A DNA stretch of 64,000 bases from Candidatus Thalassarchaeaceae archaeon (GTDB lineage: Archaea; Thermoplasmatota; Poseidoniia; Poseidoniales; Thalassarchaeaceae). Below, in pieces: positions 1 through 64,000 of the stretch (its first letter is position 1; each line of letters starts with the position of its first letter). The notes below the pieces were generated by a model. It saw only the letters and a list, made by a program, of their open reading frames with translations, ran no database searches and was not told the DNA's origin. Position numbers and translations under genes: made by a program. Location: positions 608 through 64,607 of the forward strand of contig JASLKP010000006.1 in NCBI GenBank assembly GCA_030747485.1, written 5' to 3'.

Positions 1-187
1 GATAAAGGTACTTGTTATTTCCACAATAATCAGTAATTGCTCTCATCATATCAGTAATTTTTGACTTCGTAAGAGAAATCGTATTTGCATCATTATGCTC
101 AATAATCGATAGGATAACTTGCATGTATGCCTCTCTTTTGACCCCAAACCCATATGCATGTCTTCCCACCTTTATTCCTCTCGCCAT
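1..187 (-). CDS. Hypothetical protein, N-terminal part only (runs off the window start)
   Basis: ATG at 187 opens a stop-free frame to the edge: MARGIKVGRHAYGFGVKREAYMQVILSIIEHNDANTISLTKSKITDMMRAITDYCGNNKYLY; absent from the ORF track; AT-rich. Confidence 0.5.
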   Translation of the reverse strand, partial: MARGIKVGRHAYGFGVKREAYMQVILSIIEHNDANTISLTKSKITDMMRAITDYCGNNKYLY

Positions 188-309
188 AGTTGCTCGAACA
201 AGTGGTGATGCTCAAGCATTTCGTAATTGTAAGGGTCTATCCGAATACCCATTGAAACGGATATTGAATTTCAAAGGGCTTTCAGTGCGTCCTTCGATAG
301 GCTACCCCT

Positions 310-930
310 TCACACACAATTCCGTGCAATGATGGCCAACGTCCCTGCCCAATCTTCACGTGGTGAGGCTCTGAACATCCGTAAGATCTCAAAGCCCGCT
401 CCTTCAACCATATCGCGCCATTCAGATTCACTGTGCATGGCCATGCGTACACCGACTTTTTCAGACCAATCGTGGCATGCTTCATTCTCTTGATAGTGAT
501 CTATGCCAAATGCGAAAATACCGTCATCACGTAACCATTTCGAGCGAACCGAATCAAGGAAGCCCGGAATATCGTTGAGATAGTATAGAACCTCCATAGA
601 ATGAACAAGGTCGACCGGTTGGTTGGGCACCCAAGTTTCCAAATCCGCTTCGTAGTATTCTCCAGCAGTATCTATTTCGCGTGCGCGAGCAATCATCGAT
701 TCAGCACCATCTACACCAAACGCTGATTTGCAATCACTTCTAGATGACAGCAGCCGTACAACCCAACCGTTTCCACATCCAGCATCTACTGCATCAAACT
801 CGAAATTTTCATCCATCTGCTCAAATGCAGCTGCCAATATCTCCTGTACTGCTGGAGCGTGACCGCTTTCCATTCCGGCATCTTTCCCCATGTCTGCCCA
901 CTCGGAGAATACATCGGTTGGAGGTCTCAT
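310..930 (-). CDS. Class I SAM-dependent methyltransferase
   Basis: VDAGCGNG motif I, GVDGA motif II, DLVHSMEVLYY; start moved to ATG 930 to avoid overlap with the upstream gene. Confidence 0.85.
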   Translation of the reverse strand: MRPPTDVFSEWADMGKDAGMESGHAPAVQEILAAAFEQMDENFEFDAVDAGCGNGWVVRLLSSRSDCKSAFGVDGAESMIARAREIDTAGEYYEADLETWVPNQPVDLVHSMEVLYYLNDIPGFLDSVRSKWLRDDGIFAFGIDHYQENEACHDWSEKVGVRMAMHSESEWRDMVEGAGFEILRMFRASPREDWAGTLAIIARNCV

Positions 931-976
931 GGTTGTCTGCCTGCAAAGGCACGCTATCGGGTTTCCCTTCGATTGG

Positions 977-2716
977 TCAAACTCGCCTTCGAAGTTTCTC
1001 CATGATTTCATCGGCCTGACCCAAGGAGGAAAGACAGCCCTCAAGTTCACCTTTCTCATGGGCATCAGCCGCAGCAGCAACTGCTTTCTCGCAGGCTGCA
1101 CGCTCTCCATCTATCGCCTTGATTCCACGTGACTCCAATTTCTTCCTTAGCGCAGACCACTCATCCTGCACATAGGTTAGCAATTCATTGGCATCTCCAC
1201 TGGCAGATGCAAGTACATCCAAATCTGAGGTCATTCGATCTAACAGTGTTGCAGCGTGTGACCATGATTTTCGCTTGGAGGCTGCTTCAACTGCTGACAA
1301 TCGCTCTTCCCATTCATCAGCATCTGAGCGACCCTTCCATTGCTTCTTGATGACTTTCTTTTGTCGTAATGCACGTTGGACATCACCCATCGCTTCACGC
1401 TCTTTGCGCACTTCACGAATGATACCATCTGACATCCCTCGTGCAAGGCTAAACTCTCCTGCATCGAGATGGGCTTTAGCCTGACCAAGGCGGTCTTGCC
1501 AAAGTTTGAGGTCGAGGCCCTCGGATTCTTCCATCACCATGGCCGCTTCTTCGTAAGCCTCGTCAGCACCTTCAGAGGCCTGGCCAAGATTAGAGACATG
1601 TTCTGGAATCGCCTCAGCGATTTCCAATGCCAGTAAACAATCCTCATTGGCTAGAGCCTCCTTGGCTTGTCTCAACAAATCGTGTAATTGTTCGTGTTGG
1701 CTACCCTGAAGTTCAGCAATCATCTTGCTTGACTCAGCGATTTGATTCTCAGCAGCCACCCAATTCTCGATGATGTTGATGGCGAGTTTCTTCGCGCGTC
1801 GAAACAATTGTTCTGCCTCGCGTAGACTTCCGAGATTCTGCTCTCGATCACCTTGATCCATACTCCGCTGTGGCTTCTTTGCAGTGGGTGCAATCTCTGT
1901 AGCTTCAGCAACTACGGCTGCACACACATCGCGAATTTCACTGATGTCTTCGGCTAAAGCCAGAGTTCGTTCAACATCTTCTTCTGCCTCTTCTAGTATC
2001 TTGAAACCTAGTTCTGGGTCTTTGTAACCAACATCCGCTGCATTTCGACATAGAGAAGAGGCTTGGTCAAGACCAACGCCTTTGGCCTGTAGTTCCAAAA
2101 TTCGCATTTCAAGGGCATCGAGTGTTTTGCCAAATCGCTTGCGTTCTGCTTTGTCCTCATCACCACTGAACAAATCATATCCCGAAGAGGCAAGGGCCAG
2201 AGTTAGGAATACACCCCCCAAAACCAAACTCTCATCAGCAGGTGGATTCGATAACAAAATGGCGCCACCAATTGTGAATCCTCCAAGTGTCATGATTCCC
2301 CGGAAGCGATGTGCGACCAAACTCCCACGTAACATCTCTCTGGAGCCGTACAAACACACTCCAGCAACAATGAACATCAATCCATGTCCAATCTGAACTG
2401 AACCTGTCGTCGACAATACGTTGACACCTAGAATCGCAAATGCTGGCCAAGCGAGTGAACTACTTGCGCCCAATCTCCCGCGTGCCTGAGGATTGGCATC
2501 TGCTAAATCCTGCAATAGTAGAGCTGCAGCAAGCAATACGCCAACGGCTCCCAATCGATCAAACAAAATCGCATCACCCTCAAGAGCGGGCCACATGTAC
2601 CAGGCAGTGGATGCAATGATGGCAAGAGCACAAATTAGGGCCAACGTAGTCACTCGTTCACGCTGATTTGCAATCTCTGCGTCAATCAACGCAGGTAGTG
2701 AATTCGATGACTCCAT
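977..2716 (-). CDS. Hypothetical membrane protein: about 6 N-terminal TM helices plus a long alpha-helical/coiled-coil C-terminus
   Basis: 579-aa ORF; hydrophobic segments in the first ~185 aa, then A/E/L/R-rich heptad-like sequence. Confidence 0.75.
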   Translation of the reverse strand: MESSNSLPALIDAEIANQRERVTTLALICALAIIASTAWYMWPALEGDAILFDRLGAVGVLLAAALLLQDLADANPQARGRLGASSSLAWPAFAILGVNVLSTTGSVQIGHGLMFIVAGVCLYGSREMLRGSLVAHRFRGIMTLGGFTIGGAILLSNPPADESLVLGGVFLTLALASSGYDLFSGDEDKAERKRFGKTLDALEMRILELQAKGVGLDQASSLCRNAADVGYKDPELGFKILEEAEEDVERTLALAEDISEIRDVCAAVVAEATEIAPTAKKPQRSMDQGDREQNLGSLREAEQLFRRAKKLAINIIENWVAAENQIAESSKMIAELQGSQHEQLHDLLRQAKEALANEDCLLALEIAEAIPEHVSNLGQASEGADEAYEEAAMVMEESEGLDLKLWQDRLGQAKAHLDAGEFSLARGMSDGIIREVRKEREAMGDVQRALRQKKVIKKQWKGRSDADEWEERLSAVEAASKRKSWSHAATLLDRMTSDLDVLASASGDANELLTYVQDEWSALRKKLESRGIKAIDGERAACEKAVAAAADAHEKGELEGCLSSLGQADEIMEKLRRRV

Positions 2717-2730
2717 CGCCTACGGCGATG
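2714..2730. repeat. C-RTA-G triloop palindrome, copy 1 (catcgcc-TAC-ggcgatg)
   Basis: Perfect 7-bp inverted repeat that includes the start codon of the 579-aa gene. Confidence 0.8.
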
Positions 2731-2757
2731 CTCAGCCCCTCTAAGAGTCGTCCGCCT

Positions 2758-5052
2758 TCATGCGTTCTTGTCATCCAGTTCTTGTCGACGTTGCTTTGAA
2801 CCATAATACCAGAGGACTCCAAGGCCAACAATGACTGGCAGTACCAACATGAACCAAAGGAATACCGTCATTTCTGGTTCAATCATAATTCCTGAAGAAT
2901 GTTCGATGACTGTGCCATCTTGAATTTCAAGTCGGATGACAACTTCACCTGAACTCCATTCTTCGACAGGAATGCGATGAGTCATGTTGGCTGGGCCATC
3001 CACTGTAGCTTCTACCCCCACGAGAGTGGCGGTACAGGTTTCCACGTAACAGAGTTGGAATTCAAATTGTCCTTGTCCAGCATTTTCGATGGTGACGTCC
3101 AATGCCCCTGAATCACCAGGTGCTCCATCTCCCACTTTGACAACATCGACAATTGAATAGAGTGGCCCCACTCGAGGCTCAACGACGAATGCTGATGAAT
3201 GCGAACCAATATTTCCGGATGAATCCGTGGCATTCACGACGAGAACATGTCGTCCACTAAGCAATGCAGGCAATTGGAAATGCTCGACTTCGGCCCATGT
3301 TTGGCCAATTTCCAATGGGATTCCATTGAGGGATACCTCCCACGTAAGAGATGTGATTCCATCGATATCATCCCATGATTCTGAGAGGTCAATTTCGACA
3401 TTTTCACCACCCTCAATCGGGTGATTGAGATCACCATAATACTGCCCATTGACATTCAATGCTGGCCTTGGCATTGGAGCAGTACGATCTGTGACTGTCA
3501 CGTCCCACATCTGGATGCTAGGATTACCTGCAGCATCTGTCAAATTCAATTGAAGATGGTATGCTGTCAATGGTTTTGGTTGATGGCGATCTTCAACAGT
3601 TAGATGTTGTCCATTGACTTGAGGGCCCTGATGGAATATGTCATTCCAAGCCATACTATCTGTGGCTGTGTGAATCCAACCAAACGTCTTGTTTGATGTC
3701 CATTCAATGGCAACTGGTGAGAATGATTGGTCTGCGGCTTGAACCGCACCACTGATAATTGAACCAGATGGGATGCTGAATGCATTTTGTCCGTATTCAA
3801 TGTCAATTGGAGACTCATCATCAGGATGTAGATATTGCATATTTAGAATTCGTGTAGGTGGTGTACCATCCATATACAAGTCAACTGAATAATTGGATGT
3901 CAAGCCCTGTGAATCAGTACAGAATACAGTCAAGTTCAACCAAGTGTTTGGAGTTAAACCAAGGAACATTGGATCGATGGGGAGCATTTCTGTAGATTCA
4001 TTTAGTAGAACAGATTCACCCTGTCGAAGGATGAATCGTGAGGTTGGATCAGTAATCGTATTATCGTCACAATGTGCGTACATGTAGGATGGTTGGCCCG
4101 CAGGAAGGTATGGGATTTGACGGCCAGGTGCATCGAAATAAGCGCTAGGAGCAACGTTATTTCCAAGTGCAACTGTCAAATTTCCTGTGACTGAAATATC
4201 ACCTCGATGAATTGTAAAATCATCAGGTACACCTGAGATGAATTCCTCTTGCGGTGAAAATCGAATTTCAAATGGAGAGGGCAATGTGATTCGTAAATCT
4301 GTACGATCTGATAAATCTCCAGTGATGGGGATCCAAAGTAATCGAGTACTACGGCCATCTCCTTGTCCAGTGAGGTTTGATGTAACTGACCATCCCCAAC
4401 TTTCATTGAGTAATGAAGAGGGTAAAATCGGTGTGATGATTGAATTGCTGTTTACCATCTCAGTACGATCATAAATACAGCATCCAATCTCAGTGTTCTG
4501 AATCAACCAATTTGAGAATGCGGTACTATTACCATTGAATTGACTGTCAATTTGAGCCATTATTCCAAGGTGTGAATCTGGCAAATCAGGATGACCCAAA
4601 GTGTTTGGAATACTTGTGGTAGAATTCCATGTTGCATTCATCTCAGTGACTTGTGCTATGGGCCCCAGTATATCGAAATGGGCTACACCTCCAATCGCGA
4701 GGGGGGACTGAATGGTTGTATTCAGGAACGTGGTGACATTGAGATTGTCGTTGAAGGTGATTCGTTCAAGTTGTGGCACCCCTGATATCATGCGCACCAA
4801 TGTCCAATTTCCAGATGGAAGTTGAAGATTTAGAGGTGTGCTGGAATCAACATTTGTCAGAGTACCATTCTCATCGTAGAGAATGACTGCACCAGGTGCA
4901 TTGAGAGATGTCAAATTAATCATACCTGAAACAGTCGTAGAATATTCGAGATGTTGGAGACGATTATCAGTCTCTATTGCAAGTCCCACATTGGAATTGA
5001 ATGGTACCATTGAGGTGAGTAACAATGCGATTACAAGCAGTGCCTTGCGCAT
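2758..5052 (-). CDS. Secreted, membrane-anchored surface protein with Ig/PKD-like beta-sandwich domains
   Basis: Signal peptide MRKALLVIALLL, TDAAGN/TDSSGN Ig-like motifs, many N-x-S/T sequons, C-terminal TM helix. Confidence 0.75.
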   Translation of the reverse strand: MRKALLVIALLLTSMVPFNSNVGLAIETDNRLQHLEYSTTVSGMINLTSLNAPGAVILYDENGTLTNVDSSTPLNLQLPSGNWTLVRMISGVPQLERITFNDNLNVTTFLNTTIQSPLAIGGVAHFDILGPIAQVTEMNATWNSTTSIPNTLGHPDLPDSHLGIMAQIDSQFNGNSTAFSNWLIQNTEIGCCIYDRTEMVNSNSIITPILPSSLLNESWGWSVTSNLTGQGDGRSTRLLWIPITGDLSDRTDLRITLPSPFEIRFSPQEEFISGVPDDFTIHRGDISVTGNLTVALGNNVAPSAYFDAPGRQIPYLPAGQPSYMYAHCDDNTITDPTSRFILRQGESVLLNESTEMLPIDPMFLGLTPNTWLNLTVFCTDSQGLTSNYSVDLYMDGTPPTRILNMQYLHPDDESPIDIEYGQNAFSIPSGSIISGAVQAADQSFSPVAIEWTSNKTFGWIHTATDSMAWNDIFHQGPQVNGQHLTVEDRHQPKPLTAYHLQLNLTDAAGNPSIQMWDVTVTDRTAPMPRPALNVNGQYYGDLNHPIEGGENVEIDLSESWDDIDGITSLTWEVSLNGIPLEIGQTWAEVEHFQLPALLSGRHVLVVNATDSSGNIGSHSSAFVVEPRVGPLYSIVDVVKVGDGAPGDSGALDVTIENAGQGQFEFQLCYVETCTATLVGVEATVDGPANMTHRIPVEEWSSGEVVIRLEIQDGTVIEHSSGIMIEPEMTVFLWFMLVLPVIVGLGVLWYYGSKQRRQELDDKNA

Positions 5053-5061
5053 GATTTCACC

Positions 5062-6054
5062 TCACTGACGTGAACCGTCATCAAAGATGATTGTTGTCCC
5101 AGTTTTATCGATATTCAGTGGAATGATTCGATGAATGGGATCAAGTGACTGCTCAATCTTTTGGCGGACACCTGAAGGGGCATGGAAAAGGAAGAAACCC
5201 CCGCCACCAGCACCAAGCAATTTACCTCCAGTTGCACCCATCTCAATGACTGAATCATACAATGTATCGAGCGTTGCTGCAGTGATGCCATCAACGAGAT
5301 TTCGTTTGATTTCCCAAGAGGCAGCCAATAGATGACCGACAGATTCGTGATCGCCTGATTCCAAAGCATTTCGTACCATCATTGCTTGTTCTCGAAGCGT
5401 ATCTAATTCAGCCCGTCGATCATCACTAGATGCGGACTGACGTGCGAGAATGTCCGTGGCTTTTCGAGTCACACCCGTATAGACAAGGAAGTAAGATTCG
5501 GAAAGTTCGGAAAGTTGAGATTCATCCATTGAAAGAGGATTGACAACGACCTCATCATCTGGCATGAATGCCAGTGAATTGGCTCCACCCAGAGCAGCGG
5601 CCCACTGGTCCTGCCGACCGATTGGTTGTCCCAATATTTCAATTTCAATCTGACAAGCCTGAGAAGCTAATTCTGCAGCTGACATCGTACGTCCAGCATA
5701 GGTGTGTAAAGCATTCAAAAGACCCACGGTGAGACTAGAAGATGAACCCAATCCGGTCCCTCTTGAGGGGATGTCGGCGATGGTTGTAATCTCGATCCCA
5801 GATGTGACTCCAGACATTCTCATCGCCTCTCGAACCAATTCGTGCTCTAAATCCTCAAAATCATCAACAATTTCCGTCCTAGAATAGCCAACACGAATGC
5901 TGTCATCGAAGCGTTTATTGACAGTTACATGAATGTGTTTTGACAGTGCAAAAGAGGTGACTAAGCCCCCATTTTCACTTCCACGGTAGTAGGCAGGGAG
6001 ATCGGTTCCACCACCACAAAATGAGACGCGAACCGGCGTGCGGCTGATAATCAT
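5062..6054 (-). CDS. GHMP-family sugar kinase, HddA-like (D-glycero-D-manno-heptose-7-phosphate kinase-like)
   Basis: TPVRVSFCGGGTD, PSRGTGLGSSSS, GRQDQW, GGKLLGAGGGG motifs. Confidence 0.85.
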   Translation of the reverse strand: MIISRTPVRVSFCGGGTDLPAYYRGSENGGLVTSFALSKHIHVTVNKRFDDSIRVGYSRTEIVDDFEDLEHELVREAMRMSGVTSGIEITTIADIPSRGTGLGSSSSLTVGLLNALHTYAGRTMSAAELASQACQIEIEILGQPIGRQDQWAAALGGANSLAFMPDDEVVVNPLSMDESQLSELSESYFLVYTGVTRKATDILARQSASSDDRRAELDTLREQAMMVRNALESGDHESVGHLLAASWEIKRNLVDGITAATLDTLYDSVIEMGATGGKLLGAGGGGFFLFHAPSGVRQKIEQSLDPIHRIIPLNIDKTGTTIIFDDGSRQ

Positions 6055-6098
6055 CGAATGCGCCGACCCACCGTACCCTCTTCAAGACCTTCGGCTTC

Positions 6099-6115
6099 CG
6101 ATTCCATAGGAATCG
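6099..6115. repeat. C-RTA-G triloop palindrome, copy 2 (cgattcc-ATA-ggaatcg)
   Basis: Perfect 7-bp inverted repeat in the divergent kinase/pyrB promoter region. Confidence 0.8.
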
Positions 6116-6176
6116 CCCTCTGGCACCACCCCAATGAATAAGTCCGAGAGTCGAGCGGCAGATATTGGAGAGGCAG

Positions 6177-7112
6177 ATGAACAAGGACCTCATCACAATG
6201 GATGACCTGACAAACGAAGAGATTTCTTCCCTGCTTGATGATGCAGATCGACTCCTACCTGCAGCCCGCGGAGAAGAGTACCTGCCACTGTTGCAGGGCA
6301 AACTTCTCGCAAACATGTTTTTTGAGCCAAGTACACGTACTCGAATGTCATTTGAAACTGCAATGAAGAGACTTGGTGGTGATGTTGTCAATCTAGGTGA
6401 TGTCAAGTCTAGCAGTGCGGTCAAAGGTGAGACATTGTACGATACAATGCGAATGGTAGATGGATACTGTGACATTGCTGCATTACGCCACCCGAGACAG
6501 GGAGCAGCACAATACGCAGGTGATGCTTGTTCAATTTCCATCATGAACGGAGGAGATGGGGCAGGACACCACCCCACTCAGACTCTACTCGACCTATTCA
6601 CAATCCGTCAGGCGTTTGGACGTCTCGATGGACTCAAGGTCGCAATGGTAGGCGATTTACGGTATGGTCGCACAGTACACAGTTTGTCTCATGCTTTGGC
6701 TAGGTTCGATTGCGAACTCACTTTCATCTCACCTTCACAACTTTCGATGCCTGAGGAAATAATCGAAGACCTAACAGCCAATGGGGCCAAAATCACAGTG
6801 ACTGAAGATTTGTTGGGTGCAATACCCGACGCTGATGTCATTTACATGACTCGAATTCAAAAAGAACGATTCCCTGATGAGGATGAATACACCAAGGTTG
6901 CAGGGATCTACAAGTTATCTGCTGATGATTTGGCAGGCGCCAAAGGTGAGATGATTATCCTGCATCCACTCCCTAGAGTCGATGAAATTCATCCTGATGT
7001 CGATGTAACTAGACACGCCCGCTATTTCGAACAAGCATTCAATGGCGTCGTCGCTCGAATGGCCCTGATGTGCAAACTCCTAGGTGTAGGAATTCCAGGA
7101 GGTGACGATTAA
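6177..7112 (+). CDS. pyrB: Aspartate carbamoyltransferase catalytic subunit
   Basis: FFEPSTRTRMSFE, HPTQTLLD, HPLPRVDEI motifs. Confidence 0.97.
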   Translation: MNKDLITMDDLTNEEISSLLDDADRLLPAARGEEYLPLLQGKLLANMFFEPSTRTRMSFETAMKRLGGDVVNLGDVKSSSAVKGETLYDTMRMVDGYCDIAALRHPRQGAAQYAGDACSISIMNGGDGAGHHPTQTLLDLFTIRQAFGRLDGLKVAMVGDLRYGRTVHSLSHALARFDCELTFISPSQLSMPEEIIEDLTANGAKITVTEDLLGAIPDADVIYMTRIQKERFPDEDEYTKVAGIYKLSADDLAGAKGEMIILHPLPRVDEIHPDVDVTRHARYFEQAFNGVVARMALMCKLLGVGIPGGDD

Positions 7113-7579
7113 TGTCTGAGATGCGACGTGTTACTGCAATCAACAATGGTACTGTAATTGATCACATCCCGGCAGGGGGAGCGATGAATGTGATCCAAAT
7201 GCTAGGACTTGATGGTGGTCGTTCAAGTCCAATCAGCCTCGTCATGAATGTTCCATCATCCAAGCATGGAAGGAAGGACATCATCAAAGTTGAAGATCGT
7301 GAACTGACACAAGATGAATTGGATCGCCTAGCATTGATTGCACCAAACGCGAGTGTTGCCATCATTCGCTCATATGCTGTCGCTGAGAAGAGAGAAGTAT
7401 CACTCGGTGAAGAATTGGTAAACATTGCTCGTTGTACCTTTTCCAATTGTATTACTGTCAACCATCGAGAACCTCAAGACCATCGACTCAAAGTCGTCTC
7501 TGCAAATCCCCTTGAAGTTCGATGTCGATACTGTGGTCGGCCACAGGACATGGATGCTCTTGTGGAAAACTTGCTTTGA
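7112..7579 (+). CDS. pyrI: Aspartate carbamoyltransferase regulatory subunit
   Basis: INNGTVIDHIPAG, KDIIKVE, Zn-binding C-x4-C...C-x2-C; coupled to pyrB. Confidence 0.95.
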   Translation: MSEMRRVTAINNGTVIDHIPAGGAMNVIQMLGLDGGRSSPISLVMNVPSSKHGRKDIIKVEDRELTQDELDRLALIAPNASVAIIRSYAVAEKREVSLGEELVNIARCTFSNCITVNHREPQDHRLKVVSANPLEVRCRYCGRPQDMDALVENLL

Positions 7580-8593
7580 TCAGACTACTTCTGCTAGCCA
7601 TGACTTGAATTGACAAGCCTGGCAAATGGTTTGACTTGCAGGCTCGCCACATTCACTACATGATTGAATTTGTCCTTGTTTCCAAGATTCTGGTGGTTTT
7701 TCAGATGAGGCCCATAGTGCACGTATTGCATCCATTGAATGTAATAATCCGTGCATTGTACCTGGATTCATCGCTTCCATCTCGGCAATATGTCCTCGAT
7801 GTTTCTGCCGTAGGGCACCTGGGGCATGTGGACAATCATCATGATGAATTGGTAATCCTGCACCGATGGCATAAGCGTGAATCTCACGCTCTGGTACCCA
7901 ACGCAATGGCACGATTCGAGGCGTTAACTCATCTAGTTGCACATCGGTATGTGGAGCCAGTCTGATGATTCTCTCCATCTCTCCTTTTTGGAGATTCATG
8001 AGAATAGATTGAGCTGTATCATCTAGGTTGTGACCCAATGCCATCCAACGTGCACCAATACGTTCAGCAAGTGCATTTAACCCCTGACGACGAAATACAC
8101 CACAATATGAACAAGGTTTCATTCCCTTGGCTTCAGAGTGATTTTCACCCATCAAAGGCATTGCATTCACAACTGCATCCATCTTCTCAAATCCTAGTTC
8201 TGGATAAGCAATCGTCTCAAAGCGTAAACCGTGAGACTCAGCCAATTCACGGGCACATTCCATAGATGGTGATCGATATCCCTCTATTCCCTCATCGACA
8301 CAACCACAGACGAGTTCAACATCACGACGTGCACCGATGATATTCACCATCATGTCAAGAAGAACTGCAGAATCTTTACCTCCAGATATACAAACCAGAA
8401 TAACCGATGGATTTCCATCCTCATCGTTAGCATTACTTGGTAACACGAGTTGTCGGCGTAGCGCCTTCGAAACTCTTCTTCGGATTGATTTTGAGAGGTG
8501 ATGATGACATAGGTGTTGACCACTGTAAATTTGGTGAATGACTGCCAGATGATCACATCGGCTGCAAGTCTGAACCGATATGGCCCCAGTCAT
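7580..8593 (-). CDS. ttuA: tRNA 2-thiolation protein, TtuA/Ncs6 (TIGR00269) family
   Basis: N- and C-terminal Zn fingers, PP-loop SGGKDS, CSYCGVFRR, GHNLDD. Confidence 0.88.
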   Translation of the reverse strand: MTGAISVQTCSRCDHLAVIHQIYSGQHLCHHHLSKSIRRRVSKALRRQLVLPSNANDEDGNPSVILVCISGGKDSAVLLDMMVNIIGARRDVELVCGCVDEGIEGYRSPSMECARELAESHGLRFETIAYPELGFEKMDAVVNAMPLMGENHSEAKGMKPCSYCGVFRRQGLNALAERIGARWMALGHNLDDTAQSILMNLQKGEMERIIRLAPHTDVQLDELTPRIVPLRWVPEREIHAYAIGAGLPIHHDDCPHAPGALRQKHRGHIAEMEAMNPGTMHGLLHSMDAIRALWASSEKPPESWKQGQIQSCSECGEPASQTICQACQFKSWLAEVV

Positions 8594-8638
8594 ATGGGGC
8601 GCGAAGTGATACACCCCTTCAAATCGACCACTCAAACT

Positions 8639-8688
8639 TGGAAAAATATCCAATTGAAGTTTTCATTTTTCAATTGGATATTTTTCCA
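8639..8688. repeat. Perfect 20-bp AT-rich inverted repeat with a 10-nt spacer
   Basis: tggaaaaatatccaattgaa (8639-8658) / ttcaattggatatttttcca (8669-8688). Confidence 0.9.
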
Positions 8689-8884
8689 TTATTGAATTAA
8701 TTCCAAATGATCAGGATTAATCAATCAGAATGAATGAAAAAACGAAAAATTCACCCCTAATGTACTCAAATTCGTCATTTTTCAGTTGGCGATTTAATTT
8801 TACCATGTAAACGGCCCCCTAAGGGGCCGGTCTAGGACAAGTTCTTGAAGTCGGATTCTGCCTCGATGAAGTTTGAGGGGTCCT

Positions 8885-9226
8885 ATGCTCGTTCGATTAC
8901 TCTCTAATCTAAGCCAGATTGATGGCGTAAATGGAGCATCGGTATTACATAGCGACGGTACAGCTGTTGCTATCACTGGTGAAGGGCCACCAGTTGGTGC
9001 ACTCTATGCAGAATTATTGCACGATGCAGCCCGCATGGCAACAACACTTGATCTTGGAACCATCCAACAATTGTGGTTGGAATCCGCCGACAAACGACGC
9101 GTTGTCAGTACTCTTCGAGGAGGAGGTAGCCTATGGGTTGCTTCCTCAATAGCCACGCCGATTGGGAGATTACGCCATGAAGCACAGACCCTGAAACCCG
9201 TAATCGAAGATTTAATTGAGGTGTAA
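8885..9226 (+). CDS. Roadblock/LC7 (MglB-like) domain protein
   Basis: LSNLSQIDGVNGASVLHSDG...LGTIQQLWLE...PIGRLRHEA pattern and ~113-aa size. Confidence 0.8.
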   Translation: MLVRLLSNLSQIDGVNGASVLHSDGTAVAITGEGPPVGALYAELLHDAARMATTLDLGTIQQLWLESADKRRVVSTLRGGGSLWVASSIATPIGRLRHEAQTLKPVIEDLIEV

Positions 9227-9228
9227 GA

Positions 9229-12200
9229 ATGTTTAACCTACCACCCGGAAATGCCGTTGACCCTGAAGCTGACTTGAGTGAAAGCCTGACCCAAATGCCC
9301 TTTGAAGCGGGCGTAGTATCTCATTACAAACCACGTGCGAAAACCCCGTGCGCCCATCGTTTAGTTTACGGTGGCCGAGTCGTAGGATGGTTGGCTGAAG
9401 CGGAAGCAAAACAATCGTTTGTCGTTGGAGAAGCAGCTAAAGTCAGATTGTTGGAACTCTCTGATTCACACGAATTGAAGGCACGGGGTGCAGAATGGAG
9501 TTCTGCACAATTTACTGAAGTCGCTCAAAGAATTCCTGAAGCGTTTCCAGACCCATCTGATGTTGCTGCACTACTAGCACAAGGTGCAGCTGCACTACCT
9601 GTCGAAGCGAAGGACCTAGCATTACTTGTTGATCGACTTGTAGATTCTGACGAAGTCAGGGGTGCACTCGCCTTTGAGGATGGAGTGCTCATTCACAATT
9701 CAGGAGATTTACCTAGCACTGCTGAATCACTTGCAGAATTGGGACACGAACGAATGGTTGGATTGTCATCAATGGCATCTGAATTCGGACAAGAAGATGC
9801 TTTATCCGCAACAATCAGACTTGATGGAGGACTACTCACATTCTCCGAAGCGGGTCAAGCCATGGTGGGCATTTGGTCCCGACATTCTGCAGATGCTCAA
9901 GCAGTATTGTCCAATGCAGCCAGCATGATTAGTAGTGTACCAGAGGCAGTATTAACAGAAGGTGGTGAATTGCCTGAAGGCTTCATTGTCAAAGAAAGCA
10001 AAAGTGGAATTGATCAGTTAATCTCATCATTACGTGAGGCCCATGAAGGGAATGTAACGGGTCACCTTGAATCAATGAGTGATGCGGATGATTCAATCTC
10101 AATTGTTCTAATCGATGGTGTGCCAGTTGGCATAAGAGAATCAAATGATACCACCCTCACCGATGCAGTTCATTCAATGACTGTATCTTCACGTCGTCTC
10201 CGCTTGCATCGATTGGATCGAGGATCACGACTAGAACTAGCAGGTTCAACTGTAGAAGATTGGTCGTTGGCCCACCTGGTAGAAGCCATTGCGAATTGTC
10301 GAACTCGTTCTGAAGACAGGAAGCGATTACTCTCAGGGCGCCTTGATGCACTATTCGATTTCAATCTAGGAATTGAAGCGATGGAATCAGGTCGTTCAAC
10401 ATGGAAGATGGTCGAAGGTGGTGGCGGAACTGCAACACTAATGCCTGTATCCAGTGGCAAGGTCCTCACTCCTGCAGGAGGAGAAGTGAAGCAACGACTA
10501 GAACAATTGGAACACGATAGAATCTCACTTGAGAGAGAAAAAGGACGACTTGAACGCGAAGTCAATGATGCACGTGCATCCCGTGACGAAGCACGTGAAT
10601 CGATGCATGATTTGGAAGCAACTCTAAGCGAAGCGAGAGAAGAACGTAGTGCATTACACAGAGAAATCGATGATCTTTCAGCAAAAATGAGAATCAATGC
10701 AGAAGAGGCGGATGAAGCCAGTGCACTCTCTGATCGATTGGCAAAACGCGTTGCAGAACTTGAACACATGGTTGAGAAACGTGCTGAAGAATTGGCTAGC
10801 GCACTAGGCGAATTTGATTCACGTGAAACCCTGTTGGGGGACCTTAGAGATCTTTCAACTGAAGAGGCTCGAGTGAAATCTGAACTATCTGCGGCTGATA
10901 CTCGACTGGATGAAGTTCGCAAAGCATTGGACCATGATGAGAGGCTACAGCGTGTCCTAACTGAACAAGTTGGTGCCCAAAGAGATCGCCACCGACTTGG
11001 CCAAGGAGAACTAGACGAAGTTGAACGACGCATTGAATCTCAAAGAGCCGAATTATCAGAACTTGAAGCAGAAGCACATGCTCATCGTCGATTAATGGAA
11101 GAGGAACGGGGACGTTTGTCTGATTCAGAACGAAAATCAACTATTATGCAATCTGAACTCCGTGAAATGATGGAAGAAAGAAGAATGCTACTTCGTGAAT
11201 TAGGAGATTTAGATGCCCGAAAGGCCCAATCTGAGACCGAACTTCGAATGCTACTTGAACAGGCCGAAGATTTGCAAGAAGCACATGAAATGGCCCTCTT
11301 AGACTTACAAGAAGCAGACCGGATTCGTGCCAGACTTGCAGAGGAGCCCCTAGCTCAAGCACTGTTGGGCGACGATCGTGGGCTCTCCAGCCTTGAACCA
11401 GTATTGGACCGTATGGCAAATGCACGTAGTCGCGGTTACAGTATCGTCCTATTGGATCGCGCAGTCGAACGTGCGCTTTCCATTATCCAGCACAGCGTAG
11501 ATGAAGTTGCACGAACGCCCCGATATCTTCTGTCTACAGAAGTTATGGAATTATTGGAACGTCAAGCACCAGAAACCGCTGGAACGGTACGAGGACTTAC
11601 ACGTTGGTCGGTCCAATCAAGGCTTGAACATCAATTGGCTGAAACTGTACAACATGTTGTCATCGACCTTGAGGGCCTGTTGGAGGAATACGAACAATCA
11701 GTGACCATGCTTGCACAACTACAGGATGTACTCAGAGGATTGGTAGACCTCGGCCTTCCTGCTGAAGAAATCAAACCACTCGAAAGGTTCAGCCATATGC
11801 CTGAGGCATTGCCTCATCTATCGATTGAAGTCCGTCGAATGATACAGAAGTCATTGGATGAAATCTATCTTGATGCTGACCGTAGAACTGCAGGTGACGC
11901 TGTTGGATTAGCTGAAACTGTTGAAGTCCTAGAACAATTACTGCGACGACTAGATGTTGCAGGATTGACGGGAGAAGATCCTGCTGGAATATTGTGGTCT
12001 TTCCAACGTACAGGGAGTCTTCCATTCGAAGCTGATGGGCTCGCACGACATGAAAGACCCAACATCAACAACGAGGCAGTAATTCACATGAATCCAGTAG
12101 ACATCAGTCCAACGGTTGCTGATGTCACACCAGTTGTTGCTCCAAGCGCTCCGACAGCAGCACCGACACCAGAGGCAAGCGCAGCCCCCGCATCAAATTC

Positions 12201-12465
12201 AACTTGGGAGCCAATCGAAGAGGCTGCAGAAGAAGATGGGATTGATATTTCAACCCGCATTTCTGCTGGACTCATTCCTTCAGAAACACCTGGTACACCT
12301 GAAGAAGTTGCACTCATGGCAAAAATCGATGTTGAATTGGCAAATGTAGATGCCTCGGCAGAAGTACGTGATGGAACTGAAAATGGTGTACCGCCACCAG
12401 CAGATCCTGCTCACCGCGACGCTCTGGATGATTTAGAACGCGAACTATCTGACCTTGATTTCTGA
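9229..12465 (+). CDS. Large multidomain protein: DUF2226-like - Roadblock - DUF2226-like - long coiled coil - helical and low-complexity acidic tail
   Basis: Internal Roadblock-like segment (LVDSDEVRGALAFEDGVLIH...IRLDGGLLTFSEAG); two LP(P/E)G-initiated alpha/beta domains; ~290-aa heptad region; no Walker motifs. Confidence 0.7.
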   Translation: MFNLPPGNAVDPEADLSESLTQMPFEAGVVSHYKPRAKTPCAHRLVYGGRVVGWLAEAEAKQSFVVGEAAKVRLLELSDSHELKARGAEWSSAQFTEVAQRIPEAFPDPSDVAALLAQGAAALPVEAKDLALLVDRLVDSDEVRGALAFEDGVLIHNSGDLPSTAESLAELGHERMVGLSSMASEFGQEDALSATIRLDGGLLTFSEAGQAMVGIWSRHSADAQAVLSNAASMISSVPEAVLTEGGELPEGFIVKESKSGIDQLISSLREAHEGNVTGHLESMSDADDSISIVLIDGVPVGIRESNDTTLTDAVHSMTVSSRRLRLHRLDRGSRLELAGSTVEDWSLAHLVEAIANCRTRSEDRKRLLSGRLDALFDFNLGIEAMESGRSTWKMVEGGGGTATLMPVSSGKVLTPAGGEVKQRLEQLEHDRISLEREKGRLEREVNDARASRDEARESMHDLEATLSEAREERSALHREIDDLSAKMRINAEEADEASALSDRLAKRVAELEHMVEKRAEELASALGEFDSRETLLGDLRDLSTEEARVKSELSAADTRLDEVRKALDHDERLQRVLTEQVGAQRDRHRLGQGELDEVERRIESQRAELSELEAEAHAHRRLMEEERGRLSDSERKSTIMQSELREMMEERRMLLRELGDLDARKAQSETELRMLLEQAEDLQEAHEMALLDLQEADRIRARLAEEPLAQALLGDDRGLSSLEPVLDRMANARSRGYSIVLLDRAVERALSIIQHSVDEVARTPRYLLSTEVMELLERQAPETAGTVRGLTRWSVQSRLEHQLAETVQHVVIDLEGLLEEYEQSVTMLAQLQDVLRGLVDLGLPAEEIKPLERFSHMPEALPHLSIEVRRMIQKSLDEIYLDADRRTAGDAVGLAETVEVLEQLLRRLDVAGLTGEDPAGILWSFQRTGSLPFEADGLARHERPNINNEAVIHMNPVDISPTVADVTPVVAPSAPTAAPTPEASAAPASNSTWEPIEEAAEEDGIDISTRISAGLIPSETPGTPEEVALMAKIDVELANVDASAEVRDGTENGVPPPADPAHRDALDDLERELSDLDF

Positions 12466-12475
12466 GGTGGAAAAG

Positions 12476-12760
12476 ATGGAAGAGGTACCCGCCTCACCAA
12501 TGGACTCTGCTCAAGGCGATGGGACGCTCATGGGTAGAACGGAGACACATGGCCGCCCATACCCACATTTGGGTGAAAAATTCGGTGTCTTACTTTCAAT
12601 TGTGATCGTTGTCTATCTTGGTTGTTGGATGTGGAGTGATTCAGGATGGGCAAATCCAATTCTGTGGATTACCTCAATCTGTGGACTTCCATTGCTTACG
12701 ATGTTCCTAGCAGAAATGTTTGGTAAAATCGTCCACACGTTGCATCAACGGAGTGAATAA
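12476..12760 (+). CDS. Small 2-TM membrane protein
   Basis: GAGGTG SD-like site before ATG 12476; two hydrophobic helices. Confidence 0.7.
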   Translation: MEEVPASPMDSAQGDGTLMGRTETHGRPYPHLGEKFGVLLSIVIVVYLGCWMWSDSGWANPILWITSICGLPLLTMFLAEMFGKIVHTLHQRSE

Positions 12761-14020
12761 TCAAGGGTTTGTACGACCCTTTGCCTTCTGAATGGCAGTT
12801 TCAACCCATCCGGAGATTCTTTGCCACGGTACAATGTATCTCAACGCAGCAACGAATGTCAAAAACAGCATCGCAGAGATTACCTTGCCATAGGTGAGTC
12901 TCAATTCTAGAGATTCACGAACTTGGCCACTCCATTGTCCAGAACCTGCCCAACCCACAACGTCGATTATGAGGTCGTCAAACTTCAGAGCCAACATTGT
13001 GACCAATGTCATCGCAAACACAATCACCACTGACTGTAGCATGTGACTGTTCATCAAATTCTGGAATTGACGAACATATTCAGGGTCCTTCTTACATGAC
13101 TCTGGGAGCCTGAATGCGTATTCCAAGAAGCGAATTGTGGCATGGGCTGTTTCTGAATATACCATCAACAGTATGGCGACCAATAACAAACTCCAGACAT
13201 CACTTGAGATGAGTCCGCCCAACGAATCAGCTTCTCCAATTTGAGTGGGGAGCGGATTCAAACCAGGAGAATAAGGATCTGAACTAGATGCGAGTTGGTT
13301 GACCACTCCTTCGTAAGACAATAACGCATACAATCCAAGGAAGATGAGCATAATTGCAATTGACCAGTTGACCATTCGTTTCGATAAACCCCAGATACCA
13401 ATCAAACCAAACAGAACAGGTGAGACAATGAGGATGACGATGAGTGCTTGGATATACACAGCCAATGGCCAAACCAAATGATTTGCATGATTTAGAGATG
13501 AATCCGCATCATGCCCAAAGGGCAAGTATAGATCAAAACTGGTAATCATTCCAAACGTCCAAGTCAGAAGGAACATTCCTGCAAGGAATAAAATCAGGGC
13601 ACCCAACAAACCGAGGGTGATTTTCCGACGTCGCTGAGGTGGCTGGAAATTTAGGGCAACCCATGCACCAGATACCATGGCCATGAGTAGAATTGGCATG
13701 AAATAACGACCATCACCTTCGTTTCCTTGACCAGTCATCCAATCCGGTATTGGCAATTCATCAAATCCACTATCGCTTCCTGCGAAATACTCCTCAATTG
13801 CATCCAATGTGAGTGTATGATCAAGAGCGGGGCACCAAGCATCCTGTTCCACATAGGTAGGGTGACAATGGCCGAAAACTCGAGTCATTGTCAAGAAGAG
13901 CCAGATTAATGCGAGGCTAGCAACCATCTGGAGACCGACCACTCTCCAATCCTTCCGAAGTACGCGTAGATGGAGGCTTGTGAGGCCCTCTTCTTGCTGT
14001 TCTACATCTCCTGCCATCAT
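12761..14020 (-). CDS. Polytopic membrane protein, hypothetical
   Basis: 419-aa ORF with about 8 TM segments; GGAGGTGA SD upstream; last gene of the DUF4350/DUF58 operon. Confidence 0.75.
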   Translation of the reverse strand: MMAGDVEQQEEGLTSLHLRVLRKDWRVVGLQMVASLALIWLFLTMTRVFGHCHPTYVEQDAWCPALDHTLTLDAIEEYFAGSDSGFDELPIPDWMTGQGNEGDGRYFMPILLMAMVSGAWVALNFQPPQRRRKITLGLLGALILFLAGMFLLTWTFGMITSFDLYLPFGHDADSSLNHANHLVWPLAVYIQALIVILIVSPVLFGLIGIWGLSKRMVNWSIAIMLIFLGLYALLSYEGVVNQLASSSDPYSPGLNPLPTQIGEADSLGGLISSDVWSLLLVAILLMVYSETAHATIRFLEYAFRLPESCKKDPEYVRQFQNLMNSHMLQSVVIVFAMTLVTMLALKFDDLIIDVVGWAGSGQWSGQVRESLELRLTYGKVISAMLFLTFVAALRYIVPWQRISGWVETAIQKAKGRTNP

Positions 14021-14029
14021 CTCACCTCC

Positions 14030-15280
14030 TTACATTTTCACCTGTAGCAGTGCTTGTGAAAGTTCTACATCTGGCATCCAATCAATGACTCTCGCACCGT
14101 AACCTGCGACTGCAGACAATCGGTTCTGTCTCTCAAGTTTCATGACTTCGTAAGACATGCGTGGGATACGACTGACGAGGCGTTCGTAATCGATACTACT
14201 TGGTGAAAGTACGACGACTTCGTGACCTCTACCAGCCAAGTCGCGAATGGCATTGGATACTGTCCCGTCACCCTCTAGACTACTGATGATGAATACGGGG
14301 CTACCTCGGCTAAATCGAGGGGCGAGTGCATTCGTAACTGCTTGTAATGGCATATTCCCTTTTGGAGCAACACCAGCCAAACTACTGAGGATTTTGAAAT
14401 ATTGTTTGTCTCCACCATCTGCTGGTAGATATGACAACTGATCATCGAATACTGCTAAGGCCACTGAGTCTCTGCGCTTCAAGAAGTAAGAAGCAAGACT
14501 TGCTGCGGCGATGGTACCCATTTCAAGGGGGTTTTTCAAGACCGTTCCAATCCTAGATATATCTCTTGAATCGAGCAAGAGGAACACGTCAGTCACTGCA
14601 TCTCGACACTTCTCATTGACCATCATGATACCAGTACGAGCAAATGCCTTCCAATTGATAATCTTGAATGGGTCGCCTGGAACATACTCTCTGAGTGAAT
14701 AAAATTCGGTACCGGGACCGGGTGTGCGTAGAGTCGTTGCACCTGTGTACATCTTTGGAGTACGTGAACGAATCATTGCTTCTTCGACATCACGTACTTG
14801 TGGAAATACGATGATACCTGAACGGTGATCGATGTACATTTCTTGACTGAAGAGATTGAAGGTGTTTCGGTATCTAATCGAGACTGGGCCAAAAGAAAAG
14901 TGCCCACGTAATGGACACCGGAGAACATAGCGGATTCGAGTGGTTTCTCCTGGGCCTAAGTTCACGCGCATGTAATTGAGTCCACTTCGTAATTTCATTT
15001 CGTGCGGTACGTTGTCGAATATTTCCAATTGTTGCGTCCTTCTGGTAGAACTGTTGGTAATTGCCAATTCAACATACAAATCATCGCCTTTGTAGAGATT
15101 GTCAGCAGATAGGGTTCTGACGATTTCAAGATTACCGTGACCGGAAACCCAACTGTTAATTGCGAGGAATGCACAGAACATCAATCCCAAAATCATCAAT
15201 TGGAAATTTGAAATCATCATACCGATGAGAACTAGAGATATACCTGATGCGAGCATCAATGCAGCCTTACGTGTCCACAT
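14030..15280 (-). CDS. DUF58 domain protein (MoxR-associated, vWA-like)
   Basis: GTEFYSLREYVPGDPFKIINWKAFAR motif, LLLDS, N-terminal TM pair. Confidence 0.9.
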   Translation of the reverse strand: MWTRKAALMLASGISLVLIGMMISNFQLMILGLMFCAFLAINSWVSGHGNLEIVRTLSADNLYKGDDLYVELAITNSSTRRTQQLEIFDNVPHEMKLRSGLNYMRVNLGPGETTRIRYVLRCPLRGHFSFGPVSIRYRNTFNLFSQEMYIDHRSGIIVFPQVRDVEEAMIRSRTPKMYTGATTLRTPGPGTEFYSLREYVPGDPFKIINWKAFARTGIMMVNEKCRDAVTDVFLLLDSRDISRIGTVLKNPLEMGTIAAASLASYFLKRRDSVALAVFDDQLSYLPADGGDKQYFKILSSLAGVAPKGNMPLQAVTNALAPRFSRGSPVFIISSLEGDGTVSNAIRDLAGRGHEVVVLSPSSIDYERLVSRIPRMSYEVMKLERQNRLSAVAGYGARVIDWMPDVELSQALLQVKM

Positions 15281-15295
15281 GATTCGTCACCTCGC

Positions 15296-16963
15296 TTACT
15301 TGCGCCCCCACATTTTCACTCGCTTAACAACTGCAACCAGCTGCTCAAGACTATATTTGCGATCTTCAAAGACGAATTTGACCAATACTGGATCTGCAAT
15401 CATTCTCTGTAATTCACGCGCAGGGAGTGCATCAAATTCGTCTCTTGTTAACGAATTGAGATTCCGCACTCGAGATAACAACACCTGTTTTACTTTGTTA
15501 GCACGACCATAGTATCCATATCGTCTAGCATCACCAAATCCATAGTAAATGATACTGAATACGTGACGCCAAGGTTCGGGATCTACCTTCTTGATGATGA
15601 CTGCCTCAAAGGTAACGAATAATGCTAAGAAAAGGAATAACATGGCCATCCAATCATTTGTGAAATAGACAAGGATGTAGTAAATCAAATTGTAAGTGTC
15701 CCCCATAGCGCTGGGCTGCTGGTGGCGACTTTCGTCGAAAATAACTTGCTTGCCAGAACCGGAAGTACCCGTTGGTTGACCTGCTGAATTTGTAGCATTG
15801 TCATGACTCAATAAAGCCTCGGCAACCATATCTAAAATCCACTTTCGGTTATCATTATCTGGGACTGACTTTCCATTGAGGTCACCATAATCTCCACCAT
15901 TTGCATCATCGTGGTCATAGACGACATTGATCAGTGCAGAACCATCGGTCACAAAGATTGCACGACCCATTGGGCTTGCCCCTGGATCTTCATCACAATC
16001 TCTGTTCAAGCATACTTTGACTGCTAGGGTGAATGGGCCTTGTTCATCACTTTCAACACCGCCACCCTCAAAACCGACTGTCAGATTTCCATCATCATTC
16101 GTATCCAAATACGAATCCTGACTTGAACGGCCGATTGCATAACGGTTCTCCGCTTGGAACTCTGCAGCATTCTTGTCAAATGCTGAGGGACTATTCAGCA
16201 GAACGTTGTAATCAGTTGAGAAATTCCAACTACCAGATTCTAAGTGATGAGAACATAGACCTGCATCGTCACTGGTCAATTGTTGTAGATTAGTGGGATT
16301 ATTTGGAGAATCATCTAGTCGATCGATGATACCATCGCCATCGCCATCAGAAAAACACGGATGTTGTGACGACATGTCTGTTCCAGTGTAATCGTAAGCA
16401 TCAGTCACATTCATCCAGATGTAATTGTGATCCAATTCACGAGCCCATGATTCGCCGTCGTATAATCGGTGGCCACTGTATTCCAGACCAAAGACGGAAG
16501 CCAATCCTCGAGCCCAACCAAAATCATCCATCACGATGATTGTGCCACCTCTTTCGACGTAACCAATGATTGCCTCAATCTCAGTAGTCGTGTATCCTTC
16601 ATTCTCACTGAATTGAACAACGTTAGACTCGCCAGTAAAACGTGGTAACGAAATTGTATCTTGTTCAACTCCAGTCACGATAAAGACCGTATCTTCAGGA
16701 TTGTCAATCTCTTCAAGAAGTACTGGAGACGAGACGAGACTTCTAGTATCAACACCCATGTCTTTCAAATCACTTCTTAGTGTAGACAAATCATCCCAAT
16801 CATCGTCATATGCCGATAGATGTGGGTCACCCTCAACGAGGTACGCACTGACAATACTGTACAGCAATAAAGCAAGGACGACATAGAAAGCCAACATGAG
16901 GCCACCTCGCCTCACCTTCTTGGACCGTAACGCGGTCTTGATGTCGATTTTTGGGAGATTCAT
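15296..16963 (-). CDS. DUF4350-like membrane-anchored protein
   Basis: N-terminal TM, LSAYDDDWDDLS, YVERGGTIIVMDDFG, VIFDESRH, C-terminal TM; typical DUF58 neighbour. Confidence 0.7.
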   Translation of the reverse strand: MNLPKIDIKTALRSKKVRRGGLMLAFYVVLALLLYSIVSAYLVEGDPHLSAYDDDWDDLSTLRSDLKDMGVDTRSLVSSPVLLEEIDNPEDTVFIVTGVEQDTISLPRFTGESNVVQFSENEGYTTTEIEAIIGYVERGGTIIVMDDFGWARGLASVFGLEYSGHRLYDGESWARELDHNYIWMNVTDAYDYTGTDMSSQHPCFSDGDGDGIIDRLDDSPNNPTNLQQLTSDDAGLCSHHLESGSWNFSTDYNVLLNSPSAFDKNAAEFQAENRYAIGRSSQDSYLDTNDDGNLTVGFEGGGVESDEQGPFTLAVKVCLNRDCDEDPGASPMGRAIFVTDGSALINVVYDHDDANGGDYGDLNGKSVPDNDNRKWILDMVAEALLSHDNATNSAGQPTGTSGSGKQVIFDESRHQQPSAMGDTYNLIYYILVYFTNDWMAMLFLFLALFVTFEAVIIKKVDPEPWRHVFSIIYYGFGDARRYGYYGRANKVKQVLLSRVRNLNSLTRDEFDALPARELQRMIADPVLVKFVFEDRKYSLEQLVAVVKRVKMWGRK

Positions 16964-17056
16964 ACGAAATACCTCACCACATCAGCCCGGACGTGTATGC
17001 TGAGACGCCGAAGTGGGACTTAAGACCGTTGCGCGATGTTGGAAGGCTAGTGCTTC

Positions 17057-17073
17057 CCCGCCCGTAGGGCGGG
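17057..17073. repeat. C-RTA-G triloop palindrome, copy 3 (cccgccc-GTA-gggcggg)
   Basis: Perfect 7-bp inverted repeat directly after the PRC-barrel stop codon. Confidence 0.8.
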
Positions 17074-17316
17074 TCAACGACTCAAATGGATGTCCTCGTC
17101 CACTTTCTCAACCTCTTCTGTGGGGACCAATAGATGATCACCATATGTTGGCCAAGGCAGTAAATTTGGATCCAATCCCGAATCTAATTCTAGCAACATG
17201 CCAAGGACATTGCCTGTTGCTTCATCCACGACTAAATCAGCAATGATTCCAAGCAAGTCACCTCGGCTATCAACGACTCTACGTCCAGTTAATTCTGAAC
17301 TGAAAGCCGCTGGCAA
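17074..17316 (-). CDS. PRC-barrel domain protein (CdpB-like)
   Basis: SELTGRRVVDSRGDLLGIIADLVVD...LLVPTEEVEKVDEDI; TTG start preceded by GAGGTGA. Confidence 0.85.
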   Translation of the reverse strand: MPAAFSSELTGRRVVDSRGDLLGIIADLVVDEATGNVLGMLLELDSGLDPNLLPWPTYGDHLLVPTEEVEKVDEDIHLSR

Positions 17317-17325
17317 AATATCACC

Positions 17326-19551
17326 TCAAACGCTTTCGATTCCCATCAAACTGTCAGGTTTTCGGCGAATACTATCAAGGCCACTCGTGAGCATGGCTTC
17401 AAGTTTTGAATAATATTCGAGCATATCTGGAGTGACGGTTGGCCTTACTCTACCAATTGCCTCCTCAAAGTGCTTCTTGGAAATAGATTTCTTGCCAACC
17501 CGCATTGAGATTAGAGCGGCTTCACGACATACGGCTTCAACATCTGCACCTGTGAAATTATCCATTTGATCAGTTAGGCTCTCAAGATTGAATTTTCCAA
17601 GAGGCATGTCTCGAGTGTGTATTTTCAGAATTTCTCGTAAACTGCCCTTATCGGGAGGCGGAATGTGAAGTACACGTTCAAAGCGACCACTTCGCAATAA
17701 TGCAGGATCAATCATCTCGGGTCGATTGGTCGCTGCAATTACAATTACACCCTCCATTGATTCAACACCATCCATACTTGATAACATCTGATTTACAACT
17801 CGATTAGCAACGTCTGAACCTTCACCACTTGTGGAGTGACGAATCCCTGCAATTGACTCAAATTCATCAAAGAAAATGATTGACGGGCTTGCCTGTTTTG
17901 CTTTCTTGAAAACCTCGCGTACTGCCTTCTCAGATTCACCCACCCATTTGGAGATCAGTTCGGGGCCTTTGACTGAGATGAAATTGGCCTTTGCCTCATT
18001 TGCAATTGCCTTAGCAATGAGGGTTTTTCCAGTACCAGGTGCACCGAAAAGCACGATTCCACGAGGTGGTTTAATTCCGAAATGTTCGAACCGATCAGGC
18101 ATTGTTAATGGCCATTCTACAGATTCTTTGAGTCGCTCTTTGACATCCTCTAAACCACCAACGTCAGTCCATGATACCTCGGGAATTTCAATGTAAATTT
18201 CTCGTAACGCACTCGGTTCAATTTCACGGATTGCTAGACGGAAATCATTCATCAGCACCTCCATCTTTTCAAGGACTTCAGGCGGGATTTCATCTAAATC
18301 TAAGTCTATTTCAGGCAAATAACGTCGCAGAGCCTTCATCGCTGCTTCACGAGTTAATGAAGAAATATCTGCACCTACGAATCCATAAGAATTCTCAAGA
18401 ATCCATTCCATATCGAAATCATCTGAAATCGGCATGCCACGTGTATGAATGTTGACAATCTCCCGACGTCCATTCTTATCGGGTACACCAATCTCTAACT
18501 CTCTGTCAAAGCGACCGGGGCGACGAAGGGCCTGATCAATGGCATCTGGTCGATTGGTAGCACCAATGACTACGACATTGTCTCGTCCGTGCATGCCATC
18601 CATCAAAGTTAGAAGTTGAGCGACTACTCTTCGCTCCACTTCACCGGATACGTCTTCACGCTTGGGGGCGATACTATCGAGTTCGTCAATGAAAATAATC
18701 GCTGGAGCATTACTTGCAGCTTCATCAAATATTTCGCGTAATTGTTTTTCAGATTCACCATAATATTTTGAAATAATTTCTGGTCCATTAATGCTAGTGA
18801 AATGAGCATTGGTCTCATTCGCTACAGCCTTTGCAATCATTGTTTTTCCAGTACCTGGTGGACCATGTAAAAGAACGCCTTTCGGAGGATCGATACCAAG
18901 TCTTCGGAAGAGAATCGGGTGTTTCAAAGGTAATTCAATCATCTCGCGTACCTTGTGTAATTGGTCACCCAACCCTCCAATGTCCTCGTACATGATGGAA
19001 GAGACTTCGCCCCCATGTTCTTCATTCGTTGGATCTTCCTTAATGACAATCTCAGTATCAGGTAAAACCTGTACGATTCCCTTGGGGTTGGTCGAAACAA
19101 TAGCGAAAGGAAGGGCTTCCGCAAATAGGGTCATTCCTGGAATGAAAATACGGTCGCCGGCAACAATTGGGCGCTTATTGAGGCCACGACGAGCAAACCC
19201 TTCGATTCCCGGCCCAAAGCGTACCTTTTGCTGTTTAGCCATGACTGGACTGAGGACCAAGCGCGTACACGGTTTTGTTTCAACCTTCTTGATGGTGACG
19301 CGATCACCAAGACTGACACCTGCATTCTTTCTAATGATACCATCAATCCTAATGACACCCAAATTGGCATCTTCAGGTCGACAGCGCCAAACAATGGCCG
19401 CAGTGCTGCTTTCACCTTTAATTTCAATTACGTCGCCTGGCTTGAGATTTAACTCATTGTCAAATGGAACTCTTGCACGCCCGTGCCCTACATCACTTGG
19501 TATAGCCTTCGCAACTCGCAAAGATAGTGTCTTGTCATCATCATCTGCCAT
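17326..19551 (-). CDS. cdc48: CDC48/VCP (VAT) AAA+ ATPase
   Basis: N-domain plus two AAA modules ([16 protein letters not shown]; IDELD/FDEFE; RPGRFDRE). Confidence 0.96.
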
Positions 19552-19694
19552 GGTCCTGCCTCCAGACAAGTTGCCGATTCTACTGACCCCCTAAAACCCC
19601 TTCATTCGTAATTCTCCATCAAATGCTAGTCTAGATGTGTCTTTTCAGGTGCCAAAAAGGGAGGATTGATGATGGGGAGGTGGGTCGACGCAGT

Positions 19695-21323
19695 ATGGCA
19701 CATGTCTTGGAGACCGGACTAGAGTATCTTGAACACAATAACCCAAATGGTAGTCCTTGTGTGAAAGGCTACAACATCATCAATGGACAATTGAAGCAAG
19801 CGAGTGATGGAGGATCTTTCAAATCAACGAACCCCGCATGGTTGGATGATTGCTTAGGTGAATTCCCACTATCAACTGAACAAGATGTTCACGATGCACT
19901 CCGAGCGGCTAAAGATGCATTTCCAGGTTGGTCCGCTACGCCCGCGCCCACGCGAGGGCAAATAATTGGCAACATGGGTCGATTGTTAATGGAACACAAG
20001 GATGCAATTGTCGCAATTGAAACAAGAGAAATTGGGAAGACATTGAAAGAATCTGCTGGTTCAGTCCAAGAAGCGATTGACACTTGCCTATTCTTCCAAT
20101 CAGAAGGGAGACGATTGTATGGTCAAACTGTCAACAGCGAATTACCTGACAAAGAATTGTTCACCTATCGACGACCACTAGGAGTTTGTGGAATCATCAA
20201 TGCCTGCAATTTCCCCGCAGCAGTACCATTCTGGAAAATGATTCCAGCAATTATGTGTGGCAATACGTGTGTATGGAAATCACCACAGGATGCGCCGTTA
20301 CTATCATTTGCACTTGCTAGAATTATGCACGAATCAGGCTTGCCAAATGGTGTCATCAACCTTGTTCATGGCAAAGGAAGTGGGGCAGGACAACATCTAG
20401 TCGATGCAGTCGACAAAGGAATGGTGAACAAAATTTCATTCACAGGAAGTACTGCTGTAGGCAAAATGATTGGCGAAGTATGTGGCCGCAACCTCGTTTC
20501 CGCCAGTCTTGAATTGGGAGGGAAGAATCCACTAGTAATTATGCCAAGTGCAAACATGGACAACGCTGTTGAAGGAGCATACTGGGCGGGATTCGGGACC
20601 GCAGGTCAACGCTGTACAAGCCTAGGAAACCTGATTATCCATCAAGACATCTATGACGAATTCATGGCCAAACTCATGGCTAAAGTTGAGAGCACAACCA
20701 TCGGTGATTCATTACGTCATGAAGATGTACTGTATGGCCCAATGCTATCAGAAAAATATGCAGTTGATTTCCTAAAAGGATTGGAAATGTGTGAAGCAAG
20801 TGGTGCCACTAAGATTTACGGTAACGGTCGAATCACCAATGAAAACAAGCCATCTGGGTTCCTTGGCGATGCTTCGGAAGGAGTATACATGTGGCCGCAT
20901 GTATATGTCGATGTCACTGAAGAAATGGAATGCTTCCATGAAGAAATCTTTGGACCAGTGATTACAATTGTTAAGGCGAAGGATTTCAAACACGCACTAC
21001 ATCTTGCAAACGCTTCACCGTATGGTTTGTCTAGTGCGATATACACAAACGATCGCCTCGAAGCTTATCGATACAAAACGGGAATCAAAGCAGGTATGAC
21101 TGGAATCAACAACTCGACCACAGGAGCAGAGGCCCATCTACCGTTCGGGGGCGTAAAGGGATCAGGAAATGGTACCAGAGAATCTGGTATTTGGGTCATA
21201 GAAGCATATTCCTATTGGCATGCCGTAAATGATGAATTGTCGGGTAAATTACAACTTGCACAGATGGATGTTGATGAGATTGAAATCGAAGAAGCTGAAG
21301 TTGATTATTCTTCACTCGCGTGA
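19695..21323 (+). CDS. NAD(P)-dependent aldehyde dehydrogenase
   Basis: SFTGSTAVG, LELGGKNP, GQRCT catalytic Cys, EEIFGPV, PFGGVKGSG. Confidence 0.93.
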   Translation: MAHVLETGLEYLEHNNPNGSPCVKGYNIINGQLKQASDGGSFKSTNPAWLDDCLGEFPLSTEQDVHDALRAAKDAFPGWSATPAPTRGQIIGNMGRLLMEHKDAIVAIETREIGKTLKESAGSVQEAIDTCLFFQSEGRRLYGQTVNSELPDKELFTYRRPLGVCGIINACNFPAAVPFWKMIPAIMCGNTCVWKSPQDAPLLSFALARIMHESGLPNGVINLVHGKGSGAGQHLVDAVDKGMVNKISFTGSTAVGKMIGEVCGRNLVSASLELGGKNPLVIMPSANMDNAVEGAYWAGFGTAGQRCTSLGNLIIHQDIYDEFMAKLMAKVESTTIGDSLRHEDVLYGPMLSEKYAVDFLKGLEMCEASGATKIYGNGRITNENKPSGFLGDASEGVYMWPHVYVDVTEEMECFHEEIFGPVITIVKAKDFKHALHLANASPYGLSSAIYTNDRLEAYRYKTGIKAGMTGINNSTTGAEAHLPFGGVKGSGNGTRESGIWVIEAYSYWHAVNDELSGKLQLAQMDVDEIEIEEAEVDYSSLA

Positions 21324-21332
21324 GGCCTAATC

Positions 21333-21887
21333 ATGGAAGTAACTCGATCCATGGTCCGATTGGCTGTGTACATTCTTGGGCCACTCATCTTGATTTCATA
21401 TGTAGTTGGAATATCTCGTATGGAAAGTCCCAATGATTTGTGGGGAGGGATTCCTGAATCATGGCGACCATTGAATGTAACCTGCATGTTCATTTCTGCA
21501 GGCGGTTTCCTCATCATGTGGTGGTTCTTCCTATATCGTTGGGATGCTTCAGTTGTTGAAACAATTCAATGGCCATGGGATCAGGGTGACAGTGGAGGAC
21601 ATGCTCGCTTACTACTCGCATTTCTATTGCTCATGATTCCTTCAGCACTTTGGTTAGAATTGACAGCATTTCATATCCGTACCGATTACAATTGGACACA
21701 ATGGGTGGTCATCGGTAATCTCTTGCTAGTTTGTTTAGGCAATATTCTCCTCGGATTATTAGCATGGAATGCACATCAACAATCGATTGCTAGTGGAACA
21801 ATTTGGGTTTTCATTGGATCAATATTACTAGCAATACAAGTCATCATCAATGATGGAATTCTTTGGAACCTGAAATATCCGTGGTAA
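21333..21887 (+). CDS. Hypothetical membrane protein (about 5 TM)
   Basis: 184-aa hydrophobic ORF between the ALDH and the desaturase. Confidence 0.75.
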   Translation: MEVTRSMVRLAVYILGPLILISYVVGISRMESPNDLWGGIPESWRPLNVTCMFISAGGFLIMWWFFLYRWDASVVETIQWPWDQGDSGGHARLLLAFLLLMIPSALWLELTAFHIRTDYNWTQWVVIGNLLLVCLGNILLGLLAWNAHQQSIASGTIWVFIGSILLAIQVIINDGILWNLKYPW

Positions 21888-21900
21888 GGGGAAAACGAGT

Positions 21901-23454
21901 ATGAGTGACGAACAGCCAGATGTAATCATCATCGGAGCTGGGCCCGGTGGATTGGCGTGTTCATTACTACTGGCTAAAGCCGGTATCAGTGTACGTATTC
22001 TTGAGAAATCTGACGACGTGGGTGGAAGAACAAAACTGTTTCAAAAAGACGGGTATACGTTTGATACAGGTCCCACATTTTTTCATTATCCAGAAGTCAC
22101 AGAGGAAATTTTCCAAGCGATTGGGCTTGATGCACATGAAGAACTTGATCTCATCCGACTTGACCCAAACTATCGATTGGTATTCGGGCAAGGTGGTCAG
22201 ATCGATGCAACGACTGATGTCGAACACATGGTAGAACAAATTCACCAACTGTGTGGTCCAAAAGACGCTGAAGGGTTTCGACGGTATATTGTCGACAATC
22301 GTCGAAAATTGGCGATGTCAAAAAAGTGTTTAAACACCCCATGGAAAGGTGTGACTGATATCATCAGTAAACGGGCCCTTCGAGTCTCACGAGTACTCCG
22401 ACCATGGCGTTCTGTCGCATCTGATCTAGGCCGTATCTTCAAAGATGAACGAATGAAATTAGCAATGTCATTCCAAACTAAATATCTGGGAATGAGTCCA
22501 TTCCATGCCCCAAGTCTTTTCACCATTCTCGCATATCTAGAATATGAATACGGAATTTTCCACCCAAGAGGAGGATTAGGCCAAATTACCCAAAAAATGG
22601 CAGCCATTGCTAGAGAAATGGGTGTAGATATTCGATTATCTGAACCGGTTGAGGGAATTTTGTTTGATGGGCGAAAAGCCACCGGCGTAAGAACAACAAA
22701 AGAGGTACATCATGCTGAAAAAATTGTGATGAATGTTGATTTTGCTACGGGAATGAAAGGGTTAGTACCCAATGAAATTCGTCGAAAATGGTCTGATAAA
22801 AAATTGGAAGAAAAGTCGTATTCATGTTCCACATTCATGCTGTATCTGGGAGTGAATCGAACATATGATACACCACATCATCAAATCTACGCGTCTTCTG
22901 AATATCAACAAAATTTGCAAGATATTGTCGAACATCAAGTGACTTGGGAAGACCCCTCACTTTACGTTCAAAATGCGTGTGTTACAGATCCAGAATTAGC
23001 CCCAGATGGGTGTTCAACATTGTACATTCTGGTTCCTGTAACGCATACACACGATTCTGTGAAGTGGGATGATTTCAAAGAAGAATACAGAGATTTGATT
23101 ATCTCACAATTGCCCAAATTGGGATTTGATAACGTCGAGGAACATATTGTCTCAGAGACCATGATTACACCTGATGACTGGGGGGCTAACGACATATACA
23201 GAGGAGCTGTATTCAATCTTGCACATGGATTAGATCAAATGTTGTGGAGGCGCCCTCAAAATCAGTTTGAAGAAACTGAAGGCCTCTATTTAGTCGGGGG
23301 GGGGACACACCCGGGTAGTGGATTGCCAACAATCATGGAGAGTGGTAGAATCACGAGTAAACTAATCTGTGCCGATATGGGAATTGACCCCGATTGGAAC
23401 GGAATGGACACGTGGTTCGATGAGGTCCGGAAACCTCGTGTGAAATCACGATAA
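21901..23454 (+). CDS. crtI: Phytoene/diapophytoene desaturase family (CrtI/CrtN)
   Basis: GAGPGG FAD motif, GYTFDTGPT, LYLVGGGTHPGSGLP. Confidence 0.85.
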   Translation: MSDEQPDVIIIGAGPGGLACSLLLAKAGISVRILEKSDDVGGRTKLFQKDGYTFDTGPTFFHYPEVTEEIFQAIGLDAHEELDLIRLDPNYRLVFGQGGQIDATTDVEHMVEQIHQLCGPKDAEGFRRYIVDNRRKLAMSKKCLNTPWKGVTDIISKRALRVSRVLRPWRSVASDLGRIFKDERMKLAMSFQTKYLGMSPFHAPSLFTILAYLEYEYGIFHPRGGLGQITQKMAAIAREMGVDIRLSEPVEGILFDGRKATGVRTTKEVHHAEKIVMNVDFATGMKGLVPNEIRRKWSDKKLEEKSYSCSTFMLYLGVNRTYDTPHHQIYASSEYQQNLQDIVEHQVTWEDPSLYVQNACVTDPELAPDGCSTLYILVPVTHTHDSVKWDDFKEEYRDLIISQLPKLGFDNVEEHIVSETMITPDDWGANDIYRGAVFNLAHGLDQMLWRRPQNQFEETEGLYLVGGGTHPGSGLPTIMESGRITSKLICADMGIDPDWNGMDTWFDEVRKPRVKSR

Positions 23455-25464
23455 TTCAACAGCATCTGCATCTGGATCGAATAGACAAGTACCGTCGCAG
23501 GTATCGTTGATGATACCTGTACTCAAGAATCCTTCAACCTGTTCATTGACTTGAATAATGGGCAGAATCCCGTTGTGTGCTAAACCAGCATCCGCCATTG
23601 GAGGGGGAGCGTTGGAGTCAGGCATTGCATCATATCCTCCATCCCAGTATACGATTGCAGAACCGGTAATCGGTCCAGAAGCCGTAGTCACACCCCAAGG
23701 GAGTCTTGCTGAAGTATCCAGTGCTGGAATATCTGCAATTCGTGCTGCACGGTCCGAAGAAATACCTGGAACTTGAGCATCATTGACAGAAATAATGTAG
23801 AGTACGGAATAAGCATCGACATTCTCGTTAGAGTCGCCATCCACATAACGCAGCCACATCTCTGGATCTGATCGGTCCCAAAGATGCTGACAAAGTGCAA
23901 TCAATAGTGCTCGATCATTTCGCTTGGGATAATTATTATCCAAACTAAATTGGTCTCCAAAACTCGCATAATTTGTTGAGCGCTCAATGAATGTTGAGAA
24001 GCCAGAACCCCCTACCCAAAGGGCTGCTCGATCAATGTCTGGAGAGAATGCAGTAATGCTGGCGCCATAGATTCCACCCAACGAAATGCCCATGTAATTT
24101 ACATCAGAGGTGTCGACCAAGTTTGTGTTGTTGTGATACATTTGAGACATATCTGAGCAAACTCCCTTGAATGTGCGAGCCATGGCCATCTGATTGACCA
24201 ACATTTGTTGTAATCTATCTGATTGATGCTCAAAATAACCTGGATCAGACAATCCCAACGCGATTAATCCCACATCAGGGGTTGACCATCCAGAGATATC
24301 CGTGGCAAGAAGTACAATCTCGTAGGCTTGAGCATAATCCAAGATGCCACTATTTTCGAGGTATGCCTCACCAGTCCCTAGGAAGCCGTGACCAAATACT
24401 GTGAGCTTTCCTGTTGTGTTGTTATCCACAAGAACCTGTGGGATTGCCATGGAGAATGGAATCTCTGCGTAATCAACAAATTGAGGGATTCCAGCTGCAT
24501 CTCTAAGCATTGTACTCGGATTATCCTCATCTTGAGATTGGAGATAGTATGGTACGGTGTATGTGCCTTTGATAAGACGGAAATCATGATCTGCGTCGTC
24601 TCCGAGCCAATTGTCTTCAACGCTGGTAACTGTACAATTAATTCCATCATCACCAAGTTTGTCGAGAGCATCTGCGCGCATGGATAACATTCCACCTAGA
24701 ATCGAATCCATCGAAGCAGTGCGGAATGACCATGCCGAAACCAATTGACTTTTGTTCATACCTTGTGATTCAAGGGCTGCAAACAGTTCATTCATTGAAT
24801 CGCGTCGAGATTCAAGAGTTGCATCGTTGGTCGCCACACCCTCAATCATTGCCTGCATGGCGGTAGATGGATTGACGCCTAGGTCAGCCATTCCAATTCC
24901 ATAAGCAGTATTTGTATCCAAAGATTGCATGGTCCGAATAAAGACAATCGTACGAGTAGAATCTGTCTGGCGAGCGTCAACTTCAACCCAGTGAGGTAAT
25001 CGTTCACCCGTATCTAAATTCAACAACATTGTCGCGTGACCATCTTGTAGTGATGACTCTACGGTATACTGATCTGCTACACCAGTGAGATTCGGTACGG
25101 TGGAGAATGCAGTCATGATTTGTGTTGAAGGGCTCATTCCATCTAGGATATTGAGACTTGGAAGATTCACATTATCCATCGAACCAGAATCTGGAAGAGT
25201 GCTCTCTGCATAGTTCACTCGTACCCCCGTTACTGTAGTATTGTCCTCGACCAAGAAGGCATCAGAGGGAAAGGGTAGCATACAGTGAATCGGATTGAGA
25301 TTATCACATCCTGATGTCTGTGGTATTGTGACAATTTGAGGCTCAGGCTCAGGATTCGGTTGGTCAATAGGAACTACTTCTTCTTCTACATCGCCACCGA
25401 TACAACCGGGTAAAAGCATGGCCAAAACAAGGCACAGAGCAATGGTTTTCTTTCTTGAAGACAT
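23446..25464 (-). CDS. Lipoprotein-like secreted alpha/beta hydrolase with N-terminal Ig-like domain
   Basis: Lipobox-like LLPGC, CMLPFPSD N-domain, FGHGFLG oxyanion region, GISLGG nucleophile elbow. Confidence 0.75.
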   Translation of the reverse strand: MSSRKKTIALCLVLAMLLPGCIGGDVEEEVVPIDQPNPEPEPQIVTIPQTSGCDNLNPIHCMLPFPSDAFLVEDNTTVTGVRVNYAESTLPDSGSMDNVNLPSLNILDGMSPSTQIMTAFSTVPNLTGVADQYTVESSLQDGHATMLLNLDTGERLPHWVEVDARQTDSTRTIVFIRTMQSLDTNTAYGIGMADLGVNPSTAMQAMIEGVATNDATLESRRDSMNELFAALESQGMNKSQLVSAWSFRTASMDSILGGMLSMRADALDKLGDDGINCTVTSVEDNWLGDDADHDFRLIKGTYTVPYYLQSQDEDNPSTMLRDAAGIPQFVDYAEIPFSMAIPQVLVDNNTTGKLTVFGHGFLGTGEAYLENSGILDYAQAYEIVLLATDISGWSTPDVGLIALGLSDPGYFEHQSDRLQQMLVNQMAMARTFKGVCSDMSQMYHNNTNLVDTSDVNYMGISLGGIYGASITAFSPDIDRAALWVGGSGFSTFIERSTNYASFGDQFSLDNNYPKRNDRALLIALCQHLWDRSDPEMWLRYVDGDSNENVDAYSVLYIISVNDAQVPGISSDRAARIADIPALDTSARLPWGVTTASGPITGSAIVYWDGGYDAMPDSNAPPPMADAGLAHNGILPIIQVNEQVEGFLSTGIINDTCDGTCLFDPDADAVELS

Positions 25465-25644
25465 GAGCATGAATCGTCCGTGGTGGCGGTGGTTATCAAA
25501 CACTCTGTCAAAGGATTGTGGCACCACATTCGGGACATTTCATTCCCGGAAAGAATGCACCTGGCATAAACCCACAGACCAAACAGATGCTCAATACATC
25601 GTCAATGAAGTCGTCCATGTAATAACCGTACCATTCCAGTTTTA

Positions 25645-25663
25645 TGAACCCCTATGGGGTTCA
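25645..25663. repeat. C-RTA-G triloop palindrome, copy 4 (tgaacccc-TAT-ggggttca)
   Basis: Perfect 8-bp inverted repeat just upstream of the TATA-like ctatatg of the sdh operon. Confidence 0.8.
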
Positions 25664-25710
25664 GCGAACCTATATGGATGGTGGGCGGAGACCGGCACTT
25701 GAGTGGACCC

Positions 25711-26571
25711 ATGGGCGCGAACATTCCTCTTCCAATGAAGAAAGGATTCGGTGCAACCGATCGTATTGATGCTTGGTGGAAGGGACCAACCGCCATGGCT
25801 GCCTATCTTGGAATCATGATTATCTACGCAACATGGCGCGGATTCATGGAAGCCGATTTCTGGATTTTTGCGGAGTATGGATTGTCCGGGGGACAAGGGG
25901 GGCATGCAGGAACAATGGCAATTGAAAGTGAAGGTAGCCATGTCTTGAGTCCTCTCTTTAGCCCATTGATTCTTCCAGGAGAGGGAGCACTTGGAGGACC
26001 AATTCCAAAGTGGCTTTGGTGGATGTCTCCTGCAATGTTTATTCTGGTCTTCCCAGCAGGATTCAGAGGTACCTGTTACTATTATCGAAAGGCATACTAC
26101 AGAGCATTTTTCCAACAACCTACCGCTTGTGCGGTTAGTAAACCATGGAATACATACAAAGGTGAAACTGGAATTCTAGTCGCTCAAAATCTTCATCGAT
26201 ATTTCATGTACGCAGCACTTGCATACCTTCCAATCCTATCATGGGATGTCTATCTTTCAACTCAATTTACAGGAGGGGGTTTGGGTGTATCAGTGGGTAC
26301 ACTCGTGCTTGCGCTAAACGTTGCATTGTTGGGCGGATATACACTTGGATGTCACGCATTTAGACACATTGTAGGTGGTGGAGCCAACGATTGGACGTCT
26401 TCACCACTTGCACGACTGAAATACAAATTATGGAAATTCAGTACGGTACTGAATGAACGCCACAAAGATTGGGCATTGTACTCTCTCTTTTGGGTCATGT
26501 TCGCTGATTTCTACATCTATGCTTGCACCATGGGTTGGTGGACAGATATTGTCATCTGGGGGGGATTGTGA
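25711..26571 (+). CDS. sdhC: Succinate dehydrogenase membrane anchor, mycobacterial Sdh1 (Rv0249c-like) type
   Basis: [36 protein letters not shown] motifs; first gene of the sdhCAB operon. Confidence 0.8.
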
Positions 26572-26572
26572 A

Positions 26573-28408
26573 ATGACTGAGGAATACTCATCACACGAAT
26601 ATGATGTTGTCATCATCGGAGCAGGTGGTGCTGGCTTACGGGCAGCAATCGAAGCAACAAGATTGGGTGCATCTGTCGCTGTCATCTGTAAATCGATGCT
26701 AGGCAAGGCACACACCGTGATGGCTGAAGGTGGAGCAGCAGCAGCTTTGGCAAACAAAGACCCTCGTGATTCGTGGGAAACGCACTTCCGAGACACGATG
26801 AAAGGTGGGAAGTATCTCAATGATTGGAGAATGGCTGAAATTCATGCAAAGGAATCTCCTGATAGGATTCGTGAACTTGAACAATGGGGTGCAATCTTTG
26901 ATCGAACACCTGAGGGGTTAACCAACCAACGAAATTTCGGTGGCCACACATATCCCCGACTTGCACATATTGGAGACGCAACTGGTCTTGAACTCATTCG
27001 CACCCTCCAAGAACGCGGAATCCACACTGGAATGGAAGTGTACATGGAATATACTGTGCGCCATATCTTCACTACGGATGGAAGGGCATCTGGTTGCTTC
27101 GCTTACAATCGAGTGGATGGGGCATTACATCTATTCAAAGCCAAGACAATCATACTGGCTACTGGTGGTATCACTCGCTGCTGGGCTGTTTGCTCAGGAT
27201 CATGGGAGTATACAGGCGAAGGGCATGCACTCGCATACTGGGCAGGTGCAGAAATGGGTGACATGGAATTTGTACAATTCCATCCGACTGGGATGATTTG
27301 GCCACCATCAGTCAAAGGTATTCTCGTGACAGAAGGTGTTCGAGGTGAAGGCGGTATGCTTACCAATTCGGAAGGTGAACGATTCATGTTCAATTACGTC
27401 CCAGAAATGTATCGTGACGAATTCGCTGATACAAAAGAGGAAGCCATGGATTGGGTCAATTCAATTGTTGCTGATGAAACGCCTACTGCACGACGCCCCC
27501 CTGAGTTGCTTACCAGAGATGTTGTCGCGAAGGCCATCAACTCTGAACGAGAAGCGGGGCGAGCCTCCAAACATGGTGGAGCCTATCTCAACATCTCTTG
27601 GAGACCAGAGGAACAAGTGAAGAAAAAGTTACCAGGTATGTATCATCAATTCAAGGAACTGGCGGCTGTTGACATTACCAAAGAACCGATGGAAGTTGGT
27701 CCTACTGCACATTATGTCATGGGTGGAGTCAAGGTAGACCCTGTCACTCAAGAGTCCACGGTTTCAGGCTTGTACGCTGCTGGAGAAGCGGCCACAGGTT
27801 TGCATGGTGCAAACCGGTTGGGAGGAAATTCACTCTCTGACTTGATTACCTTCGGAAAAAGAGCAGGACAATATGCAGCTGAAACATCTGCAGAAATAGA
27901 TGACTTTGCTGACATTGATCAAGACGAAATTAATCGTGTGATTGCAGAGACACTTGCACCGTTATCTCGCGATGGTGGTGAAAATCCAGCGAAAGTAGTC
28001 GAGGACCTCCGAGATATGATGCAAGAGAAAGTTGGGATTATTCGACAGGGGCATCAATTAGAGGAGGCACTCAATGAACTGGAAGCATTCCGTGCACGGG
28101 AAGCAACAACCTCTCCAGGTGGCACCCGAATTTACAATCCAGGTTGGCATCAAGCATTGGAAATCGGTGCCATGATTGACATCAGTAAAATGTGCACATT
28201 GGCCGCACTTGCAAGAGAAGAGAGTCGTGGTGGTCACACTCGTTTGGATTACCCCACACCAGATTATTCACATTGGGGTAAAATCAACAGCGTCATCATG
28301 ATGGATTCATCAGGAGACATGGAACTGACTCATATCAAGTATCCACCCATTCCAGACCATCTGAAAGAATTACTCGATGCAGATGACTTACATGAGGAGG
28401 AGGAATGA
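26573..28408 (+). CDS. sdhA: Succinate dehydrogenase/fumarate reductase flavoprotein subunit
   Basis: [15 protein letters not shown] (FAD-His), [24 protein letters not shown]. Confidence 0.95.
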
Positions 28409-29175
28409 ATATGGGTGAAGATGTAACATTCCGAGTATTCAGGGGAGAAGCCAATGAAGAAGGGACACCCTCTGGAGAGATGGTTGACTATACTGTCGAA
28501 ATGGATGAGGGAATGGTTGTTCTCGATGTCATCCATAGTATTCAGGCAGAACATGCTCCTGACTTGTCTTGCCGTTGGAACTGTAAAGCAGGGAAGTGCG
28601 GTTCATGTGGTGCAGAAGTGAATGGTAAATCACGTCTCATGTGTATGACCAGAATGGAGGATATCATCGAAGAGACTCCAGAAAATACACCGATTGTAGT
28701 CAAACCGATGCAAGCGTTCCCGTTGACAAAAGATCTTGTCACCGATGTACAATGGGCGTATGACTTGAACAAAACCATCCCACCACTCAAGGGTCCAGAG
28801 GAAATGGATTGGAAATTCGATCAAAACGAAGCAGATCGTGTTCAAGAATTCCGAGCCTGCATCGAATGCATGCTTTGCGTGAATACTTGCCACGTCATGC
28901 GTGAGCACCAACTCTTCGACGAATTTGCTGGACCGAGATTCTTCGTTCGATTGGCGAACCTAGAGATGCATCCAATGGATGAAGATGATCGCCTTGCAAT
29001 GATTAAGGATGATTTCGGTTTGGGATATTGTAACATTACACGATGTTGTACAGAAGTCTGTCCAGCTGGCATTAATATCACAGATAACGCCATCATTCCA
29101 TTGAAGGAAAGAGTCGTGACAGAGTACTACGACCCAATCACAATCATTGCAAAGAAGGTCGGACTTCGGAAGTGA
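28405..29175 (+). CDS. sdhB: Succinate dehydrogenase iron-sulfur subunit
   Basis: CKAGKCGSC...[24 protein letters not shown]. Confidence 0.95.
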
Positions 29176-29183
29176 TTCGAAAT

Positions 29184-29229
29184 AAAAAAAGGGCGACTCG
29201 GGGGCAGCGAAGCCGCCCCCGAATCACCC
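29184..29229 (-). terminator. Hairpin plus U7 tract, likely terminator of the MC1 gene
   Basis: Minus strand GGGUGAUUCGGGGGCGGC-UUC-GCUGCCCCCGAGUCGCCC-UUUUUUU: 18-bp stem whose three mismatches are G-U pairs only on this strand. Confidence 0.75.
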
Positions 29230-29273
29230 GTGTGTCATCGTTGTTGGATCAGGTCAATTCGTTGTGAATTTAA

Positions 29274-29543
29274 TCAAAGATGATCAACGCGAATCTTCTT
29301 CACGTTGGCCTTCTTAATCTTACCCTTACCCTTCAGCCACGCTGGTGCAGATGCTGGGGGGTCAACCATTGAGATTGAACCCGTAAACACGTGCACGCGC
29401 TTGGTTCCGCGCTCGCGTAGGTGTATGTCAGTTGCGCCACGAGTGGCTGCCTTCAAAGCCGCGCCACGAGGCTGGCGGCTTGCGAAGACCTGGCTTGTGT
29501 CTTTTCCGCCCTTCATCAGAACGAAGTATTTCTTTTCTCCCAT
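29274..29543 (-). CDS. mc1: Non-histone chromosomal protein MC1
   Basis: YFVLM...VFASRQPRGAALKAATRG...IHLRERGTKRVHVFTG...PAWL; GAGGTGA SD. Confidence 0.92.
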   Translation of the reverse strand: MGEKKYFVLMKGGKDTSQVFASRQPRGAALKAATRGATDIHLRERGTKRVHVFTGSISMVDPPASAPAWLKGKGKIKKANVKKIRVDHL

Positions 29544-29671
29544 AGAGTATCACCTCTGAAACCCACGCACTTACAAGGCACTTTAATGGTTCCGCCTAAA
29601 AAACGCACTACTGCGCCCCAATTGGGGGTTTTTTCGATTTTCCGAGTGGCGAGAAAACAGGGCTTCAGTGC

Positions 29672-29737
29672 CTTGATTTTCCAATTTTTATTGAAATTCA
29701 AACGTGATGTTCAACAAATTTCAGATGGAAAATCAAG
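29672..29737. repeat. AT-rich nested inverted repeat upstream of mc1
   Basis: cttgattttcca (29672-29683)/tggaaaatcaag (29726-29737) with inner tgaaatt/aatttca arms. Confidence 0.75.
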
Positions 29738-29772
29738 ATAGGGGCACAGTGCATTGATTACAAAAAATTGGT

Positions 29773-30006
29773 TCAAATTTCAGCGCCTGCAAGAGTCTTG
29801 GTATCTGTGACACCATCAATTTGACGAATGTGTTCAACCACAACTGCAGCGATTCCACTCAAATTTTCTGCTTCCATTTTGAGGATGAGATCATAGTCTC
29901 CAAACAGTAAGGTTGCATCAATGACAGCATCCAATTCCTTGGCCTGTTGATAGACGTCAAATTCCTTTCCTGGACTCACATTGATGAGAACATATCCAAC
30001 TGCCAT
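29773..30006 (-). CDS. Lrp/AsnC ligand-binding domain protein (stand-alone, no HTH)
   Basis: GYVLINVSPGKE...LFGDYDLILKME...IRQIDGVTDTKTL. Confidence 0.9.
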   Translation of the reverse strand: MAVGYVLINVSPGKEFDVYQQAKELDAVIDATLLFGDYDLILKMEAENLSGIAAVVVEHIRQIDGVTDTKTLAGAEI

Positions 30007-30052
30007 CTGAATCAGTTCTGTCTAAGGGGTACGGTTCTTCAAACGTTCGCAA

Positions 30053-33000
30053 TTACTCTTCTTCTCGATATGCATCAATTTGTTCCTGAGACCAACCAGC
30101 CTCAATCAATTGTTCATCGGTCCAATCTGTAATTTCAGTCATTTCAGACAATGATGTAGGCGATAACCCCGCCATTTCCAACAAAATCTCATCACTTTCC
30201 TCTCCTGCTGTTTTGGACCATGCATCATCTGGTAGAACTTCTTCTTCAATTGGAAGGTCATCAGAGCGGTTGGAGACGAATATACCAGAGATAAGCAAGA
30301 GTAGAAGCAAGAAAAGTCCAACCACTCCAATCACAATTCCAGTCAGTGCAGAAGGAGGACCCTTTGAGGTCTCATCTGTGGTTTCATTTACTGTAGCGGA
30401 CTGGTTTGCCTCGCGCGCGCGTAGGAGAATCTCACGATTGACAGACAATCCACTCTCATCTAAACAAGCGATTTGGAAGGTGTAATTGGTCTCTGAATCA
30501 CCAGTAGGGGTCCATGCATGAATCCAATCTCCACCAGCATCAGGATGGAATAATTCAGAGATTACAGTGATTCCATTGGGTTCAGTCATTAGAATTGAGC
30601 ACTCAGTGCCATCATTACCATCTGCATCAATAATATTGAACTTCAGAGTAGATTCTTTTCCTGAAGTTAAATCAGTCGGCATCTCTGAGAAATCCAATTG
30701 TGGTGTTGCACCTCGGAAATCAACCATCAATGGATTTGAAAATCCGTTCAAACCATCAATATCTCGTAGGTATACAATCATCTCAATGGAACCAAGAGGA
30801 AATGAATTCAGATACGAATCTAAGACCAGAATTCGGTAATATCGATTCTCTTCTCCTGTCCCTGGTGTACATGCCGCAGGTGGGACCATCTCAATCATGG
30901 TCTCGATTGGAGCATTCATTTCGTGGCCGGGTTCTGCTGAGAATTGGATTCCACCTAATTCAATTGGTCTTCCTTCAGGTATTCCAATCCAAACGTATAC
31001 TCCAGTGACACCACGCGTCAAATAATCAACAGAAACACTGCCCTCACAGATGATTGGAGCCGATAATATGGGAGGCGTCAAGAAAACAGGGCGTGTCCAT
31101 TCCCATGAAAGATTCGTCCAAGTCCCGTTGGTAATTGTAGCAGTGATAATGCCCTCACCTTGTTCAAGACCTGCAGGGGCTGTGACCGTCGGTGATGTTA
31201 CGAGTTGAGAGCCAGAACCTGGCCACTCGATTTCGATTGAGAGTTCAAATTCAACAAACGGGTCATCCTCATCTGTAATTTGAAGATCAATTACATCGGA
31301 CGCACCACTGAGATAATTCACGTTAAGGAGTTCTGCTGTTGGTGCGAGGTCAATTGGAATCAACGTACGATTTGCCCATTCAACCCCCTCGGCATAGAGA
31401 CTCATTTGGATGGGCTCTAGGGACCCACCTGCAGGTGGTTGCCAATTGATTTGGTAACATGTCTGACTACCGGAAGTACTGGAAATTTGAAGTTGTGGTA
31501 AATCGATTCCATCAATTTGAATTCTTGGTGAATCAGGATGATATTGATGATCCAAATCGATGACACACGCGGTGATAATATGCTGCTGGCCTCGAATCCA
31601 ACCTGAGGCATTTGGAGATAATGTGTCTGCTCCAGTCCATGGTGAAGCATCAACACCTTCGACGTGTGGACCATACCAAGTAGATGGGGCATCGACAATG
31701 GTGAAGGCATCATCCCATTGCATGCTATCTGAGAGATTTGATGCGTCGACAACAAACCAATGTAAATCAACTGAGGTCAGAGGTATATCGGCTGGTAATG
31801 TGATACTAGCAACCCACCGAGATGGTGAGGATATACTACCTGCGCTGATGTTAGCCCACGAACCATTCCACCAATCCAAACGCCATGAAAGGGTAGCAGC
31901 GACCACACCAAAATCGTCGTCAACTTGAACTTCACAAGTTACAATTCCTCCACGAGCAGCTTCAGTGGTAGAACAAATTGAACCCGTGATTTCAGGACCT
32001 TCGTTAATCTGAGTATTCAGTGTTGCTAGATTGTTATCGATGACTCGCTCTGGGTGTGAATTCGCAGGAATCCATCGAACAATGAACTCGATGTATCCAG
32101 TTCTAACCGGTGTTATATTCACAGGTAAGATTAGGCGACTTCCCTGATCATTGCCACCTGGAATTGTCATTGAAATATTGGCCAATAATATACTACCTTG
32201 ACGATCTCGAACCTCAAGGTAACCTACGGCTTCAGCAGGTGCAAGATTTTCCATGAGTACCTCCAAGGTACCATTCACATCCTTGCTCAACATGACGGGG
32301 GTGCGTACATCGGAGATATTCACATCATGTAATCGATTAGAATAGGCTGCCATCTTCGGGTCACCAACCACAACACCCATCCATGATAGGAGAACGTTGG
32401 AAGCCGCATAGCATTCCGCAAGGGTGAAACCTTGAGCATAACATTCGAAGAGTTGTTCTGGATTGGAAATTGCTGATAGATAAGGTTCGTAGACATAGCC
32501 TTTGACGCCTGAAACGCCATCCTCTAGTAAATCTGCTACGAGGCTTTGTCCATAATCTGTACCTAGAGTGAATGTACGCCCCCCCGTACTCACCGCAGTT
32601 TCCGCAATGCTTCCATCAAGCCAAGTAAAATGAGGGCGTATTGGATACAACTTGAGAGTATCAAAGAAAATAGATCCATTGTATGTTCCAGAATCAAATT
32701 CAGCGACCTGGCGAATAGCAATGCTGGTCGCATTAATGTGAGGGCGGAAGCGTAGAACTCGAGATTGCCAATCATCGGAGAATGCTCGACTGTCTGACTG
32801 ATTCGTGGAGAGTGATGTCCCGTTGGAATCTAAGGATTCGACCTCTAACCACCAATCGCCTTCGACCCATCCCTCTCTCATTGAATAACCATCGAGAACC
32901 CAAGCATGTTCTTGCAAATCTGATTCGATTGACCAAACCTGTTCTACAAATGCGGTTGAATTTGATGTTGTATTGAATGATGGGCAAATCCATACAATTT

Positions 33001-35167
33001 CATCGTGAACGTCTGCAACCTCCTCTTCACTCAATGCAGTTTCCCAAATTTGCACCTCGTCAATGACACCAGTAAAATGAGTGCTACCTGCTCGATTCAC
33101 CCCAAATTTGTATAGTTCAATGCTATTGATTGTACCATTGGGAACACTTTGATTGAGAACCTCAACACCATCGATGTAGAGTGTGACATTGTCGTTTTCA
33201 AATGTCGCAACTAGGTGTTGCCATACAGTTGGATCTACGGTTCCAAAACTGTATGAATTATTGTGATATAATTCCCAATTTCCAGGATTTCCACCACTGG
33301 CCATAATCTGAAATGACTCGTCATCCCCTGCAACATCATTGACCGCAATTGCCGAAGAGTATCGGGGCTGACCAGAATGATTGGCCTGTACCCAAAGACT
33401 GACGGTGAAATCAGTAACCATATCGTCAACATCGACGCGAGCTTCATCGTCAACACCATCAAAGAAAGCACAGTTGCCCAAAACACAAGTTCGCCATTGG
33501 CTACCATTTGTTCCTGTGAAATTGAGGTGGGCTGAGCCAACAGAGTCGTTGGCAACATCGCCGCTGTTCTCATCAAATTCCCAATGATGGATGAGTTCCG
33601 ATTCGCGAACGGGATGACTGCTACCACGTGTAAGAACATTTGTTGGAACGGTTTGCTTAGAGATTCCGGGGCCTTCCCATTTGAGTTCTAACCCTGCATA
33701 ACCACCATGCTCAAAGAACTCTGTTCGCAACTCGTGCTCACCAGTTTCAAGCCATACTATTCCTGACTGCTCCTGCATGGAGTGGTGTCCTTGATTATCT
33801 ACAATTTCAACATCATCAATCCAAAGTTTGGACCCATCATCACTGCGCAAATAGAATGTCCAATTCCCAGTTGTTGGAATATGAATTACGCCCGTATGCC
33901 TAGCGCTCCAATATTCAAGGAAGCGACTGTCTAATCCAGTCCAAGCATGCTGTGTTGATGGCCAGTCGATGTTTGGTTCATGTCGAACGAAATCCGGTGT
34001 TCGTCCTGATAAGTTAACCATGGTACTAACATTGTATGTCACACCATTGTTATCGAAGTATTCAGCCAACAATCCATTGGTAGTGGATGCATCGTTAGCA
34101 CCACATGGGGCATCCTCAAGTCGGCCCTCCATAGCAGCATTCCCATTTCTCTTGGTCTCTGTCTGCCGGGCCCACCACCATTGTTCACCTGGAGACAGTG
34201 AAGGACCTACGCCGTCCCAATATCTTGAGCCAGTTGACCATGAACCATCCGATGTATCATATCCTGAATTTGACAATTCATTGTTCGCCCAAACCCCATC
34301 GTTACTACCCCAAGAGGTGTACATCGAGACATTCTCCATGTCGGTGACGAATGTATTGTTTTGATTGAAATGTATAGGGAAGCCCATGCTTGAAATGGTC
34401 GCATCAGTCGTGTAGAGGAGATCATTCCACCACTTGTAACCTGAACCATTTCGATTTGTTGCCAAATCCAACACGGTTAGTCCATGTTGTCCAAAACTAT
34501 TGTTGGTCTTTTCAATGAGATTTAGTGCGGTATCCAAATCATAACCAGTCAATCGAGTGACAAGATAGTAGCCTTGTTCTAATCGGTTAAATTCACTCAT
34601 CTCATTTCCAGCGGCTAAACCATAGTTTGAGGTTGCATACCAATCTGCATGAATGCTACTGGCAAATGGACCACCTATCAATGCAATTTCAGAATCAAAA
34701 GAGGCCCGAGAGTTGGTCCCACCATTCACTCGGAGAGGTACGCCTTTCGTCGTCACCAGAACATTGAGTTCAGTGAGATTTCGATTCTGAATCATTTCTT
34801 GAATTGGTGTAACGAAGAATGTGTCGAATTGATCATTGTTGATTGTCTCCCCCGTAGGAGTGCTCTCATTGGTCAATAAGAAGATCCGTTCAGAAGGGAT
34901 GCCTCTAGCATCTGCAAATGCATATCCAATGACTCTGCTGACTTCACTTTCGTTATTGATAATAATCGCGACATCACTGTAATCTGCCATCGACATATGA
35001 TTGAATGGAGTCGAAACTGCAACGTCTCTAAACGGTGTTTCATTCCAAGAATCAACATGCACCCCTCCTTCGGAGGGAAGGTTCTCAATCGCTTGAATCG
35101 GAGTGAAAGATGCCCAAGATTGCAGCAAAATTAGCAAGACCAGAGCATAGGCCTGACGGGAACGCAC
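30053..35167 (-). CDS. Large surface protein: TIGR03790 domain with PA14 and LamG inserts, Ig/CARDB-like repeats, C-terminal TM
   Basis: LVTTKGVPLRV, YLVTRLTG, SWGSND, VSGVKGYVYEPYL; PA14 YLRSDDGSKLWID; LamG HHWEFDE...FTGVIDEVQIW; start uncertain (GTG 35167 or 35197). Confidence 0.8.
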   Translation of the reverse strand: MRSRQAYALVLLILLQSWASFTPIQAIENLPSEGGVHVDSWNETPFRDVAVSTPFNHMSMADYSDVAIIINNESEVSRVIGYAFADARGIPSERIFLLTNESTPTGETINNDQFDTFFVTPIQEMIQNRNLTELNVLVTTKGVPLRVNGGTNSRASFDSEIALIGGPFASSIHADWYATSNYGLAAGNEMSEFNRLEQGYYLVTRLTGYDLDTALNLIEKTNNSFGQHGLTVLDLATNRNGSGYKWWNDLLYTTDATISSMGFPIHFNQNNTFVTDMENVSMYTSWGSNDGVWANNELSNSGYDTSDGSWSTGSRYWDGVGPSLSPGEQWWWARQTETKRNGNAAMEGRLEDAPCGANDASTTNGLLAEYFDNNGVTYNVSTMVNLSGRTPDFVRHEPNIDWPSTQHAWTGLDSRFLEYWSARHTGVIHIPTTGNWTFYLRSDDGSKLWIDDVEIVDNQGHHSMQEQSGIVWLETGEHELRTEFFEHGGYAGLELKWEGPGISKQTVPTNVLTRGSSHPVRESELIHHWEFDENSGDVANDSVGSAHLNFTGTNGSQWRTCVLGNCAFFDGVDDEARVDVDDMVTDFTVSLWVQANHSGQPRYSSAIAVNDVAGDDESFQIMASGGNPGNWELYHNNSYSFGTVDPTVWQHLVATFENDNVTLYIDGVEVLNQSVPNGTINSIELYKFGVNRAGSTHFTGVIDEVQIWETALSEEEVADVHDEIVWICPSFNTTSNSTAFVEQVWSIESDLQEHAWVLDGYSMREGWVEGDWWLEVESLDSNGTSLSTNQSDSRAFSDDWQSRVLRFRPHINATSIAIRQVAEFDSGTYNGSIFFDTLKLYPIRPHFTWLDGSIAETAVSTGGRTFTLGTDYGQSLVADLLEDGVSGVKGYVYEPYLSAISNPEQLFECYAQGFTLAECYAASNVLLSWMGVVVGDPKMAAYSNRLHDVNISDVRTPVMLSKDVNGTLEVLMENLAPAEAVGYLEVRDRQGSILLANISMTIPGGNDQGSRLILPVNITPVRTGYIEFIVRWIPANSHPERVIDNNLATLNTQINEGPEITGSICSTTEAARGGIVTCEVQVDDDFGVVAATLSWRLDWWNGSWANISAGSISSPSRWVASITLPADIPLTSVDLHWFVVDASNLSDSMQWDDAFTIVDAPSTWYGPHVEGVDASPWTGADTLSPNASGWIRGQQHIITACVIDLDHQYHPDSPRIQIDGIDLPQLQISSTSGSQTCYQINWQPPAGGSLEPIQMSLYAEGVEWANRTLIPIDLAPTAELLNVNYLSGASDVIDLQITDEDDPFVEFELSIEIEWPGSGSQLVTSPTVTAPAGLEQGEGIITATITNGTWTNLSWEWTRPVFLTPPILSAPIICEGSVSVDYLTRGVTGVYVWIGIPEGRPIELGGIQFSAEPGHEMNAPIETMIEMVPPAACTPGTGEENRYYRILVLDSYLNSFPLGSIEMIVYLRDIDGLNGFSNPLMVDFRGATPQLDFSEMPTDLTSGKESTLKFNIIDADGNDGTECSILMTEPNGITVISELFHPDAGGDWIHAWTPTGDSETNYTFQIACLDESGLSVNREILLRAREANQSATVNETTDETSKGPPSALTGIVIGVVGLFLLLLLLISGIFVSNRSDDLPIEEEVLPDDAWSKTAGEESDEILLEMAGLSPTSLSEMTEITDWTDEQLIEAGWSQEQIDAYREEE

Positions 35168-35216
35168 GGCTTCGCACGCCCTACATCGACATTTCACGGT
35201 GTCGGGCAGATGTCAA

Positions 35217-35233
35217 CGGCACCTATGGTGCCG
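35217..35233. repeat. C-RTA-G triloop palindrome, copy 5 (cggcacc-TAT-ggtgccg)
   Basis: Perfect 7-bp inverted repeat in a divergent promoter region (if the macro gene starts at 35297). Confidence 0.8.
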
Positions 35234-35296
35234 AGTCAAACAATCCGGACCTCTTCGACGATTGACATAAAGCCCACCGGCCCCTCTCGCGAAAAT

Positions 35297-35935
35297 ATGG
35301 CCGACGTTATCATTGCACGAGAATGCCGCCATTCTCGATTGCGAGTCATTGCTGGTGACTTGACAAAATATGAAGCCGATATCAGTGTGACAACGGCCAA
35401 TAATCGCCTTGCTGGCCGAGAAGGTCTGGACGCAAAGATGCATGCGGCTGCAGGAGAAGAACTTCGAGAAGCTTGCATGGAGATTGCAAAGGAACAGCGA
35501 GCACAGAATTTGCAACCATGTCCTGTTGGAAATGCAGTGACTACCCCTGGATTCAATTTACCATGTAAACACTTGATTCATGTTGTTGGACCTGATTGCC
35601 GTAGACCCAGTCAAGATGAAGGCCGTCGAGAGATGATTGCCGATGCTTATGCCGCTCTGTTTGAACAGGTCAAGGCCATCGGAGGTGCAGAAACAATGGT
35701 CTGCCCACCCATTTCAATGGGCATTTTTGCATATCCTAATCGCGAAGGTGCTCGTATGACAATGGAAATAGTTCTCGGATGGTTGGATGGTGAAGAAGAA
35801 CCTGGAATTCAGGACTTTGTTCTACTCGTCAACGATGAAAACTTCGTGAAGAATCTCAAGACCGTTTACCGTGAATCAGAAGACCAATTTCCAGGTACTG
35901 ATTGTACGCGAGAATATCGCAAGCGTCGGTTCTGA
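35297..35935 (+). CDS. Macro domain protein (ADP-ribose binding/hydrolase)
   Basis: GDLTKYEAD...TTANNRL, GNAVTTPGFNLPCKHLIHVVGP, PPISMGIFAYP. Confidence 0.9.
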   Translation: MADVIIARECRHSRLRVIAGDLTKYEADISVTTANNRLAGREGLDAKMHAAAGEELREACMEIAKEQRAQNLQPCPVGNAVTTPGFNLPCKHLIHVVGPDCRRPSQDEGRREMIADAYAALFEQVKAIGGAETMVCPPISMGIFAYPNREGARMTMEIVLGWLDGEEEPGIQDFVLLVNDENFVKNLKTVYRESEDQFPGTDCTREYRKRRF

Positions 35936-35939
35936 ACAA

Positions 35940-36011
35940 GCGCACGTGATCTAGCGGTTATGATGTATGGTTCCCAACCATGCCACCCGAGTTCAAATCT
36001 CGGCGTGCGCA
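35940..36011 (+). tRNA. tRNA-Gly(CCC)
   Basis: Acceptor GCGCACG/CGTGCGC, anticodon arm TATGG-TTCCCAA-CCATG, T-arm CCGAG-TTCAAAT-CTCGG; no intron, CCA not encoded. Confidence 0.93.
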
Positions 36012-36056
36012 CCTGTGCATTCACCACAATCAGTCATCATCAATTGAACAATTCGG

Positions 36057-36812
36057 TCAATACGTCGGACGATTGAGTTGACGTTGTATGGCCTCTTCCA
36101 TTGATAGCCGACCTACCGCAACAGCCTGTGCAAGTCTTTGCGAAATGGTGACGCGCCCACCAGAATAGCGACGGCTAAGTCGTTGTATTTCTTTGATTTC
36201 ACCAGGGGTCGGATTCACAGGTAGTTTACCATGAATGGGGTGGCCCTCTAACTGTGCAATTCTTGCTGCTGAAGCATGATGTTGATGTCTAGGCAGCCCA
36301 GCAGACGTTCTTCTTTCATCAACCCGTTCAACTGTCAAGCCACGTACCAAACAAATATTGGCTAATCGATTTGAAATGGTTCGAGAACCATCACCAATTC
36401 GAACAGTCATGTCAACGTGTTCGATTTCTGCGGTTAACGAACAAATGTAATCTACAGTCATGTCAACTGATTCGACTTGAGTCGTGCCCAGAACACGGCC
36501 ATCGCCGACCCATGCTAGGCCAGGTCGTGGACCGGGATCGACGCCGAAGGTAAGGTTTCGAACTGCTCCGATTTTTGCGACCGCACGCAAGGCCCGATCA
36601 ACAGAGGATTCAATCGACTCAAGAGTGGCACCAATGCCCAACGGGTCCGCTGCTGCTGCGACTTCTTCATGAGTGGCCAACCATACGCGAGTAGACGGTG
36701 GGAGATCTGCGTTCTGATTCAGATGCGTACAACGTACATTTCGCTGCTTCAAGCAAGCCAACAAGCGATATGCCAGACGGAAATCTCCTGTTCGAACAAC
36801 TACCTTACCCAC
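36057..36812 (-). CDS. Conserved hypothetical protein with an RNase H-like (YqgF/RuvC-like) domain
   Basis: FGVDPGPRPGLA, RIGDG, VDERRTS motifs; GTG start. Confidence 0.65.
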   Translation of the reverse strand: MGKVVVRTGDFRLAYRLLACLKQRNVRCTHLNQNADLPPSTRVWLATHEEVAAAADPLGIGATLESIESSVDRALRAVAKIGAVRNLTFGVDPGPRPGLAWVGDGRVLGTTQVESVDMTVDYICSLTAEIEHVDMTVRIGDGSRTISNRLANICLVRGLTVERVDERRTSAGLPRHQHHASAARIAQLEGHPIHGKLPVNPTPGEIKEIQRLSRRYSGGRVTISQRLAQAVAVGRLSMEEAIQRQLNRPTY

Positions 36813-36947
36813 GTTACTCGGTAACCATGAGGATAGTCAAACCTTCGCCTTTCATGGGTTGGAACATCTCAATTCACTAGATGAATGGGTATCACTATTG
36901 GACTTCCAACCGCGACAGTCTTAGCGAAAGGGATGCGCGCATCTTGC

Positions 36948-37586
36948 GTGGCCTCATCATACGAGAGAGAATTGCGGGCGGTTCTCGCAGGTTCTCCACG
37001 TGGAGTTCGTGCTGTCACGCGCTCTTGCACTGAATTGCAACGCGCGCGTGCAATGCAAGTTGTTGAACGCCCATTTTTGGTCGTGCGCGCAGCAGGTAGT
37101 GGAATGGATGGAAGTGGTGATCTTCTGGCATTGCGTGGAGACATTTGCTTCCCAATCGAAGTCAAAACAAGAGCCGATCGGAAAGTCTACCTTTCAGGTC
37201 AGATGCTTGAACAATATGAGGCGATGAAAGATATTGGCGAAAAGTGTGGGCTGATGCCCTTGTATGCACATCGTTTGAAAGGAGTGAGAGGAGATTCATG
37301 GAGAATCTTTAGAATCGAAACGACCACACTTACTGGACCACTAGCTGCACTTGCAAGAAGAATACCTGCATTGCCACTTACCAGAACTGGGAAACCACAT
37401 TTGGATTGGGATCAGGGACTTCCATTACACCAATTCCTAGGAGTCGTTTGTAGGAAATCTGAGGATAGTGGACTTTCACGTTTGGTGCAAGACGCATTGT
37501 CTACGCCGATTCCTGAAACTGAAAGGAAATCGGTTGTTGTCCAGCACGAACCATTGCCTGCATGGATGGATCGATTCAAAGTCTGA
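36948..37586 (+). CDS. hjc: Archaeal Holliday junction resolvase Hjc
   Basis: SYERELR, VRAAGSG, GDLLAL, PIEVKT PD-(D/E)xK motif; probable GTG start at 36948. Confidence 0.85.
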   Translation: MASSYERELRAVLAGSPRGVRAVTRSCTELQRARAMQVVERPFLVVRAAGSGMDGSGDLLALRGDICFPIEVKTRADRKVYLSGQMLEQYEAMKDIGEKCGLMPLYAHRLKGVRGDSWRIFRIETTTLTGPLAALARRIPALPLTRTGKPHLDWDQGLPLHQFLGVVCRKSEDSGLSRLVQDALSTPIPETERKSVVVQHEPLPAWMDRFKV

Positions 37587-37766
37587 TTAGACATCTTCGC
37601 CTGATAGGTTGGTTTCGATTCGCTCAATGGCAACGGCCTGACGTCCAATATCACGAGCAACTCGCTTGAAATCGGCTTGCTCAAGCATCCTACGAATTGC
37701 GTCTCGATCCCGTAGTAATGTGTTGACTCGCCGTTGCGTTCGACGGGTCTCCTCGGAATCGGCCAT
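37587..37766 (-). CDS. Small hypothetical helical protein, 59 aa (below the ORF-track cutoff)
   Basis: MADSEETRRTQRRVNTLLRDRDAIRRMLEQADFKRVARDIGRQAVAIERIETNLSGEDV; fills the gap and its stop abuts the hjc stop. Confidence 0.6.
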   Translation of the reverse strand: MADSEETRRTQRRVNTLLRDRDAIRRMLEQADFKRVARDIGRQAVAIERIETNLSGEDV

Positions 37767-37839
37767 GACCGTCGCAGAGGGTCGTCTGACTTCAGCACTC
37801 CCCCCTATCCTTCAAGAGGAACCGCCTTGAGGGGAGGGG

Positions 37840-39336
37840 GTGAGCGATGCACGACGAGCCCGTGATCGGAGAGGATTCATCCTACTGTTCATCAGTGGAT
37901 TCCTAGCCATTCAATTCCATTGGGGCTTCGCAATTCTGGGAATTTGGATCATCATATTGAGACAACTTGAGGAAAGGGGCGTATTGGATCGATGGGATGC
38001 GACGAGGGTACTCGGTGGAATCCTAATGATTCGAACAAAACGCGGGCAGGTTGCATTGGAAAAATTAGCCAAACCTAGGAAATTTTGGAGATATTTTGGT
38101 GAACTATCTCTGTGGACGTGTTATCTCTCGATGTTTCTCATTACTGCCATGATGATTCTCATCATTGTTTCAGCAATCATCAATGGTGTTCCAAATAGTG
38201 ACACACCTCCAAGTCAAATGGTTTTGATTCCTGGCGTGAATCCAATCATTCCATTTTGGTGGCCTGCTCTTGCGATTATTGGCGCTCTTGTAATACATGA
38301 ATACGGACATGCCCTACAGGCAAGAGCACATGGAATGAGAGTGCGTTCCTTTGGTCTCTTACTACTCGGCCCATTGCCATTGGGGGCTTTTGCAGAACCT
38401 GAGGCTGAGGAACTGTTCAAAGCACCACGTCGAGAAAGAGTACGAATGTTTGCTGCTGGCCCATCAGTGAACCTGTACACAGCGTTGTTGACTTGGTTAA
38501 TCATTGGAGCACTAGCGACTCAATTCGCAGCCATTGATTCTGGCGTTCATGCATCGGGAATTGTTGAAGGCGCACCAGCAGATGAAGCCGGATTGGAACC
38601 ATGGGAAATCATCACCCATTTCAATGGGGTTGAAATCGAAACAGCAACAGATCTCAGAGACGAAATTGAACAATATGATGCTGGAGATGATGTAGAATTA
38701 ACCGTTCTTGGGGCAATCGAAGATGACGGGACAAGAACGCAACGAGAATTCAACATTACACTCGCTGATCGATACCAGTATTACCTCGATGAAAATCTAA
38801 GCGCTGCAGAAATCGAATCCTATGGAATTGAACCAGGTGATGCATTCCTAGGCGTTTCAGGAATGTCAGGAGGGACGGTTGGAATCGACCGAATTGCTGG
38901 TCCATTGTCGATTCATTACGATCAACCATGGTATATCGATGGAATTGCAATTGCTGTACATCCACTGACATTAATCGGAATCCCAATACAATTTGATGGT
39001 CAAATTATGGGATCCCAAGAAATGGAATATCTAGAAGCTGATGGCATGATTGGAGAGTTACTTGGAAAGAAAATTATCCTCGCTTTGATGACTGGATTAT
39101 TTTGGTTTGTTTGGATGAACATTGCATTAGGTTTTGCAAACCTGATTCCAATCATTCCATTCGATGGCGGTCATCTGATGAAAGACCTGATACATTCGAT
39201 TGCTGAGAAACTCAATCGATTGACAAAAAATCCACACCCATTGAAGGTAGACCCCATTGTGAGAAGGATTTCATCAGTGACCAGTATGTTCCTATTCATC
39301 GCCTTGGCGATGATTATTTTTGGACAGTACGTCTAG
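37840..39336 (+). CDS. Site-2 protease (M50) with PDZ domain
   Basis: HEYGH, GAFAEP, AAGPSVN, NLIPIIPFDGGH; PDZ GAPADEAGL. Confidence 0.92.
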   Translation: MSDARRARDRRGFILLFISGFLAIQFHWGFAILGIWIIILRQLEERGVLDRWDATRVLGGILMIRTKRGQVALEKLAKPRKFWRYFGELSLWTCYLSMFLITAMMILIIVSAIINGVPNSDTPPSQMVLIPGVNPIIPFWWPALAIIGALVIHEYGHALQARAHGMRVRSFGLLLLGPLPLGAFAEPEAEELFKAPRRERVRMFAAGPSVNLYTALLTWLIIGALATQFAAIDSGVHASGIVEGAPADEAGLEPWEIITHFNGVEIETATDLRDEIEQYDAGDDVELTVLGAIEDDGTRTQREFNITLADRYQYYLDENLSAAEIESYGIEPGDAFLGVSGMSGGTVGIDRIAGPLSIHYDQPWYIDGIAIAVHPLTLIGIPIQFDGQIMGSQEMEYLEADGMIGELLGKKIILALMTGLFWFVWMNIALGFANLIPIIPFDGGHLMKDLIHSIAEKLNRLTKNPHPLKVDPIVRRISSVTSMFLFIALAMIIFGQYV

Positions 39337-39338
39337 AT

Positions 39339-40313
39339 TCATTCCTCTTCTTGAAGAGGGGGCATGAGTGCCTCTATTCGTGCTTGATCTACTTCTGGTG
39401 CTGTCGCCATTGCTTTGTTTGCAACACGCTCCCAGATTGCTGGAATTGCGAGCAATATGATGGCAGTGAAAATGAGTTTCGTCCAAGATGCATTTGGCAC
39501 TTGATCGCTATTGTTGGACAAACCCAACTTGACTGCACCCACCCATGGAATCTCTCCACCAGCAACGCCAACAATCCAATCGTCTCGAACTGCAGTCACT
39601 GGCAAACCAGTCTCTTCATCGATTAGACCTTGGCGAGGAGCAAAGTGATTGCCCGAATATCCTATTGCAGCGTATTGGTCAACATTACAACCATTTGTGA
39701 CGACATTGTCACCCGTTGTAAGATAGCCCGCATGACCTGGATCCCAATCAGTAATCTGTAACGATGAGCCGTTTTTACAAGTATAATCAATTGTGACTGT
39801 AATCTCTTCTACATCAAAAACATCTGTTCCAGGTACTGTCCAAGTGAGGACACAAGTACCTGCTGTTCCATCTTCATCAATTGAAATTGGGTCCCAACTA
39901 CCATCAGTTCCATCACAAGGATTCTCAGAATTACGGTCGATTGGTGTCACAGTATCTTCTGCAACCGCTTGAAGAATTGCGCGATGAATAACAGGGGTGG
40001 TACTGCCCCCATTCTTGGCATAAATAATCACATCTCCTGCCATTCCATGTGTCTCATAACCTTCAGCGGAATTACCTGGCTGCACCGCTTCTGCAAAAGT
40101 CACTACAGATTTTTTATCTGTAGACATCACGAGTACAAGATCTCCCGGATCAATGGCTCCAACATTTCCGTTATCTTCATGCATCATTGAACCTGACTCA
40201 ATGACAACCATCGGAGGCCATGATCCAGTCATCAAAACCAATGTAGCAATGAGTGTCGAGATTAGACCTCCTGCCAAGATGGCTTCGCGAACCCACGTCC
40301 ACGACTCGCCCAT
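39339..40313 (-). CDS. Signal peptidase I (S26B, Sec11-type)
   Basis: VVIESGSMMH, IDPGDLVLV, PVIHRA, TTGDN, EIPWVG. Confidence 0.88.
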   Translation of the reverse strand: MGESWTWVREAILAGGLISTLIATLVLMTGSWPPMVVIESGSMMHEDNGNVGAIDPGDLVLVMSTDKKSVVTFAEAVQPGNSAEGYETHGMAGDVIIYAKNGGSTTPVIHRAILQAVAEDTVTPIDRNSENPCDGTDGSWDPISIDEDGTAGTCVLTWTVPGTDVFDVEEITVTIDYTCKNGSSLQITDWDPGHAGYLTTGDNVVTNGCNVDQYAAIGYSGNHFAPRQGLIDEETGLPVTAVRDDWIVGVAGGEIPWVGAVKLGLSNNSDQVPNASWTKLIFTAIILLAIPAIWERVANKAMATAPEVDQARIEALMPPLQEEE

Positions 40314-40319
40314 TAGGAT

Positions 40320-41138
40320 TCACTCCTCTTCTTCGGGTAACTCAGGCCGCACGCCAGATGCAGGGAATGTTGCCCAGAAGACGAAAATCGAAGTGAGCAA
40401 TACGAACCATCCAGAAAGATCATCAAAATACGGAGCCGGATATGAATCGATTCGAGTATCATTCAACCATTCCCAAATGTTGAGTGTGTTTGTTCGTTCT
40501 CCAGCAGCATTTCGTACCAAACCAAAAGACATGTTGAACAATTGAAGAACAGAGGTGATTAAGCTTAGAATCCCAATCGTCCGATTGATAATAGTACTGC
40601 GCAATATATCGATTGTAATCCAACGAGATAGACGTGAATCATCAGTTCCCCACCAATCGATTAGAAGGTCTTCGGCCACTTTCTGTGCAGCCTCAGTTGG
40701 AACATCTCTTGCTCTGACCAATCCCTGTTCAATATAGTGCGACTTGAGGCGTGCTGTCCAGACACTGCCAAGCAATGCTGCGGCTTCCTCCGATTCTTTT
40801 CGCTGGCGACCCAAATCTGCACGTGAGGTTGTTCTCAGAGTGTCCATCAAAATTGACCATTGTCCATGATAGTGGATGTATTCTGGTGCTGCGAATACGA
40901 GTATTGTCACCCCAACGAGTAAGCCAATCCATGTCCAACTTACAATGTTTACATAATTCGGATCGGATGCACCATTCAAGAAAAAGAAGAAAATAATGGA
41001 CCACATTAACATGCAGAACCCAAGCATTGTCAGAGAGCCCAAGATGACCAAATGTCGGTTCCTCTGACCCTCCCACCATCGTGAAACTGGTCCAAGAAAA
41101 CCTGTTTTTGATTGACGTGATTTTTTCCCTGCTGCCAT
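40320..41138 (-). CDS. Membrane protein, possibly DUF3198-like
   Basis: 272 aa, about 4 TM; co-oriented with the signal peptidase. Confidence 0.65.
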   Translation of the reverse strand: MAAGKKSRQSKTGFLGPVSRWWEGQRNRHLVILGSLTMLGFCMLMWSIIFFFFLNGASDPNYVNIVSWTWIGLLVGVTILVFAAPEYIHYHGQWSILMDTLRTTSRADLGRQRKESEEAAALLGSVWTARLKSHYIEQGLVRARDVPTEAAQKVAEDLLIDWWGTDDSRLSRWITIDILRSTIINRTIGILSLITSVLQLFNMSFGLVRNAAGERTNTLNIWEWLNDTRIDSYPAPYFDDLSGWFVLLTSIFVFWATFPASGVRPELPEEEE

Positions 41139-41235
41139 AGCAATCCCAAACCGCGGAACATCACTTGGATGTTGAGGGTTCGCCTTCTTCGATTAATGAC
41201 AGGGTCGGAATAGGTTGATATCAGGTATTGCCGGG

Positions 41236-41252
41236 TGTCGGCGTAGCCGACA
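41236..41252. repeat. C-RTA-G triloop palindrome, copy 6 (tgtcggc-GTA-gccgaca)
   Basis: Perfect 7-bp inverted repeat 20 nt upstream of the ATG at 41273. Confidence 0.8.
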
Positions 41253-41272
41253 GGCGCACGTGAGGGGGAAAT

Positions 41273-44200
41273 ATGCGGAAAATAGCGATTCTACTCCTTG
41301 CAACCCTGCTTTTCTCCTATACTCTGCCATTTGCTTCGGCCGTCACCGAAACACAGTACTCTGACGGTACGACTACCTTCACCCATGTCTTCAGTCAATC
41401 TGGAGATGCGGCAACACCTGGGGTAACATTGCCATATGGTGCAAATGTAGAAGATGTGGAATTTGTAATCGAAGGTGAAGCATCACAGCAGAATTGGATT
41501 AACCTCTCTGTCGATAGGGACTTCAATGGTCCAGGAACCACGAATACAAACTTCAATCCAACTTGGTTTAACGGTGGCTATCGAACAAACCTCGCTTCGG
41601 AAAATGATGAATTGCAACTCAATACTCAAGAGACCACTTCGTATTGGTCATTGACATCCAGCAATGATGTGGCCAGTAGTTCAGGAGGAGTTCTCAACAC
41701 CACTGGCGGCCATTTCTCGATGTCTGAGAATGGAATGATGGGAATCACGACAGAACGAACGGAAACATTGACTGGAGGGAATTGGAATTATGTCGGACCA
41801 GTCATCAAGCAATATGATGAAATCCATGTCACCAAATGGACATCTACAAGCCTTTACAATACACCCTCTATGTATCGATACAACGCAACAACTGGAACAT
41901 ATATTGGAATCACGAACTTGAATATCGGATCGTGCACATCTTCTGCTTCGGCATATGTCTATGATGTAACAAGTGACGGAAATGGCACCGTTTGGATGGT
42001 GTCATATTCCTATCGATACATCTCTCGTTGGACATATAATCCGACTGCAAATCCACCAACCTATACCTGCCAGCAGAGTTGGTCGGTACCAACCTCTGGT
42101 TCCACGCGATACCCATACGGGATTGCCTTTGATCCAACAGATAATGAAATGTATTTCCTAACAGGAACATATCAAAGTCCATCATATATCGTCGAGTTGT
42201 GGAAGGTGAATCGTTCATCACCTACCACATCTCAGGCTAGTTGGACTCTTGGGACGATTCAGAGTGGCCACGGAATACCATCTGGACTAGACGTCCAAAT
42301 GCCTCGAATAACCTACAATGTCTTTTGCTCATCTTCCACTACAATATCAACAAATTGCAAAGCAAGATCTTACCTGAGTGTATACCATACCACTGGAACG
42401 TGGCCAGAACATCAAGGCGACATTCTCTACGATATGCCAATTTATGGTCTTGAACGAATAGATGATGAACTCGCTTTCACTTGTTATTATTCTTCAGTCT
42501 GTCCATCGGGCCAAACTCGGAAAGTGAATATCATAGGCACTAGTACTCCGTCATGGACTGGTACGCCCAGTAGCACTGCAGCAATCATTACATCTAGCGT
42601 GAAAACACTGTCTAGTCCAGTCACCCAAGTCAAGTTAGGGGCTGCTGTGACTTGGGAACCCACTGGGACATCAGTTGATTTCATGGTTACAAATGATGGG
42701 GGCACCACTTGGAAGAGAGCAACCACAGGAAATACTGTGACTTTTGCCAATGGAGGTACTCAAATTGCTTGGAAGGCTTGGCTCAATGGTACCACTACCG
42801 ACGCTCCCATTCTAGATTCTGTAGGACTATCCTACACTGCGTCCTATTCCCCAACTGGTCAAGTTCGGATGTATTATTATGCCTTCCAAACAGGCAATAC
42901 GATGCCTGTGGCGTCAACGATTTGGTGGAATGCGTCAACACCAGGTGGTAGTTCACTTGATTTCTATTGGTACACTGGTTCATCAGCTTGTAACGGGAAA
43001 ACGCATAATATTGCTAGTTCTGGATCTACGGTAACGTTCTCTGGAACAACAAGTTATCTCACCCTCTGCATTGATTTCGATGCTGGAACAAATAACGAAT
43101 ACACGCCAACACTTTACGATTTTAATGTTGTAACTTACACCAATGCTCCGCAAAATGTCAAACTCGACATTGGAGATGACAACACATTCGAATGGAGTCA
43201 TACAGGAAACCTTCTGAGTCGAATAACTGTCTCAAACAGTGAAATGATTGACAGTTTCAACGATTTGGTGCCACAAACGGGTACTGGAACCATTGTGATT
43301 CCAATCAATCTGCACTCCGGTTCTGCAGGAAAAGTGAACATCCTATCAATGAGTATTGAGTATACAATGGTGACTGTAAATCTCGATTTGCAATATGATG
43401 AGAACATGGTATTGCACGAACGTTCAGAACCATATGAAATCATCACAAGGCATGTGATTGGTGACAACTCATTGAGTATCACAAATGCCGAATTAACCTT
43501 CCTTGCATCCCCTAGTTCAGATGCTCCGAAACTATCATGGACAAATGATGGAACATTAGTGGATGATGATCCTGAAGATTGGATTATTCCTGATCAAAGT
43601 ACAACATGGACATCTACAACAAACGGAATCTTTGAGATTCATTGGATGTTCAGAGTCACCGATGATTTCCCAGAACAGAATAATGTTGGTTTCCGAGTGA
43701 GTTGTACTGATGACAATGGTTTCACTCCTGAAACACTGGCAACAGTTTCTACTGGAATTTATGTCAACCAATCCTATGGATTGGGATGGTTAAATTTGCA
43801 TGATGTCGAAGGAGAAGTAACTGAGAATGATGTACAAGATGGACATTGGATTGTTGCCGGAGAAACGGTGCACTTCCAAGGACAAATTTGGTTCTCAGGA
43901 ACACAAGATGCCCCACTGAATTCTGTCTTTGATGTTAGAGTCGTGAGAAAAGACAGCCAGGGTGATTTTACTGCCGCGTCGTGGAAGGATACCTCGAATG
44001 CAAATGGTTCCTTCTTCATCTCTGTCGAAATTCCTTCTATGGATATTCCCGATGGAGTAACATTTGAAATTCAAATCTACAATGAACGTGACCCTACAAA
44101 GGTCCTAGCGACTGAAAATTCGTGGCGACGAACGGTTCGGGTGGACAATTCACCGCCAGCAATCAGTGCTAATTGGCCTGCTGATGATGATTACGAAGCC

Positions 44201-46318
44201 TCGAGTGAAGCACAGCAAATTGCCATCACCATTGATGACGCTATTGGGCAGCCAACGAATCTAACGCTGCACTATTGGGTTGAAGCGGATCATGATACAA
44301 ATCGAAATGGTGTCGCTGATGAAGAAGAATACGTGAATCAAACGTTAACAAATGTCACTGAAGATGCTGAGAAGGTGTTCTTTGGTATCATTGATGACTC
44401 AAGGAATCCAAACATGGCTCGTGTTTCCTACTATGTGTCTGGAACGGATGTCGCTGGAAATCAATTGGTATCACCAGATGGTCCAGGGTTTGGATATGAT
44501 CTCGCCACTTATCGTACTCGAAAAGATATGGCATCCGTATTCACTGGTCTTGACTGGGTTGGCCACTCAGATGGGAATGATGTATTCAGTGGTACTGAAC
44601 AATCAATCTCTGTAGGATTGGTAGATGCAAATGGAATTATCGATTTTGAATACATTGCACTCATCTTTGATTTTGAAGGGCCAGACCCTGAAAGAGATCA
44701 GCAGCGAATGTGGTACGATGGAAGAGAAGATTCGTGGTTCTACGATGAAGCATATCTTGAATTATTATCGAGCAGTTCAACGACTGTTACAACCAACAAC
44801 TCTGGACTCCCATGGATTTTCATTGACTTTGATTTCAAGTTCTCATGGGATTGGCCAGATGAAGACATTTCTGATTTGGCCTTAGAATACAAGGAACTTG
44901 GTTCACCGACTCCAACTAGAATCGAATTTAGCGAACATACATTCAGTGTAGAGAACGATTTGGTGTTGAATGCGAATTCATACTCTGTTGAAGATGTGGC
45001 TGAACCAAGAGTTGGGCCACTTGACGATGCGACACCCGTCAGACCTGACGACAGACTCCGATGGTCAGGTCATGTCGTTTACGAAGATAGCAATGTGCCA
45101 GCACCCAATGATTTGGGAATTACTGTTGAAGTCTTTGATGGCGTTCAATACTGGTCAGATGGAAGCCTTGCAGATGATGGTAGCTTCAGTATTGAAGTTC
45201 CATTGTCTGCAGCCACCTCATTGCAGAGTGCCGAAAGTCGAACATTCCTCACAGGCGTGCGAAATGTGCCTGGTCGTGGAGAAGACATGACCAGAGATAC
45301 TGTTGCAACCACCTTGCAATTACAGGTGGATCACACACCCCCACGTGTTCATCATCGAATGGAACCAATCGATGTAATCGACATCTCTACAGACAGCGAT
45401 TTGACCTCTGTCCCTGTCAGGTTTGTCGGTTGGGAAGAATGTCTGTTAGCAGACGAAAATGACCGTTGTGCAGCCTTTGGACAAAGTCCACAATGGGTGA
45501 ACTGGGTCATGCGTGACGATGTTCGAACAATTGCAGCTGGACAATCGCCTCTTGCCATGCAAGTACTCGATGGAAGTATCGAATGGATTGGAGAAGTAGA
45601 CCTAACCAGTGATGGTGTCGTTACGCCTCGTTCTGGCTATCGTGTTGGGTTCTGGATTACTGGGCACGACGCAGCAGGAAATGAATTCCCAATGACTGCA
45701 AATACAGAGAGCGACCCTGTGCGTGAACGCACTGAAGATGATGGTGACTTCGATCTCGCTTGGGTGAGATTAGGAGCAACTGTACCAGAATTAATTGTGC
45801 AAAGTGTGACACTTGAGGAAGACACAGTTAGTGAAGGTTCAGAGATTAAGGTCGTTGCAATCATTGCCAATGTTGGAGGCGTGAATGCCTCATCATTTAC
45901 AGTGAAGTTCTTCGCTGGAGACAAAGAGATTACCACGGAGAGAATCGCAGGACTACCTGAGGATACTGATCATCGGATTGAAACCACCTGGAAAGCCAAA
46001 AAAGGTGTTGACAGAATTACTGTAATCGTTGATGCTGACAATGAAGTTGTCGAAGTTGATGAAGAAGGGAACAGCATGTCAGTGGGTATTTCGGTTGAAT
46101 ATTCATGGGGAATGGGCTGGATTGATAGTTGGCGAAAGAATCCACTCACTGTGATTGGAGTCATTTTCGCATTCATCTTGTTACCAGTCATTGCAGTAAT
46201 TACCTGGAAGACATCATTGTCTGGTGCTCAGGACCTCTATGCTGAGGAACTACACTACGAAGACGAAGATGACGACGAATGGGAATACGAAGACGAAGAT
46301 GACGATGGATGGGAGTGA
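41273..46318 (+). CDS. Giant (1681 aa) secreted surface protein: beta-rich N-terminus, Ig-like repeats, CARDB domain, C-terminal TM and acidic tail
   Basis: Signal peptide MRKIAILLLATLL; S/T/N/G-rich; CARDB-like IVDADNEVVEVDEEGN; TM followed by a D/E-rich tail. Confidence 0.8.
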   Translation: MRKIAILLLATLLFSYTLPFASAVTETQYSDGTTTFTHVFSQSGDAATPGVTLPYGANVEDVEFVIEGEASQQNWINLSVDRDFNGPGTTNTNFNPTWFNGGYRTNLASENDELQLNTQETTSYWSLTSSNDVASSSGGVLNTTGGHFSMSENGMMGITTERTETLTGGNWNYVGPVIKQYDEIHVTKWTSTSLYNTPSMYRYNATTGTYIGITNLNIGSCTSSASAYVYDVTSDGNGTVWMVSYSYRYISRWTYNPTANPPTYTCQQSWSVPTSGSTRYPYGIAFDPTDNEMYFLTGTYQSPSYIVELWKVNRSSPTTSQASWTLGTIQSGHGIPSGLDVQMPRITYNVFCSSSTTISTNCKARSYLSVYHTTGTWPEHQGDILYDMPIYGLERIDDELAFTCYYSSVCPSGQTRKVNIIGTSTPSWTGTPSSTAAIITSSVKTLSSPVTQVKLGAAVTWEPTGTSVDFMVTNDGGTTWKRATTGNTVTFANGGTQIAWKAWLNGTTTDAPILDSVGLSYTASYSPTGQVRMYYYAFQTGNTMPVASTIWWNASTPGGSSLDFYWYTGSSACNGKTHNIASSGSTVTFSGTTSYLTLCIDFDAGTNNEYTPTLYDFNVVTYTNAPQNVKLDIGDDNTFEWSHTGNLLSRITVSNSEMIDSFNDLVPQTGTGTIVIPINLHSGSAGKVNILSMSIEYTMVTVNLDLQYDENMVLHERSEPYEIITRHVIGDNSLSITNAELTFLASPSSDAPKLSWTNDGTLVDDDPEDWIIPDQSTTWTSTTNGIFEIHWMFRVTDDFPEQNNVGFRVSCTDDNGFTPETLATVSTGIYVNQSYGLGWLNLHDVEGEVTENDVQDGHWIVAGETVHFQGQIWFSGTQDAPLNSVFDVRVVRKDSQGDFTAASWKDTSNANGSFFISVEIPSMDIPDGVTFEIQIYNERDPTKVLATENSWRRTVRVDNSPPAISANWPADDDYEASSEAQQIAITIDDAIGQPTNLTLHYWVEADHDTNRNGVADEEEYVNQTLTNVTEDAEKVFFGIIDDSRNPNMARVSYYVSGTDVAGNQLVSPDGPGFGYDLATYRTRKDMASVFTGLDWVGHSDGNDVFSGTEQSISVGLVDANGIIDFEYIALIFDFEGPDPERDQQRMWYDGREDSWFYDEAYLELLSSSSTTVTTNNSGLPWIFIDFDFKFSWDWPDEDISDLALEYKELGSPTPTRIEFSEHTFSVENDLVLNANSYSVEDVAEPRVGPLDDATPVRPDDRLRWSGHVVYEDSNVPAPNDLGITVEVFDGVQYWSDGSLADDGSFSIEVPLSAATSLQSAESRTFLTGVRNVPGRGEDMTRDTVATTLQLQVDHTPPRVHHRMEPIDVIDISTDSDLTSVPVRFVGWEECLLADENDRCAAFGQSPQWVNWVMRDDVRTIAAGQSPLAMQVLDGSIEWIGEVDLTSDGVVTPRSGYRVGFWITGHDAAGNEFPMTANTESDPVRERTEDDGDFDLAWVRLGATVPELIVQSVTLEEDTVSEGSEIKVVAIIANVGGVNASSFTVKFFAGDKEITTERIAGLPEDTDHRIETTWKAKKGVDRITVIVDADNEVVEVDEEGNSMSVGISVEYSWGMGWIDSWRKNPLTVIGVIFAFILLPVIAVITWKTSLSGAQDLYAEELHYEDEDDDEWEYEDEDDDGWE
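43768..43784. repeat. C-RTA-G triloop palindrome, copy 7, intragenic (ccaatcc-TAT-ggattgg)
   Basis: Perfect 7-bp inverted repeat inside the 1681-aa CDS; may be a chance match. Confidence 0.55.
46256..46315 (+). repeat. 30-bp tandem duplication encoding YEDEDDD(E/G)WE twice
   Basis: tacgaagacgaagatgacgacgaatgggaa / tacgaagacgaagatgacgatggatgggag. Confidence 0.8.
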
Positions 46319-46383
46319 TTCCCCCCGAACGGCGGATTCAATACCCACGCACGCACGCATGCGCGTACGAGGGGGGAATTTGA

Positions 46384-49300
46384 ATGGCTGGATTTGATAC
46401 ACTTTGTGACCCTCTTCGCAATTATCTAGAGAAACAACATTGGGAACCCACTCCCATCCAAAATGTTGCAATTGAACCACTCCTTTCTGGAGATGACCGC
46501 CTATTGATTGCACCCACTGGATCGGGAAAAACAGAAGCTGCAATTCTACCGATTATGAGTCGAATATTCACCCACGGGTGGGGTCCAATGTCAGTCCTCT
46601 ATGTTACACCTCTAAGGGCATTGAATAGAGACATCAACCGACGATTGGAAGAATGGTCATTATTGGCTGGAATCTCAATTGGTTTACGCCATGGAGATAC
46701 GTCTCAAGCAGAGAGGAATAGGCAATCAAAGAATCCACCGGATTTACTGGTCACAACACCAGAGACTCTGCAAATCATGTTGACAGGTAAGAGACTGCGA
46801 GAACATCTGAAGAATGTTCGAGTTGTCATCGTTGACGAAGTTCACGAATTGGCCGCTTCCGAAAGAGGAGGACAATTACTGGTAGGGTTGTCTCGAGTGG
46901 AAGAACTTGCTCGGAGACGGATTCAGCGAGTCGGACTCTCTGCAACAGTTGGAAACCCAACCGAAGTTGCACATTGGCTCTCACCAAATGCAGGAAAGCC
47001 AATCATCGCACCGGCACCACGTTCCACAGAGATCCGAATTACATGTTCACAACCTGAAGATTCAGATGTAGCAATCGCATTGGATTACAATACTTCACCT
47101 AAAGCAATGGCATCACTTCGAATGCTTGCGGGTCGTCTGAAAGATGATGCGCCTGCACTCATCTTTGTCAACAGTAGAAACGCTGCAGAAACCGTTGCAT
47201 CTAGACTGAAGACATTTGATGAAACATTGGATATTGGAGTACATCATGGTTCGTTATCCAGTGATTTACGTGAAGAAATGGAGAATAGACTCCAGAGTGG
47301 TGATATCCATGCATTGGTCTGTACAAGTAGTTTAGAATTAGGCATCGATGTAGGTGCCATCAGACATGTACACCAAATTCAATCCCCAAGAGCTGTCGAT
47401 CGTTTGCTACAAAGAGTTGGGCGAGCAGATCACGTCCTAGGGGGTACTGGTCGTGGAGATCTTGTTGCATGGGAAGTTGATGATATTGCTGAAGCTGCAG
47501 TCATTGCAAGGCGTGCAGTACAAGGAGAAATTGAAGGCGTCAGATGGAGGACAATGCCACGTACCGTCGCTGCGAATCAAATGGTGATGATGACATTAGC
47601 AGAAGGCATCACGCCGTTATCAGCAACGACTACACTATTGCAGCGCACTTCCATTTTCTCTGAATGGTGTCACGATGACACGTTGGCACTTGCAAGAATT
47701 CTAGCAGATCGATGGTTGATTCGTTTGGTTGAAAACCCAAGCGAATCGGATCCACTAGAATGGGCTCCTTCACTTTGGAGAGCACTTGCAGTGGGACTTG
47801 CAATTCCAGCAGAAAGACCGAAACCGATGGATATTGAGGCAACTGAAGATTCTGAATTAAATCGATGGAGGAAAGAAATTCGCTCAAGATTGCCACAACA
47901 TCTCAAGGAGGGTTGGACGTCTGCAAGTTCTCGTTCACGTCAATACATGCTTTCTCACCTTTCGATGATTCCTGATGAGCAACGATACACTGTCAGAGAT
48001 GCCGTCACTAGGAAGGGCATCGGTTCAGTCGACGAGGCTTTCGTCCTCTCATTGGATGATTCTGGTCAGGAGACTGATGGAGCACCTCGACGTTTCGTCA
48101 TGGTCGGACGTACGTGGGAGATTGTTGAAGCCAACCCTGAGAAATCCGAATTATTGGTTTCACCAGCCAGAGTGAGTGGTCCTGTGCCCATTTGGAGTGG
48201 CGAATTGCCTCCAGTTCCGGCTGAAATTGCACGTGAAGTTGGAGCCCTTCGTCGTAGAATTAGGGGCCTCGCCAGTGGAATCCAAGAGGAGGAGATGGAG
48301 GGTGCCGAGAGACTCGATTGGATTGGTGGAGCGATGCCAGATGTCGACATAGAGGACTACCCCCTTGCTCCAGATGCAATGGACATTCTCATGAATACCA
48401 TTAGCGAGCATGTAGATGCTACCTCAAATCTACCTGATGAACGACATCTAGATATTGAAACAAGAAAAGATGCAATCGTAGTAAATTCATGTCATGGAAG
48501 CAGGATAAATGAAACCTTAGCACACTTCCTACAAGCGATGGCGTCGACAATTGAAGGAAAGATGGGGCGGGTCATTGTCGACCCATACAGAATCAGTTTA
48601 CAGGTGCCGGGATTACGTGCATCACATGTCATTGATTGGCTCACTGAAACCCAACCTGAAGGGCTACTCAGTATCATGAGAGTTACAATTCCTAAAGGTC
48701 GTCAATTACGTTGGAGGTTGGTACAAGTTTGCAAGGTATTTGGAGTACTTCGTTCAGGCATAGATCCTCGCAAGGTCAATCTCGCAGGAATTGCGAATCG
48801 ATACAAGGGGACCCCACTGATGGATGATGCATTGGACAAACTGTTCAGTGAGCGAATGGATATTGATGGAACTGTTGATTTGTTACGAGCAATTCAAGAT
48901 GGGATTGTGAAAGTAGAACACCGTAGCCCTGGACCACTTGGTTTATCTCCACGTTCTGAACGAGATATGCAACTACCTGAATGGTCGAATATCGAAGTTC
49001 GTGAACGACTTGAAGGACGCTTGATGAATGAGCGGGCGATTACAATTTGTTTACGTTGTAAAGCCTCGACTCGATTCCGAGTTGCACGTTATCCAGAAAT
49101 TGATGCAAAGTGTACAATATGCAATGCCACAATGCGAGCAGTTGCTCGTGAAGCACAGGCTGAGGACTTGAAAAAATGGGTCAAGACTGACGATGATGAT
49201 AAGATTCGTAATCGAATGATGCGTAACGCAGAGATGGTACAGAACAGAGGAATTGATGCAATTCTCTGCCTCATGGCACGTGGAGTTGGTGAGGACACTG

Positions 49301-49410
49301 CAACTCGAATTTTACGAACAAATCCAATCGGTGGTACGAGGGACTCATTGCTAAAATCAATCCATGATGCTGAAATCCAGTATGCACGTACACGGCGCTT
49401 TTGGGGTTAG
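46384..49410 (+). CDS. lhr: Lhr-family SF2 helicase with C-terminal Zn finger
   Basis: APTGSGKT, TPLRALNRD, DEVH, SAT, LELGID, QRVGRADH; CLRC...CTIC. Confidence 0.92.
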   Translation: MAGFDTLCDPLRNYLEKQHWEPTPIQNVAIEPLLSGDDRLLIAPTGSGKTEAAILPIMSRIFTHGWGPMSVLYVTPLRALNRDINRRLEEWSLLAGISIGLRHGDTSQAERNRQSKNPPDLLVTTPETLQIMLTGKRLREHLKNVRVVIVDEVHELAASERGGQLLVGLSRVEELARRRIQRVGLSATVGNPTEVAHWLSPNAGKPIIAPAPRSTEIRITCSQPEDSDVAIALDYNTSPKAMASLRMLAGRLKDDAPALIFVNSRNAAETVASRLKTFDETLDIGVHHGSLSSDLREEMENRLQSGDIHALVCTSSLELGIDVGAIRHVHQIQSPRAVDRLLQRVGRADHVLGGTGRGDLVAWEVDDIAEAAVIARRAVQGEIEGVRWRTMPRTVAANQMVMMTLAEGITPLSATTTLLQRTSIFSEWCHDDTLALARILADRWLIRLVENPSESDPLEWAPSLWRALAVGLAIPAERPKPMDIEATEDSELNRWRKEIRSRLPQHLKEGWTSASSRSRQYMLSHLSMIPDEQRYTVRDAVTRKGIGSVDEAFVLSLDDSGQETDGAPRRFVMVGRTWEIVEANPEKSELLVSPARVSGPVPIWSGELPPVPAEIAREVGALRRRIRGLASGIQEEEMEGAERLDWIGGAMPDVDIEDYPLAPDAMDILMNTISEHVDATSNLPDERHLDIETRKDAIVVNSCHGSRINETLAHFLQAMASTIEGKMGRVIVDPYRISLQVPGLRASHVIDWLTETQPEGLLSIMRVTIPKGRQLRWRLVQVCKVFGVLRSGIDPRKVNLAGIANRYKGTPLMDDALDKLFSERMDIDGTVDLLRAIQDGIVKVEHRSPGPLGLSPRSERDMQLPEWSNIEVRERLEGRLMNERAITICLRCKASTRFRVARYPEIDAKCTICNATMRAVAREAQAEDLKKWVKTDDDDKIRNRMMRNAEMVQNRGIDAILCLMARGVGEDTATRILRTNPIGGTRDSLLKSIHDAEIQYARTRRFWG

Positions 49411-49438
49411 TAATCATCATGAACGGGGATGCAAACGC

Positions 49439-49993
49439 ATGTCTATGTGGTTTGGTCTGACCGGTCGGAATGCATCTGGAAAAACGACTGTTGTCGAATG
49501 GTTTGTCTCCAATGGATTTACCGCAACCTCTTGTTCAGATTCAATTCGAAATTGGTTGCGCGAGCAGCAAACCGAAATCACTCGAGAAAATCTAATCCAA
49601 GGGGGACGGACACTACGTTCAGAAGGTGGCCCAGGTATTCTTGCTGAAATGCTGAGAGATGAACATGCAGATGTAAGCAATCTCGTCATTGATTCAATTA
49701 GAACACCTGCTGAGGTCGAGGCGCTCCGTCAGAGACCGGATTTTCGTCTCATTGAAATCAGAGCAAGTTTGGAAGGGCGATGGAATCGATTACTAGCACG
49801 CGGAAGACCGGGTGATCCCGAACATTACGAGAAATTTGTCGAGCAAGAAGAAGCGGAATTGATTGCAGCGGATGAAAGTGGACAAGCACTGAAAGCAACT
49901 GCTGAAATGGCTGATGTTGTCATCAACAATGATGGAAATCTGGATGAATTAATCGCCGCTCTTGAGGCGTTGATTACACCTGGCGGACAGTAA
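49439..49993 (+). CDS. P-loop nucleotide kinase (archaeal dephospho-CoA/nucleoside monophosphate kinase-like)
   Basis: GLTGRNASGKTT, VIDSIRTPAEV, RGRPGD, ADVVINNDG. Confidence 0.8.
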   Translation: MSMWFGLTGRNASGKTTVVEWFVSNGFTATSCSDSIRNWLREQQTEITRENLIQGGRTLRSEGGPGILAEMLRDEHADVSNLVIDSIRTPAEVEALRQRPDFRLIEIRASLEGRWNRLLARGRPGDPEHYEKFVEQEEAELIAADESGQALKATAEMADVVINNDGNLDELIAALEALITPGGQ

Positions 49994-50411
49994 TGCCCGC
50001 CTCACTCATCATCTTCATCGATGTGTCGAAGTCAGAATGCCATCGCTCAGGTATTTCACTGTCTGATGGATATACAACCTCAGTCACACCTGCTTGGATG
50101 AGCGAGCGGGCACAACGTGTACATGGAGGCCATGTCACGTATGCAGTACTGTCTTTGAGAGAAAGACCAATGCGAGCGGCGTGCATAATCGCATTCTCTT
50201 CAGCATGACAAATGAGAGGGTACTTTTGCTCACGGTCTGACAACCTCTCCGGATCATCATCAATACCTCGAGGAAATCCATTGAATCCAGTACTACGAAT
50301 TTCACGATCTTCGCCTACAACGACGCAACCCACCTTGGTGGAGGGGTCTTTGGACCAAGTGGAAATGTGGTCAGCGAGAGCCAAGAATCGACGGTCCCAC
50401 TTCTCGCTCAT
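49974..50411 (-). CDS. dCMP deaminase family protein
   Basis: WSKDPSTKVG, GFNGFPRG, HAEENA, PCTRC. Confidence 0.92.
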   Translation of the reverse strand: MSEKWDRRFLALADHISTWSKDPSTKVGCVVVGEDREIRSTGFNGFPRGIDDDPERLSDREQKYPLICHAEENAIMHAARIGLSLKDSTAYVTWPPCTRCARSLIQAGVTEVVYPSDSEIPERWHSDFDTSMKMMSEAGITVRQV

Positions 50412-50455
50412 CTTCTCACCCTTCCTTCGCTACCTGACCATTCCTTTGAGGTTTC

Positions 50456-51829
50456 TCACGCGATGGGGTCAGTCCCATCCTCACCTTGGATTGGAATGAG
50501 TGTGTTCATTGCATCTAACGAATCCTCTTTTACAATTTTCAAAATGTCACCGATAAGATACAAACTGCCAATACAAAGTAAGGGAACTGGTGTACTGGAA
50601 TCCAACTTGAGAATCTGATTGTGAGCTTCAATAAATGCATCTTTAGAATCCTCTACAGTTCTAAGATTGATCTGGAGACCGTGTTCTGCAATCGCTTCTG
50701 CCAATTCATTACTATCCACTGGTGCTCGGCGTCCTTGACTGGGTTGAGTGACAAAAATATGTTCGATTCGACCATCTACAATCATTTCAGCCAATGGATG
50801 CAAGAAATCATGCATTTCGTTCTGTTGAGTACATCCAATTAGAATCGCGCCAGGCATGGGGCTCTCATCTCTTGATTTTTGGAGTCTAATTTGTTCACAT
50901 GTACGAGCCATTCCACTAGGATTGTGTGCTGCATCGAGTAATATTGGTACCCCTTCATAATCCAACCATTGCATTCGTCCAGGCCAATGCGTATGGTTAA
51001 CCGCCAATTCAATCGCTTCGTAAACAGAGTACTCATTCATTGCCATAGCAGCGGTTCTAGCTAACATTGCTGCCTCCTTCTTGTATGGAATCCATCCATC
51101 AAAATCTACCACTGGTGGCAATGGTCGGAATGGTTGATTGGATTCTGCAAAGCGAATTGCAACGGAGCGATCTGCCCGCCACCACCACGCATTGTTATGG
51201 TCACGAACGGCAGACTCAATGACGCTACGAGCTTCTGCATCGTATGTCCACGATGCGATAAACGGACGACCCTGCCGAACAATGGCAACTTTTTCACCTG
51301 CGATTTCAGCCAATGTGTTTCCAAGATACTCTGTGTGTTCCAATGCTAATTCGGTAAGGATGGTGCAATCTGCATCTACCAATCGAGTTGCATCTAAACG
51401 ACCCCCCAAACCAGTTTCAATAATTGCTCTCTCGACACCTAGCGATGAGAACGCTAGCATGGCAACCAAGAATGTCGCCTCATAGTAGGTAGGAGTGGTT
51501 TTTGGAGATTGGGATGATACTTGGATAATTTTGGAAAGACAATCATCGAATAATTCGTCACTAATCGGAACGCCATCAACTCGGACACGCTCGTTCTCAC
51601 TACAAAGATGAGGTGAGGAAAATAATCCTGTACAGGTTCCTGTCAACGTGAATGCATTGGCTAAGATTGCACAACAGGAACCCTTGCCGTTACTGCCAGC
51701 GACATGAACCGAAGGGAAATTCTGTTGGGGCATCTTGAGACGCGCCAAGAGAGTTGCTGTTCTCTCTAATCCGGGCTGCATACCCATTTCTTTCAGTGAA
51801 GCAAGCCACGCTCTAGGTTCACCTGACAT
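50456..51829 (-). CDS. folC: Folylpolyglutamate/dihydrofolate synthase
   Basis: HVAGSNGKGS, SSPHL, ETGLGGRLDAT, WPGR, LDAAHNP, GSLYLIG. Confidence 0.92.
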   Translation of the reverse strand: MSGEPRAWLASLKEMGMQPGLERTATLLARLKMPQQNFPSVHVAGSNGKGSCCAILANAFTLTGTCTGLFSSPHLCSENERVRVDGVPISDELFDDCLSKIIQVSSQSPKTTPTYYEATFLVAMLAFSSLGVERAIIETGLGGRLDATRLVDADCTILTELALEHTEYLGNTLAEIAGEKVAIVRQGRPFIASWTYDAEARSVIESAVRDHNNAWWWRADRSVAIRFAESNQPFRPLPPVVDFDGWIPYKKEAAMLARTAAMAMNEYSVYEAIELAVNHTHWPGRMQWLDYEGVPILLDAAHNPSGMARTCEQIRLQKSRDESPMPGAILIGCTQQNEMHDFLHPLAEMIVDGRIEHIFVTQPSQGRRAPVDSNELAEAIAEHGLQINLRTVEDSKDAFIEAHNQILKLDSSTPVPLLCIGSLYLIGDILKIVKEDSLDAMNTLIPIQGEDGTDPIA

Positions 51830-51891
51830 CCGTACGCCCCGAACCGCGGTGAACGGTCGCCTTGAAATGGGCTTTGAGAGTCCCACGAGCC

Positions 51892-54120
51892 ATGTCGGGG
51901 GAAGGATTCGCCGCGAAACGGCGGGCAGAGAAGGATACTGCGAGCGTAGTGCAATCAGACCCCCCCTTGATTGACGCGCTCAAAGAACAGGCTCCTGCGA
52001 TGACTGGCATGGCAGGGATGTTCATCGGAACTATTCTTCTCGCAATGTCGATTCAAGAGTTCTATGACAGGGATGAACTACGAGCATTTGGTGATGCAGG
52101 AACGACCAAAGCAGGGTTCATCTTCATGGAATTAATCTTCATCTTCATCTTTACTGCGGCAATCATTTGGCTTGCTCGAAAGGGATTGCAAAATTTCATT
52201 CGTTGGGGAGTATTATTCGTCCTTTGGATTGCAATGCTCTACACTCTAGTGCCACTTAGTCACATGATCATCGGTGAAAATGAACCACCTCTATCGAGTA
52301 TTGAAGAAGATGTGGATGATGCATACATCCTCGCTGTCAACGAAGATGGGGCGAGCTTCTACGTATTCGATCCTAGTGTTGGAGAGCATGGTGCCATTCA
52401 TCACATGGATGATGCTGGCGGAGGAAATGGATCATTTGCTGGAGCGAATGTGTTATGGACACATCAAATCACACCGGAGGATGTAGCCCCTTCTGACTTG
52501 CCTAGTTTGACATTCAGTGATGATGGGATTGTAATGTGTGAAGGTACTCGTTGGGTATTACTTGATTATGATACAGGAAATGAAATTGATTCACATTCAC
52601 GGAATTGCGACATTGGATTCCGATACGAACCAACTGACAGCAATTGGGAAACGTGCGATGGAGCGGATGATGAACCTCAAGATTGGGTGATTGAATACTC
52701 TCGGCGATTTACACCCATTCCATTCGTCATGGATGGGGAAGCGCCCCCTGGTGGTACTGGAGACTGTACTGGCGAACAAGGTGATTGGCGCAGAAATTTC
52801 CCAGAAAATTTTGATGGAAAAAATATTCTATTTTCTCGAGATGTGGGTGATGATCACTTCCTCATCGTCTCACCGCAATGGGCTGGAATGGTTGTTTATC
52901 CCACTGGACCCGCACCTGGTATGAATCCAGGAGATGAACCAATTGAAACCACTTGGAATATGTCACTTTCAGGCAATGAGAGATTTACTGGTGTGACTTA
53001 CGGAGTCGCACCTGGTCTTGATGTGAGCAGTGAAGAGTTAACACTCGTTCTAGGAACAAATGATGGAGATGTTACGGGTTGGTCTGTCAATCAATCAGGA
53101 ACTGTAGAACATCAATTCAATATGCCCCTAGATAATCCGATTCGGGGATTACTACTCGCAGACTGTTGTGCGGGTGGAAGTAATGATTTGTGGATTGTCG
53201 AAGGTGATTCTCTCAGGATTTTCATGGGTACATCCCTCAATGAACAATCCAGAAGTCTGGAAGTAGATGGAGAAAATCGTGTCTTGATGGCGTTACACAA
53301 TGTGGATAATGGAAACGAACCATTGGATGACGGAGTGCTCTTGATTGAACATGATGGGGATTGGTCGAGTTCGACATACACTGTATTCATTCCAAATTAT
53401 GCGGTTGTCATCGGAGGCATTGGGGTTCAATGGTCAGAGATTCTTTCACTCGGCATTTCGATTGGATTGATGGTTGCTCTTCTTCGACATCCAGAGTGGT
53501 ACGTGGTGAATACGACTGGGATCTTGGTCGGGGCTGGCGTAATCACGATTCTCGGTGTGTCCTTTGTACCGATTCTCATTATGCTCTTCATGGTCCTAGC
53601 AGCCGGTTATGATGCATGGGCAGTTTACAAATCAAAACATATGCTTGAACTAGCAGATACGATGATTGGACTGAAACTACCCATTCTATTGGTTGCACCT
53701 CAAGACAAGGAGTATTCATTCATTGGAGAAGGGGATTCTGTGATGCATGATAAGGGCAATGAAATCGCACCAATGCAACAACACCCAGAAAAGAAAATCC
53801 GTCCAATCAAAAAGGAAGGCGGTGAGGCGATGTTCATGGGATTAGGTGACGTAATCTTCCCAGGTATGCTATGTATCTCAGCAATGTCATTCCTACCGAC
53901 TGTAAGTGGGCCAATGGGATGGGAGGGGTCAACGTGGGTAGCCCTAGGCACAATGATGGGTGGATTGGTAGGCTATTTCGCCCTCATGACATATGTCGCC
54001 CGTGGCAGACCACAAGCAGGACTTCCATTACTCAATGGAGGCGCGATTCTTGGATACGTAATCTCGGCAGCAATCTTCGTGGGTAGTATTGCCTTCGAAA
54101 TGAACGTTAGTCTGTTTTGA
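51892..54120 (+). CDS. Presenilin-family (GxGD) intramembrane aspartyl protease with a large inserted soluble domain
   Basis: YDAWAVYKSKHM, MGLGD, PQAGLPLLNGG motifs; ~370-aa hydrophilic insert. Confidence 0.88.
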   Translation: MSGEGFAAKRRAEKDTASVVQSDPPLIDALKEQAPAMTGMAGMFIGTILLAMSIQEFYDRDELRAFGDAGTTKAGFIFMELIFIFIFTAAIIWLARKGLQNFIRWGVLFVLWIAMLYTLVPLSHMIIGENEPPLSSIEEDVDDAYILAVNEDGASFYVFDPSVGEHGAIHHMDDAGGGNGSFAGANVLWTHQITPEDVAPSDLPSLTFSDDGIVMCEGTRWVLLDYDTGNEIDSHSRNCDIGFRYEPTDSNWETCDGADDEPQDWVIEYSRRFTPIPFVMDGEAPPGGTGDCTGEQGDWRRNFPENFDGKNILFSRDVGDDHFLIVSPQWAGMVVYPTGPAPGMNPGDEPIETTWNMSLSGNERFTGVTYGVAPGLDVSSEELTLVLGTNDGDVTGWSVNQSGTVEHQFNMPLDNPIRGLLLADCCAGGSNDLWIVEGDSLRIFMGTSLNEQSRSLEVDGENRVLMALHNVDNGNEPLDDGVLLIEHDGDWSSSTYTVFIPNYAVVIGGIGVQWSEILSLGISIGLMVALLRHPEWYVVNTTGILVGAGVITILGVSFVPILIMLFMVLAAGYDAWAVYKSKHMLELADTMIGLKLPILLVAPQDKEYSFIGEGDSVMHDKGNEIAPMQQHPEKKIRPIKKEGGEAMFMGLGDVIFPGMLCISAMSFLPTVSGPMGWEGSTWVALGTMMGGLVGYFALMTYVARGRPQAGLPLLNGGAILGYVISAAIFVGSIAFEMNVSLF

Positions 54121-54147
54121 TTGTCCGTCGCCTTCAAGCCTAAAGAG

Positions 54148-54164
54148 CGGTTCCGTAGGAACCG
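54148..54164. repeat. C-RTA-G triloop palindrome, copy 8 (cggttcc-GTA-ggaaccg)
   Basis: Perfect 7-bp inverted repeat between the TATA-like cttcaag and the serS ATG. Confidence 0.8.
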
Positions 54165-54173
54165 GAGAACCCT

Positions 54174-55457
54174 ATGTTGGATATTCGAATGTTCCGTGAA
54201 CACGCGGATGTTATTCGTGCAGACCACGATAAGAGGGGGCTGTCTCATGATTCCATTGATGATGTCATTCGCCTAGATGAAGAATGGCGAAAATCGCAGT
54301 ATGATGCTGATCAATTGCGTCGTAAACGCAACGAAGCTGCAAGAGGTATTGCGGCAGCAAAGAAGGCTGGTGATGATGCTACATTTGCCCAAATCAAAGC
54401 TGAAGTTGATGCAATAGCATCGGAAATTGAAGCATTGGGCATACAGGCTGATTCACAACAAGCAGAGCGTGATCTCATTCGAATGAGTATTCCAAATATC
54501 CTCCATGCAAGCGTACCAAAAGGAGAGGATGATGGTGGAAATACACAGCATAGTATGCACGGAAGCAAACCGAATTTCGATTTTGAACCAAGAACCCACA
54601 ATGATCTCATCGAGGCAAACAAGTGGGTCGATTTACCCCGCGCAGCAAAAATCGCCGGTAGTCGTTTCTTCTTCCTCAAAGGGGACTTGGCTCGAATGGA
54701 ACTTGCGCTCCAACAGTATGCCGTTGATTTCATCGCATCTCGTGGCTATACCTTCGTTCAACCACCTGTCATGATGAATCGACAAGCATACGAAGGTGTC
54801 ACGGATCTTGAGGACTTTGAATCCGTGATGTACAATGTTCAACCTGATGGCTTGTATACCATTGCTACCAGTGAACACCCATTGACGGCGATGTTCATGG
54901 ATGAAGTCATTGAACCAAGTCAATTGCCAATCAAAATCGTTGGTGTATCTCCTTGCTTCCGTAGAGAAGTTGGTGCACATGGACAAGGTGACAAGGGAAT
55001 TTGGCGAGTTCATCAATTCACTAAGATTGAACAGATTATCATCAGTCACCCCGATGAATCATGGGATTTCCATGAAGAATTACTCACAAATTGTGTGGAA
55101 TTATGGGATTCACTTGGAATCCACTATGAAGTCGTGAACATCTGTACTGGTGACATGGGGACTGTTGCAGCCAAGAAATACGATCTTGAAGCTTGGCTGC
55201 CTGCTCGTGAAGAATACAAAGAAATCGTATCCTGTTCAAATTGTACAGATTATCAGGCAAATCGCCTAAGGATGCGTTATCGCACAGCAGAAGGAAATTC
55301 CGCAGTCCACACATTGAATTCAACCGCAGTAGCAACATCTCGTGCTCTTGTAGCAATCATGGAACAAAATCAACTTGCAGATGGAAGAGTACGCGTTCCT
55401 GACGTACTTCAATCCTATATGGGTGATACTGAAACCCTTGAACCTTGCAATTGGTAA
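54174..55457 (+). CDS. serS: Seryl-tRNA synthetase
   Basis: N-terminal coiled coil, TSEHPL, CFRRE, RVHQF, EIVSCSNC, HTLN. Confidence 0.96.
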   Translation: MLDIRMFREHADVIRADHDKRGLSHDSIDDVIRLDEEWRKSQYDADQLRRKRNEAARGIAAAKKAGDDATFAQIKAEVDAIASEIEALGIQADSQQAERDLIRMSIPNILHASVPKGEDDGGNTQHSMHGSKPNFDFEPRTHNDLIEANKWVDLPRAAKIAGSRFFFLKGDLARMELALQQYAVDFIASRGYTFVQPPVMMNRQAYEGVTDLEDFESVMYNVQPDGLYTIATSEHPLTAMFMDEVIEPSQLPIKIVGVSPCFRREVGAHGQGDKGIWRVHQFTKIEQIIISHPDESWDFHEELLTNCVELWDSLGIHYEVVNICTGDMGTVAAKKYDLEAWLPAREEYKEIVSCSNCTDYQANRLRMRYRTAEGNSAVHTLNSTAVATSRALVAIMEQNQLADGRVRVPDVLQSYMGDTETLEPCNW

Positions 55458-55467
55458 ATTGATTTTA

Positions 55468-55953
55468 TCAATTGGAATCATCCCCAGATTCTAACTCTAC
55501 TAGAATCGCACCAGCCTCGACTTGTTCTCCCGCTACAAAGTGAATTGCTGAAATCGTACCAGAAGTCATTGCATTGATTCGATGCTCCATCTTCATCGCC
55601 TCCATCACAATCAATGGATCCCCTTCGTCAACTTCATCACCAACGCTACAGATTACCTCGAGAATCTTACCTGGCATCGGTGCACTCATTCCGCCTTCTG
55701 ACGCAGCGCCCCCAATCCCTTGTTCAGAGATTGACATCACATGTACGCGACCCGCAATATGGACCCACCAATTGTCACCAACCTTGGAGATATGAGCCAA
55801 TCGATGGTTTATCCAAATACGCCCTGCACGCGCATCTGTTTCGATGACGAGTGAGGTGTCGACTTCTTCGTCATCACACTTTGCTTCAATCAATTCCAAT
55901 CCACTAAACTGAATATGCCAATGACGACCATTTGAATCGAGAATATCTATCAT
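55468..55953 (-). CDS. Biotin carboxyl carrier protein
   Basis: APMPG...MEAMKME biotinylation motif. Confidence 0.92.
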   Translation of the reverse strand: MIDILDSNGRHWHIQFSGLELIEAKCDDEEVDTSLVIETDARAGRIWINHRLAHISKVGDNWWVHIAGRVHVMSISEQGIGGAASEGGMSAPMPGKILEVICSVGDEVDEGDPLIVMEAMKMEHRINAMTSGTISAIHFVAGEQVEAGAILVELESGDDSN

Positions 55954-55961
55954 CAAATCAC

Positions 55962-57503
55962 CTATGGGAAACTCCTACGCAACGATAAGAATGGATTGTA
56001 GGGGCTGCCTCGACCTTCGTCTGCTTCGACTGCAATCGCTTTTCGAGCTAGGCCCATGTGTTCTGCCGCTGCAGCAGCAAACACGGCATCGCTGGGAGGG
56101 GTTGAAACCCACCCCTCTGGCCAATGTATGTCAATAAAATCAGTCGTCGTCGCTCCGGACAAATATGCATCATGATTCATGATATCTGTGAGAAAGCCAA
56201 GATTGGTTGTTGCACCCAAAATGATGAAATCTTCGCATGCCCGTTTCATTCTGCGAATCGCTGAGGGGCGATCTGGTGCGTGTACGATGAGTTTCGCGAG
56301 CATTGGATCAAAATCAATTCGTGCCTCATCACCTTCCCTGACACCTGTATCCAAACGGATGCCAGGCCCCTCAGGGGGACGGAACATCACCAATGGCCCT
56401 GTAGCAGGTAGGAAATTATTCGCTGGGTCTTCTGCATATATTCTGACTTCAATTGCATGACCACGAATCGTGAGGTCGTCCTGTGTGAATTCGAGTGGCA
56501 ATCCTGCTGCAACACGTAATTGTTCTACGACTAAATCAACACCACTAATCGATTCTGTGACCGGATGTTCAACCTGTAAACGCGTGTTCATTTCTAGAAA
56601 ATGGAATTCGCCATCTTCAGCCATCAGAAATTCTACTGTCCCGGCCCCTTCGTAATTCACTGCCTTCGCAGCATTGACGGCCGCAGCCCCCATTGCCAAG
56701 CGATTTTCAGGCGTTAAAACAGGGGATGGGGCTTCCTCAACCACCTTCTGATGACGGCGTTGGATGCTACATTCTCTTTCAAATAGATGCACAACATTGC
56801 CGTGTGAATCTGCTAAGACCTGGACCTCAATGTGCCTTGATTTCTCTAGAAGTCGTTCCACATAAACAGTCCCGTCACCGAATGCTGTTGTCGCTTCTCG
56901 ACTAGCAGCAGCGTATTCACGTTGGAGATTTCTTGGCTCCCGTACAACACGCATTCCTTTACCACCACCACCTGCACTAGCCTTCAAGAGTAATGGATAG
57001 CCCACGCGAGTAGCTGCCCGAACCAGTTCCTCAACGAGGTCTTCGGGATTATCCAAAGGCAATTCTTCACCAGGAATGACGGGGACGTTTGCCTCAATCA
57101 TTGCTCTGCGGGCTCTAACCTTGTCTCCCATTTCATCAATTGCATGAGAGGGTGGACCGATCCAAACCAAATTGGCTGAAAGGACGGCCTCTGCAAATGC
57201 TGATCGCTCGGAAAGAAAACCATAACCTGGATGAATTGCATCAGAACCGGTAGATTCCGCTGCTTCGATGATGGCTCTAATATTGAGATATGTTTCAGAT
57301 AGTTCTGTCCCCTCTAAGAATACGGCTTCATCTGCCATCTGCATATGCATTGAACCTCGATCTGCCTCAGAAAAAACTGCAACAGATGAAATGCCTAATT
57401 CAGCACACGCTCTGAAAACTCGACAAGCAATCTCACCTCGATTGGCAACCAAGACCTTGGTGATGGGGCGTGAAGCACCCACCATCCAGTCAGGGCCCGT
57501 CAT
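55962..57503 (-). CDS. Biotin carboxylase subunit (3-methylcrotonyl-CoA carboxylase alpha-like)
   Basis: ANRGEIA, HPGYGFLSE, GGGGKGMR, RECSIQRRHQK, EMNTRLQVEH. Confidence 0.93.
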   Translation of the reverse strand: MTGPDWMVGASRPITKVLVANRGEIACRVFRACAELGISSVAVFSEADRGSMHMQMADEAVFLEGTELSETYLNIRAIIEAAESTGSDAIHPGYGFLSERSAFAEAVLSANLVWIGPPSHAIDEMGDKVRARRAMIEANVPVIPGEELPLDNPEDLVEELVRAATRVGYPLLLKASAGGGGKGMRVVREPRNLQREYAAASREATTAFGDGTVYVERLLEKSRHIEVQVLADSHGNVVHLFERECSIQRRHQKVVEEAPSPVLTPENRLAMGAAAVNAAKAVNYEGAGTVEFLMAEDGEFHFLEMNTRLQVEHPVTESISGVDLVVEQLRVAAGLPLEFTQDDLTIRGHAIEVRIYAEDPANNFLPATGPLVMFRPPEGPGIRLDTGVREGDEARIDFDPMLAKLIVHAPDRPSAIRRMKRACEDFIILGATTNLGFLTDIMNHDAYLSGATTTDFIDIHWPEGWVSTPPSDAVFAAAAAEHMGLARKAIAVEADEGRGSPYNPFLSLRRSFP

Positions 57504-57510
57504 GGTGTAT

Positions 57511-58386
57511 TCACTCCTGCTTCCAATTGGGAGGTCTCTTCTCTAGGAATGAGGCAAGGCCCTCTTGGCCTTCTGCAGAGCCTCGCATTTCACTGGTCTT
57601 GTCAAGAGTCCATGTTCTCAATTCCTCGTCATTGCCTGTCCAGCGATCAAAGGTCAAGGTCAGTTTCTTTGATTCGGCAACAGCCATCGGGCCAGTGCTC
57701 AGTACCTCATCTATGACCGAAGACTCAGCACCATCAAGGGATTCAGATAGTTGATTTACCAATCCAATTCTAAGGGCTTCTTCAGAATCAATCCTTCCGG
57801 CTAACATAGAGAGTCTGCGGAATTCAGCACTACCCACTTTACGATATACGTACGGTCCAATGACTGCAGGTAATATTCCCAATTTCCCTTCCGATAAGGC
57901 AATGCGCGCATTCGGATTAACGATGACGTGGTCAAGACAAGCGATGAGACCCGCACCACCACCAAGAGCAACACCCTGAACCTTACCAATTGTGAAGCAC
58001 GGATGGGCCCAGAGGCTGTTGAAGAGAAGATCTAAGCGTTCAGAATCTGCTCGATTCTCTTCAGGACTTTTGGCACCAGCATCTCGCATCATATTGATAT
58101 CTGCACCTGCGCAGAAATGCTTTCCAGTACCTGAAAGTACAATCACACGAAGATATGGTGCACCTGCACCATCATTGAGCGTTCCTCGTTCACCAACCGA
58201 GCGTTCACGTGTCCAATCCAGTAATGAGATGATTTCTGTGATTAGAGGAATGTTCAGAGCATTGTACACATCTTCTCTAGCGAGAGTAAGATGAGCGATT
58301 GCTCCGTCAAGTTCAAGCGAACATAGACTAGTTTCTGGCTTTAAATCTCCAATTGCATAATTCAACATTTCAATTGCTCCTTTCAC
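57511..58386 (-). CDS. liuC: Enoyl-CoA hydratase, methylglutaconyl-CoA hydratase-like
   Basis: [39 protein letters not shown]; lies within the MCC operon. Confidence 0.8.
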
Positions 58387-59993
58387 ATTCTGAATATCCC
58401 ATAATCTTGATCTGGCATGGGGGCGTTAAGACTTGCAGAAATCGCAAGTCCTAGCACATCTCTCGTATCTCGTGGATCAATGATACCATCATCCCATAGT
58501 CGAGCCGTAGAGTAGTAAGGGGAACCCTCGACATCGTATTTTTCAAGAATTGGGGCTTGGAACGCATTCCATTCCTCATCAGTCATTGGGTCGAGGCCCT
58601 CGCGTTCTCGTTGATCTTGTTTGACAGTAGCAAGCACATCTGCTGCTTGAGGACCACCCATGACAGAGATTCGACTATTTGGCCACATGAAGAGGAAACG
58701 TGGGTCGTAAGCACGCCCACACATTCCATAGTTTCCAGCACCATGACTTCCTCCGATGATTACAGTGAATTTGGGGACCGGGACACAAGATACTGCTGTG
58801 ACTAGTTTAGCGCCATCTTTAGCAATACCACCCGATTCATACTTCTGACCCACCATGAATCCAGTGATATTTTGTAAGAATACCAGTGGAATCCCTCGTT
58901 GGCCACAAAGTTCGACGAAGTGGGCCCCCTTGAGGGATGATTCAGAGAACAAAATTCCATTGTTGGCAACAATGCCCACCGGATATCCATGAATCCTAGC
59001 GAAACCACACACGAGTGTCGGCCCATAGCGTGCCTTGAATTCGTGGAAGCGACTACCATCTACAATCCGAGCAATGATCTCTCGAACATCAAACGGCGTA
59101 CGATTGTCTTCGGGAATGATACCGAGTATTTCATCGGGACTATGTGCTGGATCTTCGGGCGGTTGGACATCCAATTTGACCTTGTGCTTTGGATTGAGAT
59201 TTTCGACAATGTTTCGAACCATCCGAAGTGCCGTTGGTTCATCCTCTGCGTAATGGTCTGCAACACCTGATTGGGCAGTATGCACATCGGCTCCACCGAG
59301 ATCCTCTGCAGATACCTCTTCGCCAGTCGCTGCTTTCACCAACGGTGGACCAGCAAGAAAAATTGTACCATTTCCTTTGACGATGATTGATTCATCCGAC
59401 ATTGCTGGTACATAAGCGCCTCCAGCCGTACATGAACCACACACAGCTGCAATTTGTGGAATGCCCTTACCACTCATGATTGCTTGATTTCTAAAGATGC
59501 GTCCAAAGTGTCCTTTGTCTGGAAATACTTCGTCTTGCATTGGGAGGAAAGCACCGCCTGAATCAACCAGATAGATACAGGGTAGGTGATTGGTATCAGC
59601 AACCTCCTGAGCCCGAACATGTTTCTTCACAGTCAATGGATAATACGAACCACCCTTGACTGTTGCATCATTGGCTACGAACAAGCACTCCTGTCCATGT
59701 ACAACACCAATTCCAGTAATCAAACCAGCCGCTGCTGCATTGCCATCATACAACTCAAATGCAGCTAGTGGAGAGAGTTCAAGGAATGGTGTACCTGGGT
59801 CACAAATGGCTGCAATTCGTTCCCTCGGTAGGGCCTTGCCTCGACTACGGTGTTTCTCGACATACTTTCCACCCCCACCATCTTTCACAGCATCCAATCT
59901 CTCCCGAAGTGTATCAAGGAGTGAACTGTTGTGGGCATGATTAGATTGAAACTGGCCATCACCAGTGTTCACCTGACTCTGAAGTCGTTCCAT
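58383..59993 (-). CDS. liuB: 3-methylcrotonyl-CoA carboxylase beta (carboxyltransferase) subunit
   Basis: [46 protein letters not shown]. Confidence 0.9.
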
Positions 59994-60015
59994 TCGCACC
60001 CCCCTAGGGGTGCGA
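59994..60015 (-). promoter_or_regulatory. 9-bp stem hairpin abutting the liuB start codon
   Basis: Minus strand TCGCACCCC-TAGG-GGGGTGCGA-ATG. Confidence 0.5.
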
Positions 60016-60045
60016 TAGGTCATCGACCCTTGAACACTCTGTCAA

Positions 60046-61353
60046 TCAAATACCAAGCGTTAGACGTAAAATGTCACGTAACCCTGGTGCCAAACCCACA
60101 GTAAGCAAGCAGAGAATCACCAACAATCGTAGGTGCCGATGACGCTGTTCAAATCGGGCTGATGCAAACAAGAACCAAACCACTCCTGCAAGTACAAATT
60201 TTAGGGCAGCGAAACCCCAAGCAGCACCACTCAATTCAATCACTTTTTGAGAAAGTACATGTTTCTCAGAATAACCAAAATGATCTACGCCCAAATATGT
60301 CGCTAGACCATCCACCATTTGACCGTACATGGCCAACAATACAACTGGAACAGATAGCATAGCCATTGGAGATAGTGATTCCATTCGCTCAAAGGTTGAT
60401 GAACGCTGATTTTCCCAATCATCAATCGTGATTCCCAAAGGTATGATTCCGGGCTCCAACCCCATGTGGTGTAATGCAATTCTAGAATGCCTACCAATTG
60501 ACCAACATGTAAGGCAAATGAAGAGAGGTAACAAGATCACCACAGCCATCGGCCACAGAGGTTCTGTTTGATTATTTTCAAGTGGTTGAACATACATCGA
60601 AAACCAAGCTGAAAGATGTAGGAAACTGCCTCCAATTCCAACCTGCATTAGTCCCTGTTCGATTGGAGTCAAGAATTCAACAAGTATCGGATGTAAGGCA
60701 ATGATGAGAATGATACCAGAAAGAGGGAACCACAAGAGAGGAGAGGTGATATTAACATCCCAATGATATAGAAATTGAGGCCAGAAACAGACGATTTGTA
60801 GCAACACGAGAATGACGGATAATTGAGTGACAGATTGGCGACCCTCAACTCCCTCGCTTAGGTACACTCGATGACTCATGAATGCAGTAATTACCACCCA
60901 TAGAGCAACATGGAAATGCACCAATGGCGATACGAATAATGCACCAATACCATCTCTGAATAATGCCCCATCTTCATTGACTTCCCCCAAGGCAGCCCAA
61001 AGTACCCAAGGCAGAAGGGCAATCAATGATTGATCCCGTGGTGGAAAACCCATTTTTCGCAACCATGCTGATATGACTACAACGAATGATACCAGTAAGA
61101 CCGAATAGGCGACTGTATCTACTGGATTGTAACCCGCGTCGCCTTGAGTTGAGTCTTGATTGAGTGGATCTAGAAAATTTGTCTGTACTGTTTCTGATAG
61201 AGTATTTCCTGGTACAAGGTCGTTCCCAACAACTGCTCCAATGAAAAGAATCAGAGCGCTCAAGATAATCCAAGCAGCAAAACGTTCCATTAGAGAAAGG
61301 TGAGCATCTGGAATCGGTTTGACCGAAATCAAGGGACTCGGTTCATCAGCCAT
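60046..61353 (-). CDS. DUF63-family polytopic membrane protein
   Basis: GYNPVDT near the N-terminus; GQMVDGLATYLG...YSEKHVLS; GLAPGLRDILR at the C-terminus. Confidence 0.8.
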   Translation of the reverse strand: MADEPSPLISVKPIPDAHLSLMERFAAWIILSALILFIGAVVGNDLVPGNTLSETVQTNFLDPLNQDSTQGDAGYNPVDTVAYSVLLVSFVVVISAWLRKMGFPPRDQSLIALLPWVLWAALGEVNEDGALFRDGIGALFVSPLVHFHVALWVVITAFMSHRVYLSEGVEGRQSVTQLSVILVLLQIVCFWPQFLYHWDVNITSPLLWFPLSGIILIIALHPILVEFLTPIEQGLMQVGIGGSFLHLSAWFSMYVQPLENNQTEPLWPMAVVILLPLFICLTCWSIGRHSRIALHHMGLEPGIIPLGITIDDWENQRSSTFERMESLSPMAMLSVPVVLLAMYGQMVDGLATYLGVDHFGYSEKHVLSQKVIELSGAAWGFAALKFVLAGVVWFLFASARFEQRHRHLRLLVILCLLTVGLAPGLRDILRLTLGI

Positions 61354-61408
61354 CAAAGCACCCCAAGGTAGACCACTCTAAGCGGTTTCCCGAAAGAGAT
61401 TCTGAATA

Positions 61409-62113
61409 TCATTCCTCTTCGGAAGCCTCGGGAATTTCACGTGCCTCGTGAACTTCACGGAAGACGATTGTCCCAACGCCGACATGCTCTCGCAGAGTAC
61501 TAATCAAACTGAACTTTGTATATGCCCAATTTTGATCGTAAGAGACGAACTCAGGCAATGTGATTGTAACATCATCACCATCGAACTCAACTTCAAAACC
61601 ATCGCGGCCGCTGTTTGTTTCTAGTAGAGTAGTTACCTTATCAGCACGATCTTCAATGACCTTGACAATACGGTAATTATAGCGCAGTGTACGACCTGCC
61701 AATGGATGATTAAAATCGATACGAGCTCGTCCTGCACGGAACATTTGGAGGACCCCTTGCTTACCTCCAATTTCTACGGGACCACCGACAGAAAGACTCT
61801 CTGGATCGCGAACTGAACGAGCAAGAACATCCATCGACATTGTTTCTACAGAACCTGGGTCCCTTTCACCATAAGCATCCTCTGGAGCGATATCAAACGA
61901 ATAATCTGTATCGGGCTCTGCCTCTGCAAGATGAGACTCAAATCCTGCAATTAGACGACCGTCACCAATGACTGCAATGAGGGGTTTGTATGTTCGATTT
62001 TCATCAAACTTGTCAGACTCCTTTGCAATCTCTTCGCGAGTCGTTTCGATGAGAGTATCATCATCGGCATTGTACAAGTCATAGTCGATGTGTACGATTG
62101 AACCATTCTCCAT
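61409..62113 (-). CDS. FKBP-type peptidyl-prolyl isomerase (long archaeal SlyD-like)
   Basis: VHIDYD...ETT, PEDAYGER, IDFNHPLAGRTL. Confidence 0.92.
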   Translation of the reverse strand: MENGSIVHIDYDLYNADDDTLIETTREEIAKESDKFDENRTYKPLIAVIGDGRLIAGFESHLAEAEPDTDYSFDIAPEDAYGERDPGSVETMSMDVLARSVRDPESLSVGGPVEIGGKQGVLQMFRAGRARIDFNHPLAGRTLRYNYRIVKVIEDRADKVTTLLETNSGRDGFEVEFDGDDVTITLPEFVSYDQNWAYTKFSLISTLREHVGVGTIVFREVHEAREIPEASEEE

Positions 62114-62188
62114 AGGGGTCACCTACCCAGTGTTGGGCGGCTCGGCGACCGACTCCCCCTTTATGAGCGGTCCGGCTGCATCATGAGC

Positions 62189-62203
62189 GAGCCCGTAGGG
62201 CTC
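62189..62203. repeat. C-RTA-G triloop palindrome, copy 9 (gagccc-GTA-gggctc)
   Basis: Perfect 6-bp inverted repeat overlapping the ccmF stop codon; shares gcccgtagggc with copy 3. Confidence 0.7.
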
Positions 62204-64000
62204 ATTCTTCTTCGTCGGCACCGCGAGAGGGTATCATGATCCAATTCAATCCAGTTCCAATCAGGAGAAGACTCCAACCAAACCATACCAAATGGCTACC
62301 AGTCAAATCGTACACCGTAAGTCGAATACTACCAACATCTTCACCAGTCTGCATCCAAGATACAATGCCCAACTCCTGTGCCTGATTAACGTCGAAGATT
62401 ACAATCAAATCACCCTGTAAACGATGCCAAGTATCAGTTTCGGACCTCGCTGGGATACCACCTTCATCAAATCGAAGCATTCCAGGAGATAATGTTGTCA
62501 ATATTGGACCATTTTGTGTACCTCTTACTTCTATGGTCACTTCGATTAAGCCATCGCCAACATTACTCTCCCAATCATCATCTCCAGGTTGTGTAGATGT
62601 CAGATTAGTAAAGGTGTACCAATATCCTCGATGTTCAATTGGAGCATCATGAGGTAGAACGACAACATGACTTGAATCACCTCTTTGGACAAGTGTTGTT
62701 GTGAATACATGACCTAGCAATAACAAGATGATACCCAAATGGGCAACATGCATTGAAATGCGACGCACATTCAATGGATTTGAGCGTTGTTCAAAAGAAC
62801 CCCATCTAATCCAAATCAACCTAACTAGAGGGGGGATCGAGACAATAAGAAGAGGCATGGCAAAGCCTGCTACCATTCCGCGTGTGAGATAATCAGAGAA
62901 GTAATGATCCGAATCACCAGGGAGGGTATCACCCCACAGTTTGGCAAAAACCAGTGAAAATAATAGCACCCCTGAAAGAATCCACGGGATTTGTGAAGGG
63001 GGTACGACTTTGCGCCATGCGTATACAGTCAAACCAAGTGCACCTAAGCACAAAATCGGTAAGCCAAACATCTCGTGAGATGCTAGATTTTCTCCATCGA
63101 CTTCTGAAATTAGTAACAACCAAGTTAGCAAGAGGAACGGCCCAACGATGGCTAACGGCGTCCACATAATCAATCGTTGTTGCCACTTTCCATCACTCCA
63201 ATTCATTGGTACATCTTCGCTATCACGATCCAACAACCAAGGTAAAAGGAATATCAACATGCCAATGAATGCATAGAACCGAGGTAACAAAAATGCCCAG
63301 GAACTGAATAACATTAGCATTACACCCGATGCCATCCAAATTGTTCTCTCTCGCGAGTCTCTATGGCTCCACAATAAGAATAAGAAAAGGCCAGCGAGTA
63401 ATCCCACCTCTAGAGAATCTAGTAGAATCCCTACGAAGGAACCAATGAGCATGACGAGAGGAGTCCAATTCCTCACGCGCGCGCTAGAAAAATGCCGAAC
63501 GACCAACCACATAATCAAAGCAAGCACGATTAGATAGACGTGGACCTCCAAACCTGGTGCATTTGTAAATCCAATTTCCAGAGTTCTCTGGACTGGACCC
63601 ATAGTCGAATCTTCGGGTTGGTCGGCAACGAAGGCATGGATGCTTTCCCACACACCATTAGCACGTGTGACCAATGTTGCATGTACAGCAAAAAAGGCAG
63701 GTAAGGCGCCGAGGCCAACAAACCAACGGTCATCACCAGCAATTCCTTTTGGCAATCTAAGATGCAGGAGGAGAATCAGGGTAAGCCATGGCAATAGTGA
63801 ACCAGTCTCAACAGGATCCCATGCCCAATAACCACCCCAATCAAGAACGGTATAGGCCCACAATCCACCTAATCCAACACCAAGAGTGCCTACGAATAAT
63901 GCCGGACGTGCCAGATGAAGTATGCGGTTACGAGCAGGAGGACCGGGGACAAGCATCGCTGTAATCGCATGTAAACCAACTCCAACACATAGAGTATAGA
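62202..64000 (-). CDS. ccmF: Cytochrome c biogenesis protein CcmF/CcsA family (5' end outside the window)
   Basis: WAYTVLDWGGYWAWDPVETGSLLPWL (WWD domain), SIHAF, AHLG; frame open to the window end. Confidence 0.85.
   Translation of the reverse strand, partial: YTLCVGVGLHAITAMLVPGPPARNRILHLARPALFVGTLGVGLGGLWAYTVLDWGGYWAWDPVETGSLLPWLTLILLLHLRLPKGIAGDDRWFVGLGALPAFFAVHATLVTRANGVWESIHAFVADQPEDSTMGPVQRTLEIGFTNAPGLEVHVYLIVLALIMWLVVRHFSSARVRNWTPLVMLIGSFVGILLDSLEVGLLAGLFLFLLWSHRDSRERTIWMASGVMLMLFSSWAFLLPRFYAFIGMLIFLLPWLLDRDSEDVPMNWSDGKWQQRLIMWTPLAIVGPFLLLTWLLLISEVDGENLASHEMFGLPILCLGALGLTVYAWRKVVPPSQIPWILSGVLLFSLVFAKLWGDTLPGDSDHYFSDYLTRGMVAGFAMPLLIVSIPPLVRLIWIRWGSFEQRSNPLNVRRISMHVAHLGIILLLLGHVFTTTLVQRGDSSHVVVLPHDAPIEHRGYWYTFTNLTSTQPGDDDWESNVGDGLIEVTIEVRGTQNGPILTTLSPGMLRFDEGGIPARSETDTWHRLQGDLIVIFDVNQAQELGIVSWMQTGEDVGSIRLTVYDLTGSHLVWFGWSLLLIGTGLNWIMIPSRGADEEE

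Follow-up and report, generated by a model that had tools for sequence, protein, structure and literature searches.

The window analysed here, a stretch of 64,000 nucleotides from a Candidatus Thalassarchaeaceae archaeon (contig JASLKP010000006.1), carries nine perfect inverted repeats whose 3-nt spacer is closed as C-RTA-G or, on the other strand, C-TAY-G, starting at positions 2714, 6099, 17057, 25645, 35217, 41236, 43768, 54148 and 62189. The arms measure 7 bp in seven of the nine, 8 bp at 25645 and 6 bp at 62189. All coordinates, arms and loops listed in a preliminary description of this DNA have been verified, and eight of the copies lie outside coding sequence, in keeping with its statement that eight of nine are found in or at intergenic DNA. 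The repeats and the motifs accompanying them are the following (the role of the TATA-like boxes is putative):

2714-2730, minus strand: start-proximal hairpin CATCGCC-GTA-GGCGATG as read on that strand; its 3' arm ends with the ATG of ORF 977-2716
2736-2747, minus strand: TATA-like box CTCTTAGAGGGG, its centre about 26.5 nt upstream of the first base of the start codon (2716)
6062-6089, minus strand: conserved promoter-like motif, in which a G-rich GGGTACGGTGGGTCGGC block comes after a TATA-like CTTGAAG
6099-6115, unstranded: hairpin CGATTCC-ATA-GGAATCG, in the divergent spacer between the genes for GHMP kinase (minus) and aspartate carbamoyltransferase (plus)
16978-16995, minus strand: degenerate remnant of the second hairpin of locus 17057
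17057-17073, unstranded: stop-proximal hairpin CCCGCCC-GTA-GGGCGGG, immediately after the stop codon of ORF 17074-17316 (minus), which encodes a PRC-barrel protein
25645-25663, unstranded: hairpin TGAACCCC-TAT-GGGGTTCA, in a divergent intergenic region
35217-35233, unstranded: hairpin CGGCACC-TAT-GGTGCCG, between the start of ORF 30053-35197 (minus) and a macro-domain gene (plus)
41236-41252, plus strand: hairpin TGTCGGC-GTA-GCCGACA, 29 nt upstream of the start codon of ORF 41273-46318 (1681 aa)
43768-43784, unstranded: palindrome CCAATCC-TAT-GGATTGG, inside ORF 41273-46318, not counted as a member
54131-54140, plus strand: conserved box CCTTCAAGCC, of TTGAAG type across the family, some 38 nt upstream of the start codon at 54174
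54148-54164, plus strand: start-proximal hairpin CGGTTCC-GTA-GGAACCG, followed by GGAG and the ATG (54174) of the seryl-tRNA synthetase gene
62144-62169, minus strand: conserved promoter-like motif of an FKBP gene, CGCTCATAAAG and then GGGGGAGTCGGTCGCC
62189-62203, unstranded: stop-proximal hairpin GAGCCC-GTA-GGGCTC, which shares bases with the stop codon of ORF 62202-63956 (minus)

The coding site at 43768 is non-palindromic in seven of eight relatives, and G012 has a different perfect palindrome there through synonymous changes. It is therefore counted as a chance hit.

Perfect inverted repeats with a 3-nt spacer number 44 in the window when the arms are at least 6 bp long and 18 when they are at least 7 bp long, and nine and eight of these, respectively, are of the C-RTA-G / C-TAY-G type. 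In 200 dinucleotide-preserving shuffles of the window this type occurred on average 0.19 times (maximum 2) at the lower threshold, against the nine observed, and 0.07 times (maximum 1) at the higher one, which makes the earlier estimate of about 0.06 expected copies with stems of 7 bp or more a sound one. Scanned in the same way (3-nt spacer, arms of at least 6 bp), the genome (1.41 Mb in 69 contigs) yielded 732 perfect repeats, among them 121 of the C-RTA-G type (76 CGTAG/CTACG and 45 CATAG/CTATG). When these repeats are tabulated by closing pair and loop, no other class exceeds 24, the next being CGAAG (24), CTAAG (14) and CAAAG (12). In fact, all six next pairs are Watson-Crick around 97 of 3009 C-RTA-G 5-mers, against 134 of 146,494 for the other C-NNN-G 5-mers used as an internal control. 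By these controls and the shuffles, a chance origin of the family is rejected. No prominent sister family with a tetraloop or another loop emerged at spacers of 1, 2, 4 or 6 nt. The arms, mostly 7-8 bp long and GC-rich, are unrelated among the 121 copies yet fully paired, and thus structure and not sequence is what the copies share, as had been proposed; the common part comprises the loop and the closing CC/GG, that is two or three loop-adjacent bases, with a CC-RTA-GG centre in 89 of the 121 (55 CCGTAGG and 34 CCATAGG).

With gene starts and ORFs taken from a crude in-house ORF caller, 76 of the 121 copies fall in intergenic DNA, and another 22 are no further than 60 nt from the longest ORF's 5' end. 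The intergenic copies are distributed as 51 in tandem spacers, 24 in divergent spacers and none in convergent spacers; the latter make up 11% of the intergenic bases, and by our own arithmetic a count of zero there has P of about 1e-4. The claimed proximity to promoters is supported, and the copies are nearly confined to DNA upstream of genes. In tandem spacers, the centre of the loop is at most 25 nt from the upstream stop in 24 of 55 cases and at most 21 nt from the start in 19 of 55. The palindromes, over 100 in number, form a family specific to this lineage: perfect inverted repeats, short and GC-rich, with an A/T-rich 3-nt centre (mostly GTA or ATA), placed at transcription-unit edges. 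They fall into two classes: one is start-proximal with a fixed orientation, the other is promoter-upstream, often behind the preceding stop, and flips freely. Near starts, the coding-strand loop reads GTA in 23 cases and TAC in 6 across the genome. The strand rule first put forward (GTA on the coding strand between box and start, TAY upstream of the box) describes all copies in the window and, statistically, the start-proximal class genome-wide, but not the other class, where 6099, 17057 and 35217 flip between species and TAY is no rule.

The A/T content across 21 start-proximal loci peaks 26-32 nt upstream of the ATG; the TATA boxes and leaderless starts are putative readings of the sequence and of these ORF calls. 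TATA-like motifs show only a modest positional signal: over 121 sites, the bin from -25 to -21 has 12 + 9 hits, which counts against a DNA-level role. Nor does the hairpin keep one position relative to the TATA-like box. Measured by hand from the box centre, its 5' end is at +12 to +18 nt for 2714, 54148, 6099 and 41236, and at about +23 to +27 nt for 62189 and the second hairpin of 17057, the latter a spacing at which the hairpin would sit at the 5' end of the RNA. A fixed distance to the box was considered and rejected: upstream copies vary between 18 and 40 nt (hand counts), and the positional profile is only modest.

Orthologous loci were compared among relatives of the same genus, which share about 75% DNA identity. 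At 2714, 17 of the 18 genus genomes keep the same arms, and the coding-strand loop, which never flips, reads GTA in 5, GGA in 6, GAA in 4, AAA in 1 and AGA in 1 of 17 genomes; it is therefore G/A-N-A in 17 of 17 with a free middle base, which supports the proposed C-GNA-G type of loop. The box at 2736-2747 is conserved in the genus, and a spacing of 25.5 nt is kept in the hairpin-less G004. The arms at 41236 are unchanged in seven of seven genomes, with GTA in two and ATA in five, always in the same orientation, and at 54148 all 15 genus genomes compared have the same arms and the same loop. In other genera, the start of the seryl-tRNA synthetase gene has hairpins at the same place with different arms and loops. 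A Shine-Dalgarno-like GGAG is found downstream of the hairpins at 54148 and 41236, which could therefore belong to a 5' UTR, a point against the DNA-level role. The stem includes the ATG, or comes within 6 nt of it, at 2714 and at many more start-proximal loci.

In the promoter-upstream class, the arms at 6099 are unchanged in 22 of 22 genomes and the loop has flipped, being ATA in three (G000, G004 and G013), TAT in 16, and TTA, TAA and TT in one each; the G-rich GGGTACGGTGGGTCGGC block of the neighbouring motif is about 29 nt before the GHMP kinase start (hand count). The hairpin at 17057 is present in only G000, G004 and G013 of 21 genomes, with a coding-strand loop of TAC in the first and GTA in the other two, again a flip. 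The second hairpin of this locus is CACATCC-TAT-GGATGTG in 16 other genomes, with loop TAC in one more and GAA in another; a conserved TCTTAAGG box precedes it, with 27 nt from the box centre to the hairpin's 5' end (counted by hand, 18 genomes). The hairpin at 25645 is identical in G016 despite barely alignable flanks, and the orthologue of 35217 in the same genome has the same arms and a flipped loop, ATA. The hairpin at 62189 is kept in eight of eight genomes; in G013 a compensatory change from a G-C to an A-T pair also converts the stop TGA into TAA.

Beside these fixed arms the flanks drift, with 0-7 of 14 adjacent flank columns invariant at 2714, 6099 and 54148. Compensatory pair changes, looked for in orthologous regions, were found among genus relatives at 62189, C11:150975 and C11:165907, and C11:187891 has gained one extra pair. 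Exact flips of the loop to its reverse complement, with arms and flanks unchanged, occurred at six loci (6099, 17057, 35217, C11:111693, C11:196174 and C11:133274); the loop otherwise varies as G/A-N-A among relatives. Some copies have decayed or been lost (C11:133274 in five of six relatives, C11:128306 in G014, 2714 in G004), which speaks against the DNA-level role. Taken over orthologous loci, the comparisons indicate that the palindromes are kept intact by selection for pairing.

Pairing is all-or-none: 97 C-RTA-G cores in the genome have six of six further pairs and 46 have five of six, and in 24 of the 46 the mismatch is the outermost pair. Internal G.T (3) and A.C (5) mismatches among the 46 are at chance level, with no excess of G.T, while selection on RNA only is expected to tolerate G.U. 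The predicted DNA folding energies range from -5.7 to -8.8 kcal/mol. GTA (76), GAA (24) and the GGA and GCA variants conform to the C-GNA-G sequence rule, and ATA (45) and AAA loops do not; in those that conform, a sheared G.A pair would be expected. According to PMC13037366, C-G-closed GNA loops form unusually stable DNA mini-hairpins that are used in phage N4 promoters and primase signals, and GTA is the least stable of the GNA mini-hairpins in vitro. Since GTA is the least stable and ATA is no GNA loop, thermodynamics alone leaves the loop preference unexplained.

The palindromes probably fold into hairpins that influence transcription, and the best reading, to which we give a probability of roughly 0.4, is that they are DNA hairpin or cruciform elements at promoter boundaries, a reading that fits the strict Watson-Crick pairing, the loop flips and the position between TATA-like box and ATG. 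What we observe is that the repeats are enriched, preferentially placed, conserved and strictly paired, and that compensatory changes and loop flips occur; the TATA assignments, the leaderless starts, folding in vivo and any effect on transcription are what we infer. Start-proximal copies would be found between TATA-like box and start codon, in genes with apparently no leader or a short one, spanning at 2714 roughly -17 to +3 relative to the ATG, with G/A-N-A on the non-template strand. Upon unwinding, or extrusion by negative supercoiling, that strand could fold into a stable C-GNA-G mini-hairpin, which would alter the ease of open-complex formation. Promoter-upstream copies, often right behind the preceding stop, would act as an orientation-free structural boundary between units. 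Cruciform extrusion of 7-bp arms is energetically costly, and this weighs against the DNA-level reading. In its most specific form, with a non-template C-GNA-G hairpin, in the stretch to be melted by the polymerase (about -17 to +3 in leaderless genes), tuning initiation in this marine Group II clade and cruciform-type palindromes insulating units and flipping in evolution, the model is speculative and rather unlikely.

The main rival, possible though somewhat doubtful, is that these are RNA hairpins at mRNA ends, either 5' stem-loops that protect from exonucleases or gate the ribosome-binding site and start, or 3' stabilisers and terminators. Copies do hug ORF ends (24 of 55 near the stop and 19 of 55 near the start in tandem spacers), but 24 lie in divergent spacers and none in convergent ones, and no T tract follows those near stops; C11:165907, with a 13-bp stem and then a T run on the other strand, does resemble a classical terminator. 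The strand bias near starts (GTA 23 versus TAC 6) and the fixed orientation at 2714, 54148 and 41236 are what an RNA element would show, as are the GGAG-type motif after the hairpin at the last two loci and the second hairpin of 17057, which begins 27 nt past the TATA-like box, at the expected transcript start (18 genomes). Essentially no G.U-type pairs are tolerated, however, and the flips at six loci would turn GUA into UAC in the RNA. Furthermore, 2714 and many start-proximal loci leave no room for a ribosome-binding site, and with the ATG in the stem or within 6 nt of it translation of such an RNA would be difficult, except where the hairpin lay upstream of the transcription start. No Rfam 15 family matches these sites, the sole match in the window at gathering score being a tRNA at 35940-36011.

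It is improbable that the palindromes are operators for a dimeric protein that reads duplex CC-RTA-GG with a kinkable TA step, the arms only modulating shape. Archaeal repressors usually bind beside or just downstream of the TATA box, and the sites adjoin or lie just downstream of a TATA-like box, occur in both orientations and have a strongly conserved centre (CC-RTA-GG in 89 of 121). A duplex reader would nevertheless have no need for arms that differ wholly between loci and are still perfectly complementary; compensatory changes keep the pairing and not the sequence, the centre lacks symmetry of its own, the loop at 2714 has an unconstrained middle base, and no operator half-site is conserved across copies, which have only two or three loop-adjacent bases in common. 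Just as poor a prospect is that they are tolerated by-products, of little function, of a DNA-level process such as template switching, hairpin-forming breaks or mobile-element footprints. Perfect pairing and loop flips are hallmarks of intrastrand DNA events and both are seen here, together with a patchy phyletic distribution and a coding site, 43768, that is perfect with different arms in G000 and G012 through synonymous changes; but arms invariant over 15-22 genomes while adjacent bases drift, the lack of copies in convergent spacers, and the orientation and G/A-N-A loop fixed at start-proximal loci all argue against mere by-products, as do the count of Y1/HUH transposases (0 of 41 genomes) and the lack of a common arm sequence such as mobile-element copies would show.

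The Y1 HUH transposase family PF01797 was found in none of 41 family genomes, including G000 (72% complete) and 19 high-quality ones, where a control matched 6 of 14; a HUH/REP-like target, as first suggested, thus receives no backing. MC1 occurs in 39 of 41 genomes and in all 13 genera, also those devoid of hairpins, and since its presence does not track the hairpins it was dropped as a discriminating reader. T7-like polymerase (PF00940) had no match in G000, with a control that also matched no genome. The hairpin family itself is found in 7 of 13 sampled genera of Thalassarchaeaceae, in a patchy manner, and is rare or absent in samples from two other families, which contradicts a signal spanning the order. 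A single origin within the family was rejected, as the hairpin-rich genera need at least 3-4 changes on the seryl-tRNA synthetase tree, a single-gene tree with presence scored from samples of 48-100 kb. Of the interpretation in the preliminary description, enrichment, shared structure, promoter proximity, loop type and GTA on the coding strand near starts are supported, and HUH/REP targets, MC1 as a specific reader and a fixed TAY rule are not supported.

Marine Group II archaea, still uncultured, count among the commonest archaea of surface seawater; to our knowledge, almost nothing is known of how they start and stop transcription. Conserved, defined by structure and occurring in about one in four promoter-bearing spacers, the element provides a handle on gene boundaries. 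The palindromes can serve in genome annotation as markers of transcription-unit edges, and they offer a testable case in which non-B DNA, or else an RNA hairpin of a very unusual kind, would act throughout a cell's genome. The literature yielded no account of such palindromes: outside supplementary files, no paper turned up that ties Poseidoniales or marine Group II to promoter hairpins, palindromes, leaderless starts or TATA boxes. A large inverted-repeat survey used arms longer than 9 bp (PMC13155455), so nearly all these copies would escape it.

The closest known systems are phage N4 virion RNA polymerase promoters and phage G4/ssiA primase signals (GCGNAGC-type), which have (PMC13037366), as here, a short stem and a C-G-closed 3-nt G-N-A loop, a location (here putative) in the initiation region, and a shared structure rather than stem sequence. 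The N4 stem has 5-7 bp, against 7-8 bp here (6-8 bp in most copies). In contrast to N4, the present elements are cellular, belong to an archaeon with a multisubunit RNA polymerase and are known from sequence alone; they also carry G-N-A on the coding strand, have GTA and ATA and not GGA and GAA as main loops, and include a second, orientation-free class. If the most specific form of the DNA-level reading is true, they would be a folded-DNA promoter element, the cellular counterpart of the N4 hairpin promoter, read by the archaeal multisubunit RNA polymerase or some hairpin-binding factor. REP/BIME elements with their RAYT (Y1 HUH) are likewise short, GC-rich, extragenic palindromes in many copies, but their copies share sequence and stand in mosaics, whereas the arms here are unrelated and the copies mostly single; a REP/RAYT or IS200-type target was rejected on the missing Y1 transposase (0 of 41 family genomes) and the lack of shared arm sequence. 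Intrinsic terminators resemble some copies in having a GC-rich stem directly behind a stop codon. They have, however, a T tract, seen here in only one or two copies (C11:165907), and a location that includes convergent spacers, where none of the 76 intergenic copies lies (24 are divergent); classical terminators were rejected for both reasons. Bacterial terminator-associated repeats mostly have a loop of 4-5 nt, against 3 nt here (PMC13155455). Finally, the loop flip is a DNA-level event known from non-coding chloroplast hairpins, where the spacer turns to its reverse complement with the arms unchanged (PMC12371153), as it does here. The chloroplast inversions represent a mutational behaviour and not a function, and the spacer here is only 3 nt long and limited to RTA/TAY; with their frequent exact flips, the palindromes provide a clear natural case of hairpin-mediated micro-inversion beyond organelles.

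The nine palindromes from which the preliminary description started (2714, 6099, 17057, 25645, 35217, 41236, 43768, 54148 and 62189) were checked in the window sequence, and their positions, arms and loops are all as described there. They share a C-RTA-G centre, that is a GTA or ATA loop (TAC or TAT on the other strand) closed by a C-G pair. Perfect inverted repeats with arms of 6 bp or more around a 3-nt spacer number 44 in the window; the C-RTA-G/C-TAY-G centre is found in nine of them, and in 8 of the 18 whose arms reach 7 bp or more. When the window was shuffled 200 times with its dinucleotides preserved, C-RTA-G repeats came to 0.19 copies on average (maximum 2), or 0.07 (maximum 1) if arms of 7 bp or more were required. 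The eight copies considered real are predicted to fold as single-stranded DNA with energies of -5.7 to -8.8 kcal/mol. With the nine palindromes removed, 35 other spacer-3 inverted repeats are left, including 8-bp arms at 26436 and 27797, against 20.3 +/- 4.3 (maximum 31) in the shuffles.

The genome containing the window (G000; 1.41 Mb, 69 contigs, completeness listed as 72%) carries 732 perfect spacer-3 repeats with arms of at least 6 bp. When these are tabulated by loop and closing pair, the scan suggested in the preliminary description, C-RTA-G stands far above every other class, with 76 copies of CGTAG/CTACG and 45 of CATAG/CTATG, followed by CGAAG (24), CTAAG (14) and CAAAG (12). No family of comparable size was found in G000 with spacers of 1, 2, 4 or 6 nt. 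The arms of the 121 copies are GC-rich and measure 6 bp in 24 cases, 7 bp in 55 and at least 8 bp in 42; C is preferred on the 5' side beside the loop on both strands, and most copies have the form CC-RTA-GG (55 + 34 of 121).

Pairing in this family is all-or-none. For every C-RTA-G 5-mer in G000 (3009), the next six positions were scored: 97 have 6/6 pairs and only 46 have 5/6, the mismatch being at the outermost position in 24 of the 46, while among the other C-NNN-G 5-mers the corresponding numbers are 134 and 912 of 146,494. Among the single-mismatch C-RTA-G cases, internal G.T (3) and A.C (5) show no excess over chance. The bimodal distribution and the chance level of these two mismatches thus indicate that the real family consists of perfect Watson-Crick palindromes. 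Hairpins selected as RNA normally tolerate G.U pairs, and such strict pairing is not what one expects of hairpins selected solely as RNA.

By the calls of our own crude ORF caller (1062 calls, longest starts), 76 of the 121 copies are intergenic, a further 22 are found 60 nt or less from the 5' end of a longest-ORF call, which probably places them before the true start, 3 are 30 nt or less from an ORF 3' end and 16 are deep within ORFs; of the remaining 611 spacer-3 repeats, 534 are in ORFs and 77 intergenic. The intergenic copies occupy tandem (51) and divergent (24) spacers or a contig edge (1), and none is in a convergent spacer. Convergent spacers make up 8,824 of the 77,898 intergenic bases, which by our own arithmetic gives a chance of about 1e-4 for 0/76, with only 30 convergent spacers of at least 20 nt. 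The neighbours of the window copies are ordinary housekeeping genes, encoding seryl-tRNA synthetase, aspartate carbamoyltransferase, GHMP kinase, FKBP isomerase, a macro-domain protein and a PRC-barrel protein. The sole match of an Rfam search of the window was a tRNA, with no match at the palindromes:

35940-36011, plus strand, tRNA gene (Rfam RF00005, 58 bits)

Elsewhere in G000, several hairpins lie 18-40 nt past tRNA 3' ends (contig:position C11:101768, C16:2112 and C33:70796).

Conservation was followed in genomes of the same genus, which have about 70-78% DNA identity around the hairpin loci. At 54148, beside the seryl-tRNA synthetase gene, arms and GTA loop are identical in 15/15 genomes. 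The arms are identical in 7/7 genomes at 41236 (loop GTA in 2, ATA in 5), in 22/22 at 6099 and in 17/18 at 2714, and of the columns adjacent to such invariant arms only 0-7 of 14 are invariant on either side. Six relatives have an additional GGGCCC-type hairpin upstream of the 41236 hairpin, in the orthologues of 41190-41210 (e.g. L024, L026); it is a perfect GGGCCC-TAAC-GGGCCC in G016, G012 and G008, variant or imperfect in G014, G007 and G003, and absent in G000. At 2714 the last three bases of the 3' arm are the ATG, and the coding strand carries a GTA (5), GGA (6), GAA (4), AAA (1) or AGA (1) loop, with the reverse complement in none of the 17 hairpin-bearing genomes. The centre of a conserved TCTTAGAG box lies 26.5 nt before this ATG; in G004, from which the hairpin is absent, the same box is kept at 25.5 nt (both spacings hand-counted). 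At 6099, G000, G004 and G013 have an ATA loop and 16 genomes a TAT loop, while TTA, TAA and a 2-nt TT are each seen in a single genome. The 17057 hairpin occurs in only G000, G004 and G013 among 21 genomes, its loop being flipped to the reverse complement in G000 relative to the other two; the other 18 have a different hairpin nearer the start, CACATCC-TAT/TAC/GAA-GGATGTG, which is degenerate in G000. The loop of 35217 is likewise flipped between G000 and G016, and 25645 is identical in G016 despite flanks that scarcely align.

The check on pairing in orthologous regions, also suggested in the preliminary description, revealed compensatory stem changes at three loci. The 62189 hairpin is retained in 8/8 genomes, and in G013 a G-C pair has become A-T, the overlapping stop changing from TGA to TAA as well. 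C11:150975 has two compensatory pairs in G004 and one in G067, and C11:165907 two in G017 and three in G014. The latter is a 13-bp GC-rich hairpin with a GTA loop preceded by an A run, and it resembles a bacterial-type intrinsic terminator, with its GC-rich stem and T run on the other strand. Among 19 copies queried on contig C11, 15 had an aligned relative, and at 12 of these the hairpin is kept in at least one. C11:187891 gained one C-G pair, loops drifted at C11:139428 (GTA/GAA/GCA) and from TAT or TAC to TTT at two loci, and flips were seen at C11:111693, C11:196174 and C11:133274. Against conservation, C11:133274 has decayed in 5/6 relatives; G014 has lost C11:128306, and G004 has another hairpin in its place; C11:139428 is mismatched in G014 and absent in two genomes; and C11:101768 was not found. 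Neither of the two coding copies that were examined, 43768 and C11:155606, is conserved as a palindrome, and both were therefore counted as chance. The former is perfect in G000 (CCAATCC-TAT-GGATTGG) and G012 (CCAGTCC-TAC-GGACTGG), with only synonymous differences between the two, and imperfect in seven other genomes; it may reflect quasi-palindrome correction acting even within a gene, or coincidence.

In tandem spacers the copies sit close against ORF ends and fall into two groups. In the start-proximal group the loop centre lies 5-21 nt before the start codon, which is thus within the 3' arm or a few bases from it, and the coding strand reads RTA in 16 cases and TAY in 3. In the stop-proximal group the loop centre is at most 25 nt from the preceding stop codon, often overlapping it, and the counts are TAY 15 and RTA 9. 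The preliminary description had proposed a strand rule, with GTA on the coding strand between TATA and ATG and TAY upstream of a TATA. When all C-NNN-G triloops are counted with a looser start definition, this rule is real near starts (GTA 23 vs TAC 6; R-N-A 36 vs T-N-Y 19) and weak elsewhere (R-N-A 10 vs T-N-Y 16 behind stops).

Around the 21 start-proximal loci whose loop is R-N-A, A/T content is highest 26-32 nt upstream of the ATG, where the TATA box of an archaeal leaderless or very-short-leader gene would fall. Over all 121 copies in RTA orientation, a TATA-like pattern has a modest peak 21-25 nt upstream of the loop centre. In 263 upstream regions of G000, G is enriched 8-11 nt before the ATG (up to 54%) and A/T rises weakly at -25 to -28, a pattern suggesting that some genes are Shine-Dalgarno-led and others leaderless. 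A promoter-like motif that recurs and is strongly conserved was also observed at 62144-62169, at 6062-6089 and at about 20 further places in G000, including C1:19639, C8:23582, C11:25650 and C67:60355. Read toward the gene, it has a TATA-like box (GCTCATAWA / CTTGAAG) and then a G-rich block, GGGGAGCAGGTCGSCG, whose end lies 10-54 nt upstream of a start codon. Of 26 found, 24 are intergenic with called flanking genes, and 20 of these point at a gene start; the motif may mark a regulon or a strong-promoter class.

Several known systems do not account for the family. The preliminary description had considered a HUH/REP-like target; a REP/RAYT or IS200-type system is excluded by the unrelated arms and by the Y1 transposase being found in 0/41 genomes of the family, with a positive control. 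A classical terminator family is excluded by the lack of a T tract and of convergent copies and by the many divergent ones, and a sequence-specific operator because only the loop-adjacent bases are common to the copies. The chromatin protein MC1, put forward as a possible reader, is encoded in the window:

~29277-29537, minus strand, MC1 chromatin protein gene (PF05854, E 2.9e-21)

It is present in 39/41 genomes, in all 13 genera, so that its presence does not track the hairpins.

The strict Watson-Crick pairing and the repeated exact loop flips point to an interaction of the two DNA arms in vivo. Loop flips are known from chloroplast hairpins too, where one report attributes small inversions to these structures (PMC12371153). 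The start-proximal hairpins appear to lie between a TATA-like box and the start of leaderless genes, and their 5' arm would therefore be untranscribed from that promoter. The G/A-N-A loop with its C-G closing pair agrees in sequence with the rule for unusually stable DNA mini-hairpins, which phages N4 and G4 use to signal promoters or priming (PMC13037366). On the basis of the strict pairing, the flips, the apparent position between TATA-like box and start, and this loop rule, we favour a DNA-level role, with a probability of about 0.4. In start-proximal copies the non-template strand of the stretch to be melted would fold, so tuning initiation, and the orientation-free copies would act as structural boundaries upstream of promoters. 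That the palindromes work instead as RNA hairpins is only somewhat less likely. The spacing between hairpin and TATA-like box varies and at some loci would place the hairpin at the RNA 5' end, and a ribosome-binding motif follows two window copies, both of which speak against a DNA-level role. So does the existence of mini-hairpin loops more stable than GTA and ATA. No description of the family was found in the main texts of the literature searched; a tree-of-life inverted-repeat survey covered arms >9 bp only (PMC13155455). We file the family under short extragenic hairpin-forming palindromes of the DNA mini-hairpin type, with a putative function.

The spread of the family was scanned in samples of other genomes (48-400 kb each), against a chance density of roughly 0.4 per 100 kb derived from genome-wide core pairing rates.

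Density of C-RTA-G copies per 100 kb
Genome containing the window: 8.6
Genus relatives: 10.7
Six other genera of the same family: 3.7-7.0
Six further genera of the family (three with GC <40%): 0
Second family (80 kb sampled): 0
Third family, complete genome (2 copies in 400 kb): 0.5

The hairpin-rich genera are scattered over a tree of seryl-tRNA synthetase, on which at least 3-4 changes are required. Inspection by eye of the synthetase locus itself showed a conserved TTGAAG-type box in other genera. The hairpins that follow this box differ in arms and loops from the G000 copy (CCAGCCC-TAG/TGA-GGGCTGG and, in a low-GC genus, a version whose loop is AAA), and in one genus the locus lacks a hairpin, which indicates that hairpin placement there is older than the RTA loop preference.
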